A stretch of 64,000 nucleotides of DNA from Amoebophrya sp. A120. Taxonomy: Eukaryota; Protista; Dinoflagellata. Where the stretch lies: contig CAJINV010000017.1 of the NCBI GenBank assembly GCA_905178155.1, forward strand, positions 1,294,722 to 1,358,721, read 5' to 3'. The notes beneath the pieces were generated by a model. The model searched no databases, had not been told where the DNA came from, and worked only from the letters and a program-made list of their open reading frames with translations. Positions 1-64,000 of the stretch are shown piece after piece (within the stretch, counting starts at the first letter, position 1; each line of letters begins with the position of its first letter). Both the position numbers and the translations under genes were made by a program.

Positions 1-13
1 AAAACTTGCCAAA

Positions 14-448
14 ATGCTTCAAGCAGGAAAAGACGCAGACGATGCTCACTTCCGTCAGCAGCTCGAAGAATTTGACAAGATTTACAAAAACCACCGCGCC
101 AGTATGCAGGCGCAGCACAAACAAGAACGGGAAGCGTTTTTGGAGCAGTTGCACTCGATGAATGCTTTGGGCGGAGTAGCGGAGCAAACGTTCAGGCAGA
201 AGATTGCCTCGGTGGACACCTTGCAGGTAGAAATTGACAAAAAGATGGACGAGAAACTCTCGGTGTGGAGGGAGCCGCCCGGCCAGCGGAAATCGAAGCT
301 GCATCGAATTGACGACGAACTGCGTGCTTTGAAAGCGAAGCAAGATGCTGCAGCGCAGGAACTTGGCGATTGGATCAAAAACTTCGGCCGCCAGCAGCAG
401 CAGGAGACTCCCGGCCGCGTCGGGAGCAGCAGCTTTCTCGCAGCCTAG
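14..448 (+). CDS. Coiled-coil protein, probably the 3' part of a gene starting before the window
   Basis: 144-aa ORF rich in E/Q/K with helical character; no recognisable domain. Confidence 0.5.
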   Translation: MLQAGKDADDAHFRQQLEEFDKIYKNHRASMQAQHKQEREAFLEQLHSMNALGGVAEQTFRQKIASVDTLQVEIDKKMDEKLSVWREPPGQRKSKLHRIDDELRALKAKQDAAAQELGDWIKNFGRQQQQETPGRVGSSSFLAA

Positions 449-2026
449 TGACGCGCGATCGCGTCCTCGTGGCAGCTTTTGGCGATACCAGGACTACTTC
501 TTTTCAGCAACTACAATTCCGCATCGTCATCTGTACACTTTTGTACACAATTTTGTCTATTTCGCAAGCGACTCGCATTTCTAAAAGTTTGCTTGCAGTG
601 CCCACCACCGTGTGATTGAGATAGTGAAGATGACATCTGAAAGTTTATTTAACTTTAAGTTTTACAAAGTGACAACACATTTTCAACCTGTTTACACATT
701 ACAGACTCCACCACGATTCATCCGGCTTCAGCTATGTTATGCTTTAAATTTTTCTACAACTCACTGCATCGGGTGGTTGGGTATTTCAAACATTGTAGTT
801 CTTTTTTCATATAGCTGAGGTCGTGTCATAATCATTTGTCGACAACTTGTATAACTTACAACAATGCCGCATTTTCGTTTTATAACAAGTTTGCAATTGA
901 TTCACCTTTACTTGCTTACTGTACTATCTTCCGCACCGCATACAACGCTTGAAACCGTTTCGCTTTTAGGAGAAGGAGACCTAGTAGCCGCATGACTTTG
1001 GGAGCAATTATTTCAAACCCTGTTCATTGTGAGCGAACTGGTGTCACGGGCACGAACAAGATGCAATGAATCGGACCGACAACGAGCTGGATATCGAACT
1101 AAATAGGAGGACTTCATCTATGAAGAAGAAGCGCGAAACTTGTTTTACTTTTTCAGTTATTACACAAAAAAAAAAGTCCTCAGATGTATACCTTTTTAAC
1201 ATATTTCATCAAGTCAAGATTTGAAAAAAAGCCGATCACTTTTTTCCCGCAAGGGTTTTTCTCGTTTAAGCCTACTTACACAGTTTACAAAATTAAGTCA
1301 TAACTTTATCAGAAAAATCATGATGTTGGTGATCCACGAGCAGAAGCAATGAAGAGCATGAGACTGAGCAGGACCAGAGGGCCTTGAAACAATTGACGCC
1401 ATGCCCGGGCAAGAACAGAAAGAAAGAAAGAACCTTGCTCATGTTTTCTTTGATGTGTGATTGATGAAGCAGCGGGCAGCTGCTGTTTAACAAGGCTTTG
1501 GGATCCTCTGAACAAGATCAACTCGGTACTGTCGACGCGACGTATGAAGCAGGATCAAATAATATGACTTGTGCACCAGCAAGTACGTCTTTTGGAATCC
1601 TGCTCCTGAGTGTGATGAGAGATGAATGAACTGAAGGTGTGGCGAGCAGGTTTTTCGTCGTTGTCGACTTCCCTTCTTCATCGCGCGGATCGCTTTCGGA
1701 CTCGTCTTTTTGAGGGGCAATTCGTCATCTTTACAGCTGATCGATCGGATTGACTTTCGTCGTGTCGCCTTTTGTCGCTCCTTTCGTTCGTTGATCATAT
1801 GAATGTATGAGTTTTTTCTTTTTCGATGGCCTGGCGCAGTTGGGGCGGGGGCGCAGGCGGAGTCGGACTCATTTGCAATTCAAGAATACGCTCGACGTAG
1901 GCTGCCCCATATTAAAAGCGGCTAGCAGTATTTTCGCGTCAAAGCGTTGTCCATACTAGAAGGAAAGTAGACCTCCACCGGGGGCACCGCAACATGAAAT
2001 AAAGTACCACGACCATCTTCAGCATC

Positions 2027-5000
2027 ATGTCTTATCAGGAAGTCGATGAGCGGCTTCGCATCCTGCGAATGGTCCGCGAGAAAGTGTCGAAGCTGCTGGA
2101 CACCGAGCAGAAATTGTTGGACAAGCCGTCCAAAAGGAAAGAAGATTCGACAGCCGGCCCGGGCAAGAAAAAAGCTGGCGGGAACAAAGACGCACCAAAA
2201 CAGACAGACTTGGACGGTGAACCGCCGGAACCGCTTGTGCCGGTGCTGGAGCGCGCTCTTTTGAAAGCAGTATTCAATGTCTGTGGCAACTTCTTGGCTG
2301 TAGGTGGAAAATGATAATATCAATATGCTGATCTATTGCGCTCAACAACGTGGATCTGGGTTATTTCGTTGGTGTATACTAGTTCTGAAAAAGAGAAGAA
2401 TATCCCTTGAAAGTAACGTTGTCTCTGAAGAAACTAACTTTCTTGCTTCTTCGTCGCGAACAAGAGACGGGAAAACGCAAAAAAAAAAACAGGAACACGC
2501 CACCCCCGAGCTCCTCCGGGCCCGAACTCGCAGCAGATCACCGGGCGCGGACACCTTGAAAAACCGCGATTTGGTCGATCTGAAAAGCACCGAGGAGCTC
2601 TTGCGGCAACGGGAAAGGATAGAAATTCTCTTAAAGGACCGGCTGAAGCAAAAAACAGAAGCGGCTCATCGCTCGGTGACGCCGCCCAGAGGACTACAGC
2701 GAAATTCTACAAATAACTCCGATGAGGTGGAAAACTTATCCTTCAGATTCGGCCGCACGCGCGATGAGAGCTTGACCCGCGGAGGAGACCACCTTCGCAG
2801 TAGAGATGAACTGCAAGAAGGCCGAGGTACTAAAAGCAAAAATGGCGCAAAAGGAGCTCTCCAACATCCGCCCTGGCGGCACGTGCAGCCGACGTCGGGC
2901 ATAGCGGATAAGTACGTGGAGGATAGTAGAAAATTGTACTCCGCGGACGTGGTAAATGAGCTGGAGGAGCACGAGAGCCAGCAACGAAAATTGCTGAAGA
3001 AGTACGAGGAAAGGAGAAAAAACCAACAACAACAGGGGAAGATGATGAATAAAGACGCTACTACTTCGAGTGTGGATGATGAAGTAGACAGCTTTCACTT
3101 AAAGCGCACGGAAGACGACATCTCCGCGCACAAGTCCAGGATGCAAGCGGCGGCGGAAATAAAAAAAAGGCTAGCGGGGGAGAACATGCGGAAAAAGCTG
3201 CAGGAGAAACTAGCGGCAAGTATCGCGAGGGCGAACGAACTGGCGGCGCAGAGTGCCGGGAAGCCGTTCTCAACCAGCTTATCCAGAGACAACGTCTTAG
3301 TAAATGCGGCTGATCATGTTAATGTTGTTCCACAACAATCTGAATCTGCAGGAACAATGGCACCTACTTCCACCTCCGCATCAAATTTCCGTCCCCCGTC
3401 CCGACGGAAGCAGCGGATGGAGCAACATAGACTAGACCGGGAGAAGGCGGACCGGGAGCAGAGGGAAAGGATTCAGGCAACGAGGCTGGGATTGAGAATC
3501 AAGAAAAGTAGCTCTTCTTCGTCGAAAGATAACTCCGCGGTCGATATTATTGAAGATACTAGCACGAATAAGCCGGCTAATATGAAGAAGACGAACAGCA
3601 GCAGCTCGACACGGCAAACCTCATCGACGAAAAAGATGATACTGGCCGCACAAGTGTACATAGACCCGGAAACGGGGGAGAAAATTGAAATCCGACAGGA
3701 ATTACGAAGAACGAGTCCGGTCGGGAGGTCTGGGACGCCGCCGAAAAATCTGGAGAGAGTGTACTAATATGTGAAATTATGTGATATCTACTCAGCAACA
3801 ATTAGTATGGTGCGTGACCACTATTTTAATTCCGCTCTTCGTTCACTGTCCGTGTCTTCTTCGTCTCTGATTTTTGTTACAACATTCCTTGCCGATGCCG
3901 TAAGGAGTACCGTACCGTAGACTGATGTCCGTAATACGGACATCATGTTCTACTCGGGTGAATGAGATAGCGAGGGTATCATGCTTAATCTCAAAAAAAG
4001 AGGAACATAAACAACCAGCTCCCGCAATCGAGACCCGGATTACCTGACGCCCCTCCGCCGCCCGAAGGAATCGGACATGATTAAGAGACCCCGGGGTTCG
4101 GAGCTGCGGGCCGTGAAAGTGAAAAACTACAGCAACAGCCTGCGGCCGGACATGCACCAGAGCAGGAGTTTGTCGGCGGAAGAGAAGAAGCGGGTGACGA
4201 TGCGGACCGAAGCAGCGAAGAACAAGTTTGTGACGCGGTGCAGATCGCCGAAAAGATACAAGAGGATGGACTTGATCTCCCGACAGTGGAACACCCGGAG
4301 TGAAAACGCGAAACTGGACATGCGAGAGGTGCACGACGCACAGAAATTGCGGAGAAAATCCGAAATTGGAGCGGAACGCATCTTGAAGAAGGAAATCCGC
4401 CCGAGACTACACGACCACGAACCGATTGATGCGTAGCCAAGATTTTCTGTTCGCTCGCCTGATTCTTGATTCTGTGTTGTGTAGCACTTTTTCTTTTTCC
4501 TGGAAGATTTATAGAACGGGTTCCAATCGGAATCGTGAAGTGCAATAGCTTGTTCTAAACTAAACTTCGCACTATGTATTTGCAACATCACAAGAACTAG
4601 AACTACACTTCTCTTCAATAAAAACAACATCAGCCTGAAGACCTCCGCCGAGGAGCACCAAGACTCTACCTACTACGGAGACGAAGGCAACCGATCGCGC
4701 TCAGGCACGCCGAAGAACAACAAGAAGCGTGGGTCGTATTACAAATACCCAAAGACATTGGAGGAGCACAAGAGCTTTCTGTCCGATAAAGTGAAACAAC
4801 AAACGGTGGCTGCAGGAGCAAGTGCGAATAGTACTACCGAAACCGGTGCGCCTTTCGACCCAACTTCCTCCATATTAACTTCTTCCCTTTCTAAACTACC
4901 AGTCCCAAAACCCAAAACCAACACCAAATATGTCCGGTCCGAGTCCGCGCAGCGGAGATTCGACTACGACCAGAAACTGAAGACGGAGCACGAGCGCAAG

Positions 5001-8000
5001 AAAGCGGACGAATTGCAGGCGCTTTACGACGACGCGATCAAGGGGACGGACTTGGAAGCGTTGGAGGCGATTCAGCAACGAATTATCGACGAAAAATTCA
5101 AGGAAGTCTACAACGAGGTGGCAGAAAAAGAGAAAACCAAGAAACAAGAAGACCCTCGGGACCAGAGTCAGAAACTGAAAAACCGCGGGCGGACGTTCAC
5201 GTTCGACGATCGCGCGGTAACGAGTGACGAGGAAGACAAGTCTCCTCATGACAATGGCGCTTTCCGAGGAGGAGATCGGTTGGAACAGCGAAGACAAGAC
5301 ATCAAGGAGAAACTACACAATAAGTCGAACTTCGCGTCCGCTACTCTGAAGAAGGACGTCGCGGTCCCTACAATTCGTCCAGTGGTTCCACATAAAACCT
5401 CCGACCAACGCACCTCTACCACAGGCCTGCTCGACGAAGCGGCGTACGTCTATGGCGTTCTCAGCTGCTACATTTTCAACTGTTACATGGATTTGCGACG
5501 CAAGAGTGGCAAAAGTGATAGGGGGGATCTTGCCCTTGCGCGTCTTGCATGACAGATTGGGCACCGATTATCAGCCTCCTGCTTGGCCCTCTGAGAATTT
5601 GCCATGCAAAGCAGCTTCGTGGTGTCGATTCTGAAGGCAATTTTGCATGTAACGGCTTTAGTTGCGCAGTCTGCTAAGCATGACAAAGCATAATCATGTA
5701 ATAGCTGAGAATGTAACGTTTGAGAACGCCATAACCTCCGCGACAGTTCGAACGTGAAGGACGGGGACGCGGACGAGAAGGGCGACTTGGCGGGAAAACT
5801 TGGCGAGTTCTTCCCGGATGACCAATTGCAGCTGATCGGGAAGGCACTGAAAATGTACGAGGAGCACACAGCAGGAGCATCGACAGGGGGGAATCAGCTA
5901 GTAGCTGCACGACCTCCAGAAGGGGAGGCCATTCCCCAAATGAGTAATTTCAGCAGCAACAGCCCGTTGGAAAGCGGGCAGGATGATTACTATGATAATT
6001 CCAACGCGATGAAGAACTTCTACTACGATAAGAATTCGTCGAACAACAACCCGTCAAATTCCAGCCACAACGCCAGTAGCAAAAGCTCCTCCGAACTGGA
6101 CCAACCAGCGCCACCACGACAAGTGAAAAAGCGCCAAACCGTCGCTTCTGTTGCGCCGAAGAAGCATCCGGACCACAACATTTCCTTCGGATTCAAACCA
6201 ACGGCGGTGAAACTCTCCGAGGCGGCGCAGAGTGAGGTGCGAACGTTGAAGGACTTGTTGCGGCCGTCGCCAAGACCAGGTGGGGCGAATTCATCTCGGG
6301 GGAACTCGCCGCGACAGAATCATGTTGGGGTTTTTCAACCCGGGATTTCGTCAGGAACGGTGAGCAAAAGCGTGAGTGACCACAGCGCAAAGAATGATCT
6401 TGCAGTGCAGCCAAGAACTCTGAACTTCAACAACTTCGAGGGGAGTCACAGTCAGACGTACGACCGCAACCTGTTTGTCGCCACCAGTACGGACGAAGAT
6501 CACTGCTCCATCCGGGTTGTAGAAGAGGACAAAGCGAAAACCCAGAAGAAAAAAGAGCGGGGCGAAGAGGAGGAACACGAAAATAATGGATTTGACACCA
6601 GCAAGCTGAATTTTGGGGAAGAGTCAAGTATTCCAGAAATCCACAATTCGGGTCTAGACGTCGACGACGAGGAAGATTTCGCTACTGCAACGAGACGATT
6701 GCACGCGGAGCTGTGGAATGAGCTGGAGAAAGAAGCAGGCGAATTCAATACTAGTGCACCAAGAGGAGCGGGACCAGCACGAGGCGAAGGAGTTATTGTT
6801 GAAAATAGTACTTCTATGCAAACGCCGGCGGACGACGGAGGCCGCGGAGCGAGTGCTGACGAGGAGCATTTTGCGGTGAAAATTGACTTTTCCTCTCCCG
6901 CGCCACCGACGGAAATGAAAGGCTTTCTAGCAGGGGCCCGCGGCGTGGTTGATCCGCTGTCAAGGACGATGGCTGGTTCTTCGAGACCGTTCCCGACTTC
7001 CGCGCCACCCACCGTTGCGAAGTACCCACCGCTACTGGCGACAGCGAGCAGTTGCGGTGCGGCGATCGGAAGTAACTGCAGCCCCCCATGGACAAGTGCG
7101 AAGAACCCACATTTCTACACGACTTCTCCGACAATGTTAACGCATGCGGGAAGAGTGCAGGTTTGTAGTAGTAACCAGATCACGAACTCTACAACTATTG
7201 TGGTGCCTGAGGAAGGGTCGTTGCAGCAGAGAAATCAGGTGAAGCAAAGCAGTATCGGAAACCAAAGCGGAGGAAGATTGATCAGCAAGTACGGCGAGGA
7301 ACAGGTGGACCAAGAGCAAAATCAAGATGGTATAATTGGGCGCGAGGAGAATGGTGCAGCTGTAATTACCGAAAGAACAAATAAGCCAACAGCTCGTGCC
7401 AACACCGTTTCCACCGGAGCGTCCTGCAGCGCCGCGACGAGCAGCAGCTCTACGAGTGGCGGAGTTGTAGTACCCCTGACTGGAGCAGGAGCTACTGGTC
7501 GCCCTGCTGCACATCAACAAGCACAACACAGCAAAAATGTCCCTGCTGTACAACAACCTCCACCACTCGCCGGTCCCTACGTTGCCCCTCCGCCACAGAA
7601 ACTCCGGTACCTACCACCCGGGATTTCGCTTCAACCGCCTCCGCTGCCGAAGTTTCCGCAGAGGCTGCCATCCGCCGATCCGTTGGAGCTGACCAACAGT
7701 TTGGTGGTGACGCGCAACAGCAGCAGCTCCGCGACGAATGTAAGGGTTGGGCCGGCTGGAACTGCAGCGCAAGGCCCCCGCCAAATGGAAATGATCAACA
7801 CTCCCTTTGTGAGCCCGCAGCACCCTGTGTCACGCCAACAGAGTTCTTCTGTTCTGGCTCCTCCGCAGAGAAGACCTTTGTTGTCTACCGCACCACCAAT
7901 GCCCATGACAAGATTTGTCGTGCACAAGCCGCCACCGGTCGCTGCGTCACACAAGGGGACTACTTCGGATCATTTGTACTACACGCCACAACTTCAGCAG

Positions 8001-8294
8001 CAGGAGCAGGTCCCCCCGTTGTATCAGAGATCTTCGTCCGTGCAGTCACTGCCGTCACACTCACAGCCACAGCAATATTACGAGTATCAACACCATCAGC
8101 AGCAGCACGGTCAACATCTCCAAACACCGAAGCGACAGGTAGAGCATCGGGTCAAAAACTCGAGATCGGTCAATGCGCGATCCTTGTCCCCCGGAGTTGC
8201 GTTCGGGCTGCCGAAAGCGTATGCGATGGTTTTGAAAAGTGGGGAGAAACAAGACAAAGAGCAGGGTAGCGCCTCGGTTGAACAACATCACTAG
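2027..8294 (+). CDS. Large multi-exon low-complexity/coiled-coil hypothetical protein
   Basis: ORFs 2027, 2304, 4077, 4758 and 5754 join in frame through GT-AG introns 2300-2492, 3761-4018, 4433-4633 and the TIR element at 5451-5733. Confidence 0.65.
5451..5733. mobile_element. Introner-like TIR element, family A, copy 1
   Basis: TATGGCGTTCTCA...TGAGAACGCCATA with ~39-bp imperfect TIR; flanks acgtc/acctc; same family at 30643 and 59057; removal rejoins ORFs 4758 and 5754. Confidence 0.9.
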
Positions 8295-9389
8295 TGGAAC
8301 GGAAGGCGGACGATAGTTTAGAAAGTTGAAAAGTGCCGCTTTGTTGTTGTAATATCGAGGACTTGTAGTAAAAGTATTCGCATGCGCATCGGAGGAATGT
8401 TTAAACTCTTGCAGATTTGTTTGTAGGTCGATTACTAGCGCTGAAAAGGACGCAACGTCGACCACAAAACTCACTGTCATCTTCCAGAAAGGTTTTGCAC
8501 ACAAGGAAAAATCTATCACAGAGTTCTGAAGATACGAGTAACAACCACTTTTTTGTCGGAGAGCAGTTCGTAAATGAGCTCAAAGATGACAGAAGCAGAC
8601 AGCAGCTGAAAAATCCAAAGTAACTAAAACTCAGACTACCTCTTGCTATACCAGTTTACCAGTATATGGAGTGATACACCAAAAGTAAAAACGTAAACAG
8701 TTCTTGTAGGATGTAGATGAAATCAACGCAACATGTATGTAAAAAGTTTTCTTTCTTTGAATGCTCTTGTGTTGTACACCAGAATATTCTGTGTCTCCGC
8801 GGCAGACAAGTTGAAAATTTGTTTCGGATGATATCCATGTACAAACAGAAAGATGATGTTGTGCCAAATGAAACATCTCTGCTTGTGCGGCTAAGGAGGC
8901 AGGATTCGCATTCATGGTTCTTCTAGAATTTACCTTCGTGGACGAGGCTTGTTCGAGGATGATCCTTTCCAATGCTACAAGCGAGATCTTGCACAGACAA
9001 CCGAAATGGATCCTGAATTTTCGCGATGGTGGTGCTGGGATCGTTGGTAAAAAACTAACTACTGGCAGAAAAGTGCGATGAAGCTCAGGATCCTGCACTC
9101 GCTAGAATCCGAGGAACAAAAGAACCTCATGCTCATTTTGATTTTTTTGCATGATATAGACCTTAAATACTCTGTGTCTGTGATCATCTTGTTGCGATCT
9201 TAAGTATTTCCGCACTCAAACATCAGGAGGCTAGGCGGCGGATAGGTCAGAGATGATGAGGATCATGAGTGAAGAACAAGTTGGTGGTCCCATTTGGTTT
9301 TAGAAAGAAGCACCGCGACTCACTGTTGTATAGTACGTTGTTTGATCAACCTTTTTATGACTAGCAGAAACCCAATTTAACCGAATCTC

Positions 9390-11443
9390 ATGGCAAAAAT
9401 TGCTCCCGCGACCACGGCCGCACCTGAAGAATGGGGCCGGCTGGAAGGCTTTGGTGTCGGTCAGGCCTCCGGTAGAGGAATGCGATTGCTTGCGCAGAAC
9501 AATTTGCTGATGCGGAATCTGGCGCAGCTGAAAAAGCCTCCGCAGGAGCTGCGGGAGCACGAGCAGGAAAATGGCGACGCCATAGTACACCTTCCCGCAA
9601 CCAATGCACTGGCAGCCCAGACGAGCCAGACCATAAGCAACCTCGATGGAGCAGCTGACCTCGAGCCTGATAGAAGCAAGCGACGAAAAATCGAGGAGGA
9701 CCACATTGTGAGTACCTGGCAAACAGGTGCAACCGTCCTCGTCGCTGATGTGCCTTCACGACCGAGCTCCCCAAGCGAAACGGACGATGAAAAGGACGAA
9801 GAGGTGGTAGAGGGACCTGCAGTGACTAAAATCCCCCAAAATGTTGAATCATCCCCCTCTTTACCCCCAGCGACTACTGCAGCAGCAGAGCGCCCATCCA
9901 CATCTTTACAGAAGGAGACTAGTACAACACAACCGGCGACTGACTCCAGCACTGCAAAGAAACCCAGCAAACCGAAACCGACCTCGTCCCGAACAAGCAC
10001 GACATCAGCACCATCATCTGCACACCTCCTCCGCCTCCAGAAGACCAAACCCGCCACCCCGTCGGACACCGTGTCCGGCCCGGCCTTCTACAGCGAGCGC
10101 ACCGGCGACCCGGTGTTCACCTTCGGCAACTACGAGACGTACTACAACTATCGCACGTTCGACGAACGGGTAAGCCGGATAGCGTTTGAATTGGACAAGA
10201 ACTTCTCCTTCACTCTAGAGGGGAAAAACGTCCTGGACATCGGCTGCAATTCCGGGAACGTGACCGCCGTATGGGAGTGTCAGTTTTGAAATCGACAAAG
10301 GTGAAATAATTTGCCATGCATAAAATCAATGGATGCCAGTTAGACCTGCAGTCTGTATTCGGTGCATGACAAATTTTCCCGGTCCTGGAAGCGAGTCTGT
10401 CATGCGGTTTAGGGCAAAAGAGCTGCCTTCTGTCATGCTAGTCAGCAATCCAACTTTTGACCCTTGCCAGGACTAGAATCTGCCTCCCTTGCGTCCTCTG
10501 CAATAAAATCACTTTCTGTATCGCATTTTATGCATTACAAGTTATTTCAACTTTGTCGATTTCAACTCTGACACATCCATACGCCGGGTTCGCCGAATAT
10601 TCGAAGACCGGACGGGTTGTCGGCTGCGACATCGACGAAACCCTAATTGCGAAGGCGTGCTGTAAGTGGCTCCTGCACGGAGATGGGGGACGACGACAGG
10701 GCGGGCAGGAGGATCTTCACACGGCTCAAAGCGACTGGATGTATGGGTCGACTCCAGCATCTTGGTCGACAACTACGTGTTCCAGTTCATCCTACTCAAA
10801 CCTATTCTTCGATGTGGCGAACTTTGCCACGGAGAAAGGCCAGATCCGGTTTTGCAAGGAGAAAGGGTTGCAAATTCTCAAGGACCAGCTGCACTACACG
10901 AGGGAACGACCTGCTGATGTGCGAATAAAGGATACACAAGAAGTCCGACTGGCGACTCCTCCTCATGGCAAGCACCAGAACCACGACGCGGTTGTGCGAG
11001 AATGTGCTCCTTCACCCCCTGGTCCAGAAGGAGTTTATTCGGGTCAACAATTCGTTTCCTTCGACGTGATTGTGGCCTTTTCCATCACAAAGTGGGTCCA
11101 CTATCAGTACGGCGATGCGGGGATCCAGCGGTTTTTCGATCAGATCTACGAGAACCTGAAGCCCGGCGGCTACTTCATCCTGGAGCCGCAGCCCTGGAGC
11201 AGCTACAAGAAAAAGCAGCACCTGACTGCGGACATCAAGCAGCGCGTCGCGGAGGTGAAAATCCATCCGGGCAGTTTCACGCGCTACTTGTCGGGTACGA
11301 TGGAGGTGGGTTTGTGTGAGTCGAAAATAAACGGAGCAGGAGCCTATGGTGGATTCGAGTTGAAGAAGCAAATATCGGGGAAGGAATTGCCGGGGTTTGA
11401 CCGAGATGTGTTCATTTATCAAAAACTTGGGGGAACAAAGTGA
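9390..11443 (+). CDS. Bin3/MePCE-family RNA methylphosphate capping methyltransferase
   Basis: FGNYETYYNYR, SAM motif VLDIGCNSG, VVGCDID, FSITKWVH..YGDAG, LKPGGYFILEPQPWSSY; interrupted by element 10270-10581. Confidence 0.9.
10270..10581. mobile_element. Introner-like TIR element, type G
   Basis: ~44-bp TIR (TATGGGAGTGTCAGTTTTGAAATCGACAAAG... / ...CTTTGTCGATTTCAACTCTGACACATCCATA); perfect cgccg direct repeat; removal gives GCNSGNVTAGFAEY. Confidence 0.92.
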
Positions 11444-12295
11444 CTTCGATCATGTTCCTGAACAACAGCGTTTGTTCATAGAATATTTTGATTGTTTACC
11501 ACCAAAATGCGAAGACCACGCGATATTGCGAGTATTTGATTTTCTTCCAACGTGGTATGGGAGACGAAAGCGAAACAGGACATAATTTCGTGCAAGCAGC
11601 TGACCCTTTTGAAGCGACATCGTCTGTAATTTTAACTTCCAATACATCATGGATGCGGGAGCTGCTCTGTGTGTTCGACGACATGAAGCGCCTGCGCTAG
11701 TTTTGTTCTCGTATACAGCCTGCTGTTTATGTGCCAAAACAAAACTGACCCGAGTCTGAATTGTTGTGATTCGCGCACTAAGGCAGCTTGGCGGCCGCTA
11801 GAGGAGGGCGCGGAAAAATAAAGCGTCGCGCGCATGCGCGCGCCGCCGCCGGTGCCGCTCTCCGCCTTGTTTTCAGAAAGTCAAAAGGTGCCTGGTCTCC
11901 GATTGATGTTTTCTATTGTTGTTCTGAATTGAGAGAGTGGTAGATTTAGCTTTAGGTGGTTACGAGCCTTCGTTCTCTTTGGCGTTCGCATTCGCATAAT
12001 TGTAGCGTTTTTGACCACAGGCACAGTGCATTGTTGAAGTTTGGTGGCACAAAAGCTGCAGGGCTTTCTTCGAATTTTAGTAAGTACAAGTAGTCCTAGT
12101 CCTGTCGCAGACGATGAAGTGCTTAGAAATCAAGATAAACCCGACCGCGACCGGGGGCAGGATAAACTACAAAACCCGTGACAGAAAATGCAGCTGATCA
12201 AGTACAAGTGCTTGCTTCTTCTAGTTTGACCAGCAGCAGGAGCACACCAGGCCACAGTACCGATTCGTGCTGGGCGATATTCACTTCGAGGGTTT

Positions 12296-15168
12296 TTGTG
12301 CCCTCCTTTGGAGCTTACTGTGAGTCGCATTATGCGAAAGCCCGTACCGATCTTTTTCCCTTGGAGTTTGAAAAAGCAGTCGGCTGACAACTACCCTGCT
12401 CTCCTCATCGACAAACTTAATTTGTGGGCTTCGGTCGGGGCTGAAACAATATCGCAGTATGGACGGTCCATCGTGCAGCAGCGGCAGCATTGTTTTCCCC
12501 ACGCCAAGGAGCAACCCTGTCAGAGGCCGCCGGCGTCGAGAATCTTCGCGACCCGCGGCCAGCAAATCAAGCCAATTTATTGCCTCCGCGGTTTCACATC
12601 AGGCCGCTACAACAGGAAGAACAAGACCACGACGAAAAACGCGGGCTACAATTCGATTTCCAATTGGCGAAGCAGACAGAATTGGTCTGGTAGGGGTGGG
12701 GGAGGCTGGGCCTCTTGGAAAAAGACACCCACAGGAACGACACGTACCCATGAAACCAAGGAAAACGAGGACACGAAAAGTAGTTTTGGATCTACTTCAC
12801 AAGACGGGCCGCGTCAACAACAAAATGGTGTTGATTTCCACGACGAGCAGCTGCAAGACGCCGAGGATCCTGCCCTGCCGATCAGCCCGGAGCTCCAGTC
12901 CCACATTGACGACTACCATTTTCTGTCCACCTATCGCAACATGGAGGCCAGCGACTCCCGGGGCGCGAAACTACGAGAAGAGAAGAAAGAAGTGTTCCGG
13001 CTGCGGTTCAGGAAACGGAACGAAAACTACCTGTTCGCGTCCCGTCTGTCGGACGACGAGGTACTGAGCCGGTTGCGGTTCACCAAAAAAGTGTTGGACT
13101 ACTTGGAAAAACCCGGGGGGAACGACAGCTTCCGGGCTTGGGGCCACTACACCGCGCGGGACCACAACAGCGTCGTTCAGAAGTACCGAGATGAAGAAGT
13201 TTTGGCGTCGGATGATCTTGTGGAAATTAGTACGGGTCGTCGTTCTTCATCATCGAGTACTGATGCTGATTTTCTGCCGAGCGATAGGAACACTTCGAGG
13301 ACTAGTACACGTACAGGGAAAACAAGCACAGCAAAAGGCACGTCGGGGCCAACACTTCTTGTCCGTTCCAAAGCCAGCACGACGTCCTCGTCCACACAGA
13401 CGAAAATTCCGCCAATTGTGATCGACGACCGATATCCACAGTAAAGTTTCCCGTACACGTACGAATGCAGGCTCATCTGCATGAGAAAAGATTCTTTCTC
13501 AATCCTACACCTATATACCATGAGGCGAAATTTATTGTGATGCATTTGATTTTCTACGCGTGCAGGAAATTTTTATTGCACAACCGAGAGCACAAGCTGA
13601 TCGCGCTCGCGAACCAGCAGAACTTGTTCGAGCAGACGAAGGAGAAACCAAATTTGATCCCGTTTGAGAAGAAACGGATCCTGACCGCCGACATCGTTAT
13701 CGGCGATCCGGGACGGGAGGTTTACCTGGAGAGAAAAACAGCCGCGGACTTCTGGAGCTCGATCACCGATGCGCGGTTGCACAACCAGCTTGGGAATAAA
13801 ATGGATTTGCTGGAGAGGAGTCCAGACGCCAGGGCCGCGGTGATTTTGGAGGGGTTTTCGACCGCGGAAAGGGACCCGCGGTTGCGCCCGCGGATGAGAC
13901 TGCTGTAAGTTGTACTGGCGACGTACTTGTTTCTCACTTTGTCTGTCAAGAAAAGCCGGTCAACATACTCAGTATAGCGATAAACCCCAAGAATTTTAGC
14001 ACCGCTAGTATTAAGATGAAGGATTCATTATCATTGCTACTTGTGGATTTCTGAATAAAAAAATTTTCTTCCCCCCGTACCAGCAGTACCCAGACCACCC
14101 CTGCCAAGTCGCTTCTTACTTTTCCCATATATGACACCACTCAGGTACGGGAAAATCGTGAATCTGGTGCTCCGTGACCGCGTTCCGATTTTCATGACCC
14201 GGGACCTGGCGGAAACCTACCAAATTCTCGTCGTTATCGCCGAGAACTACTACGAATCTCTAGCCGGACAGCAACCACGAGACTACGTCCACGAAAGGCT
14301 GCACGGGAAAAAGAAGGAGCGCAACCCGGTTTCCGCACTGGAATCGATGGTCAGCATGGTTCCGGGCGTAACGGAACGGATGGCGCCCAAAATTTTGGCG
14401 ACGTTTTTGAAAAACGTCGATCCGAATACCGGGACAACTGTGGTGGGGGAAAGAACTACGGACGCTGCAGCATCTTGTGTCCTTGCGGGCCAAGAAGATG
14501 AAGACCACCCTCTTCAAAGTCAAGAAGTAGAGGTGGCAACGGACGACGTACAACGTAATGAAAGTTGTAGCTCGGTTCCTCCAGCAGAGCAGCAGCGACC
14601 GACGGATATTGAGTCTGAATCTCCTCCACCCGGCGACGAGGTCGACACAGCAACTCCACATCTTCCCATGGCCCAATCTACTTCCACCTCCACTGGTGCT
14701 TCCATGCTGATTTTTTGCAACATTCTGCGGAAGGACGTACTTGCGGTGGACAAGCTCCAAAACCTCGGGCTGAAGCAGATGACGGCGAGGCTACTGGTGC
14801 AACAGCTGGTGGGGGACAACGCACGGAGTTTGAAGCGCGCGAGACTGGTCGAGAAACTCTCCGCGGTCCCCGGCGCTTCAGAGTCGAAAATCAAGCAGAT
14901 TGTCGGGACGGACTATTCCGCGGGAATGCTACGGAAGAGGCTGGATGAGGTGAAGGCGGTTGCTGGAGGGAGGATACCGTCAGCAACCGGGGACGCGGGT
15001 GGCACTGGGTCGGCTGCAGGAGGTGCGTCACTGGCAGCAGCATCAGCTGATTTTGACCTCATCCGCATTACCGCCGCTCGGGAGAAGCTGGAAGAAGTTT
15101 TGGCCGAAGAGGTAGCGAAGGAGCAGTCACTGCAAGGACGTGGGTCCTGGTGTACGAAGGAGGTGTGA
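12296..15168 (+). CDS. ERCC4-domain (MUS81/XPF family) structure-specific endonuclease; start uncertain
   Basis: IVIDDRE (after element removal), ADIVIGD, YLERKTAADFWSSITDARLHNQ (ERK..D motif), two HhH-like segments VPGVTERMA and VPGASESKI; GT-AG intron ~13905-14144. Confidence 0.8.
13433..13582. mobile_element. Introner-like TIR element, type H (degenerate TIR)
   Basis: TATCCACAGTAAAGTTTCC...GGAAATTTTTATTGCACA; perfect accga direct repeat; removal restores ERCC4 motif IDDREHKL in frame. Confidence 0.8.
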
Positions 15169-16524
15169 GCTGCAAGAGCAATGTTCTGTTCTTTACTAGC
15201 AGCTCCTGCACCGAGGCGGGTTGTGGCGGCTCAGCGGATGGATGTGGGCGTACTCGTCGTGTCTGCAGGACGGACAAATCTTTCTACATCAACCACAATT
15301 TTTTATCGTAGCAGATCGCTCCTGCACGACGCGGGCCGCCAGATCCGCCGAAATGGGACGTAGCCGAAGGTAGACTTCGAAAAAATACCGCGTGTAGCTA
15401 TTGGACGACAACGTGGCGAGGAAATTTTGTCTTGTACTGCTACTTGCCGGTACAAGTAGCACACGATCGCATCAGTGCTATACAACATAATTCAGCACTT
15501 TCATTTTGATTTTCTACGTTTTCACTACTTCACGACCTGCGCAATTTTTTTAGCATTACTTGCTAAATTATATGATGCCCGCGCAATATTTTTATCCTCC
15601 GGTCCGTCAGCCCACGTTTCCCTACCTAGCAAATATGGCGAGTTTCGGTTTCAACTGCAACAACCATGGATTTCAGCAGCACGTACGCATTTTTTCAAGG
15701 ATGCGCTTTTGCACAGAAGAAGGATATCCAAAAGTAACATGATGGATGAAATAAAAGCTGTCAGAAACAGCTTGCCACTACAACTTCATTTGAACAACTC
15801 CGAGCTGGGTAGGAGTGGGAGTAGCTCAGCTCGGCATAGTTTTGAAATTTTGTCGGTCGGTGAAGGCATTGCAAATCAAAAATGACGATCCAAGTCTGGT
15901 GTTGCTCGTCCAAATCAATGATCAAGAAAGACAAGACGTCTTTCTCTTTCAATGAGCATACGGATCCCTCCAAAATGTAAGTACTTAGATCAGGAGACGG
16001 AAAGTGTCTGACATTTTTTGGTGTCAGATGTTGCGCATATTTGAGAAGATCCTGAAATGTTCTCCAAGAAGAAATGATCTCTGTAAGAACGCCACGACCT
16101 CCTTGCCTCGCGAAGACTAAATTGAAATTTACTGTTGATAAATGGACAAGTGCAGCGAGGAAAAATGATCCAAGATCTTTTTTTTTCAGAACCGAGTAAA
16201 CAAGTACTTAAAACAAACTTTCACTCACATCGTTACTCCACTCTCCAAAACAGTAAACTCTACTTGGATTTTAAGTGCGCCATAAGTTTGGTGTCTTAAG
16301 CCTTCATCTTCTGCGCTATTTACAAACTCTTTGTACGAAGCAAACATAAAACACGTCCACGAACTCGAACGCACCAAACGCAACGACTTGCTGCAACTTT
16401 TGGAACAAGGACGAACTTCAACTTACTGGGGAAGTAATCGAATCCGAGGCGTCAACTATGACATTTCCTCCCACTTATTTTTCCTGCAATTAAAAAAACT
16501 TCTACTTCTTCAGTAAAAAAAATC

Positions 16525-17550
16525 ATGGCGCTTTCCTTGCAACATTTCGTCGACGAAGAGACTATGGCTTGCATCCTCAACAAATCCAAGGGCTTCAACC
16601 AATCCACCGCCGTTCTCGGAGCTGCTACTGTCTCCAGCATGGACAAGAGCTTCTGAAGAAACCACTTGTCGTGCGCAATCTACTTCGATTTCGACTCGTC
16701 GAAGTTATCAGCTTGAAGCTTGATAAATCAGTTCTGTACGATAAGAATTTCTGAGGAAGACCTGCCTGTGCTTGGACTTGGAGGAAAAACCGCTGTACAA
16801 TTCTTTGGCCGCCGCGAGCTGTAGGATTTCGACGAACAAACCGGTCTCGACAGACAAACGACATCATTTTTTGGAATATAAAACCCCGTTTCTGCAATAC
16901 ATATCACAAGGAAGAAGTAGTACGCGAAGCTGGTGCACAATAACTACCTGAACTACGACTCTCTGACTGTACCCGGCGTGGGCATCCCCGACGCTTTCAC
17001 AACTTTCTCTACCAAGTGTAAAATTCACGAAAAAAAGGCATACGGAAGCATCACCTCCCCTCCTGCTTCAGTACCTACAGATACGGTGACGCGAACCAAC
17101 GGAACGAGTTTAAGCAACGAGATATCGAAAAAGTAAGCATCCGCATCAATCTGCAACGGACAAGGAGGGTTTCGAAGACTGATACCAAACCGCTGGTGGT
17201 GCACAACACGAAAACAAACACGAAGAAGAGCCGACGACTCGGATAGAGATGATTCTTGGAAATAACAAGTAGAACTGAAGACAGCAGATTTGCACAACCA
17301 CAACTTCACGAAACCACCAAGCTGCCCCATCGACGCCGGCTACTTTCGACACACTGTGATTGTCATCGACGCAAGTCAGTGCAATAATTCGGACTACCGA
17401 GGACATAAAATTTTCGTCCAGTACAACTGGTATAACTTCTCAACGGGGAAGAAGAACAAACTACACTCACCAACTGTCGTCTCGAAGTTGTGCAGACCTC
17501 GTCGAACTTGGCGAATTCATCTGCACGAAAAGAATAAAGTAGTACAATGA
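16525..17550 (+). pseudogene. Possible decayed coding sequence of unknown family
   Basis: ATG at 16525 and ORFs 16933 and 17290 share one frame with coding-like codon usage but several internal stops. Confidence 0.3.
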
Positions 17551-20500
17551 CGCAGCCAACGTACGACTACGTGCTGTTCAGCCCGGCGCTGATCAGCTTT
17601 GTGGGCTACCTGTTTATGCATTGCAAAACTATCGTACTAGTATAAATTGCATTACAAATTTTCTCAAGAACAAAAATGCAATTTGTCATGCTGTTTCAGA
17701 TAGAAAGTTGAATTTGTGTTGCATATCTGCAATTAGTACGAGTGCGATACTTTTGCACAGGATACTGTTGCTGCTGATCGCCAATTTCCTCGCAATTTTC
17801 TGGGTTCGCGCGAAACAGGAAAAGGCAGTGAAGGAGATGAAAATAAACCAGAAAAACAAGGTTGACCATGACCACCTCCACGACGACGAGCTCGGAAAGC
17901 CTGGCGGGGGTAGGATCTTCGCATCGGGAGAGGACGAAGATGGCGACGGTGTCGCAGCTGCTGCTGACAAGAACAGCACGACGACGTCGTCCTCCGACGG
18001 GACGACGAGTATTGAACATTCTCCGACCGCTCCGTCGATCCAGTTTTACGGACGTACGAAATGCTGGTACGGGCAAACGGTCCTATCCTAAGTAAAAACG
18101 TCCCCACACCAGATTTGTAATGCAGATTTGCAAAGACAGGAAGACTTGTAATGCGCACTCCCATGAGATCCATTTCCAGTCGTGTTTTGGAATTTGTGAT
18201 GCTGTGAACAGGATAAGGAGACAAATCTGTGCTGCGGCTGCACTTGCTAACCTGCACTACACTGCAGAGTGCAACTTGTCATGCGTGACTCACAAAACTC
18301 CTAGGCTTGTGTTGCAAAATCCCCACTCTGACTCTGGTGCGGGTACGTTTTTACTCAGGATAGCTCCTCTACTTTCTCTACGGGTTTTACGCGTACTCGC
18401 AGGTGCTGATGCTGTGTCTCTGCTACAGTATCATGAACGCCCGCGAGCTGTCGACCTTCCTGGACTTTATGGCGCAATTCCCGGCCGGGAACCCGAACTT
18501 GCAGGGTTTGTCGAACGGGTTTTTGGGGATGAATCTTTGTGTGGACCACAGTGAGTACCCGAACACCGGGGACAACCTCCCCAACACGGTGAATTTCTAC
18601 CCGCTCGAGCCGACCACCTGCGAGGGCGAATTGTTGTCCGACAGTGCGGTCTACTACCGTCACATCGAGGTCATGAACTACTACTGGGTCCTCACGCTCG
18701 CATCGTTGCTCTTCTGGCTGTATTACGGCAAAATGATGAGGAACCTGCTCCTGTGGAAACCCTGTGCTTTGGAACAGTGTAAATCGGTGCTTGTGTGGGA
18801 CAAGAAGACCACGACGACGACCGGGCAGCAGCGAGACAATGTTGAAAATTATGCGACGATGAAAAACAAGAAAAAGAAAAAGCCGGTCGCTGATTTTTTC
18901 AATTTCTACGAGCAAACGAAGATCGTCAAGGTGCACGTTGCGACGCCGGAGTTTGGAGGTGTCGTTTCTGCCCCTGCCGGCAGTCGTGCCGCGGCTGCTT
19001 CTGCGTCGCCGGCGGAGGTTGTAGGGACGACCTCGACATCAAGTGCGACAACTGTGGGTCACGATTTTTTGGAAGAACAAGTCGGAAATAACCAAAAGCA
19101 AGACAATTATTCCGGCACAGTGTACTACATTACGCACGACTCGACTCGATTTGTGTACGACCACGAGAAGAAAAACTTCGTCGACCCGCAGGACTATGGA
19201 ACTGACATGTTTTGGGTGCGCGACTTGTACAAGGAGGAGACAGCGTTGAGGCAGTTTGAAGGAGCTGGTATATTGCTTGAAGTGATTGTGATATTACCCA
19301 TAGCCATAACCGTATGCATATCATGCCGATGCTATCAATCAAATGCTGTATTTCATCCTTCTCCTTTTGTTTTTTTTTACTTCCGATGACTCATCGGATG
19401 ATGAGAAAGAGCGACTCATCGGCGATGAGTCACTCTTTCTCATCATCTGGTCGTATTGGTTTCTATGCTCGTTGCAGCTCCTTAACCTTGTTGATTTCTA
19501 ACTAATCAAAAAACCCTATTAGGTTTCACTTTCCACACCACCCCCGCCACGACTTCCCTGAAGCAAAAGGTGTTCGGGAAAAACGTCCTAGCCGCGATCG
19601 AAGACAGGAAGTCCTGGGGCCAGCATTTTTCGAAGAATTTGCTCACCCTCCCCATGGTCATCACGCTGCTCGGGAACTACTACGTCTTCCTGAATTTGAT
19701 TCTCCCCGCGATGTTTTTCCAGATCGTGATCGCCTTTTACTTCGCGATTTCCTCGGCTTGTACCGACTTCAAGGAGCAGGAACAGATCTACCAGCTTCTC
19801 GGACACAGCATGGACGGGCAGTTTGTGACGATGAAACGGGCCTTTTATGCTGCTGGTACTTCTAAAAATGAAAGCAGGAAGAACTTCTACGACCACGAGC
19901 AGCAGGTCGAGGTGACAGACCTCCTCCCCGGGGACGTCTTCGTCCTGCCGGATAAGAACAAGGAGAACAAGCCCTTCACGATCCCGGTCGATTGCGTACT
20001 CCTCACCGGGTCCTGTTCCGTCAACGAAGCCTCCCTGACCGGCGAGGCCGTCGCGATCCAGAAGTTTTCCGTCGAGGAGGCCGTGCTGGAGAACGTGACG
20101 GAAAAGCAGTCTGGTGTGAATTTGATCACGGAAAAAGCGAAGAAAAAGTACATGCTGTTCTCCGGGGTGTCCGTGCTGGAGTGCGGGCAGGCGAAGGAAA
20201 ACCTCTGCTTGGTGCTGAAAACCGGGGCCGCCACGAAGAAGGGGGAGCTGATCAAGATGCTAAACAGCGAAGCGAGCGGCAATTCCAGCGAAAAAGTGTT
20301 CAACATCGAGAACGACAGCGGCAACTTGATGCTGTTGCTCTTCGTTTATGGATTGCAAAAGTATCGCAGCACTCGTATAAATGCATTACAAATTTCCTCA
20401 GCATGAGAAACAAAATTCTTGACAAAAAGATTTGTAATGCGTGGCTGCAATACGAGTACAATACTTTTGCACAGGATATCGTGATCACCTTTGTCGGCAT

Positions 20501-23500
20501 CACGCCCTACATGCTGCAGCTCATCCTGCAGGGGACCTTTGTGCAGCAGCGGGCGATTGTGATTTTCCGGATCATCAGTAATTTCGTGACGTTGCTCTCC
20601 CCCATCTTGTTGTCCGCCATGCAGGAGGCCAGTCGCGTGGGGTGCATATGGATTGTAAAAATGTCTGGGTCTGGAAGGTTGGAACTTGTAATGCTAGCTT
20701 TCCATAGCTAGAAAATCTGTATTGCATAACCAACAAAAGTCGCAGCCTCTTTTGTCATGCTGACACGCAGTTTCTCATGCGGATTGCCTATGAGAGAGCG
20801 TTTTGGGAAGTTGTCATGCCGGACTCAATTCGGAAGTGTTTTCATCATGCACATTTTAGCATCACAAGTTTCCAGACCCAGACACTTTTGCATTTGATAG
20901 CGCAAGGCCCTGAACCAGAGGCTGGTGAACGCGCGAAATCTATCCTGAGTGAAAACGTCCCCACCCCATAGTTGTCATGCAGATCTGCATGCTCAGAGTG
21001 TGTGTCATGCGGCTCTCCATGAGAGGCATTACCTAGTGGCGTTTGGGAATCTGTCATGCGGTAATCAGGATGACAGACTGGATCTGTGATGCGTTCGAAC
21101 TAGCTAGGCACGACTACACTGCGTCGCCAAGCTTGTGATGCGTGAGTCCCAAAAATGCTCGATTTGTCTTGCCAAAGTCCCAACTTGACTATGGGGTGGG
21201 GACGTTTTTACACAGGATAAAATCCGAAAAACTTGCCCGTCGCCGGGGCGTTGACCGTGCAGTGTTTTGACAAGACGGGGACCATTACGAAAGACGGGCT
21301 CGAGTTGGAGGAGTGTGAGCTGAAAATGCTGATCAAAAACGACGAGAACCTTCTGGAAGAGGACAACAAAAACGCCACTTATGCGGAGAAGATGGATCAG
21401 CAAGCCGCGCAGGGAGTAGTTGTGGATACCACTAACACGACGACCACCAATCTGCTGGTGGGGCAAGAACACGATCAGCAGCAGGAGCTTCTCCACAAGA
21501 CATCAAATGCTGACCCGACTATGCTGCTACACACCGCGCTGTCCACCTGTCACACCGTTTCGAAACTCCAGGATGGGACGTTGGTGGGGAACCAGGTGGA
21601 GCTGGAGATGTTGAAGATGGCGATGGAGAAGATTCCCGGGCTGTCTTTCTCCAAGACGGAAGACTTGACCGACGGAAGCGGCAGCTGCACGGACTACTAC
21701 TGCCACGACGAGGAGTCCTCGTTTGGAGGTCAAGAACATCATCTTCCCACTGCTCATCCTGTTCACAAGCAGCGCCGCTTCTGCCGCACGGTGCGCCAGT
21801 TCGAATTTGACCAGCACGCGCAGTTACAGTCGTGTCTGGTGGAGATGGAGGGGGACAAAAATCACAGTACCAATACCAAGAAGAACTATGCCGTCGACCA
21901 GCATGACATCAAGCAGAAGCCAACAATTCTCTTCGTGAAAGGTTCTGTGAAGCGCATTGTCGCAAAGTGCAGGCCGGAATCCGTCCCCGCCGGTTTTGAG
22001 CAGTCGGCGGAACAATTGGCCATGGAAGGATTCTACCTAGTCGCGATGGCGATGAAAACTGATTTAGTTGCTCACAAGGACGATAAAGAAGATCAACAAC
22101 AGCCGTCAGTACTAGACCTCTACCAGGTTCCCCGCGAACATTTAGAGCAGAACCTCACGCTCCTCGGGTTACTGAAGTTCCGCAACGAAATCAAGCCGGA
22201 TTCGCGCCACGTAATCGAGACGTTGAAAAACGCCGACATCGCCACCCAGATTATCACGGGCGACAATGTTTGGGCGGGGGTGCATATCGGGCGGGAGAGC
22301 GGGATCATCGCCGCAGAGAAGGACTTGGTGCTGGTCTTGGATCTCGAACACCACCACTGGCACCACAGCCCAGGAGGTGGTGCTGGCGGTGGTGCAGTGC
22401 AGCAAGAATTGTTGCATCAGAGCTGTACTTCTAATCATCTTCTGAAGCTGCACCTGATCAAGCCGGAAGTTGCTACGACGTGCAGCAATAACAAATCGGA
22501 AGGTCTTGAAGAACTTCCACTGGAAGACGAAATGAACGAAGTTGAAGACCTGTTTCAAGACGGTAACAAGCACTGGAGCTACTACGAACACGGCGACGAT
22601 TTGAGTGATAAAGGTGATGAAGCCGCGCTGCTCTCTTCGAAACTCACCCTTTTGTCCGATTATAATGGATGTGGTCCTCATGTTGATCGTGGGGATGAGC
22701 TCCATTATCACTGGAAAACTTTACCGGAACAGGAGCAAGCGGAGGCGCTTTTCAAGGAGTTTTTGAAGCAAAAGACGACTTTTCTACTCGCGCAGAACAA
22801 GGACAAAAGTGCTAAGAGCGCTGTCGTGGACGAGAAGAAGAAGCAGATCGTGACGGCGTTCGAACTGAAGAGCGGCACTGTTGTGAAATTTGTCGTGACG
22901 TTTGACGCGTTCAAGAAACTTCTGGAGGTTTCGGAGCAGAACATGGACGAAAATGCCGAGAATGGGAGCAGCAACGGTGATAAAAACGCTAACGCAGGAG
23001 CAGAAGATTATGCCGACATGATCAACCACAGTAGCGCCGCTGAGCGCGATCCCGAGGATCCCGAGGCTGCGCCGATGAGCAAGAGCGTGGATTTCTGGGC
23101 CATGTTCGTCAAGGCGCAGATGAAGAACTGCAACAGTAAAGATTTTTTTTCCAAGTCTAATAACGCGGCTGGCAAAAAAGGCACAACTACCGTCAAACAG
23201 CAAGAGAAGGAGCTGCAGCAAAGTTTCTCCCTGCTCTCCCTCCTGTATCCGAATATCGCGGTCCTCGGATCGATGACGCCGGTCGGGAAAGTGCAGGCGG
23301 TCGAGTACTGGCAAAAGGAAAACCTGTTCGGGAAGCAGGTCATCGGCATGTGCGGAGACGGGGGGAATGACTCTGGCGCGGTGAACGCGGCGGATATGGG
23401 CTTGGTTTTGGGGAACGACGACGCGGAAGAATTGTTCGCGCCTTGGAGTCCACGTGCAGAAGTTGCTGGATCTAGTAGTTCGAAAAACTTCTTACACGAA

Positions 23501-26500
23501 GGTGCTGGCCGCTGTGAGAAAGACGACAAGAACACATCTCCCGTTCAAAAGATCAAGACCAGGAGCGTGTTTCATGCCCCAACTGAAGAAATGGACGAGG
23601 ATGAAGTTTTCGACTACCACGTGAACGTGGACGAAGTCGATGTGCACCACTTGAGCCAGGGCACGCACCACGTGAAGGACCAGGACTTCCACGTGCACGA
23701 ATCATTTATTCCGAACACTTTGCAACTTGGCTCGCAAGAAATATTAACCACGACGTCATCGCACCAAAAGAGAAGTGGAGGACATCAAGCGAACTACCTG
23801 AAGATGCGCCGCACCACAGTCTCGATGTATGAAGAGGAGGATCTGAGCAGCGAAAGTTCCGTTGACAGCTCGCCGGAAGATGATGTTGGAACAAATCTTA
23901 CGGAAAATAAGAAGAGAGCAAAGTCAGTGAAGAAGAATTCGAAGCAGCAGAACAAATTGTCGAAAAAGAAGGACAAGAACGCGGTGAAGATGTCTGCTTC
24001 GGAGATCTGCCTGCTCTCGCCCTTCTCCGCCCAAACGTCCAGTCTTCGTTCGCTCCTGTATTTGATCGAGTCCGGCCGCATGGTGATGATGAACAGCTTC
24101 GGCACGGTGAAGCTCTTCCTGGCGTACGGCATCGCCCGCGCGTTCCAGAGCTTCGAGTTGGAGTCAGTGTTGTCTTCTCGTGGCGAGGCGCAGCAGATGC
24201 TGGACACCTTTTATCGCAAGAAAAAACTGTTTCGCTGTAAACTTGTGATGCATAGAACCAAACGCAAATGTGTTTGTCTTGCTACACATGCAAGACATTG
24301 GATTTTTAGCTGTGTTATCCCTTAGGAAGCACGCATGCCAAGTTTTCTTTGTCATGTGTAACAAACTTATGATGCAAATCTTGCAAAATCTATCATCACA
24401 GTGAAACAGTTTTTTCGTGGGACACCTTTGTCGTCATGTTCATTCTCTCCCAGGCGGCCATTAGGAACAAGGTGCCGACAGTGTTTGCTGGTGCGGGCGA
24501 ATACCGCTCGTTCATCTTGAAGAAAATGGGCTACTACAATAATTTTGGTGGAGTTAGTGTCAAGTCAAACGGCGCAAAACATCAAGGAGCCTTGACGCCT
24601 AGCACGACCGACAAGTCCGTCGTGGTCCTCAGTAAGAAGCAGCCGGAAACGAAGATCTTCGCGCTCTCCGTGTGGGTGGACATCGTTTTCGCGCAGGTCA
24701 CCTTCATCGTCTTCCTCTTCCTGTTCGCGTTTCAGGCTCCGAAGCTGTTCAATTGGACCGAACAGACGGCGGATCTGATCCCGGCCGCGCAGCAAGAAGC
24801 GCTCACCACCGAAGAGCGCGTTTATCTCGCCGACTGGCTGAAATTCCCGTTGTTGCAGACAGCCTACGACTGGTGGAAAATTCCCGGCACCTACATGGAA
24901 CTGGACCAGCTGAACCCCTTCGCGTTCGGCCTGGCCGCCACGGGGGACACGATGGTCCAGTCGACCGACCTGGCGGGGAACTTTTACAACGTGGTCTTCT
25001 ACATGCTGCTGTTCGGCTGCACGGTCGCCTACAGTCTGGCGGGCCAGTTCCGCGCGCCGGTGTGGAAGAATGTGAGTCTGCACCTGTTTTTCTTCTTGTT
25101 CCTCCTCCCCTTCATGTTTCTCCTGGGGTTGTTCTGGTCGCAGACGGTGGTCGGGTCCATCTTTCGCGTGAACATCGACAACCGCTGGGCGAACGTGCAC
25201 ACCCCCTACTTCCACGACGTCCTGGGGTATCTGAACGTCAGGTTCCAGCAGTTTCCGGAAACGGACGAGATGCTGGGGGCGAAGATCTGGTTTGCCGAGC
25301 AGGACTGGAACGAGGTCGGGGTGTTGGTCGAAGCGGAGAAGAAGAAGACGACGGAAGGACAAGGAGCTCCACTAACCCCAGAGCAAACCGATTTCTACGC
25401 AAAGCTCGAGTCTCGCTTGCAAAGCGTGCAATCCGTGCAAGACGCGATTCCCGCTTTCTGGAATACGGCGGCGATCCAAAAAGACTATGACGAAGTGTTT
25501 GGCGGCAGTGGCGCGGGGAACAATTATGCTCCTTCCCCTGCACCGCAAGCTGACGCGGATCAACAACCTGAGAACTACCTCTACAATCTGAAATTCGATT
25601 TCACGAAGGCGTTTGCTTGGGACGACGCGAAACTGGCGCAATTGAAGCAGGTGTGGGCTCCGGGGCAGCTGTTAAGCGCTGATAGTTCCCGCTACGACAT
25701 GGACTTCGGTCTATCAAACCCGTTCATTCGTGATCTGATTTTCTCCTTTCCCCCACTCGGAGGTGGAGGCGCCCCCGCGCCGGCGTCCGGAGGTTCCTCT
25801 GATGATGTCGATGCCAGCAAGAAGGCGGTTTTGATCGGTTTGTACGGCGCGCTGGCGGTGCTGCCGAACGCTGCGGAACAGGAGTTGGTCTTGCCGTTGA
25901 CGCAACACAGCACGTTTTCCAAGCACGTTTCGATAGCGGGGAAGAAACTGATGCTGGAAAAGCAATTCGCGGATAAATGGCAAATCGCTTTGTCCGTCCT
26001 GCCCTTGCAACTCGACCGCAGTAGTAGTGCGTCTGGGTCCTCGACGTCCTCGGTTGATGTATATCAGCCGAAGGTGTACCAGGTCGGCGTGAAGGTCGAT
26101 TTCGCGTGGACTGGTGCGGCGGCCTCTGGACCTGCCACTTCGGCTGTTGAGTCTCAACAAACATCCGCCGCAGAGGTGAAGTACATGTGTCAGGAGCTGT
26201 GCCTCGCGTCGCTGCAACTCCAAGACGGGGGGGACGATGGACCCTTTGGGAGGTTCATGTGCTGGCACGTCGCGATGGAATACATTAGCTACACGGGGGG
26301 TGCAAATGCGCCAGAAAATAACCCCTCCTGCGTCCTGTTTCCGCGTTTAGACATGGACACGAAGGTCGCCCTGGGTCCGGAATTTGCCGCGTACAAGCGC
26401 GACCAGATCCAGCGCAGGAGGAGTCTGAGCGAGGAAGAGGTAGAGCAGTACGCCAATTCGGTGGCGGTCGGGATCGTGAAGCCGCCCAGTACTGGTGCAG

Positions 26501-26739
26501 CTCCTGCAGGAAATGTGCACCTCCCGCCGGACGACGGGATGAACAAGAAATATCGCCTGTTCTACACCAACCGCAGCAGCGTTCTCGGGTGGCAACCGCG
26601 CTCGGGTTTGGAGGTGGACCGCCACAACCCGGGGGTGAGTCGCGACATCGGCTACGCGGTGTGGTTCAGCGTCTTGATGGGCGTATTAGTCGGACTCTTG
26701 TGCGTCGGCAGGTGGGTTAAAGACGCGTGGTGGAAGTGA
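17547..26739 (+). CDS. P5-type (ATP13A-like) cation/polyamine-transporting P-type ATPase
   Basis: LLPGD, VNEASLTGE, CFDKTGT phosphorylation motif, FVKGS, ITGDN, MCGDGGND, SPFS; six TIR elements plus GT-AG intron 19268-19522. Confidence 0.9.
17615..17764. mobile_element. Introner-like TIR element, family E, copy 1
   Basis: TATGCATTGCAAAACTATCGTACT...AGTGCGATACTTTTGCACAGGATA; perfect ctgtt repeat; removal gives FVGYLLLLIANF. Confidence 0.9.
18084..18362. mobile_element. Introner-like TIR element, family B, copy 1
   Basis: TATCCTAAGTAAAAACGTCCCCACACCAGA...TCTGGTGCGGGTACGTTTTTACTCAGGATA; flanks ggtcc/gctcc; can be removed as GT-AG 18080-18363 in frame. Confidence 0.9.
19397..19447. repeat. Near-perfect 25-bp-arm palindrome inside a GT-AG intron
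   Basis: GATGATGAGAAAGAGCGACTCATCG-G-CGATGAGTCACTCTTTCTCATCATC, one mismatch. Confidence 0.85.
20347..20478. mobile_element. Introner-like TIR element, family E, copy 2
   Basis: TATGGATTGCAAAAGTAT...ATACTTTTGCACAGGATA; flanks tcgtt/tcgtg; removal gives LLLFVITFVG. Confidence 0.9.
20647..20899. mobile_element. Introner-like TIR element, family C, copy 1
   Basis: TATGGATTGTAAAAATGTCTGGGTCTGGAA...TTCCAGACCCAGACACTTTTGCATTTGATA; flanks gtgca/gcgca; frame restored. Confidence 0.9.
20941..21219. mobile_element. Introner-like TIR element, family B, copy 2
   Basis: TATCCTGAGTGAAAACGTCCCCACCCCATAG...CTATGGGGTGGGGACGTTTTTACACAGGATA; perfect aaatc repeat; removal gives NARNPKNLPVAGALTVQCFDKTGT. Confidence 0.92.
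24212..24424. mobile_element. Introner-like TIR element, type F
   Basis: TATCGCAAGAAAAAACTGTTTCGCTGT...ACAGTGAAACAGTTTTTTCGTGGGACA; ccttt repeat; removal joins ORF 21233 to ORF 24436 (MLDTFVVMF). Confidence 0.88.
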
Positions 26740-28086
26740 TAATCATATATGTTGATGAGTGAACAAATGGACGCAGTGGAGGTACTATCGATGGATGAAA
26801 TAACTAATCCTTTGTCGCGTTCTTACGATTTGCTAAGGATGACCCTTATCAAGAAGTCTCCAGCAAGAAGAACTCCGGCGTGACTAAGGCCAACAAAGAT
26901 GCTACAGTACGTTCCACCTTTCTGTCAAAAGAACATCTTCTGATCCCTCGATTTACAACGTGGTTTGGGATGGCCTTTTCTTTTCCAATATCCTTCGCAG
27001 GCATACGAGAATAAACGGAAGCACAAGTAGGAAGAAGTAAAAGAAGAGTGTATACAATTACGCGCAGCTTGTGCGGACCGCCAACACGTCACCTGCTATT
27101 TGAAGGAAGAACAACTGATGTGATACAACAACTGAAGTGAAAGACGCGTAGGTCCTCCTGAACCACCAGCCTGTTTTGATGTCCTGATTCGTTAGCACAT
27201 ACGGACGGCAGAGGCATGTGCTCATCGTCATCTCGATGAAACGTCATAGTGAGACAATCGCTTTACTGGTTGACAGCCTCTGGTGAGAAGCTCGAGAGTA
27301 GTTGTGTTGCTGTTGCAACTGGTGATAGTGTTACACTTGCCTTTAGCAGGTTGTTTTTTTTGCAGCCGCCCAAGAATCGTAGAATCTGCTTCGTGATGAC
27401 AAAGCAGTAGGTCGAGATGCAACAACTCTGGAAACAAATGAAACTTGACCAACGCTCGAAAAGCACTGCTTCTCTTCAAAGCCTTCCGAGAAAAAAAACA
27501 GTTGTAAGACTACGGTGCGTCTACATGTACATGGGTACACGACTCGAATCGCACCTTATGTTCAACAGTGAAAGAAAAAGAATGTGTTCATCTGCAATGA
27601 AAGATCAGCGTCAAACATTGATGTCTTCTTCAAAAAGAGCGCAGGTTTGTAAATTCTTGATGAAGATCCTAGTGACCAAGATATCTGTCGGTCTCCTAGT
27701 TATCGCTACCTATCTCTCGCCGAGCATGTTTTTTTTTCGCCCGACGCGAAGCTCCAATGGAAGTTTGGCTTTTCGCTTGGCTCACCCGACGGAGGTTTTT
27801 TTGTCGTTCTGAAGATGTTATTTTCAGAAATATCCTGCCGACGTGATCAACAACACATTTCTCAGCGATTTCGACTACCCAACTTGTTCCCGACCCATAA
27901 TATTTGCCTTTTGCGGAAAAAAGCGATTTCTTTTTGCAAAGAGAAAGATCGTCTTGCTGCTCGTCGTGCCGCGATTCTTGATTTCACCGTAGTGGTGTAG
28001 TATCTCTTTTTTCATTTGCACTCCCCCTAAGTGGCAGCACAAATTCAAATCCTACAACCCCGGCCCCGCTTCTAAAGAACATAACC

Positions 28087-31000
28087 ATGTTGATGCGAAA
28101 AATGTCACGCCAAGTGCGAGCGGTGCGCAGCAAGGTGCTAAACCTAAACGGGTTGTGTGAAGGCACCAAGAACACCTCGTCATGGGTGGCACCGGCGCCT
28201 TCGACGGAGGCACCTCTAGTATCGCCGTCTTCATCTTCTAGCGGGAACGGGATGTTCATGAGCAGGAGAAGTGCTACTACTAGTACTAGTAGCCCCTCCT
28301 TCGCAAGGAGCTTCGGTAGCTTGTCCCGCGGCGGCACCACATCAAGCAGCTCTTCAGGCACGAGAAGGCTCTTCTTGCTCGACGGGGCGAATAGCTCTTC
28401 AAGAGGTGCGCTCAGCAATTGTTCGATGGGAAGGATATTGACGCGACGGGAAAATGACAAACTGTCTTGTATTCATCCGTCAGGGGCGGGGACCATATCA
28501 AGATCGTGTCTCCTCGGAGGTCCGTCTCGCGCCTTCTGGAGTTCTTCTTCCAGCGCTTTGGCCCCCAATACGACGGGGGCGAGTCTCCAGGCGTCATCGT
28601 CATCCGCTGCGCAAACGGCCAGCAGCTATGCGGGACCTGAGAGTCACAGTGTTGAAGTTGCATCAAGCGCGAGTACGAGAAATGCAATAAGTTCTGTATG
28701 TGACGCATCATCCACCACCGACCAAGTGGAGGGCTCTTCCGCCTTCCGCAGCGGGAACGACGGCGGAACTTCTGGAACAAAGCTTGGGCCAGCCTCGCCA
28801 AGCACCGACTTCGGAGCTGCAGCTACAAGTGGGACGAATACAACAAGAGCCTCAAACTCTGTTTCAACATCCGCAGGGCAACATTCACAAGTAGCGGCTT
28901 CAGACGACTTGGTAGCTTCCAGAGCCTCCCAAATAACGCCAAGAACTAGTCCGTCATCATCTCAACATTCGCTAACCAACGCTTTGGACAGCTTGGAGAG
29001 CCACTACCGGCAGTCCGTGACCAAGAATGGGATGCGCGTCGCCTCCCTGAACGCGATTTCGGACACCTCCGTGACCGTGGGTGTGTGGATCGACGCGGGG
29101 TCGAGGTACGAGACTAAGGAGTCCAACGGCTCCGCGCACTTCCTCGAGCACATGACCTTCAAGGGCACCGCGAAGCGGACGCGACACCAGCTCGAGACGG
29201 AGATCGAAAACATGGGCGGCCACCTGAACGCGTACACCAGCCGGGAACAAACCGTGTACTACGCCAAGGTCTTTCCCTACGACCTGGACCACGCGCTGGA
29301 CATTCTGAGTGACATTTATCCACAGAAAAAAACCCATCCACATCCAATTTGTCATGCAAAACGTGCTGAAAGTCCTGTGCTTGTCATGCAAAAAATGGAT
29401 GGGGATGGGTTTTTTTCTTTGGATAACATTCTGGGCAAGTCGGCCATCCACCCGCGGTCGGTGGAGGACGAAAGGTCGGTGATAACGAGAGAGATGGAGG
29501 AAGTCGAGAAAAGTATCGAGGAAGTCATCTTTGACAGGCTGCACTTGGCCGCATTCAAGGACCACATGCTGGGGTATGATGTAAACTTATGCTAAATGGA
29601 TTTGGATTGTAAGTGAAGCTACTGATGACATTTAAACTTGATTTGCTCGACGTTCTGTTTTTGCTGGCGCCTGTCGTGATTGATAGATTCGCGCTTTTAC
29701 ATGAGAGAAGATTTTTCGGAGTTTTCGCTCGTGTTTTAGCATAAGGCCGTGCAATGTATATTGATTGATAGATTGTTTTGACGAGGCCATCAGGATGCAA
29801 TTGGAATTGCAGTCATCTGACTCTGAATTTATTTACATAAATGATTGGGCTGCCTGCAACAAGTAGAAGGCTCCGAGTGTTATATGAGTGACAATTTTAT
29901 TTCGGAACAAGAAACACCCATATAACCACATCTTCAACAAACCTACAGCGCCACGATTCTCGGGCCCGTGGAGAACATTCACCACCTGCAGCAGAAACAC
30001 CTGCGAAATTACGTGGACACCAACTACACCACCGACCGGATGGTGGTTGTCGCCTGCGGTGCGGTCGATCACGACGATCTTGTCGCGAACGTGGAAAGAT
30101 ATTTCGACGGCTTCCGCACCCATCCGACCGGGTTCACGCCCTACACCCGACCGCATTGGATGCTGGAGGAAGGAGAAGCGTCTTCGTCACCTAGTAATAT
30201 GACGCCTTCATCCCGCAGTAACGGGGCGGTGGTGAATCATGACGAGCAAGTAGATGCTGGACAACATGCGGCAGCGGGGGCGGCCAGTAGCAACTCTACT
30301 ACTTCTATTGGCGCAGGAGCTTCTGCTCCGAAAATTGAAAATCCTCAATTTTGTGGTGCCGAGCTCCGGTATGCGACGCCAGTCGGGGAGAAAACCTCTC
30401 TCAGCTCCCACGGCGCCGAGCCGCAGCCGCACCAGCTAGCCCACTTCGCGATCGCGTTCGAAGGTGTGCGCTGGACCTCGCCCGACGCCGTGCATTTCAT
30501 GGTCCTGCAGTCCCTGCTCGGGGTCTTCAAGCGGGACGAGTCCCAGAAGCTGCTGCCCGGGGTGTTTTCTGCAAATCCGCTGATACGAAGCCTGACCGCG
30601 AGACTGGAGCAGCAGCTGCTGCACAAACTCTTCAGCGACGAATATGGCGTTCTCAAATGTTACATTCTGAACTGTTACATGAATTTGTCATGCAAAATGA
30701 CCATGACCCGCCAGACGATGAAGCTGCTGCGCATGACAAATTCTCGGAGGGCTAAGCAGCACTATAATCCGCACGAAACCTGTAATGCAAGACGCGCAAG
30801 GTTCTCCCTCTCACCTGTGCTGGTCTTGCATTACAAATTCATGTAACAGTTGAGAATGTAACAGTTGAGAACGCCATAACGAAAACGGCGAGGAGATGCT
30901 GATCGCGAAGCCAGACTATGTTATACCGCCAGCGGCGGACAGTACCGCGCAGCAAGAAGAAGGTGGCTCTGGCTCGAGTAGTGGCGATTCTGTGGCTGGT

Positions 31001-32187
31001 TCATCATCTTCATCTAGTAGCGCGGCGGCGGTGGACCACGAGCAGGTTGCAGATGCTTCACAAACTGCCGGCACAGATGAAATATTCAACGAGCCGCCAT
31101 ACCACGAGAAGTTCGAAGGGATGAAGGTCAGCGACGCGCTGGAAAAAATGTCCGACCCCGAAATCGCACAATTGCAACACGACCGCTACGCGAAGCTCTT
31201 GCAGGAGGACCCCACCTTTCAGCCAGCGTTCTGCGAGCAATACAGTGCCTTCAACACGTGCTACCGGGTACTACTATAAATAATAGCTGTTTATAACAAG
31301 CACACCAAGATGAACTAGAAGCGGTGGCTTCATCATTCTCGTTGTAGGCTGTTTTTTGCCGCTGATTTTATGTTGTTTGAGTATAGAGCTGTTGCAGTTT
31401 TAGAGTTTCTTCATATCATTACAAGTTGTATCGTTTCGAAATTTCAAAATCAATCCACAGGACACCGGTCTTTTTGGCGTCCACGCGGCGTGTAGCCCGG
31501 ACGCGGTGCGCACCGTGGTCGAGGAGATCATGTTTGGCATCAACCGCCTGTCGCACTTCGAGCAAGTCCCTACGGCCGAGCAGGAGCTCGCGAAGGCGAA
31601 ACGAGAATTGAAAACCATCCTCTTCGCGGCACAGGATAACACGACCAACATCGCGGAAGAAATCGGCCGCCACCTGCTCGTCTACGGACGATATGCATCG
31701 CAAAAGTATTAATATGTCGCAGTGTGCATTGCAAACGCGATCGGGATCGCATTCTACAAAGCTTCTTGCAATTTGATGGATGAAAGATCGAAATTGTATA
31801 TCCAGCTGGAGCGAGTACTTCTACTTCCAGTCCACTTTTTATGTACCAGTACCTCTTTCAGCTGCACTTGCATTTTTAGCGGCACAACTGTCATGCCATG
31901 TTGGTACCCTACAACTCGATTCAATCCTCAACACAAGTGCGACATGGTTTAGTACTTTTGCAGAGGATAGAGGAAGAATACCGCCCCAGGAGATGGACGA
32001 ACGATTGTCAGCGATCAGTGTGGCGGACATTGAGCGTGTCGCAAAGACGTACTTGAAGGGGAAGGAAATCGCGGTGACAGCCTTGGGGCCCATCGAGGAA
32101 ATGCCCACGCTGGAGGAGATCAAGCACCTGAACCAGATGGACGGGAATTCCAACAATTTTCAGGGGATGGTCAGCGCGAGTACATGA
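28087..32187 (+). CDS. Mitochondrial processing peptidase beta subunit (peptidase M16) with long S/T-rich N-terminal extension
   Basis: VGVWIDAGSRYE, GSAHFLEHMTFKGT (HxxEH), LNAYTSREQTVYY, LGATILGP, DTGLFG, LLVYGRRIP; GT-AG introns 29574-29948 and ~31269-31460 plus three TIR elements. Confidence 0.93.
29317..29425. mobile_element. Introner-like TIR element, family D, copy 1 (109 bp)
   Basis: TATCCACAGAAAAAAACCCATCC...GGATGGGTTTTTTTCTTTGGATA; perfect acatt repeat; removal gives DILSDILGKS. Confidence 0.92.
30643..30878. mobile_element. Introner-like TIR element, family A, copy 2
   Basis: TATGGCGTTCTCAAATGTTACATTCT...AGAATGTAACAGTTGAGAACGCCATA; perfect acgaa repeat; 241-nt removal joins ORFs 29968 and 30896. 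Confidence 0.92.
31692..31969. mobile_element. Introner-like TIR element, family E variant
   Basis: TATGCATCGCAAAAGTAT...GTACTTTTGCAGAGGATA; flanks gacga/gagga; removal gives LLVYGRRIPPQE. Confidence 0.88.
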
Positions 32188-32900
32188 ACTACTTCTCCGG
32201 CCTGACTCTGATCCTGAAGAAATGCATTCCGTCCTGTCTTGTGAAGCAGGATGAGTAAATTCATTTGAAGATTCATTGCTTTGTAATAAAGAGTGCCGCT
32301 ATTTTACTTTCTGTGTAGGATGGTCGTGATTGACCACTTCTATCCCTTCGGTTCTTCGTAGTTCTTGGCGACTTCTTCGAAAATGAGCAAAGGCGAGCGC
32401 TTCTGCCGTTTAGAGGAATAAAGGATACACGATACACCAACATTCTCTCCCAAGTGCCAACAATAAGGCACGCGTGGGTAGGTGGCCAGGGTATTTGAAA
32501 TGAAACATCAAGAGGGGAACAATTGAAAACAGCGACTACGACATACTATGAGTTACAACAAGGTCGAAAACGAAACAGCACCAACGTGGTGAACAGGAGG
32601 AAATAAAGATTATACGCAAAAACCAACGGCCTAGATCCATCAAGCGGTGTTCTATTTCATGCCCTCCACGACCTTCTCATGAAGGTGCATATCGTGAAAG
32701 CTATGTACTAGAAGTAGATATGGTGTTTTACCGTCTTCCAATATCTCTCCACCTTCCTACGTGCGTTGTTGACCTCCGCTTCGAAAGAATCTTCTGGACA
32801 TTAAATCGTCTGGAGGCAGTGTCACTGCGCCAGCTCGTAAGAACAGCAGTTGCAGTGGAAACAACAAGAAGTAGATCACGAGGTTTTATGCCTTCTGTAA

Positions 32901-35900
32901 TTGCACCTTTCGCGCCTGCTGCTCGTAGTCCATCGTATGTCCTCGTCTGCTTCTTCACGTTCTTCGTTTTCCTGTAGCAAGTCTATGGTTCTTGCATCTC
33001 TCGACGGTCACGGTCAACACAGCACGACGCTCATATCGCGACCTTCCGGAGACTGCGGCGACATGATGGGGTTGGGGGTAGTACTCGAAAATTATTACCC
33101 TGTACTGCTAGAGGAACAAGAGCCACCAGCAGAGACGAAAAACAACTGCCTCGTCCGCAGCCCTTCTCGACAACCAAGGAGCGTCTCCTCCCGGTCGCTC
33201 TTGGTCTTGCGCAAGAAGATGACTGGTACGTCCGGCGGTGAACAAGATGTTGACTCAGATTCTGTGCAGCAACTACAAAAAAGTGAAATAGCTGAAACCA
33301 CCTCGTCCACGTGCGCACAAAGAAGGACGTTTTTACCGCCTTCTCCGATAGTATGCTGGTCGGGCAGCTCGAGTGGAGCAACTGCGAGCAGGTGGTTCGC
33401 TGCATCCGCGTCGCTGGAGAACTGCAGGAGAACGCGCCAGCGTCGAGCACCAGCACAGCGACAGCGACTGAACTACCGTTGGCCCGTATCTTGTAAGAGC
33501 ACATGCACAGCATCAGTAGAAACCAAGCGATGCAGAAAGTCCTCGAGAAACGCAGCCCCGAGGCCGCATCAAATGGAGCGAGATAAACTACAACGTACCA
33601 GTTTCAGTCACGGTGAAAAGAACAAAAAAGCAGACTTCTCGAACAAGTGTCGCACAAGGATAAGAAGGATGAAAACTACGCAGGTTGACGACGAGGTGGA
33701 GCTACATCAACCCCGGGCAATAAAACGAAAACACATTCGAGGAGCAGCCTTGACGTCGCTCCTCTCGACATTAACATTGTATTTGACCGCAAGTACTAGT
33801 CCGAACTTGTTTGTCACCGCCCTGTATGGACCGGTGTGCGAGCGGTCGGAAATCCTTGCTACTATTAAGAATCCGAACAACAACCTGGAAGCGCCGACGT
33901 GTGTGTCCCAGTGCTCGGCCTCCAGCAGCTACGCCTGCCCCGCCACCAGCGGCGCGATGGCGGTCAGCGCGAAGCCGGTGTGTGCTTTGCAGGGTGCGGA
34001 TCTCGTCTCATTTTTCTGCGTTTTGGCGTGCAACGTGGACGCGGATTGCCCGTCGAGTGGATCGTGCAGGAGCATTGCGAGAGGTATTTTTGTATTGGAT
34101 GGTGTATCTTCACTGATAGTATGGCTGCACAAGCTCAACAAGCAACCACCTTTTTCCTACCTAGGATGTTGTACTAGGTACTGTAGTCTTGTTGATTTGA
34201 GATTCACTGCATCTAAAAAATTGCATGGACATCATGACACCACGCACGCACAGGGTAGATGCCGTGCCTCTTGATATTCTTTTGGTTTCTAAATTTGACA
34301 TAAATCAATCTTCAATGTCACCAGCCCCGGCACAAAGCAAGTTGCTCGGCATTTGCGTCACCCCGGGATCAGGATATCAAAACGATAATGTTAAAAATGA
34401 GGGCGGCTTCTACAATTGCCATGATCGGCCGTGTCGTGCATGATAGAGATAGATCAGACGTAACAACACGATGACAGCTCAAACAACCTCCTCCATTTTT
34501 GCGGTTGAAGAAAGAAAAAAGCTTTCAATTGATGCACGACTAGCACTGGTGAGGTTGAAAGAACATATTTTCGTGCGCGAACGAAATCACGGAAAATCGT
34601 GATCTTCGATGTATCTTTTTCTGCCCTCGTTGTGTTGCAGAGAGCACTTCTGCTGCAAGTGGTAGAAGGGATGGCCCCCGGCCCTCACTTCTTGGCTTTC
34701 ATAAAAAAGATTCCAGTACCACCAAGGTCGACGCTGGCCCCGGGTTCCCTCCGGTCCCTGGCCAAGAAGCGGTGTGGCGGAACATTGGTATAAATCGGTT
34801 TTTCTTGTTTTCGTCACTTAGTACCTACGGGACCAAATAGCACATGCAAGCTTTTCAAGTACAACTACAAGCTGTAGCATTGACATTGTATCTCGTTCCC
34901 GCTCTGCTTCACGACTTAAGTACTGATTTTCAATTTTTCATCACAGGCCCTCCCACGAGCCCCGCTTCATCCTCCGGCACCTATCCCAGAAAAAATCACC
35001 ATCATCCAATTTGCGAATGAATATAAAAACACATCCTTACAATACAGCTATTGTAAAAAAGATAGCAAAACTATGTGTGTTGTGCATGACAAACTCAGCT
35101 TGTTGATGGTGATTTTAATCAGCAGGATACTCAATCCTCCAACTCCAATGCCAATGACGCGCTGCAGCTGCTGGCCCGGACCTACAGCATTCCGGCGACC
35201 GAGCCAGCGCTCGTCACAGTTCAGAAAGCGCTGAACGGAGACGCCTCCGCGAGTGTCCCTGGTGGTGGTGCAGGATGGAGTAGCAGCACGGGAAACATGG
35301 TGCCCTCGATGGACGGAAATTGGCTCGACGACACACTGCATGACGTGAAGTACTTACTCAAGAAATTTTTGGTTTGTTCCATGTAGTTGTAGTTTTGGTG
35401 CGTCCACCGCCTGGACTAAGGGAAGTAGCAGAAGACTCAACTACATCGGGATGTTGATGAGCAGCAAGTTATTGCAAAATTATTATATACGCAAGGTATT
35501 TCGAGAAGCACGTTCTTGACGGGGATTTGATATCCAAAGAGCTGTATCCAATAGACATACGTCTGGGTCTGGAAGAGTGCAATTTTTGTCATGCACATTC
35601 ATTGTGCGTGAGCGTGACCCACAATGGCCGTGATGTGTGCCCCGGCATCACAGGTTTTGCGAGAGGGGGCTTTTTCATATCTATGCCGAATGAAAAATGC
35701 CCCCTAAGCGTAGCAAAATAAACTGGACTCCTCAGACTCAGAGGCTGCTCATGCAATACTTACAGATCGTCGTAAAGTTGATGCTCTATGCGTTGAGGTG
35801 TGGAAAAGCTCATGCAGTAGACGAGTACTGGATTGTTATTTTCTTTTTCAATTTCAATCCAACGGCAGCATGACTAAAACTCAAACTTTGCACCCTTCCA

Positions 35901-36376
35901 AACCCAGACCTATTCACAAGTCATAAGCCCCATGACACCTACTGGAACATCACCCATCTGCACACGGGGGCGTACGCCATTCTTCACGGGCTCTCGCTTT
36001 TCTTCCTCTTCTATTGCCTCGTTGGTATTGAAATGTGAATCGATCTAAAGAAAAATCAAGTCGATTGTGATATGCATCGTGTTGTAATATCCTGTCAGTG
36101 TTTGTGCAGACCGCAAAATAAAAAGCGCCGATGTATTCGCCGGAGGGGCGTGTTCTTAACAGTAAACTCAAAACCCAATTATTGGCAGGTATGTGTCTGA
36201 AGCACTACGTGGCAAAGGCCCAGGGCTACGATCTCATTCCGCACAAGGAATTCTGGGCATCGTATCCCACACTGGTCGCCGACGGCGGGCACATTGTGAA
36301 AAATTTCGTCGTGCAGGAGGTTTTCCAGCGAGGAAAAGGCGCAGGAGGGTCGTATGGACCTCGTTATCATGTGTGA
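32901..36376 (+). CDS. Multi-exon membrane protein: Cys-rich luminal domain plus M6PR/ATG27-like TM and cytoplasmic tail; start and exon model uncertain
   Basis: Cys-rich segment at 33820-34080; C-terminal LFFLFYCLVGMCLKHYVAKAQGYDLIPHKEFWASYPTLVADG resembles the M6PR/ATG27 tail. Confidence 0.5.
34375..34534. mobile_element. Probable decayed introner
   Basis: TATCAA...TTGATG ends, flanks cagga/cacga, weak internal inverted match AAAAATGAGGG/CCTCCATTTTT. Confidence 0.35.
34982..35129. mobile_element. Probable decayed introner (D-like end)
   Basis: TATCCCAGAAAAAATCACCATCA...TGATGGTGATTTTAATCAGCAGGATA, contains GCATGACAA; no clear TSD. Confidence 0.5.
35545..35925. mobile_element. Introner-like TIR element, family C, diverged copy
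   Basis: TATCC...GTCTGGGTCTGGAAG ... CTTCCAAACCCAGAC...CATA; flanks agctg/agccc; removal gives DLISKEPHDTYW. Confidence 0.75.
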
Positions 36377-37875
36377 CAGTGCTCTGAATATTCAAATTCT
36401 TATTTCGGTTTTTTCAACATCTGCATCTCCCGGCCCCGGCGCACAAGAACAAATAAAACGAAAGAGCAAAGAAGTTTTCTGTCATGCTCCAACTCCCCCT
36501 CGAAGGAGCATTGTGAAGCCGACAAGAGGTGAATTTCATGGCTGCAGTTGTCACACATGATACCAAAATGACAGAATACAACAACTTCGACTACAATTAC
36601 CGTGGACCGACCGGCGTAGGAGCTGGTGGCGGGAGTGACCAAGCCGGGTTCGGCACGGGCATGCTGTAAGTAGTGGAACAGGAGTCTACCGACGGATATA
36701 GCGCTGGGCTGTGAAACGGGATCAGCATCCGCAGTGGCGGCCGAAACCCGGCCTCGTGCAAGCATTTCCCCGGTCCATGAAAGATTCCGGATTTTGGGTG
36801 CGTAGACCGAAAGAGCTACTGGACGTGGAAGTGGAAATCGATGCTGCGATAGGAGGAAGTACTACAAATGAGCAGCAAAAATGGAAATGTCAGTCTCCGG
36901 GTGCTGTGAAAAGAGAAAGCACAAACCGAGCTGCCTGAGTAGTAGAGTATTAAGTTCCAAGAAAAATAATCAGTAGAAGCGAGCATATTAATACAACTGA
37001 TGAAGCTCTGCGACGTCAAGCAGAAGGTGCGAAGGTCGTCGTGTGGCGACGTTGTTGAGCGCCGTGTTGACTTCAGCATATTTATCTCTATGCACGGACT
37101 TTCACACTGGCCCAGAGACAGCTTCTTGGCTTGCTCGGTTTCGAGAAGTTCTACCTAGTCCAATATCTGAGATCGGTATAGAAGTAAGTATGTGATGCGC
37201 CGTCTGTCTCGTCGAAGGTCCATGTGGTCTCGTCGAAAGGTTACGTTGTATCGGTTTTCCGTTCGTTTTTCTGGAAATCGTCGTCCACCCATTTGGTTTT
37301 TTTACTTACTATGCAACCTAGCAGCTTCGCTCCTTTCATCGTCTTCGTCATCGTCCACCACCAGCACTTTGCCCTTGTAGTTCTCGCCTGCACCACCTGC
37401 ACCTGCAGTGACCTGCGCGTCGTGTGCTGCTACGCCGCTTTTCGTTTTTCCCCGCCTTTCGTCGGGCACCTGTCTTTACATTCAATTACTTTTTGAAAAA
37501 ATACCACGCACAGGAGGAGCCCCCGACTGCGACTTTCAGCACCAGTGTTTCAAGTAGAAGAACAACAAGTGCCGCCATTTGCTATAGTTTGCTGCTCTAT
37601 TTTCCTCGGCAGGTACGTAGCAACAAAGAGGGGATACACCCTTGCCCCATAGATAGTTCATCCTTTTCGCACCACCCAATTATGATCATCCCAGCATAGC
37701 TGCAAACATGTCGATTTTTGTAGAGTCTACATTTTGATATCTTCATTCCATTGCCACTCAAAGTCGTATTATCGTCCCTCCTGCTGCCCTTTCTAGAAGA
37801 AATTATATCTTCATTCATTTTTTCTCAAAGCATATTGAGGACGTTCGGTGGCAAAGATATTTTGACCTGAACAGG

Positions 37876-39375
37876 ATGCCCAATCCATCATCGACCAAGC
37901 CAAAGAGAAATAAATCTTTCACCGCTGCTGCAAACATGAGTGAACAGCCCAAGAAGGAGGAAAAACGTCACGCCAGTCTGCGGAACGAGCAGCAGCTCTC
38001 GCAGCACCTCGTCGCGGAGAAGAACCAGCAGGGCAACGATGGCATCCCACAAGCAGTCGGCAGAGCACCCACGCTGCATTTATCCACGTAGGGAAAATCT
38101 AGATCACCTGCATGCGAATCACTGTCAATTTGTAATGCCAATGCGCAAGAAGTAGAGAAGAGCTATGAAGTTAGAGCAACAGGCTGGCTAAAGAATATAT
38201 AGGCTCTTCGTCTTCATCATGCATGCGTTACAAATTGAAAGTGGTGCTGGTAAGGATGACAAAAATTTTCCATCGGATACCGAAGCCAAAGAAGTGAATC
38301 AAGCAGCACGCGAACATCCGGGAGCTTTCCTGCGTCTGCGATAGCAGGTCCAGGTTCAGGGGAAAATAGCAAAAAAGAAGAACCCTCCGGTCCTCCCACT
38401 TCTACAGCGCGCGCGGGTTCCACAGTAAGAAGCAGAAACTGTTCATCTCGGCAGGACGAGACTGCCCTCCACAAGACTTCAACGAGGGTGGGAGTGGAAA
38501 GTGGACGCCAGGGACGTGCAGATAATGCGAAAGGTTCAGCAGTCCGAGGAGCTGGAGCTCCTCGCCCCGCTTCCTCGGAAGCAGATGCCCTGCTGGGAAA
38601 AACAGAAGTGGACCATCACGACACCAACGAGGGTAGTTTATTTCATGACCAACAAGAGCACGACCACAATTCTGTCGCAAAAATGGTTGAAATACTGGAG
38701 CAGCAGCTGCAGTGCGGGCCGCATGCCGTGGAAAGACCCAGAGCGTCGCGGTCTTCGGAGGACGCGCCGGTACCGGTAGGAGATGTTGATAAGCTACGGC
38801 ATGACGTTCCTCCGCAATTCGCTGCGTCAAAAGTTTTGGAGTACGAAAGGCAAACTTCCGAACTCGACGAGGAGGTCGAGGAGGAAGAAGGTATTCCTTC
38901 AGAGCCAATTCGTGCTCTCGTGACAGTTGTGTCGGCGGCTCCGGACGGGGAACAAGACGAGGAGGAAGAAGTAGAGCAGGATGAACCACACGAAAGTCCT
39001 TGTTCTAGTGTCAGTGTTACATCACCTGATGAAAACGATGATACTGAACCGAATCCGAAACCCACCCTCGTCCGTCTCCACGATCGGCGGCGCAAGAGCG
39101 ATCTGTTCGGCGACAATGATGATCCACAACGGCGCCCAAAAAAACGAACGCTGGAAGAGCTGGCGGAGCCGTGCTTTGCGTTTGTCACCGAACGGCTTTA
39201 CCCGTTTCTGGAGCGGGTCTTGCTCAAAAAAGGCAAAATGATTCCGCAAGTTGGAGGGGAAGACGGAGTAGAAGGATGCATTCTATTGGGTGAAGAAATC
39301 AACAAGACTCGGGGCGGACGGAGGGGGAGACGCGGAAAAAGACGATACTCGGCCAAGTCGGGGATTACGAAATGA
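37876..39375 (+). CDS. Hypothetical acidic low-complexity protein, two exons
   Basis: ORF 37876 joins the frame of ORF 38488 on removal of 204 nt at the decayed element 38081-38279. Confidence 0.5.
38081..38279. mobile_element. Probable decayed introner
   Basis: TATCCACGTAGGGAAAAT...AATTTTCCATCGGATA, internal TTGTAATGC; removal of element+5 nt keeps frame; TSD not recognisable. Confidence 0.5.
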
Positions 39376-40570
39376 GAGTGAACAAGAACAAAGACAAAGC
39401 GATTGTCGTTTTACAAAAATCCTAAGGATTGATTTCTCCTCCTTCGACGCTCACGTGAACACATAGATAATGCAGCATTCGAGCAGCTGTCCGACAACAA
39501 GTACAGAAGCATCTCGAGGTCATATGTATTATCCGTTCCTGATATTCATCCTTTCCCTGTATCAATTGCAATCTGTCGAAGCCGAGCAACGAACTGGAAT
39601 TAGAAACCCAATTTGTATAAAAATAGACAAGCCCCGCCACCACCACCAGTACTTGTACCAGTAGCGAAAGCTGCTTATCCTCGTGTTTGTACCTCTTTTC
39701 TCAGTGTCCTCAAGCATTTACATAAAAACAAAAACGCTCAAAGAGCGTATGCTTTCTACACAACTCATATCTGGAGAAGATCCTTTATTTGAAATAAAAG
39801 TATAACTACCGTGGAAGAATTAGTCATTTTTTGTGTGCCAGCAATCTTTCGATCTCGTACAGTCAAAAAATAAATGCACCCGTAGTTGTTCTTTATTTTC
39901 GTTTCGTGCGCTCGTTGAGTTTTTTGTGGTACAGATAATTCCTTCTTGCGTACGCTTTGATTCATAGTAATGGAAGAACAAGTTCGTAGTAGTCGAAAAA
40001 AAGCAAAAACTTTGCGTTGACACGAGCTCTATGGATCGGATTCCGCTGTTCTCGCACCGTACTTCGCCTTTTTGTCGTGGAATGTGACTTAAGAACGGTA
40101 TTGAGCAGTCGGCACGCGTCGTGATATTGAGTTCGAGAGGACTTCGTTGTGCTGCTGGAGAGGGATGTTTAATTCTTGTGCTCGAGATGAAGAAGTGACG
40201 CTAGTCGTGACGAATAATTTGTCCGGAGTCGAAAGAAAAACGCCATCAGTGGTCTCAGTCTCCTGATGTGAGTCTGAGGCGGAGAAGGGTATGACGAGTA
40301 CTTGCTGATTTATTCGTGGCAGTTTGCAGCTAGTGCTTCAACCTTCATATCGTCGTCTGAGGGGGAGGATCGGCCCAAGGCCATGTTGTGGCTAGCTTTC
40401 AAAAAGGTAGAAAGATAAAAGCAAAACATCAAGACTCAAGATTGAGCACTGCTTACGACTTCTTCTGCGAGAAGAATGATTTTGGTGCGTGTGATGTAGG
40501 GTGAACAAACGTAAACACTTAAAGCCTTACTCACAGTACTTAAGAACGACCACGAGCTCCTCTTGGCAAA

Positions 40571-40931
40571 ATGCCGTGGGGCTACTACCACAAGCAGGCG
40601 GTGAAAGAGGAAAACCGCGAGAAGCTCGCGGAATACATCACCTCAACGCGACAGCAGTGCTCTCGGATCAACGGCGATATCACCTACTACCGAACTTCGC
40701 AAAGACTGGAGAACGACAAAAGTCGTATTTTTTGTTGCGTTTGTGATGTTGAAGTGTTTTCGTCGCAGTTTTGTTTGCATCCTGTCTGGTACCTGAGAAA
40801 GCAATGAATATGAATCCGAGCTGAAGAACACATTGAAAATGAAGCTGACTCGTCTCAACACAGATCTCCCGCGCACCTTAGCCAAGGCCACGGATGTTCC
40901 CAGAGACCTGTATGATCCAGTGATGAAATAG
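40571..40931 (+). CDS. Small hypothetical protein, probably two exons
   Basis: MPWGYYHKQAVKEENREKL..., T-rich putative intron ~40722-40797, then ...YESELKNTLKMKLTRL...PVMK*. Confidence 0.4.
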
Positions 40932-42327
40932 ATTACCATCACATGCGCATGACAGCAAGTCCCGCCTCCACATGGATGTGCATGATCAATCCATGCGTAG
41001 TCGTTCTAGTCTGTAGTCGTAGTTCTGGCAAAGTAGCATTACACGTGACGCAGACGAGCCGGAGCCATTTTCGCAGTTTTTGTATGTCAAGGTGATGGTG
41101 ATGATAATCTTGCCTTCACGACAGGATACCTGCCGGCCCGATTTGAGCGTCGGCGAGATTCGAGAAATGGGACGCCAACTTTCACACTTCGAGAAGCTAA
41201 AAAAATATTGCTTCAAACCATCATAAAATGGATCCGCTTGTTTTATGCTCTGCTTTATCACCTCGTCTACCCCATATTGTAAACAAACAGTCAGTTCTTC
41301 TTTTGTATCGCTTCGCTTTCAACATCAACATCAGAGGTCGTTGATGCGCCAGACGTACTTCTCGTATCAACTTTTCTTGACCTTCTTGTTTCTCTTTCTG
41401 CAGCTAGAACGTACACCGCAAGTGGTCCTCAGCGAGTATTAACTACACCGGTTCTTCGCGATCGCGTCCTCGTTCTTGTGCTCATCTGGCTCTTCTTTGC
41501 TTCATCTTAAACATAAGCCCCTTTTCGCAGTTGAGCTTTGCTTTCACAAAATGAATATGAATTCGAATCTGGTCGTGAATCGCTGCACGATATTGATACG
41601 ACGCAGGAAGAAATAATGCAAAACTTGGCTACGGGCACGGGTACGGGCACGGTGTCGAAGTCGTGATTGGTGGTCGTGACTTCCCCGCGGTACCTTCTGT
41701 GCTTGTTTCCACACGGAAAAGTTGTGTCTGTTGAACATCGAAGCTTCGTACGGTTACGACGGCGGAAAAAAGAACGCAGCTTACATTTCTGCGTCGGGCA
41801 TGCATCGCTTTTTGTTTTTTTTTTAGCCGAGGAATTTCTTTTTGATTTTGATGAGTCGCAGCTTGTCTGAGGAAGGATCTCCACGCATGCAACCTCCTTT
41901 ATTTCATCGTACGCGCATACGATCACCCAGCTGTTAAAGTTCAACTTCAGGATGAGGATCTGTTTGTTAGAAATGTGGATGGTGGTGGACAACAAAGAAC
42001 ACAAATGAAAAGTGTAGTGTGCCGCTGCATTGTCGAGAGTGACGTATTACTACGCTCTCATCGGTGATTGTTTATGTTTTCTTCGTCTTCGTGTAGCAAA
42101 AGCAAAACTCCGCTTTGTATGAACTCTGCTAAAAGTCGTGAAGTGCAGTCAAGTGGTACAACACTGTAGAACGGAAATCGAAAAACAGGCGGGCGGCAGC
42201 AGCTGAGGCACGATAGCAAAATAAAAACTATGTAGAGGTCTTAGTTTATTCGAAGCTCGTACTAGTCGTCTACTAACTTCTAGATCTGATGCTATTCTAA
42301 CCCCCGCCCAGCAACCAGAAACACAAG

Positions 42328-45300
42328 ATGTGGCTTTCGCATCCGCAGCAACCACTTGTCCTCGCGGTCCACGAGGGTGTCATCGCGGTTTACTCCACAA
42401 CCGCCGGGCTCGAGCTGACTCGCATCGATGTCGGCCCGGAGGTGGTGCGCGCGGCCTGGCACCCCCGGTTGCCGGCGTTTTTGGTGGTGACCACGGGGAG
42501 CTTTTCGCTCTACGTCGCGGTTCTTCTTGCCGCTGGGAGTGAGGATGGAAGTGGTCGTGATGTTGTCGGCAGAAACCGCAATCATGACAACGAAGAGGAC
42601 TACGAAGAAGACTGCTCTCACGAAACAAGCCTGATAATCAATCCTCCGCTACATTTCGTCCTGCAGCAGAACGTGCCTCACGGGCTGTTGCGCGACCGAA
42701 TTCTGAACGCGTTTTTCGGAGTGCAAAGCCGAGTTTGCCTGTTGCACACCGCAGGGACGGTGGTGCCGCATTTGCAGGACAGCTTGGAAGCCGAGGAGGC
42801 ACAGCTGGATGGCATTTATTCTTCAAGTAGCGCTTTTATTGCGCCAGGGTCTTTCGAACAAAAAAGCACAGCAGCCTCTTCGTCTTCCAGCACCAGAGAC
42901 ACAATTTTCTGCAGCTTTTGGGACGTGCACATCACTTACATGCCCGGCGGAGGTGCTGGAGGTGGTTATGGCTATGGGGCATTAGGGAGTGATGGTGGGG
43001 TGTGTTCTCCGCTTCTTTCCTTCCTCCTCCAAGTCGCGACCGAAGGTAGCAAAGTGCCTTTTATGCCGAATAGTGTTGGGATTAGCACAGGAGCGGAGAA
43101 TGAGGAACAGCTAGACGACACTAAGAATGTTTCTTCGGCCACCACGGGTCCTGAACAAAACTTCGGTCGTCGATTTTACAAAACACAGTTTTCCGTTGCC
43201 GAAATTTGGCAGGACGTCTTCACGAATGCGGAGGTTTGTGCGGACGTGGTGGCCGAGGCGGCAGTGCGCAGAAAAGCCCGAGAGGAAAAGGACTACTACA
43301 GTATTCAATACTACAGGACTCGAAAAATGGCAATGACCCAGAAGATGAACAAAGCTGTTCCTACAGGAAGGTCTTCTGCATCGGCAGCAGAGGACCCCGA
43401 CGCGCTCGAAAGCAAGATAGCAACCGACACCCTGGATGCCTGGGATGCGCATGTGGAATGTCTGCGAGGACTACATAGGAAACCACACCACGGCGACGAG
43501 ACTACATATGATGCTGCTACTCGTTCCTCATCACAGCCAAGCTTTTTGTCGGCCGCAACAAAAGCAAAATCCCCCGGTTGTTCTGGTGTCGTTCCAGAGA
43601 CATCACCAAGACTCCCTCTAGATTTCGGCAGCGAGGCTTACTACGCAAGGCTTCTGGAATCAAGTCCGGACGTCAGGTTCTTTGTCACGAGGAAGCGGGA
43701 AAAAACACTCAAGGAGCAGTACGCCAGTCGCGGTCAAGTCAGTCCCTGCGAGCGGTTCCTGGCGTCTTTTGCCGAAAGGCGCGTGCGTGTTTTCTGTTCT
43801 GGCGTTCTTGACGGACTACACGACGGAGCAGACGTTGACTTGATGGGTACACAAGAGAACGCTTTTACCGGACTCGAACAACATCTCCCGAACAGAGGAA
43901 CTGTAGGTCGTGCACGACCAGGGGCGGACGAGAACAGAGACGGAGCAGTTCTGTTCGAGACACCTCCTTCGCGAACGCAAAAGACGAGGGGAGTGTTGCC
44001 TTCCTTACGCCAAACGCTTTGGCAGGGGCCGCGTACCAGCCGTCCTCAGAGAACTTCTGCGATGCGCAGATTGGACGAGATGAACGGGGACTTGGGCTGT
44101 AGGAGTTCGAGTTCCAAAAAAGAAAGCGTTAGTAGAAGTGGCGGCCGCGATCATTTGATTTCCAGCAACGCTAGTGTAGTCCTATTCAACACCGACACCC
44201 CGTTGGTTGAGCGCGACTTTTCAGCCGCGACAAGCTCCCGCAAAGTGAGCTCTTCCTACTGCACGCTCGCTTTCCCTGACCGGGTGAGGTCGGTTTGTTG
44301 GGTTCTCGAGAACAATTGTGCTGCTACATCTCCTTCTACACCGCGAGCGGCGTTTCTGGTGCTCGAGGCGTCTGGACGGGTATCCATTTGGCGGGAAGCG
44401 TGTCGGGGGCAGCCAGTCGGGTTCCGAATGGTGTCCCGAATCGATGTTGGGATGAACCTAAACGTCTCCGCCGCGCGCAGTACTGCACAAGATGCTGAGG
44501 CAGATGGAAGGAACGAACTTTTCCACGTGCAGCCAGTCTTTCCTTTGGCTGCCGGCGGGATAAGGGACCAGGCCCAGCAGATAGCTTCACCTCTGGAAAG
44601 TGTAGTGGAGAACAGAATATTTGAACTTCTGCAGGAAAGCAGTCGAGGCGCTTCAACCAGTAGAGCCGCGCGACTGCTACCGACGGGATCCAATACTTTC
44701 CCGCTACAAAGTCACGGACATTATTGCGGCGACAAAAGAGTAGGCGAGGACTTTGGTGGTCAACATCTCGATGAGTTGACGCCAGATGTTTCAAACGTGA
44801 GCATCGCAACATCTTCTTCGGGGGGCACTGCATCTACCGGCGATTCCTCCTTTCCGTTCGTCGCTCTGACCACCCAGGGTTTGGTGCTGTGCAACGCGCC
44901 GCTGGAACAGGGGCAGCTGCACACGTGCATGTCAGCTCCGCTGGTCGCACTTCTCGAAAACACGGCACACTTTCACGCCTGGTACTGTTTCAGTGCTGTT
45001 GAAGTCGTGCAGGATGAAACCGCCACACAGACGTCGGCAACGCTGCAAAGGCAAGCAGACGCGAAATTATACGCCGGTACCAGAATTACAACAACATCAA
45101 AACTCTTTCACTTCACCGCCCTCACTGCACACGGTGACCTGGTCCGGTTCGGTAGCGACGGAAGAAAACTGTGGGGCCGGGACGTACGGGCGAAAAGAAA
45201 TTTGAAGTTTTTGGAAGCAGGAAACAACGCGAGCGTGGATGCTTGGGGTGGATCATCTTTGGCAGCTGCTGTTAGCTCGTCCACTGCAGCGGATATTAGC

Positions 45301-48300
45301 GCAGCGTCTGGCGCAAAACATCAAACATTATCGGCCACGCGAGGATCTCCAACGAGGAAAAAAGACCGGGCGTTCTTCGATGAGGCCCGACCGAGGTTGT
45401 TGGAGGAGGTCTTTTTGAAGACGCAACAAGGTTCTTGCGCGGTACCTCTACCTGCTTCGAAAGTAGTCTCCCAGCTCCTGATGCATCCGACTGTCGGCTA
45501 CGCGGCTACGTTGACAAGCGGCACAGTGCGCATTTACCAGCCATTTTCCTCATCATCATCTTCTGCGCGTGCTTCTCACGGGACGAGCAGTGGCGTACCA
45601 GGAAAAGCTCCTGCAAATACTGCATCGTTAGCCACACCACCGGCAAATGCAAACAGCGCACCGACAGTAGTAAGATCCAAAATTCTTTCCCACGGGGTGC
45701 TAGGCGGCGGTCACGACTCCATTCGGTGTCTCGCCTGGGACACAACAAACACGAGGAATTACCCGCCCCTGTTGCTCGGTGTGACCACGACCTCGGTGTT
45801 GGTAAGCGCCAGAATCACGTCACTGGACCAAATCGGATTCAAACCTGTTCTGGTTCGCGGGGGAGGGGGCGGTAGTTTGAACACTTCTGCGCAAGTACCT
45901 GCCTCAACAACAACGTCAACATTATCGTCCTCTCAAAGTAGAACAGCTTCAAAAGCAACCACAAAAGACCAGTTGTCTTCATCTCGTCGCGCACCTGCTG
46001 CTGCGCCTCTCGTCGGCATGGTTACGAGGACTTCTTCATCTTACAACCGTGATGACGCAGGAGCCTCGACGTCCACATCACAGCAAGGCGCGACTTCGCA
46101 GGTCAAGAATGTTGAGGCCGTGGTGGTGAAGTTGTGCTTCACACTGGTGCTCTATCACGACAAGACACTCGACGTCGGGCAGTTCTCGATCAAAAATCGC
46201 GATGGGATGTTCACGGTGTTCTGGCAGGCGAGGCACACACTGAGACTGAATGTCATGAACGCAGCGAATTATAGTGCGCTTTCAGTATCGGGGCCGGGGG
46301 CGGCACCCGCACGACCCGCAGCGATGTCGCAGCAACAAATTTGCGTGCGGAAGAGACTGGACTTCATGCCAGATGCACTCGGTGCGGAAGTGCTTGTGGC
46401 TAACAATTATAGTGGCGAAATTACAGGAGCGGGCGAAGCAGAGTCAGAACCTCCAAGGGAAACCGGTGCGGCTTTCCCGTCGATTCAAACCGGCAACATC
46501 CGAACTGGAGAGATGGGAGTGCTCAAGGGACTCGGATTTGCAAAAACCTCCACGCATCGCGCTGTCATCGCCGCGCATAAAGACAAACTCAACGACCAAC
46601 AACTTCGCCACCAGGGAGGACCAAAAATCCTTGCCATCGACCTTGTAGACGACTACCTCGGTGTGCTGTGGAGCTCCGCTGAGGTTGCAATTTATTTCTG
46701 CGGTAGCGTCACGGGATCGGGACGAGACGCAACGGAAAACAGTGCAGCTGGTCTCGATCACCAACAAAAAGTATCTGGAGCAGCACATCAGACGCGGTCA
46801 AACACGAAAAATAACACTAAAAGAAAACCGCGGGAGAAGTCCTCCTCCTCGTTCCGGTTGCTTTGCAAAATCGTTCTCAAAAACGTGCCCAACCTGCAGC
46901 GCGACAAGGCGGCTGACTCAACGACGACCTTCCGTGCCTGGAACGCGCAAGGGCCGGTGAATGATTTAGCCCAGGGGCTGTATCAGCAATCGAATAACCT
47001 CACGAAGTCCATTCTGGACCACGTAAAGCAACCACCGAATCTACTGCATGCCGCGACCGCGTCTGCCGGAAATACGAGCAGGAGCTTCCACCGTGGTTCA
47101 CAAGACGAGAAGACGCAAACTGAAACTTCACTCTTCGCATCGTCAGGTGCAAGAACAGGAAATGCAAAAATCGAAGTAAAACTACAGGCGTCCGACTTCC
47201 TCACCTACGGTTTTTTCGAGTTCCAGCGCAACACCAGTACCGGCGACGGCCTGGTAGCGCTCGCCTTCGGTTTCGGCGACTCCGGTTTGTATGGTCCGAA
47301 CCTGTTCGCCAGAAGTCGATCGCAGGTCGCCGGCGAATCTTTTGTCACCGCCCAGGTCCTCTCGGTTGCCCCGACGACGGAGGCGGTGTGTTTTGGGCCA
47401 AGCAATTCCGGCACTTTGCTCGTCATGGACAACAGCGACCTGCGGTCTCCGCAAGTCTGCCTCCAGGTGATACCGTTTCCGTCGGCCATAGCGAACGCGC
47501 TGCACTCCTCGACGGCACTGAATCTGTACCACCCGGACGCGCTTCACTTTTTGATCACGCACGCCAACTTCTTTCCGGACAAAATGGTCCACACGGTACT
47601 GCGAAAATTGCGGGAGGGCTTGAAAACAGCGAACTGGGAGGTGCTGGCCGATATTGTTGTGGATAACGATATCTACGAGGAACACGAGCAACTCGGTCAC
47701 CGAGATGAAATAACTGGTACTCCGTCGCAATTCGTATCAGCGCCCGCGACTGTCGCGACGACCAGTGTGGTCACTGCTAATCCCAAAGCCGACTGCGCAG
47801 AAGATTTTTGGAACGATCGCGACAGCGATAGCGATGCGGATGAAATGGAGAAGCTTACTGCTGCTTCTACCAATCTCGATGTTCTTACCTCTTCAGAACC
47901 TAAAACCGCGCGGCCTTCAGCTGGCGCAACAACTCCTATTTCAACTGCAGTAGCTCCTGTGTCCTTCTGTTCCTCCACGTGGGACGCTGCTTCTTGGCGA
48001 TTACCCGAGGTGGAATTGAAGGAAATCGTGGAACTTTTACACCACAAGCGCATTCCTTTTGTGGATTCCGCGGAGCAAAGGGTGCTAATCCAGATGCTCA
48101 ACAGCTTCACGTCAACGGGAGCATCAAAACCAGCGATAATTCCCTCGAATCCGCTTGCCTCGCTAAAGGTTGACTTTCCCGGGCAGAAGTTCCTTCGCGC
48201 TTGGTACTTTCACCGCGGATTGAATCAAGTTTATTCCGCAGCGACAGGGACTTCTACGACTACTGGAACCTCCACTACAAGCAGTTCGACCAGCACGACC

Positions 48301-51300
48301 AGAGAAAACTACAGCGCTCTTTCCTCATCGTCCTCCTTCCCAATGCTGACAACTTGTGCTGCCGCCAGCCTGTCCACCGAAGACATTGTGTGGGCGTTGC
48401 ACAGCAAGGACCAAAGTGCGCTGTGTGATTTGATGCTTTTCGAACTGGAGAAACAAACGGAACATGCTGCCAACATAGCAAACCAGCCGACCACGTTCGC
48501 TCTGGAAGGGGAGGAGACGAAAATTTCGGGGGAACAGATTTGGAGAGCCTTCGAATCCGTTTCCAAGCTCGGGTTTTGGCTGACCAACAAGACGCAAATC
48601 ACCCGCTGTCTGGAGGCGCTTCCGAAGAAAATTCTGCAGCTGCAGAAAGACGTCCCCCTGCAGGACCGGAACCCGGAGGCGGTGGCCTTGTGGTACGCCG
48701 CGTTGGGGCGGCACAGCTTGCTGGCCGCCTTGTACAAAGCGTCGAAACAGGAGGCCATTGCAGGCTTTATCTCCCAACTGGCAGCGAATGTAGGAGGTGG
48801 AGGGAGTTTGCGGAAGAACCAAGTACAACTTACAGGAACAATGCAGGGAGCGGCTCGTCATCATGCAGGAACAAGTGGAACTACTTCTACTACAGGCATC
48901 GAGCAGCAGGATAATTCTCAGCAGACACAGGATCAGGAGCAACAGCAGCAGTCGCAAGCCGTGAAGACCAAAGCGATCAAAAATGCGTACGAGTTGATCC
49001 GGCAGAAGCGGTACATGCTGGCGGCGACGTTTTTTCTCTTGGCGGACCGCTGGCGCGACGCGGTAGACGTTGTAGTGCGGTACATGAGCGACTTTGGCCT
49101 CGCTTTACTCCTTGCCCGGCTCGCGCCCCTCGACGCTGTGGAGATCGATCCGACGAGTGGGTTTGGAGCGGAGGAGAAGAAGCGGGTGGAGGAGGTAATC
49201 AGGGTGGCGGAAGGTGGCGGGGCGAATTTCGAAGAAGATGGAGATGGTATAAGTGCTGTCTTGTTCCTGATCCTGCTATTCCCTGACAATCTTTTCTACT
49301 TGCATTGTTCTTGGAGACGGTTGAATGCATGGGTGTCATGCCACCTCCTGGAGGAGCAAAATGAAATCCAATACAGAACTACGATGCAACAAAAAGAAGA
49401 ATAACAAAATAAACTAACATCAGCCTTCGCTGCCGGCTCCCCGGAACTACCGGTAGCAGTATCAGCCACTGTAGCTGCTAGCTCCATGAAGATTGACCAC
49501 GACTTCGAGCAGACTGCAACAATAAAAGTCCCCCCGCTCGTGTACCACGTTGCCATGGACGAGCTTTTTCCTCTTGCGCAGAGCCGGGGGGACGTCTGGC
49601 TTTCTAGTCTAGCGTTGTGGCACGCGGGGAAGTGTGTGGACGCCGCGGCCGTGCTGTCAGGAAGAGCAGGCGTAAGAGCGTCGTCGTCGACCAAAGGAAG
49701 TGCGATTGTTCCGGCTGTCGAGTCGTCGTCCGGCGATGCACCGGCTTCGGCGCAGTCGGGCGGAACCACGTCAGGAGAGATGACGAACGCATCCCCTTTC
49801 GCAGCTTCGTCCTTCTCTCCTGACATGATCTCCTACAACAACCACGAGAATTCATCATCCCAGCTGCCACCAACGTCCGGGCAAGCGACTTTCCTAGTCG
49901 GTCTGCGCCCGGGCGCCCGGGACGAGCTGATCACCGGCCACTTCCACGATTTCCTCGTCGAATTACTGCGATGCGACATGAAAATCGAATTCTCGGCGCA
50001 TATAGCAGGCGCGGAACAAACGTCGAATACGTCTACTTCCAGCACTGCTTTATTTCAAAATAGTGCAACCACGTCAGCTACACCTACAGGGGTAGCAACC
50101 GCCAGCGGAGCGAAGATTTCCAAGCCGCGTCTCTCTCGCCAATGGTCGTCCGTTTCGAGCTCCCGGCAGAGTTCGAAAGAACAGTTCTCCTCTGGCGCAG
50201 AAGGGACGTCAACCACTATGGGCATCGCAGCCGAGGATGAGATATCACATTACGATCCAGAACATCAAGCAAAAGTTGATGTAGATCAAGTGAGTAACTC
50301 CATCACAGAACTGGGGCTAACGTACCTCCAGCGCCGGCACCCCGTGCTCGCTTACCTTTCCGGCGATCGCTCCGTGCCGGTTATCCGGGCACTCTTACCA
50401 TTGTTTCTCGGCATGGGCAGGAGTTTTGAAGAGTTTACCGAACAGCTTCCGACCCCGCACTTATCCTACGCCGAGAAGCACCAGCTGTGGGTAACCAGTG
50501 CTTCTTCCGGCGGTAGGAATAACGGCGGCCAGAGGACTACAGAAATATCATCCCGCAAGGGAGGTGGACCGAAAAACAGCATGATCAGTGGTCTGAATGC
50601 CGCGAGTGCGGAGAATTTCGTGCTCGAGACTCTATCCTTCTGCGTGCGAAACAACGCAACGAGCTTGGCGCCCGGCGTGGACTTTCCGTGCCGCGTGTTG
50701 AAAGCGGCGCTCCCCCACTGCGGATCGTTGAAGTTGCAGACCCTTGTTGCTGCAGTGCTGGCGCTGTACGAACTTACTACCGGCAGCGGATTGTGGTTGA
50801 GTGACTACAAAAACTGCGCGGCGCGATATTCGTCTTCCAAGAAAGGTAGTGGCTCAGCAACGGATCATGCGCACCGTGGGAAAACATCTGCAGGAGCAAT
50901 TGCGGCTGCCCCTCTGTGGGCCTCTGATTTCCTGAACAAAGACGTCGATGGAAAGCAAGTGCTGTTGGGTGACCCGACGGAAAACCTTCTGGATAGCGAG
51001 GAGGAGAGTAGAACAGGAAGTATGACAACGGAAGAGCTTCACTCGGCGAGAGAGAAGACTACCGACGTCATGTGGCGCGTTCTTTTGCAAGCAGTGCAGG
51101 AATTGTCTGCGGACGCAGTGCTCGTGCAGGGAACAAGGTCTGGATCTGTTGGTGGATCGCATCCTTCTCCGACGAATCCTTCCGGGTCGTCTTCAGGCGC
51201 TCGTCCTAGGCAGATACTCCACCCCCCAGCCCCGACTTTCAGTACCGCCGCATCGCTTTTGCTGCAACACTACGAAGACGAGGACTCTCTGACCAATACC

Positions 51301-54300
51301 AGCACTGAAGATCTTCCTCCTGCTGCTGGCGCTGGTAATAAAACTGGAAGCACATCAGCAAGTGCCAATATGAGTGGTCCACAGCATTCGCGACCACACT
51401 CCCCTGCTCGTCCGCAGCCGCCAACACCAACGCAGGCCCTACTTCCGGTTTTTCTCACGACAGCATTGTCCTCTTCCGCCCAGCTTCCTGCCTCCGTCCA
51501 ATCCGACCGCCTGGTCCACACGGACGCGGCAACCCGGCACCCAAACAGCCGCATGCTTGAGTCGCTTGACCACGATCGCGACGTGGTTCGGGCGAGGTTT
51601 GACAAACTTCGTACGGATTTCCAGGCGGAATTGCAAGTGTGCAGGGATAAAGACGCAGGTGGTGGAGCTCTTCGCTTTACTTCTTCCAAGAAAAAACAAT
51701 GGGTGGATAGCTCCTGTGGAGGTCTGCTGTGTCTCACTCCGCTTCAGAAAGTTTTCGTCTTGTCCTTCGCGGTGCAGGTTAGCGAACAGTTGGTGGACCA
51801 CCTGCTTCAGAAAACGGAATTCGAAACGCGAAGCGCGCCACCTTATACAGGGCCGCTGACGGGCATAGCTACAACAAATCCGTCTTCCCGTGCGCCATCC
51901 TCGACATACAACAGCAAACAATCGAAGTCGACCGCGTCTTCTTCATCGACTTTCGACTCGCTCCCGCAAACCGGCACCATGCGGACCTTCCTCCACCTTA
52001 TCACAGTGCGTGCGCGGCACTGCGTCGTCGAGGAATTTTCCAAGTGCCCCCAGGATTTGAAACTGGCGTTGCTGCACGACGACATCTTTTCCTTGCAAAT
52101 CCCGCAGGAGCTGGCGAGCTTCACCTTTATGCGTCGGAAATCGAGATCGAAGACCGTACCTCTACCAACAGGAGCCAGCAGCGCAACCGCGATGTTGACG
52201 GCGGCCGAGTACGACGCTGCGCGAAGCGGTGGTGCTGCAGCTGCCTCAGGAATTAGTACTCAGCCGACATCAACTTTTTTCGGCAGCGTGTTCGGCGGCA
52301 TCCTTGCGCCGGTAGTTGTGCCTGAAGCGGTGGACGATGTTGTAGTATCCGACGAGCAGACGCCGAATAGCAGGACTAGCGGGACTAGTACAACTGGGAC
52401 AGCGCAACAAAGTACCATCCACCGGATTCAGCTCACCCCGATGGATGAGTTATTCCGAATCGCCACCGGAAACAACATCGCTGCTTTGACCTTGTGGCAA
52501 AGGCTTTCCGGGACGTCATTTCTCCTTTTGCTTGGCACACACCACCCGGCGGTGGTGGCGATGCGACTTGATGAGAAGTTTGAAAAAGACTTCGCCTTGA
52601 ACCCAAACAATTCCTCGAGCTTTCATTCGGCAACATCCGCCGGACCGTCGACCGCAACCGGAGCTACAGCGCTGAGTGGTAGAACTGCTGCAAATTACAA
52701 CAACCCCGGGAACTTTTCCCTGGATCGGAACCTTCTCACGACCGAAAACGAGCGGAACAAGCTGGAGGAAGAAGAATTCCTGGCCGCTGCAGCGGAACTA
52801 CAACAGAGCGGACTTCTGGATGCAACGGGAACAACAGAGACGAGTCTGAGCGGAACAATCCAAAAGTCCTCTCAGCTGCAGTCTCTCCTCCTGAAAAAAG
52901 TTGTCAATGCCGCCAACTCTTGCGTCGTAGACAACAGCGGGTCGCTACGGGTAAGTTTGTTTTCCGAGACCGACGCTTCGTCCTCGTTTCTAACCGCCGG
53001 GAAGATGGTTAGTGAGGGCGAGAGGTGCCATTTGTCCATGTTGATGCGGAAGCCGTTGCTGGCCACCGACGTGGAACACGAGTGCTGGGACACAGCCAGG
53101 GAGATGCTTCTAGCCGGGTTGAATTATCGCGCCCCGTCCTCGTCGTGTTCGTACGACGAGCGCAGCAGCTTCCTGGCCACCACCGCGAGAGGAGCTGCCG
53201 GTGTTTCTATCGCCCCAGCACAACTTCTTCGAGTATTAAAAAGCGGCGAGATCATGTCCAATTTCAACCCACCGCCAGGAGCAGGGGAGACAGTATTAAA
53301 CGGGACGCCGGGGGCTACAACTGCAACTGGACGGGTCGTTGACGGTCCGCAGGACGTTGTCGTGGATGACCAATCTGCAGCTACGCCTAGTAGTGCAGCC
53401 CGCTCACGGCCCCCGCGGGGAGCTTATCTGCGGATGAAAGTGAACAAGAGCAGCCCGCCGAGCAGAGGTCCAGAGGAGGACGAGGTGCTCGAAGGGAATG
53501 AAAACGCAGCTCCGACGTCATCTTTTTCAGAAAGTAGTAGAAGTAGAACTGCACGTGCACCTGGTGTCCACCAACACGCTCCTCCATCTTCCGCGATCCT
53601 TGACCAAGCGATCAATTTCGAGCAAACTACGGCTGTGAAGAAGCTGAAAACTGTCCCCGAAGTGATCACAATGTCGTGCGCGCACAAGACGGAGCCGCTG
53701 TACGCCGTCGCCTGCGATTCGGGGCCGCTGGCATTCGTGCGCTCGTTTGCGGAGGAAGAATTGGAAATCAGTTTGGACACGTCTGCGCTGGTGAATGCGG
53801 GGAGTGGCAGTTTTGGAGCCGGCAGTGCTGCAGTGGCGGCTTCTTCTAGAGCCGGCGGCGTCAACCAGCAAGCAGCGTTTACATCCCCGGAGAGGCGGCG
53901 GGCCGAAGAAGAGAGTGCTGCAGCAACAACGTCGCAAGGTGGACCGCCAAATGCTGGTGTAAGTGGTGACAACTTGAAGAGGATAACTTCAACACCAACC
54001 CTTAATGGCTCTTCGTCGTCCAGTGGGGCGGTGGGGGTCGCAGCTGGTGCTGGACCAATCTCTCTGTCCCCTCCCGCAGACCTATCCCCAACTACCAGCT
54101 ACTCGGCAGGTGCTGGTGCTGTAGCGAGCGCAGGCTCGTCGCCCGTGGACACCGGCGGAACGTTGCAGCACGGCAAGAAGACGCAGTCGATACCTTCTTC
54201 AACGGCCTCAACTTATCAACAAGTGCAAAAATGTCTGGGTCTGGAAGGTTAGAACTTGTCATGCTAAATCTGAATGATGCAAAAATCTGTGTTGCGTGAG

Positions 54301-55698
54301 TACCAAAAGCTGTCCGCTTTTGACCAAGTTGAGAGGGAGTTTCTCATGCAGGAAAGGCATGATAGAGACCTCAAAAAATCTGTCATGCTGGGTCTCGCAT
54401 TCCAGACCTCATGGGTCATGGAAAACCTGCATCACAAATCTTGCATTCTTGCAGACCCAGACACTTTTACATTTGATACAACTACGAAGCAAGCCAACGC
54501 CTACGTCGCCACGCAGCGGATTTCTGTACTGCAGTTCCAGGGCGACAGAATCGTTGTCGGAACCCGAGGTGCGGTGGATTCGCCAAACGTGTGTGTTTAC
54601 CACTATGGCGCTGGGATAGAAAGCTTCAGTAAGAGAAGTTCTGCTCGTCCAGATGTTGACCGACAAAGTGCGATGCCGTCAGGAGCGGTTGCTAGTACTG
54701 ATCCCAGCTCAACAAACAGACACAACAACACAGTGTCCCAACGCCCGTACCTGACCTTCTCGACCGAGTCCGCGCACAGCCAACTTCTCGGTGGGGACTT
54801 CTGTTCCGAGCAGTGCCTGGTAACGTGTGGAGCGCCGACGGAGACGACGTACTTTTCCACACCTTTGTCCTCTTCAAGCTCGGCAGCTATCCAACCGGGC
54901 AGCTACAACTACGCATCCAGTAAAGAGGAGTTCCACAGCTCTTTGGGAGTGTGGGACCTGCGCATACCGCCAAGAGCCAGGCTCGTGCTCCGAGACAAGA
55001 TCTCGCTGCGCGGAATGTCCAGCACGTCCGCAGACGCATTGATCAACACCAGGGTGGCCTGCTTGTGGACGAAAGATGCGGGGTCAGGATCTTGTACTGT
55101 TTCATCATCGAATAGCAGCGTAGCCCACACCGCTACTGGAGAGATTATTCCTTTCGATCAGCACGGAACAAGTGGGTTTTCGGCGATTCGAAGGCCGATG
55201 GTACAGCAGGACTTCTCTTCAGACCTGTTTTTCGTGGACCACCATGCGTCTTCGACCAATCTGCCCTCGACCGCCTCTCTGAATTATGGCACCAACGGGA
55301 CAACATCATCATCCTCTTCGAACCTTTCCTCCAACGACAAAACGCTTCTAGTCACCTCGCGCAGTGGCCACCTGCGGTGGTTTGACCTGCGCAACCAGAA
55401 GTACGTGCACAAGGCGAAATCTTCGCACAACGGGTCCGCGGTGAAGCAGTTGCTGGTTTTTGAGGACTTGAAAAATTGCGTGACCATCGATCATAACGGG
55501 AACCTGCTTCGTTGGGTCTGCCCCGATCTGGCGAGGCGTTTCACGGACTGCTTTTGCGTCGAGAAGAAACAGCAACTACACGCGTCGACGAGCTTGTTGG
55601 TGCAAAGGACCGCCGTGGTGTCCTCCGCGCAAGTCGTCGGTCCGAGACATTTCGTGACTACTGGGCTGGATGGAGCGTTTTACTTGCATTGCTTCTGA
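42328..55698 (+). CDS. Rav1/DMXL (RAVE / Rabconnectin-3 alpha)-like giant protein, ~4300 aa
   Basis: Rav1_C-like motifs DIVWALHS, KLGFWL, AIKNAYELIRQKRYMLAATFFLLAD..DAV; WD40-like C-terminus (LGVWDLR, LRWFDLR, VTTGLDG); GT-AG intron 49247-49423 and element 54214-54478. Confidence 0.8.
54214..54478. mobile_element. Introner-like TIR element, family C
   Basis: TATCAACAAGTGCAAAAATGTCTGGGTCTG...CAGACCCAGACACTTTTACATTTGATA; perfect caact repeat; removal joins ORFs 49486 and 54274 (STASTTKQANAY). Confidence 0.92.
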
Positions 55699-56203
55699 AT
55701 ACGACTGGTAGGGCTCCTGCACCAAGAACGAGATGAACGCTGAAGAACAAGAGGTGGAAACGCGACTAGGAATAGAAATATGAAAATGAATAGTTTTAGG
55801 TCGTGCTCGTCTTGACGGTGGACAGCATCGCGTCTGGTGCTCACACGAACTGTTGTTCAGGGGGTCTGAGCTTCGACTCCGCTGGGTATAAAATATAAAG
55901 CAGAGAGGTCTTGAGAGTAGGTACCTACTCAGTATGATGGTGCTTGCGTGGTGCGCCGCCAAAAAACAACAGCCTCCTGGAGCGTAACGTAACGACAAGG
56001 CGATGCGGCACGAAAAAGTAGAAGCCTCTGTATCGAAAAATACGAGAAGTTCTTGCATCCCTATCGACCGCATACTAGGTAAGGTTACAAAAAGTGTCGT
56101 CTTTCAACCTTCGAGTTGTAGCCATCCACCCTACGAACTATTCCGCCACACACACAACATCATCAAACTACTACCTCGCTTAATTGCTAAACCGAAAAGC
56201 GCC

Positions 56204-57152
56204 ATGCGTATCCCACGCGAGCGTCAGATTCCCCGTACCCAGCTCGCCACCGGCGGCCTCTATGTCGCGCGTCTGAGCACGTTTGCGAACGGGTATCGGG
56301 CCTACAAGGATGGGCTACGACGCTACGACGACATTCCCCAGCCAGTCCTGAAGAAAAGCCGACAGCTGTCCACTAATGTGGAATTCTTACAAGATCAAGA
56401 ACGAGGCACCAGTGATGGCGGTCCTGCAAGGGGCAGTACAACTAGCCGGAACACCACGGCGTCGTCTTCCTCTGGGCGCGACACCGTGATGTCGTTTGTA
56501 AGCCGCCCGTCAACGACGGATTCGGTGAAGAAGACAAACAGGCGAAACCTGAGTACGTCCACTTCTTGTGCGACCAGAAGCTCTTCACGGCTGTTTGAAC
56601 CGGTGTTGCGAAAATCGAAGAGAGAGGACCATGAAGACCTCGAACAAGGAGTGGTATCTCACAATGACGACCAAGAAAACGACGATCCGTTTGGATTTGA
56701 AGCAACAGAGGTGCTGCCGCCGCCACCGAGGGAGACCATATGGTATGATGTCCTACTTATACGATTATGTCCCCGGCGAAAGATCTTGAACACGAGGGCT
56801 TGGATGTATCTCTTGTTGCACATGGTGCTGCTGCTGCTGCTGGTTGTCAATGTGGGACGCATGAAATGCTCCAGTCTGATGTCGCCACTGTGCACAGATG
56901 CCACTTGATGTTTCACAGCGACGAAAGTAAGTAAATAAACGAAGCACAAACTCCTGTGCATTCAACTCCACAACTAGGTACGACGAGCACTACCAGCCGC
57001 ACCTGATCGACGAAAACACCACGCCGATTCGCTGCTACAACTGCGGAAAGCCGAACGTACGACATGAACTGTTGTCCTCAGGACCACAAACAAGACAAAA
57101 GTGCACCCACTGTAATCGGTGGTTCGATATCGAAAAGGCAAAAGCTTTGTGA
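56204..57152 (+). CDS. Hypothetical protein with C-terminal CxxC...CxxC zinc ribbon
   Basis: GT-AG intron 56743-56977; exon 2 reads WYDEHY...RCYNCGKPN...QKCTHCNRWF. Confidence 0.6.
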
Positions 57153-58126
57153 GCGTAGATTGTTGTGCGTGTAGGATAGAACTCATGATATACTAAAGAG
57201 TATGTTTGTGATCATGTTGCGTTTCTTTGCACCTTTACAGAAGCTGTTTGTGGTTTCGTGCACTTCATGTCGGATTCAGTGTTGGAAAAAAGTTTGTTTC
57301 CTGTACAAAAGTCATCATCGTTTTGTCGGCTAAATAACAAAGTCACAAATACAAGTTAAAGCTAGATTTCCAGCAAAGAACATGCTAGATTGAGACTGCG
57401 CCGTCGTCTTTCTCGAGCCTACTCCTAAATTCTATTTCCATCCCTCAAAGATTTGTTCCGCGATTCAATTTTCGTCTTTTAGTCACGGCTGTTCTTGTAG
57501 TTATCGTCAATTGATGTTTTCCTTTTCTTGTTGTGTCGTTTTTGTTGCACCCGGATCCAAATTTGTCGTCGAGCCATGCCAGCAGATCTTATTTCTCAAT
57601 GAGTATCTATGAGAATGAAACTGAAAGCAATGCGATCCTCTCGACTTTTTCGTAAGGTTCTTGAAAGTTGATATTGTCAGACTCTGTAGTTCTTCATCTT
57701 CTTCTAAGAGCTTGTCGCGCTCTTGCAACATAGGTGCCGTGGGTCTTCGTAAAAGACAACTCATCGTGTCCGTTTTGGATTTTTGACCCTCATCCGCCCC
57801 CTGCAAATAATTGTCGCAGAAGCATTTGTTGCACATTGCTGCTTGTTTTGCGCTCTGTATTTGCTTTTCTTCGGTCCGCTTTAGGTGCATGAGTTGTCAG
57901 TGTCTTCTTGGTCTCGTCGTCGCAAGCGCCAGTGGGCCGCTACTGATCCTCGTGAATTAATTGACGGTCGACGGCCGCTCCCGCTGTCGTGCACTGCTCG
58001 CTGCACCGAAGGACCCCATTGGAAAAGCGTTGCTAGCCGCAACGTGGTGTTCGTTCTGACCTGAAATTCGCATTGCAGAGTCAAGGAGCCGGTATTGATT
58101 GGAGCAGGTGCAGGAGGACGAAAAAA

Positions 58127-60864
58127 ATGAAACAAAGTCAACTCTTCTCCTCGCTTCTTTACCTAAACAGCCTGTACCATCCTGTGTTCGCCGAAGAAGA
58201 AGAGACGTATCGCTGTGTGCGTTTTCAGAAGACCGGCGGCTGCTCACCGGATGGGAAGGAGGAGGACAAGAAGAAGTGCGCCGATGAAATCTCGTCGGGG
58301 GAGAGCGGATACTGTGTGTGTAAGACGCAGAGAGGCTTGTTCAAACGCATAAAACGAGAAACCTGCGACCACGCACCCTTCACCTGCGACTATGCGTGTG
58401 CAAGGTAGTACTCTCTTCATGCGAAATTCGATGGCGACGAGTCTACCTCTACTTCTTATGAGTGGTGAAGATCATGCGCTTTCTTGAAGATAAAATTCAC
58501 GCATTACAAGTACAACCCGCCCTGTTCTCCCCGCTTGTCTTAGTGCTTTCGATTCGTTCTAAGTTGACACCATGTGTTTTTGATAAGTGCTCGACATGAA
58601 CAACATAAAATCATTCCAAGGCACACCGAGTATACCTGTAAGCACTTTCAGCCAATCGAACAGTGTACGGAGTTACAAAACGCAAAACCAACAAAAGGTA
58701 AACTGAGTTCTTATTCTTTTGCGCGACTTCGTCTTCGTAGTGCACCACTGGAGCAGCTGCTGCAGTAAAAAACTTTCTTTATGCAAAAGTAAACATTTCG
58801 GTGCTACAAGTACAACTGCTTCTAGGACCACTTTATGACAAAAGGAGAAACATCCACTACAGAAACGCTTTCCTGCGACGAGGTTCCTCCTGCAGAGAAG
58901 CCTGGTTACTGCGAGTGCGGTAACGGGCGACAGATTATGCAGCCGGGGTGTTTCAACCCGAGTATGTCGGATATGAAGTCCTGTACGGACCTTTGCGCCA
59001 CGGGCCCCACCCCGTACGAGGACCTGGGGACGCACCAGCACGCCACGGACGCGGTTTATGACGTTCTCAAGCGTTACATTCTCAACTGTTACATGAATTT
59101 GTGATGCAAGAGCCGCAACAGTCAAAGGTGCAAAAGTTGCTGCTTTCGCATCACAGATTTGGCACCGATTTAGGTGCTGTGTAGCCCTTCGGAGATTTGT
59201 CATGCGAAGCAGCTTTCTCATGTACCGGCTCAAGGTAGTTTTGCACGACAAATTCATGTAACAGTTGAGAATGTAACGTTTGAGAACGCCATACGGTTTT
59301 AAAGCAGAACTTCCGAAAACTCAGTTTGAAGCACCACCCCGACAAGGGGGGCGATAAGGTGAGGTTCACTGCCATCCGAGAAGCCATGGACGTGCTATCC
59401 GATTCCAAATTGAGAAGGGTTTACGACATGGGTGGCTGGGATATGGTACGTTTATTTTGGCATTGTTGACAAAAGGAAAAGCACAACAGGCGAAGAGGAA
59501 GTAGTTGCTGTCGGTGTTGCCATGCAGATTTTTGATTTGCATAGTGTCTAGTATTAACATGAGCATCACTGACATTGATGACTCCACTGACTTTGGCGAG
59601 TCGAATCGTTAACCTCACACTTATTTTTTCCAGGTAAGCAAGGCCAAGCAGGATAAGCTGGAGAAGGGCCCGAACAAGGAGCACACGATGCACTTAACCC
59701 TCGCGCAGATGTACACGGGCACAACCAAATCGATGCACGTGGGGCGGCGGCTCCGGCTCTGTCGGGGGTGCGACAACGAGAATAACAAGTCCGTGTTTTG
59801 CTCGAAAACTTGCAAGAAAAGTATCAAATGTAAAAATGTCTGGGTCTGGAAGAATGCATGTTTGTCATGCTTGTCTGGCATGATTCTTAAATCTGTCATG
59901 CACGTTACCCAAGAGCTCCATTTTTCTGTGATGCAAAAACGCAGTTTGTCATGCAGAATAGGCAACACCTAGAAGCTCAGAAACTTGTCATTCTGAGCCA
60001 GCACTTATGGCCTCATCATGAGTAGACGCCACCCAGCATCACAAGTTTCCAGACCCAGACATTTTTACATTTGATAAAAATCTGCCCCAAGCAAATCGAG
60101 TACAGGTATATGATCCGCGGCGGCATGCGGTACCAAATGCAGCACGAGGTGGAGTCAAAGCACAAGTGCCGAGCCGAGAAAGGGCCACTGGAAGTGGAGG
60201 TGCCGGCCGGAGTGCGAGACGGGGAGGAAATCAAATACGCTGGGGAAGGAGACCAGAGTGAAAGTCAAACGCCGGGAGATATTGTCTTCAAGGTATTCTG
60301 GATGATATTACTTTTATGTTTTCTACAGATTTTGTAATGAAATTGAAGCTGTTGAAATCGTATTTCTATTTTGTAACCGTATTTTTTTTTACTGTTGCTG
60401 CTCTCACACACCCCGTCTGGGATGATCTTCATTGGGAGTCAACACAAGATTGCATCGCTGACGGGTCCTAGAATTTCTGCACCATTTATTTTCGAAAAAA
60501 ACACCAACAATTTGAGGTGAAGCAAATCTACGAGAAGCAGTGGTCTCGCAAGGGGATTCATTTGTACCGAACCCTGGAAATATCCCTGAAAGAGTCCCTG
60601 CTTGGTTTCGACAAAACCATCACGCACCTGGACGGTCGGAAACTGCAGGTCAGGAAGGAAGGGGTCACCGAGGCCAACAGCCGGATCGTTTTGTCCGACG
60701 AGGGCATGCCGGACAAGCGAACGGGGTCCACCGGGAAGCTAGTCATCACCTGCGTCATCAAATACCCAACCGCGCCGCTTTCTGCCACGTTGCAGGAACA
60801 AATCGCGAGGCTCATGCCCGGACCCGGCTCCATCGTCAAGGCCAAAAAGCGTGAGGAATTGTAA
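58127..60864 (+). CDS. ER-luminal DnaJ/Hsp40 (ERdj3/DNAJB11-like) with N-terminal Cys-rich repeats
   Basis: Signal-peptide-like start, J domain PYEDLG...LKQNFRKLSLKHHPDKGG, C-terminal DnaJ domain (PGDIVF, ISLKESLLGF..ITHLDGR, EGMP), ends REEL. Confidence 0.88.
59057..59293. mobile_element. Introner-like TIR element, family A, copy 3
   Basis: TATGACGTTCTCAAGCGTTACATTCTCAACTGTTACATGAATTTG...CAAATTCATGTAACAGTTGAGAATGTAACGTTTGAGAACGCCATA; cggtt repeat; removal restores ATDAVLKQNFRKL. Confidence 0.93.
59822..60076. mobile_element. Introner-like TIR element, family C
   Basis: Perfect 30-bp TIR TATCAAATGTAAAAATGTCTGGGTCTGGAA; flanks aaaag/aaaat; removal gives TCKKICPKQIEY. Confidence 0.92.
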
Positions 60865-61961
60865 AGGACCCGACTAGATTTATTTGACGGCGAGGAGCCG
60901 GTGACATCCTCGTCATACCTCCGGTGGGAAAAGAAAACAAAAACTTTTTTGGTAAATGCAAATCCACAAAATTTCAACTTTACATCAAACTGAAACTATC
61001 ATCCAACTTCAATTGATAATGCAAAAAAAGAGCCACCAGTCGAAGTAGCGAAACATAGGCCCCTCAAGCGAGGAGAACAAGCAGAGACGAAGATAATACC
61101 TACTTCTTCGCTGAGTACTTTGATATTTTCCTAGAACTAGATGTTTTGCTTCTGCGTCTGCCTCGTAACAACTGACACAATAATGCTTACGCAGCTGTGA
61201 GACAGGCAGCCACAGAAACGCGTGTCGTGGCACTAGGAGGTCTTCGTGCTATCGCAATTTACAAACAGCTTGTTGTACAGAAAGACTTTAAAAATTTTTG
61301 CTGCTTGTCGTGTGGTCAGTTCACCAGAATTCAAAACATGAACATGTGGTAAAAGTCCATGTTGCTCTTGCTCGCCTCGTCGTCTCAAAAACCTGTTAAT
61401 GTTGCAACTTTAAGCGACTAGCTTCTAGCTTCAAGGAGGATTTATCCGTCCATTTTGCAAAAACCATTTTGCTGTCCGATTCTTGTTGCCTCCTTCCGAC
61501 CAATAACAATCGCCCGGCTTGTTAGTGAGCTCTGCCAGCAGCCTCTCGTGTTAGTGAACCCCAAAAGGAGGCACGCACTCATCTGAGTTTCTTTTTATCT
61601 CGTGCTGAGTTTCGCCAGCTCATCTTTATCTCTTCATCGAAATGTAGTTGAGGCTTTACCAACATGCGTTGAAGAGAGCGTTTTTAGTGCAAAAACCTGT
61701 TGTCGTTCGGGAGTGACATCACCAAAGAACGTTATTTTCGTCGAGCGATGCGCACACAAACGCAAAAAAAATCGGAGAGTGATGTTGTTCTTGCATCAAA
61801 ATTACATTTCAAAAGATGAGCCGTAGGTAAAAAATTAAATAGCCAACGTTTGAGATAGATTTTGTACAAAATAACTACAACGACGTGCTAAAAGTATGTG
61901 GTTTTGAGATTCTTGAAAACCAAGAGCACGCTCGTTCTTTTCCAAACAAAGAGATTAAATC

Positions 61962-64000
61962 ATGGATCGTATATCCCCCGTGGTGAAAAAGCACGGGTAT
62001 GTCCCGCTGAAAAAAGTGGGCTCTGGATCGTTCGGACAAGCATGGCTCGTAGGGCAGGATGAAGACGGGAAGCGGCAAAACTACGTCTGCAAAATGGTAT
62101 TACTTTTGACTAGCAACATCAAGAGAAAAAAAAAATATCGCATGATGAAAGCCAAAACTTCAATTATCAGTTGAGGTGTCTGCAATGTCGTTTTCTGGAT
62201 TGATGATGCATGATCTTCCGTGCGACATCTATCCTAGCTTCGGCAAATGCGCACGAAAATGTGAAAGGCGAATCTGAAATTCTTGTCAATGTTTTTAGGC
62301 TTCTTGTTGGTGCACGAAATTTGTGATGTAGATCGGCGTTTGAAAACAAGATCAAGATCTACGATGTATTGTGTCTACAAAGCGGCCCTGTTCATCGAAC
62401 CTATCCCACTTTCCCTATCCCTGTCAGATCGACATCAGTCGTTGTAGTGCCAAGGAGAAGAAGGACGCTTTGCACGAAGCTTCCGTTTTGAAAACGCTAC
62501 AACATCCGTACGTGGTACGGTATAAGGAGTCTTTCCTCGAGGACGGATGGCTCTGCATTGTGCAGGAATACTGCGAGGGTAACAAGTATTTTTGACAATT
62601 TTGCTTTGAATTTGATGTCGCGTGGAACTAGAAGTAGAAACTGCACCAGCTCCTGCTTCTGCATAAGGGGCCTCTGTTCAGCTGCAGTTTCAGATTGTGC
62701 AGGGTAAAGTCTTTGAAACAAAAAAACAGGCGGCGACATGTACCAGCGAATACAAAAAGCGAAGAAAATGCACCAGCCCTTTTCTGAGGACCAGATTGTT
62801 ATCCCGGAAAGAAGACCCATCCCCATTCAATTCGTCATGCAAAACATCCATAAAACCCACTATTTTTCATGCAAAAAAAGGATGTGGATGGGTGTTTTTT
62901 CCTGGATAAATGTCCGGTGGTTTACGCAGTGCATGCTGGGGCTGAAGTTCATCCATGACAAGAAGATTTTGCACCGAGATTTGAAGTCGAGTAACTTCTT
63001 TCTATCCAAAACCGGCGACATAAAGATGGGCGACTTTGGAATCGCAAAAGTGCTCGAATCAACGGCCGCAGTGGCGAAAACACAGATCGGTAAATTGAGT
63101 CATGATGTCGTGTAGGATGAATAGTGATGATGAAGTTAGTTGATGTCACAGGAGGTGGTACAAGTGCCACATGTTGGATTGAACAAGGTGCATGTGGTGG
63201 TGCATGGAGGTCGTAGTTTTCGTCCGTTTCATGATGCTGTCAACAACATGCATGACGATTTATTGCAAATGATGACGAAGCTGAAGCAGAACGCAAATAA
63301 TTTTCCGAAACCATATCAGGTACACCGTACTATCTGTCGCCGGAAATTTGCCAAGAAAAGGCGTACGCCTGGCCGAGTGATATTTGGGCGATGGGTTGCA
63401 TTCTGTACGAAATGTGCTGTCTCCGAGTACCGTTCGACGCTGCGGATTTACGAGCGCTGGTGCACAGGATAACAAGAGGACCGAGCCCCAGTTTGCCGGG
63501 ACAGTAAATTCTATTTGACATTGCGAATGTCGTTATCGGAGTAGATGACTTATTGTGATACATTCAGAGCCACAGGAATTTTCATGCGCAGAAGAGCGTG
63601 CTTCTTGCGCTTCAAAAATCAACATAAACGTACCGCAAAACGTCAACGAAAATTAAGTTTTATACCATTACCATGACCCACAGCTTCTCCCCCCAGTTGC
63701 GGCAACTCGTGACTGATATTCTCGTGAAGGACCACACCAAACGGCCCACGGCGGAGAAGATCCTTACCCGGTCCATCCTGGCCGACCGCGTGCGGAAACT
63801 GGAGGCAGAGGACACGGGCGCCGGTGGGCAGGAAAAGCAGGAGGGAAGCAAGAAGGACGACATCTCGCTCATCCAGTCCAAATTGGAGCAGGGCGGGAGC
63901 TATGCAACATTGCAAAAGTATCCAACTAGTGTAGATTGCATTACAAATTATCTCAGCATGATGGCGAATGAAGTTTGTAATGCTGTTTTAGCTTTGGAAG
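61962..64000 (+). CDS. NIMA-related (NEK) Ser/Thr kinase, 3' end beyond window
   Basis: [54 protein letters not shown]; several GT-AG introns. Confidence 0.92.
62800..62908. mobile_element. Introner-like TIR element, family D, copy 2 (109 bp)
   Basis: TATCCCGGAAAGAAGACCCATCC...GGATGGGTGTTTTTTCCTGGATA; flanks attgt/aatgt; removal gives EDQIVRWFTQ. Confidence 0.92.
63901..64000. mobile_element. Introner-like element, family E, truncated by window end
   Basis: TATGCAACATTGCAAAAGTATCCAACTAGTGTAGATTGCATTACAAAT matches left ends at 17615 and 20347. Confidence 0.75.

Follow-up and report, generated by a model that had tools for sequence, protein, structure and literature searches.

Amoebophrya is a parasite of algae. 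Introner elements have been described from the genome of Amoebophrya sp. A120 as belonging to many families with a mean length of about 240 nt, with an inverted repeat that starts with TAT followed by seven variable bases and at least three A residues, with direct repeats of 3 to 5 nt across their borders (a 5-bp example is given in Fig. S19) and with RNA-supported removal that does not follow GT-AG (Farhat et al. 2021, PMC7789003). Family 38 of A120, as listed by Gozashti et al. (2025, PMC12130899), is a DNA element with terminal inverted repeats (TIRs), a 5-bp target site duplication (TSD) and TA/TA termini, described as Ginger-like and with open reading frames (ORFs) similar to Copia/Gypsy. 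Ginger2/TDD transposons have TIRs with TGTNR ends and mostly 4-bp TSDs, with TDD-4 and TDD-5 having 5-bp TSDs (Bao et al. 2010, PMC2836005). The nonconventional introns of Euglena follow the code N3-CDG..CHG-N5-6 followed by a purine, and a MITE origin is suspected for them (Nomura et al. 2025, PMC12501133); introns of this type are excised as circular RNA without a lariat. The mode by which the Amoebophrya elements are removed from mRNA was left open in the published accounts.

Here, we analyzed a stretch of 64,000 nt (the window) for which a preliminary description had drawn a link to Amoebophrya introner elements. This link is correct and stronger than had been stated, since the window is A120 sequence and the elements are the published ones; an exon of its MPP-beta gene matches a protein of Amoebophrya sp. 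A120 at 100% identity. The element class is largely published already, and what is added here is a fixed 1+4 spacing of the cuts from the element ends.

The 17 complete elements previously counted all begin with TAT at their start coordinates (17/17) and have a partner end 109 to 381 nt away, and the truncated copy is likewise present, running into the window end. As a whole set, however, this count falls short, because five older elements with 0 to 2/5 repeat identity had been overlooked (Table 1). The TAT...ATA ends hold on the left side throughout but at only 15/17 right ends, the remaining two being ACA (13433 and 24212), so that over the window we observe TAT at 22/22 left ends and ACA at 2/22 right ends. 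The flanking 5-bp repeat, described as general, is exact in 9/17, matches at 4/5 positions in 7/17 and at 3/5 in 1/17, and the TIRs, given as about 18 to 45 bp, extend as ungapped inverted repeats up to 57 nt, with a frayed tip in two of the elements (13433 and 54214). Both terminal triplets, TAT and A[TC]A, are kept in 22/22 elements, those with decayed repeats included, and repeat identity is at least 4/5 in 16/22, with the cut falling within the repeat. TAT..A[TC]A pairs with TIRs and a flanking repeat of at least 4/5 number 16 in the window versus 2 in 50 shuffles.

With respect to relationships among the elements, five families (A to E) with two to four copies each are found in the window, and both orientations are used (30643 and 59057 are 79% alike when one is reversed). 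AAA stands at element positions 11 to 13 in 9/17, and a shared subterminal motif, TGT[ACG]ATGC, occurs 50 times in 5,013 bp of elements versus 6 times in the 58,987 bp outside. Records of the genomic run X5 (n = 17,229) map to 20 kb of the window and are clustered on elements. A second assembly, from A120 or a relative, contains 192 short inverted-repeat pairs, of which 157 are flanked by a perfect 5-bp repeat and at most 3 by one of any given length among 3, 4 and 6 to 10; TAT..ATA ends are found there in 233 of 290 pairs. Paired copies of family D are 240 to 303 nt long in 115 of 117 cases, and no phage record was found to resemble this family. Two further candidates were left out of the element set, 8832-9156 and 33487-33662, the latter of which is read through by contigs, and TGT..ACA pairs were dropped as element ends, being mostly inner sub-repeats.

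Table 1. Elements and host gene in the window. Repeat, identity of the flanking 5-bp repeat; joints and pieces are from transcript contigs, with the number of runs out of four.
Feature	Position	Strand	Repeat	Context
Element, family A (with 30643, 59057)	5451..5733	+	4/5	In ORF without Pfam match
Element	10270..10581	+	5/5	Bin3/MePCE-type methyltransferase gene
Element, ACA end	13433..13582	+	5/5	ERCC4-domain gene; splits IDDR from E
Element, family B (with 20347)	17615..17764	+	5/5	X1 contig piece ends 17609 = repeat edge
Element, family C (with 20941)	18084..18362	+	4/5	X1 contig piece begins 18365
Element, family B	20347..20478	+	4/5	P-type ATPase gene; X1 contig piece ends 20341
Element, family D (with 35545, 54214, 59822)	20647..20899	+	4/5	P-type ATPase gene
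Element, family C	20941..21219	+	5/5	P-type ATPase gene; 36-nt exon precedes
Element, ACA end	24212..24424	+	5/5	P-type ATPase gene; X1 joint 24201-24420, skip 218 = element length + 5
Element, family E (with 62800)	29317..29425	+	5/5	Splits MPP-beta Peptidase_M16 domain (profile 1-93 / 97-142); X1 piece ends 29311
Element, family A, orientation opposite to 59057	30643..30878	+	5/5	MPP-beta; joint 30637-30879, 4/4 runs
Element	31692..31969	+	4/5	MPP-beta; splits YG from RRIP; joint 31689-31973, 4/4 runs
Old element	34375..34703	+	2/5	Found via RNA joint 34373-34708, 2/4 runs
Old element	34982..35129	+	0/5	Intron 34981-35133; unambiguous joint 34980-35134, 3/4 runs
Element, family D	35545..35925	+	3/5	Intron 35544-35929; unambiguous joint 35543-35930, 3/4 runs
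Old element	36365..36562	+	1/5	Intron 36364-36566; unambiguous joint 36363-36567, 3/4 runs
Old element	38081..38279	+	1/5	No contig coverage in X1-X4; removal inferred from reading frame
Old element	40911..41128	+	1/5	Intron 40910-41132; unambiguous joint 40909-41133, 2/4 runs
Element, family D	54214..54478	+	5/5	In long gene downstream of Rav1p_C frame
Element, family A	59057..59293	+	5/5	Splits J domain
Element, family D	59822..60076	+	4/5	DnaJ gene; perfect 30-nt inverted repeat
Element, family E	62800..62908	+	4/5	Protein kinase gene; splits EDQIV from RWF
Element cut by window end	63901..64000	+		Resembles family B by eye
MPP-beta host gene	28087..32187	+		3 element introns + 2 GT-AG introns; its predicted product of 964 aa matches A120 protein P0003 exactly

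The elements are short, non-coding and uniform in length with a constant 5-bp TSD, in agreement with their earlier classification as non-autonomous TIR elements, and a TSD that is uniform from family to family points to a single type of enzyme. No transposase family was detected in the 49 scanned of the 72 ORFs of at least 150 codons, nor in 20 exon pieces, as had been reported for the window. On the mobilising enzyme the earlier statement needs amending, since a candidate type, integrase-like, has been published (family 38). The longest copies in the 0.54 Mb searched measure 972 nt and 2,940 nt and show no transposase; none was detected in the eight frames scanned of the 2.9-kb copy, or in the 110 longest of 138 frames of at least 230 codons in the second assembly. 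Long inverted-repeat pairs were rejected as large elements, being mostly the ends of two separate copies. A search for orthologous DNA for site comparison found none; a protein of A25 is colinear at LSDILG and YGRRIP, a correspondence at the protein level that says nothing on the DNA state.

Precise removal of the elements, claimed from the sequence, is what transcript contigs display: in runs X1-X4 (presumed RNA, one sample, assembled contigs only) exactly the element plus 5 nt is skipped at 8/8 sites among the joints listed (one set covers 15 of 590 rows, another comprises 13 joints). The contigs were aligned to 15 of the 22 complete elements, 17615 to 40911. The same contigs also skip six GT-AG introns. 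The genomic run X5 keeps the elements, with its record 15 spanning 30853-37000 unbroken across five of them, and the raw-read runs X9 and X10 contribute 122 and 1 reads from element copies only, mostly 90 to 95% alike, with none on host genes. Deletion of the element with one repeat leaves at least 25 open codons on both sides at 22/22 sites and yields all five of the motifs said to be restored (IDDRE, AVLKQNFRKL, LSDILG, YGRRIP and EDQIVRWF); at 29317 and 62800, however, where 109 + 5 = 114 nt, the frame is open even when the element is kept.

The four unambiguous joints all fit a single arrangement, in which the intron takes in 1 nt upstream of TAT and 4 nt downstream of ATA (4/4). This 1+4 register is compatible with the other four joints too, and all seven non-GT-AG joints among the 13 of one set are built in this way; the claim of a fixed register refers to four sites in one sample, from contigs whose RNA status is presumed. 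Repeat identity at the four unambiguous joints is 0/5, 3/5, 1/5 and 1/5, and removal can do without the direct repeat. At 31692, an AG-ending cut one base past ATA is present yet unused, and in the 1+4 register 4/22 elements begin with GT and 0/22 end with AG, the donor U+2 and A+3 being present. Predicted pairing of the first versus the last 45 nt amounts to at least 22.7 pairs in 21/22 elements versus 3/122 read-through TATS..SAYA pairs, although 34375 is removed despite little predicted pairing (9.9). A single register at 0 to 3/5 repeat identity, together with the unused AG, indicates that end-to-end pairing and fixed spacers likely set the cut, rather than the direct repeat or GT-AG. Published family tables give A at -2 in 6,598/9,716 copies of family 2, which a strict 1+4 register does not predict; sliding annotated borders in exact repeats, or a real second register, would yield this A.

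Our preferred reading, to which as a whole we give about even chances, is that these are likely miniature DNA transposons cut from A120 transcripts in the 1+4 register, probably by a relaxed spliceosome and likely guided by end pairing. An integrase-type transposase encoded elsewhere would bind the element at its inverted repeats and at the shared subterminal motif and insert it in either orientation, making the 5-bp duplication. In the pre-mRNA, the two ends are predicted to pair and to draw the junctions together, and 1 + element + 4 nt would then be removed, a step seen at four exact and four compatible joints; exactly one copy of the duplication would thereby be lost and the exon restored whatever the target sequence. 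TAT would provide U+2, A+3 and U+4 of the host GTAY donor; neither G+1 nor AG nor a branch-site consensus would be read, and the 3' cut would be measured from the terminal ATA. We count in favor of the spliceosome that 6/6 RNA-joined canonical introns start with GTAY, and that A120 retains 83/89 spliceosomal proteins as well as U2, U4, U5 and U6 (PMC7789003). The nine predominant motifs of A25 all start with TT and its repeats with TTA, starts that would again yield U+2/A+3, at another offset. Against the spliceosome, young elements show no preference for G+1 or AG (GT 52 and AG 14 among 184 oriented copies), and in young copies the predicted stem covers +2 to +7. Ordinary host introns keep GT-AG, unlike the elements. 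YTRAY lies within the last 60 nt in 8/22 elements, at scattered positions, and the 5'/3' asymmetry of terminal variants is weak (2 versus 8 of 184, P = 0.10). The idea of an invariant branch A at -5 or -7 found no support, as both positions vary among 3' ends, and selection for G+1 or AG is not seen among the oriented copies.

In the main rival reading, the same transposon origin and 1+4 code would instead be served by a separate, non-spliceosomal machine reading the paired terminal triplet and the fixed spacers, which we regard as possible at distinctly less than even chances. Removal is blind to +1, -2 and -1 and works in either orientation, the elements show no branch consensus at a fixed place and conserve their terminal triplets even where the repeat has decayed, U1 snRNA was undetected in A120 (PMC7789003), and the Euglena code has strict spacer lengths, for which its authors favor non-spliceosomal factors (PMC12501133). 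Against such a machine, the element puts TAT exactly at +2 to +4 of the host GTAY donor, and pairing of the tip (+2 with -5) is predicted to be absent in four RNA-confirmed old elements. We know of no enzyme of such a machine. A fuller version, which we consider rather unlikely, would be a second, non-spliceosomal system with the code N1-TAT..ATA-N4 closed by end pairing, convergent with that of Euglena, combined with an integrase-derived transposon superfamily; the 5-bp duplication would then equal the 1+4 spacers, so that an insertion in either orientation would leave no scar in the mRNA.

Guidance of removal by the direct repeat, through joining of one repeat to the other at a cut position that varies, is improbable given that four sites with 0 to 3/5 identity are cut in a single register. 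The constancy of the register also speaks against the idea that the joints are reverse-transcriptase template switches over hairpins with short flanking repeats and not splicing. A hairpin with a direct repeat is a known signature of such artefacts, and only contigs, without raw reads, span the host genes; however, no shared letter occurs on either side of the four unambiguous joints, and retained elements would disrupt the MPP-beta, DnaJ and ATPase frames, which makes this explanation very improbable. We likewise give hardly any credence to excision of the elements from DNA, with transcripts made from a cleaned copy, for which the similar TA-rich ends and flanking repeats of ciliate internal eliminated sequences can be adduced: the genomic X5 contigs span five elements intact and enter others without branching at the repeat, although contigs can drop rare forms.

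For the preferred reading, as for any that keeps the 1+4 register, a fixed register set without regard to the repeat or to GT-AG leads to sharp tests (a lariat or circle with known end bases; spacer-length variants). It would settle intron borders that are ambiguous in the A120 annotation, thousands of them, account for the tolerance of transposons anywhere in coding DNA, and narrow the options for the removal mechanism.

Compared with the A120 introners as published (PMC7789003), the window elements share the genome, the TAT start, the border repeats, the multi-copy nature and the non-GT-AG removal, but the cut position is variable in the published text and figure legend, whereas here it is fixed at 1+4 at 4/4 exact sites, irrespective of the repeat. 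That work also speaks against mobilisation by transposases as a general process in A120, while the uniform 5-bp TSD observed here points the other way. Family 38 is about 810 nt long with coding remnants, whereas the window copies are 109 to 381 nt long and non-coding, and the likeness is drawn through its listed description, in which the termini are given as TA/TA (PMC12130899). Ginger2/TDD elements are similar in their TIRs, and the 5-bp TSD matches TDD-4/5 only; one TGT-type end is present in two window copies, but the window elements start with TAT and not with the TGTNR termini of Ginger, and no transposase was detected in the frames scanned. The GT-AG or GC-AG ends of U2-type introns are not shared either, as no element ends with AG. 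The Euglena code, from an unrelated lineage, differs in its sequence and spacing (CDG..CHG with 3- and 5-6-nt spacers versus N1-TAT..A[TC]A-N4) and was tested by knock-in (PMC12501133), whereas that of A120 is observed only. Both nevertheless lack GT-AG and combine a paired terminal triplet with fixed spacers to both cuts, the 3' spacer being the longer one (PMC12501133), and with the 1+4 register Amoebophrya would join Euglena as a second lineage with an intron defined by paired ends and spacer length.

The elements are removed at the RNA level, as precisely as the preliminary description had proposed: among the matches listed with a joint, contigs of runs X1-X4, taken as RNA, skip the element plus 5 nt at 8/8 sites. 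These contigs derive from a single sample and their RNA status is a guess; they skip six GT-AG introns, the behaviour expected of spliced RNA. In addition, contig pieces end at the flanking repeat at four further element sites. Run X5 is genomic-DNA-like, with one 23-kb contig unbroken through five elements and other contigs extending ~25-30 nt into elements. Since the contig runs may be the data underlying published work, we do not treat them as independent of it. One low-depth X4 contig (window 40726-40876) keeps a canonical intron, indicating pre-mRNA or DNA in that run. Run X9 holds ~120 raw RNA reads with a family D copy (window 20654-20696) and other flanks, and none on the window's genes; they seem to represent a retained or unspliced copy from another locus, the sample apparently not being A120.

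With respect to cut position, we observe a fixed 1+4 register, the intron starting 1 nt ahead of TAT and ending 4 nt past ATA, that is independent of the repeat and of GT-AG (four sites, one sample). This register was predicted before the 30643-40911 joints were examined. Where flanking repeat copies differ, the joint position is fixed, and at 34982, 35545, 36365 and 40911 the 1+4 joint is the sole one that fits; the remaining four displayed joints are compatible with it, and of the 13 joints examined, the 7 that lack GT-AG are all built this way (34375 included). The four exact sites have flanking repeats matching at 0-3/5 (3/5 at 35545; others in the table), indicating that the cut is not guided by the repeat and making it unlikely that the joints reflect template switching rather than splicing. 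At 31692, an AG-ending cut one base past ATA was possible and unused, and introns in the 1+4 register start with GT in 4/22 cases and end with AG in 0/22. Published base counts for A120 family 2 (of 9,716 copies, 6,681 have T at +2 and 6,598 have A at -2, summed from entries in PMC12130899) sit badly with a strict 1+4 register. Border sliding between 1+4 and its 4+1 mirror within exact repeats would give such counts, as would a genuine second cut register.

All 17 start positions described earlier carry TAT, each with a partner end 109-381 nt downstream, but 13433 and 24212 end in ACA rather than ATA, and the 5-bp flanking repeat is exact in only 9/17 (4/5 in seven, 3/5 in one). Inverted-end TAT..A[TC]A pairs with at least 4/5 flanking repeat number 16 in the window versus 2 in 50 shuffles. 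Furthermore, we found five additional elements, absent from the preliminary description, with 0-2/5 repeat identity. Window copies form five families of 2-4 members each plus singletons; 30643 and 59057 lie in opposite orientations with 79% similarity, the host genes of both being plus-strand. The elements, 5,013 bp in all, contain 50 instances of the subterminal motif TGT[ACG]ATGC, in forward or reverse form, versus 6 in the remaining 58,987 bp. A TATC..GATA pair at 33487-33662, whose inverted repeat is short and whose flanking repeat matches at 1/5, is unspliced in two contigs and is either a decayed element no longer removed or a chance occurrence.

Additional elements, RNA joints and longest copies
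Feature	Position	Flanking repeat	Remarks
Extra element	34375-34703	0-2/5	spotted only via its RNA joint
Extra element	34982-35129	0/5	exact RNA joint
Extra element	36365-36562	1/5	exact RNA joint
Extra element	38081-38279	0-2/5	
Extra element	40911-41128	1/5	exact RNA joint
RNA joints skipping element + 5 nt	24212, 30643, 31692, 34375, 34982, 35545, 36365, 40911		X1-X4 contigs
L026, second assembly	5001-5972	exact, 5 bp	972-nt copy, perfect family D ends; longest open frame 86 codons
L058, second assembly	6264-9203	exact, 5 bp	2,940-nt element, family E ends; within minus-strand gene

Deleting the element plus 5 bases leaves at least 25 open codons on either side at 22/22 sites, in line with the claimed frame restoration, but 29317 and 62800 are open even with the element retained. 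These family E copies (29317-29425 and 62800-62908) add 114 nt in open frame, so that retention would give a 38-residue insert, not a stop. Four such deletions join a 2,100-codon P-type ATPase frame. Pfam matches in host exons (20 exon pieces scanned, 7 without a match at E <= 1) comprise Bin3, ERCC4, E1-E2 ATPase, Peptidase_M16, DnaJ and protein kinase, with the Peptidase_M16 profile split by 29317 (1-93 before, 97-142 after). The MPP-beta exon matches a protein named Amoebophrya sp. A120 at 100% identity, and once three elements are taken out together with two GT-AG introns, the predicted product is identical to the 964-aa record of this protein, indicating that the window is A120 sequence and that these three elements are already removed in public annotation. 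All Pfam-matched window genes lie on the plus strand, in agreement with reported co-oriented Amoebophrya gene clusters. The plus-strand gene at 42301-55698 (frames of 2,367 and 1,615 codons, Rav1p_C match) holds one element in 13 kb, a density far below that at 17-41 kb.

Contigs read through 122 TATS..SAYA pairs unspliced in 12,662 covered bases, so end triplets are an insufficient mark. At least 22.7 predicted end-to-end pairs are found in 21/22 elements versus 3/122 read-through pairs, and 34375, with only 9.9, fits a pairing reading poorly. Tip pairing is dispensable as well: four old elements confirmed by RNA, all with TAT and ATA preserved, are predicted to have almost none. Long-range pairing of the ends would bring both junctions close, and terminal triplets with fixed spacers would position the cut. 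In the ATPase gene, one of the predicted canonical introns contains a near-perfect 25-bp hairpin with a 1-nt loop (19397-19447).

A second assembly yielded 131 loci by exact match to a 30-nt element end (130 analysed, 536,247 bases), none overlapping the window, with element copies up to 94.5% identical. The flanking repeat is exactly 5 bp in 157/192 short inverted-repeat pairs (2 bp in 22; 3, 4 and 6-10 bp in at most 3 each), and with end triplets unconstrained TAT..ATA occurs in 233/290 pairs. A coding model trained on the window (control on the 22 window elements, 13/14 calls right) oriented 184/322 copies, with intron borders drawn from sequence alone: the base before T, the first intron base, is A in 62, G in 52, C in 43 and T in 25, 14/184 introns end in AG, and variants of the terminal base number 2 for the 5' end against 8 for the 3' end (P = 0.10). 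The longest true copies are those in L026 and L058. The L058 copy has no Pfam match in eight frames; it contains repeated copies of the terminal CCCATCCA-type motif in an array, a nested inverted-repeat element (~7662-8794) and short tandem repeats.

As to the machine, we give roughly even chances to excision by a relaxed spliceosome. The 6/6 RNA-joined canonical introns (31268-40863) start GTAY and the element TAT falls on +2 to +4, a point for the spliceosome, of which A120 reportedly keeps 83/89 proteins and U2, U4, U5 and U6, with U1 not detected in the account of PMC7789003. None of these six introns has G at +5, which fits the reported U1 snRNA absence. In strain A25, repeats start TTA and nine leading motifs start TT (PMC7789003); such ends would give U+2/A+3 too, at a different offset, an inferred likeness that we count for the spliceosome. 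Against it, G+1 and AG are not preferred, the branch consensus is found in 8/22 elements only, and the predicted stem covers the donor. A separate, non-spliceosomal machine is the main alternative, rated somewhat less probable, for which Euglena provides a parallel tested there, with strict spacers and authors leaning to non-spliceosomal factors (PMC12501133).

The feature is real and already known in this strain, as the preliminary description held for the genus: the inverted repeats of A120 introners start with TAT and their direct repeats measure 3-5 nt, with 29,850 copies in 1,954 families, and PMC7789003 describes the cut position as variable and, in its account of A120, a transposase as not found. 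Among the papers listed by literature searches on introns of Amoebophrya or Syndiniales, whose coverage excluded subscription journals and bioRxiv supplements, none gives a fixed register or a mechanism of excision in its title or the opening of its abstract. The fixed 1+4 cut makes the excision question directly testable. The elements work like MITEs doubling as introns. Among 58 A120 rows of PMC12130899, family 38 is Ginger-like (5-bp TSD, TA/TA termini) and other families are mixed in TSD length and splice mechanism. Ginger ends are TGT (PMC2836005) whereas the window elements have TAT ends, and the Euglena code, N3-CDG..CHG-N5-6 (PMC12501133), differs from theirs; we therefore class them neither as Ginger nor as Euglena-type introns.

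Follow-up and report, generated by a model that had tools for sequence, protein, structure and literature searches.

Within the 64,000-nucleotide stretch of DNA analysed here (the window), transposon-like elements bounded by terminal inverted repeats (TIRs) are very probably removed from RNA exactly and in one register, N-TAT[CG]...[CG]ATA-NNNN: at every intron where the cut can be pinned down, it falls one base before TAT and four bases after ATA. The window belongs to Amoebophrya sp. A120, a marine parasite, since two proteins labelled A120 by their sources match its translations at 964/964 (P0003) and 431/431 (P0122) residues (100%). Non-canonical introners of A120 have already been published (Farhat et al., 2021, PMC7789003); the parts of that paper compared here count 29,850 repeated introns, include the hairpin idea, call the intron sites “variable” and leave the mechanism open. 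Neither the elements nor their unusual ends are new; the novelty is that neighbours with decayed repeats fix the position of the cut.

Three elements, 20941, 29317 and 54214, had been singled out in a sequence-only reading for offering neither a G-initial donor nor an AG end. Their coordinates and repeats prove correct: each is a TAT...ATA inverted-repeat insert between perfect 5-bp repeats, and none of its six registers on the coding + strand begins with G or ends in AG. Their TIRs are real (folding z of -8.87, -6.64 and -4.79, respectively, with no shuffled sequence equally stable). The lack of G is not above chance, because 23.7% of random 5-bp targets likewise give neither a G donor nor AG; a G[TCA]..AG register is possible in just 8.5%. 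G-free 5-bp repeats flank both sides of 4 of the 20 catalogued elements, a set that excludes 15631, 40911 and 63901, whose ends are indistinct or lie beyond the window. The inverted repeat starts with TAT in 20/20 (partly by selection) and has A at positions 13-14 in 17/20. Relatives inside the window are 0.68-0.79 identical, and many other contigs of a DNA-like run match the elements, which are thus repeated in the genome. Five weak candidates from the DNA scan (26060, 27682, 47937, 57858 and 60380) were discarded as likely chance. Element 30642 is flipped with respect to related elements at 5451 and 59057; both orientations appear usable, which argues against an internal branch signal.

Table 1. 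Elements, introns and landmarks in the window; joints name the positions on either side of the RNA skip.
Feature	Position	Strand	Details
TIR intron	18083..18366	+	RNA contig resumes 18365 (one side only)
TIR intron	20346..20482	+	RNA contig ends 20341 (one side only); last register excluded
TIR intron	20646..20903	+	joint 20643>20902, 3/4 runs; four registers, none G..AG
Element 20941	20941..21219 (core)	+	AAATC 20936-20940 and 21220-21224
TIR intron, P-type ATPase gene	20940..21223	+	joint 20935>21220, 4/4 runs; CT..AT at inferred register; 6 registers possible
DKTGT phosphorylation motif, P-type ATPase	21269..21283	+	2105-codon open frame
TIR intron ending ACA, not ATA; 10-nt repeat	24211..24428	+	joint 24201>24420, 4/4 runs
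Element 29317	29317..29425 (core)	+	ACATT 29312-29316 and 29426-29430
TIR intron, mitochondrial processing peptidase beta-like (M16) gene	29316..29429	+	joint 29311>29426, 4/4 runs; inferred TT..AT
TIR intron	30642..30882	+	joint 30637>30879, 4/4 runs
TIR intron	31691..31973	+	joint 31689>31973
Decayed TIR intron	34374..34707	+	joint 34373>34708, shared junction bases 1, 3/4 runs
Repeat-less TIR intron	34981..35133	+	joint 34980>35134, shared junction bases 0, 3/4 runs; sole register CT..CA
TIR intron	35544..35929	+	joint 35543>35930, shared junction bases 0, 4/4 runs; sole register GT..CC
Repeat-less TIR intron	36364..36566	+	loose end after 36363 (4/4 runs), resumes 36567; sole register TT..AA
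Repeat-less TIR intron	38080..38283	+	TT..GA; public protein P0122
Element 54214	54214..54478 (core)	+	CAACT 54209-54213 and 54479-54483
TIR element, Rav1p_C-domain gene	54213..54482	+	predicted intron TT..AC

Evidence of removal comes from cDNA-derived RNA contigs of four runs from one sample (depth 3-40), which may be the same data behind the public A120 gene models; their exact GT..AG skips identify them as spliced RNA. They bridge at least nine non-GT..AG and at least six GT..AG junctions, plus one loose end. Elements 20941 and 29317 are removed exactly, with non-GT-AG ends: the skips are 284 and 114 nt; the contig coordinates are contiguous at 29317, and no inserted letters are listed at 20941, though that joint is flagged “between: not known”. 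In raw RNA reads under the same species label (one run), the locus was absent; 138 reads matched, nearly all on one element piece.

Do the host genes need this precision, as had been claimed? At 20941 they do: 284 nt would shift the frame and bring stops in all frames, and the element lies just upstream of the DKTGT motif, as the sequence-only reading had noted, at a distance of 16 codons; the frame stays open once four TIR introns are removed and has an E1-E2_ATPase Pfam match upstream of DKTGT. At 29317 the claim does not follow from DNA, because its 114 nt keep the peptidase frame and introduce no stop into it, so only RNA shows the removal; P0003 equals the spliced translation there, and the A25 orthologue is without the 38 codons. 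The claim holds by half at 54214: judged from the genomic sequence, 270 nt in frame with three stops must go and their removal restores the frame, but a frame-keeping GT..AG exists at 54223-54489. A search for an A120 protein spliced across 54214 gave P0001, from A25, alone among proteins of 351-2000 aa, and P0001, P0123 and P0124 among representative proteins; an indel of 24 residues at the junction keeps P0001 from discriminating.

How is the cut placed when a direct repeat lets the junction slide? The register is informed by one 17-kb stretch and one further locus. At 34981, 35544, 36364 and 38080 it is N-TAT...ATA-N4; at 34374, one of two possible registers (AT..AA) is the same, as is one of three at 31691, where another is GA..AG. 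Three of these introns (34374, 34981 and 36364) were found via RNA alone, being missed by the TAT search. The 38080 locus was picked as a test after the register had been seen: 1 of 6400 start/end pairs reproduces P0122, and it is this register. Overall, N-TAT...A(T)A-NNNN fits 10/10 RNA-bridged TIR introns, three uniquely, and 0/6 GT..AG introns; the allowed registers intersect at one value, with a chance of 7.7e-4 (9 informative junctions, uniform registers). In the 11 RNA- or protein-supported introns, +2..+4 is always TAT and A stands always at -7 and -5, while +1 takes all four bases and the first exon base is A in 7, C in 2 and T in 2; an AG within the last 20 nt is skipped in 6/11. Selection for G at +1 was sought among the 20 elements and not seen (TT 9, CT 4, AT 4, GT 3). 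All 7 canonical donors with RNA support read GTA[TC], so the elements match the organism's own donor at +2..+4. Folding predicts base-pairing at positions +2..+8 for most elements, and expected end pairs number 8.8-24.9 in 13 TIR introns vs 0.1-11.2 in 7 canonical ones. The interpretation offered by the sequence-only reading is partly supported: 20941 and 29317 do lose their inserts exactly without canonical ends, but the TIR hairpin bringing the repeats together is not the whole account of the junction. Introns with decayed repeats go on being cut, always at the same distance from TAT and ATA, and 34374 and 35544 are so cut though folding does not predict pairing of their terminal TAT/ATA. 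The direct repeat looks dispensable, and the signal looks to be the terminal motifs plus spacing.

Which known introns do these resemble? With the A120 introners, as described in the parts of PMC7789003 compared, they share the organism, a TIR that opens with TAT and has a run of A about 7 nt further in, short direct repeats, a hairpin, a length of about 100-400 nt, the lack of GT-AG and RNA-seq support; against the published description (an inverted repeat of 8-20 nt opening with TAT, direct repeats of 3-5 nt at the boundaries), the elements here lie in the A120 genome, open with TAT, have perfect 5-bp repeats at 20941, 29317 and 54214 and recur in the genome, with RNA removal at 20941 and 29317. 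The A120 families of Gozashti et al. (2025, PMC12130899, same proviso) are also mostly “TIR DNA, unknown” with many non-canonical ends but differ in that they co-opt both splice sites, co-opt the 5′ and carry the 3′, or carry the 5′ and co-opt the 3′; no common register appears in the 22 of 58 A120 rows of file 8 compared. In these rows, seven large families have GT in 26-30% and AT in 14-27%, slidable junctions being placed by the aligner. Their annotated acceptors are AG in 24-34%, more than the 6% expected from the rule at random targets, an excess that shifting by the aligner could explain.

Euglena nonconventional introns (Nomura et al., 2025, PMC12501133, in the parts compared) share complementary trinucleotides with fixed spacers to both ends, a longer 3′ spacer, paired ends, a MITE-like origin and a code visible just in non-slidable introns. 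By contrast, Euglena uses CDG/CHG with spacers of 3 and 5-6, A120 TAT/ATA with spacers of 1 and 4; Euglena has a purine rule after the intron, A120 does not; and the lineages are unrelated. None of the 11 introns follows the euglenid pattern N3-CDG...CH'G-N5-6 plus purine: they work alike without being members. MITE-derived U2 introns of Fritillaria borealis (PMC11282704, as far as compared) share a TIR/TSD origin and a spliceosome adapted to non-canonical ends, but AG-AC/AG-AT ends dominate there, whereas A120 terminal bases are free. Neither sequence registers nor RNA joints show the U2-type GT/GC donor with an AG acceptor; nor are the introns U12-type AT-AC (donor consensus ATATCC), with any base at +1 and an AC end in 0 of the 11, and minor snRNAs are reported absent in A120 (PMC7789003, same parts). 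A whole-window search at the Rfam gathering threshold gave 0 hits to group I/II self-splicing introns or other Rfam RNAs.

A coherent route can be proposed. A non-autonomous TIR element would insert with a 5-bp target duplication, as its anatomy suggests and as has been published; the transcript is predicted to fold, pairing the two TIRs; and the element plus one repeat-equivalent is removed, restoring the ancestral coding sequence, as seen at 20941, 29317 and eight more. The register N-TAT[CG]...[CG]ATA-NNNN, seen at four loci and compatible with all others, is assumed for slidable introns, including 20941, 29317 and 54214. The first and the last two bases would be free and come from the target site, which would explain the apparent lack of signature. 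As for catalysis of these exact, fixed-register cuts in MITE-like introners, we lean, with modest confidence, toward a modified U2/U5/U6 spliceosome that would no longer need G+1 or AG, would read U+2 A+3 U+4 as donor and would choose the 3′ site according to how far it lies from ATA, with A-5 or A-7 a candidate branch base. In the compared parts of PMC7789003, 83/89 spliceosomal proteins and U2, U4, U5 and U6 are found in A120, with U1 undetected; the same repeat layout occurs in 15% of A120 canonical introns; and predominant classes start N-T in 9/9 for A120 and TT in 9/9 for A25 (Table S4). Since the TIR starts with T, any mechanism that cuts at a fixed distance would give U+2, which is no proof of spliceosomal reading; given the predicted pairing at +2..+8, a spliceosome would need to unwind the stem. 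Strain AT5 carries canonical introns alone.

The same cis-code could instead be read outside the spliceosome, by a stem-measuring nuclease, which would cut outside the TAT/ATA stem at distances of 1 nt and 4 nt, and an exon-joining ligase, a possibility we take seriously but consider doubtful. The geometry parallels that of Euglena, N3-CDG...CH'G-N5-6 followed by R (PMC12501133), where introns, once excised, are reported to form circles (PMC11282704, both within the parts compared); TIR introns have strong predicted end-to-end stems, either orientation appears usable, nearby AGs are skipped, and the undetected U1 would fit. Against it, A25, with a different TIR start (TTA), still has T at +2 (PMC7789003, same parts). 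Also against it are the exact cuts at 34374 and 35544 despite unpredicted terminal pairing, the +2..+4 match to A120's canonical donors and the missing purine rule. To our knowledge, no RNase III-type, BHB-type or IRE1-type cut fits the 1/4-offset geometry, which likewise counts against a separate pathway.

Are the joints genuine RNA cuts at these positions? Reverse-transcriptase template switches over a strong hairpin between short repeats are a known recipe for false introns (PMC8240250, PMC4176328, in the parts compared), and all A120 joint data derive from cDNA contigs; this origin is nonetheless very unlikely, for three RNA-bridged introns, along with the P0122 gene model, have zero shared junction bases and the same offset, and leaving the elements in would disrupt the reading frames of the ATPase, peptidase and J-domain genes. 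Excision from DNA in expressing nuclei, which the sequence-only reading had entertained, suits transposon-like elements whose removal, when young, restores the pre-insertion sequence, but it is disfavoured to the point of being hardly credible: contigs of the DNA-like run retain the elements, entering them at flank depth (about 42), the element-free joint is absent among the DNA-like rows listed (rare alleles are possible), and a 1/4 offset asymmetric to transcription in a symmetric element points to RNA. Equally implausible, except at 54214, where the canonical pair may still be used, is splicing at a canonical or G-initial site close by, at the gain or cost of a codon. Such sites exist (an in-frame GA..AG at 20935-21215, the GT..AG in 54214 and the GA..AG reading of 31691), but RNA shows exact skips that leave them unused at 20941 and 29317, and the nominal GT..AG register of 18083, at 18084, is ruled out because the contig resumes at 18365.

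The fixed-offset rule likely holds genome-wide and is unstated in the A120 introner literature, to the extent compared here. Beyond it, we think it probable that a second splicing code, a positional one, operates in A120: 5′-N-TAT[CG]...[CG]ATA-N4-3′, carried wholly by transposon terminal trinucleotides, seamless at any target and in either orientation, and converging on the Euglena spacer code: one rule for tens of thousands of “signature-less” introns. If a single register is true, about 30,000 A120 introner boundaries would turn from ambiguous to exact. It would explain how a transposon is made harmless at any coding site, would give precise predictions of the bases to mutate and the branch location, and would raise the question of whether lineages as distant as Amoebophrya and Euglena arrived at comparable stem-and-spacer codes.

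Elements at 20941, 29317 and 54214 (named by the first core base) carry a TAT...ATA core and long terminal inverted repeats (TIRs) inside a perfect 5-bp repeat, at the positions proposed in the sequence-only reading, and on the coding strand no register (placement of the cut where the repeat lets the junction slide) lets any of them start with G or end in AG. They are typical rather than special because the lack of G is the outcome of a G-free target site, a property expected in 23.7% of random 5-mers; any G[TCA]..AG reading is possible in just 8.5%. Folding predicts end-to-end stems (z = -8.87, -6.64 and -4.79, respectively). Twenty elements of this kind were catalogued in the window; their common internal motif, TGT(C/A/G)ATGC, has 47 copies in 4,645 element bases vs 9 in the other 59,355. 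One element, 10270, lies within the SAM-binding region of a Bin3/MePCE-type RNA cap methyltransferase gene (9392-11442; Pfam Bin3). The Rav1p_C-domain gene that hosts 54214 (42301-55698) is very long, and its stop at 49402 is probably inside an in-frame GT intron from near 49249.

X3-X6, four RNA contig sets from a single sample, represent spliced RNA, as they leave out six GT..AG introns precisely. In 4/4 runs, removal without canonical ends is exact both at 20941, in a P-type ATPase gene (joint 20935->21220, 284 nt), and at 29317, in an M16 peptidase gene (29311->29426, 114 nt): the element and one repeat copy disappear, with no base gained or lost. The former joint is flagged "between: not known", with no inserted letters listed and its left 34-nt micro-exon fully placed; an in-frame GA..AG pair (20935-21215), the kind of nearby site that might have been used instead, is available there and unused in the RNA. 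A GT..AG alternative is also present at 54214 (54223-54489), which the RNA contigs do not reach. That host genes need exact removal held for 20941, where a 2105-codon frame running through the DKTGT motif opens once the four elements in 19523-26800 are taken out, but not from DNA alone for 29317, which has no in-frame stop; there, RNA and the orthologue in a second strain, A25, which lacks the 38 codons, establish removal. The M16 peptidase exon is a 100% match to public protein P0003, labelled Amoebophrya sp. A120, which is reproduced 964/964 when exons are joined at the RNA joints; another gene gives a 100% match to P0122, also an A120 protein.

But where exactly is the cut? Perfect repeats hide it; neighbors with decayed repeats reveal it. 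Introns 34374, 34981, 35544 and 36364, three of which (34374, 34981, 36364) were discovered from RNA alone, all start 1 nt before TAT and end 4 nt past ATA. This 1/4 register is admitted by 10/10 RNA-bridged TIR introns vs 0/6 GT..AG introns. For the repeat-less element 38081, chosen as a test, only one of 6400 start/end pairs, 38080-38283, yields P0122, and it has the same register. The registers allowed in 14 elements (including one-sided RNA limits at 18084 and 20347) share one value; under uniform cutting, the chance of any common register among 9 informative elements is 7.7e-4, assuming that the removed length equals core + 5. Across 11 supported introns, +2 to +4 is TAT in 11/11, +1 is A (4), T (4), C (2) or G (1), A is found at both -7 and -5 in every case, and T-6 occurs in 10. 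T-6 is not essential because 24211-24428, which ends in ACA instead of ATA (making its flanking repeat 10 nt), is still removed exactly in 4/4 runs. Since their repeats are perfect, 20941, 29317 and 54214 are assigned this register by inference, giving CT..AT, TT..AT and TT..AC ends. In several TIR families, a T-run and CAG precede the used 3' end by ~10 nt (21205-21219, 17750-17764, 20464-20478, 35115-35129); RNA skips such a canonical-looking acceptor at 20941 and 34982.

TIR introns and additional element-like stretches in the window
Feature	Position	Ends	Remarks
TIR intron	34374-34707		two possible registers
TIR intron	34981-35133	CT..CA	single possible register
TIR intron	35544-35929	GT..CC	single possible register
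TIR intron	36364-36566	TT..AA	single possible register
Element-like stretch	15633-15727		apparently outside long ORF
TAT-initial element	40911-41225		3' end either ATA at 41128 (then one-base-shifted repeat) or 41225
Element-like stretch	63901-64000		inside NEK-like kinase gene, runs off window

The idea that a hairpin joining the two repeats defines the junction survives in part: stems are predicted, but the flanking repeat appears dispensable. Terminal pairs have a predicted probability of at least 0.7 in 8/13 elements and low values in 5. Two introns, 34374 and 35544, are cut at the exact site even though no terminal pairing is predicted for them, so the TAT/ATA trinucleotides probably work through their sequence as well as by marking the stem end. 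The symmetric TIR is the likely seat of the signal: element 30643 is spliced despite its opposite orientation to 5451 and 59057, and taking out those two restores frames as well, among them one with a J-domain HPD motif.

Which machinery carries out this exact RNA-level removal at a fixed 1/4 offset? The routes envisaged from the sequence fared unequally, and we lean toward a modified major spliceosome, to which the element would supply U+2 A+3 U+4 as donor. In second-step docking, G+1 and the final AG pair with each other, so their joint loss is coherent. The element bases match the canonical donors of this organism (GTA[TC] in 7/7), T+2 is kept in A25 though the TIR differs, and A120 has U2, U4, U5, U6 and most spliceosomal proteins; the published account gives U1 as not detected and leaves the removal mechanism unexplained (PMC7789003). 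Against a spliceosome, donor bases are predicted to be mostly paired and nearby AGs are skipped in 6/11 introns; moreover, T+2 is expected from any ruler mechanism. The rival, a separate route of cutting and ligation like the one suspected in Euglena, is somewhat less probable but credible: the Euglena code, N3-CDG...CH'G-N5-6|R, was also found via non-slidable introns, then proven by knock-ins (PMC12501133), and similar routes have been proposed for diplonemids by their authors (PMC12621601). Reverse-transcriptase template switching is very improbable as a source of the joints: three RNA-bridged introns that share no base at the junction are skipped at the same offset, and retained elements would disrupt the ATPase, peptidase and J-domain frames. 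DNA-level excision is likewise very improbable: no element-free joint is among those listed for X1, a DNA-like contig run, which enters elements at flank depth. Seven GT..AG introns (29574-36188, including 19268-19522) have a GTA[TC] start, A/C-rich 3' ends and little polypyrimidine tract. An integrase-type enzyme, a lead taken from introner family 38, would presumably suit the 5-bp target duplications and TAT/ATA ends, which resemble TGT/ACA. In A120, that family is a TIR-flanked introner with ORFs resembling LTR-retrotransposon proteins (PMC12130899).

The phenomenon itself is already known: these introns belong to the class of Farhat et al. (2021; PMC7789003), who reported >60% non-canonical introns and introners (transposon-like introns) with inverted repeats that are TAT-initial in A120, 3-5 nt direct repeats and hairpins. 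Their text calls the sites "variable", and their Fig. 3 and Figs S19-S25 may depict part of the register. Yet in their Table S4, nine predominant A120 classes all start N-T and nine A25 classes all start TT, as the rule predicts; the published table echoes it. In PMC12130899, 22 of the 58 rows that file 8 devotes to A120 show no common register, and the AG acceptor share there (24-34%) is above the rule's prediction, unless slidable junctions were displaced by the aligners. Three reviews (PMC11282704, PMC11453091, PMC12787238) repeat the picture of "variable" boundaries; PMC9860276 cites Farhat et al. and adds nothing further. In the freely available literature on Amoebophrya introns, U1 snRNA and splice sites, no paper on a fixed register was found. 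The contribution of this analysis is a fixed positional rule; its support comes from one window, a single RNA sample and one public gene model that possibly shares data with it, and the rule quite probably holds genome-wide.
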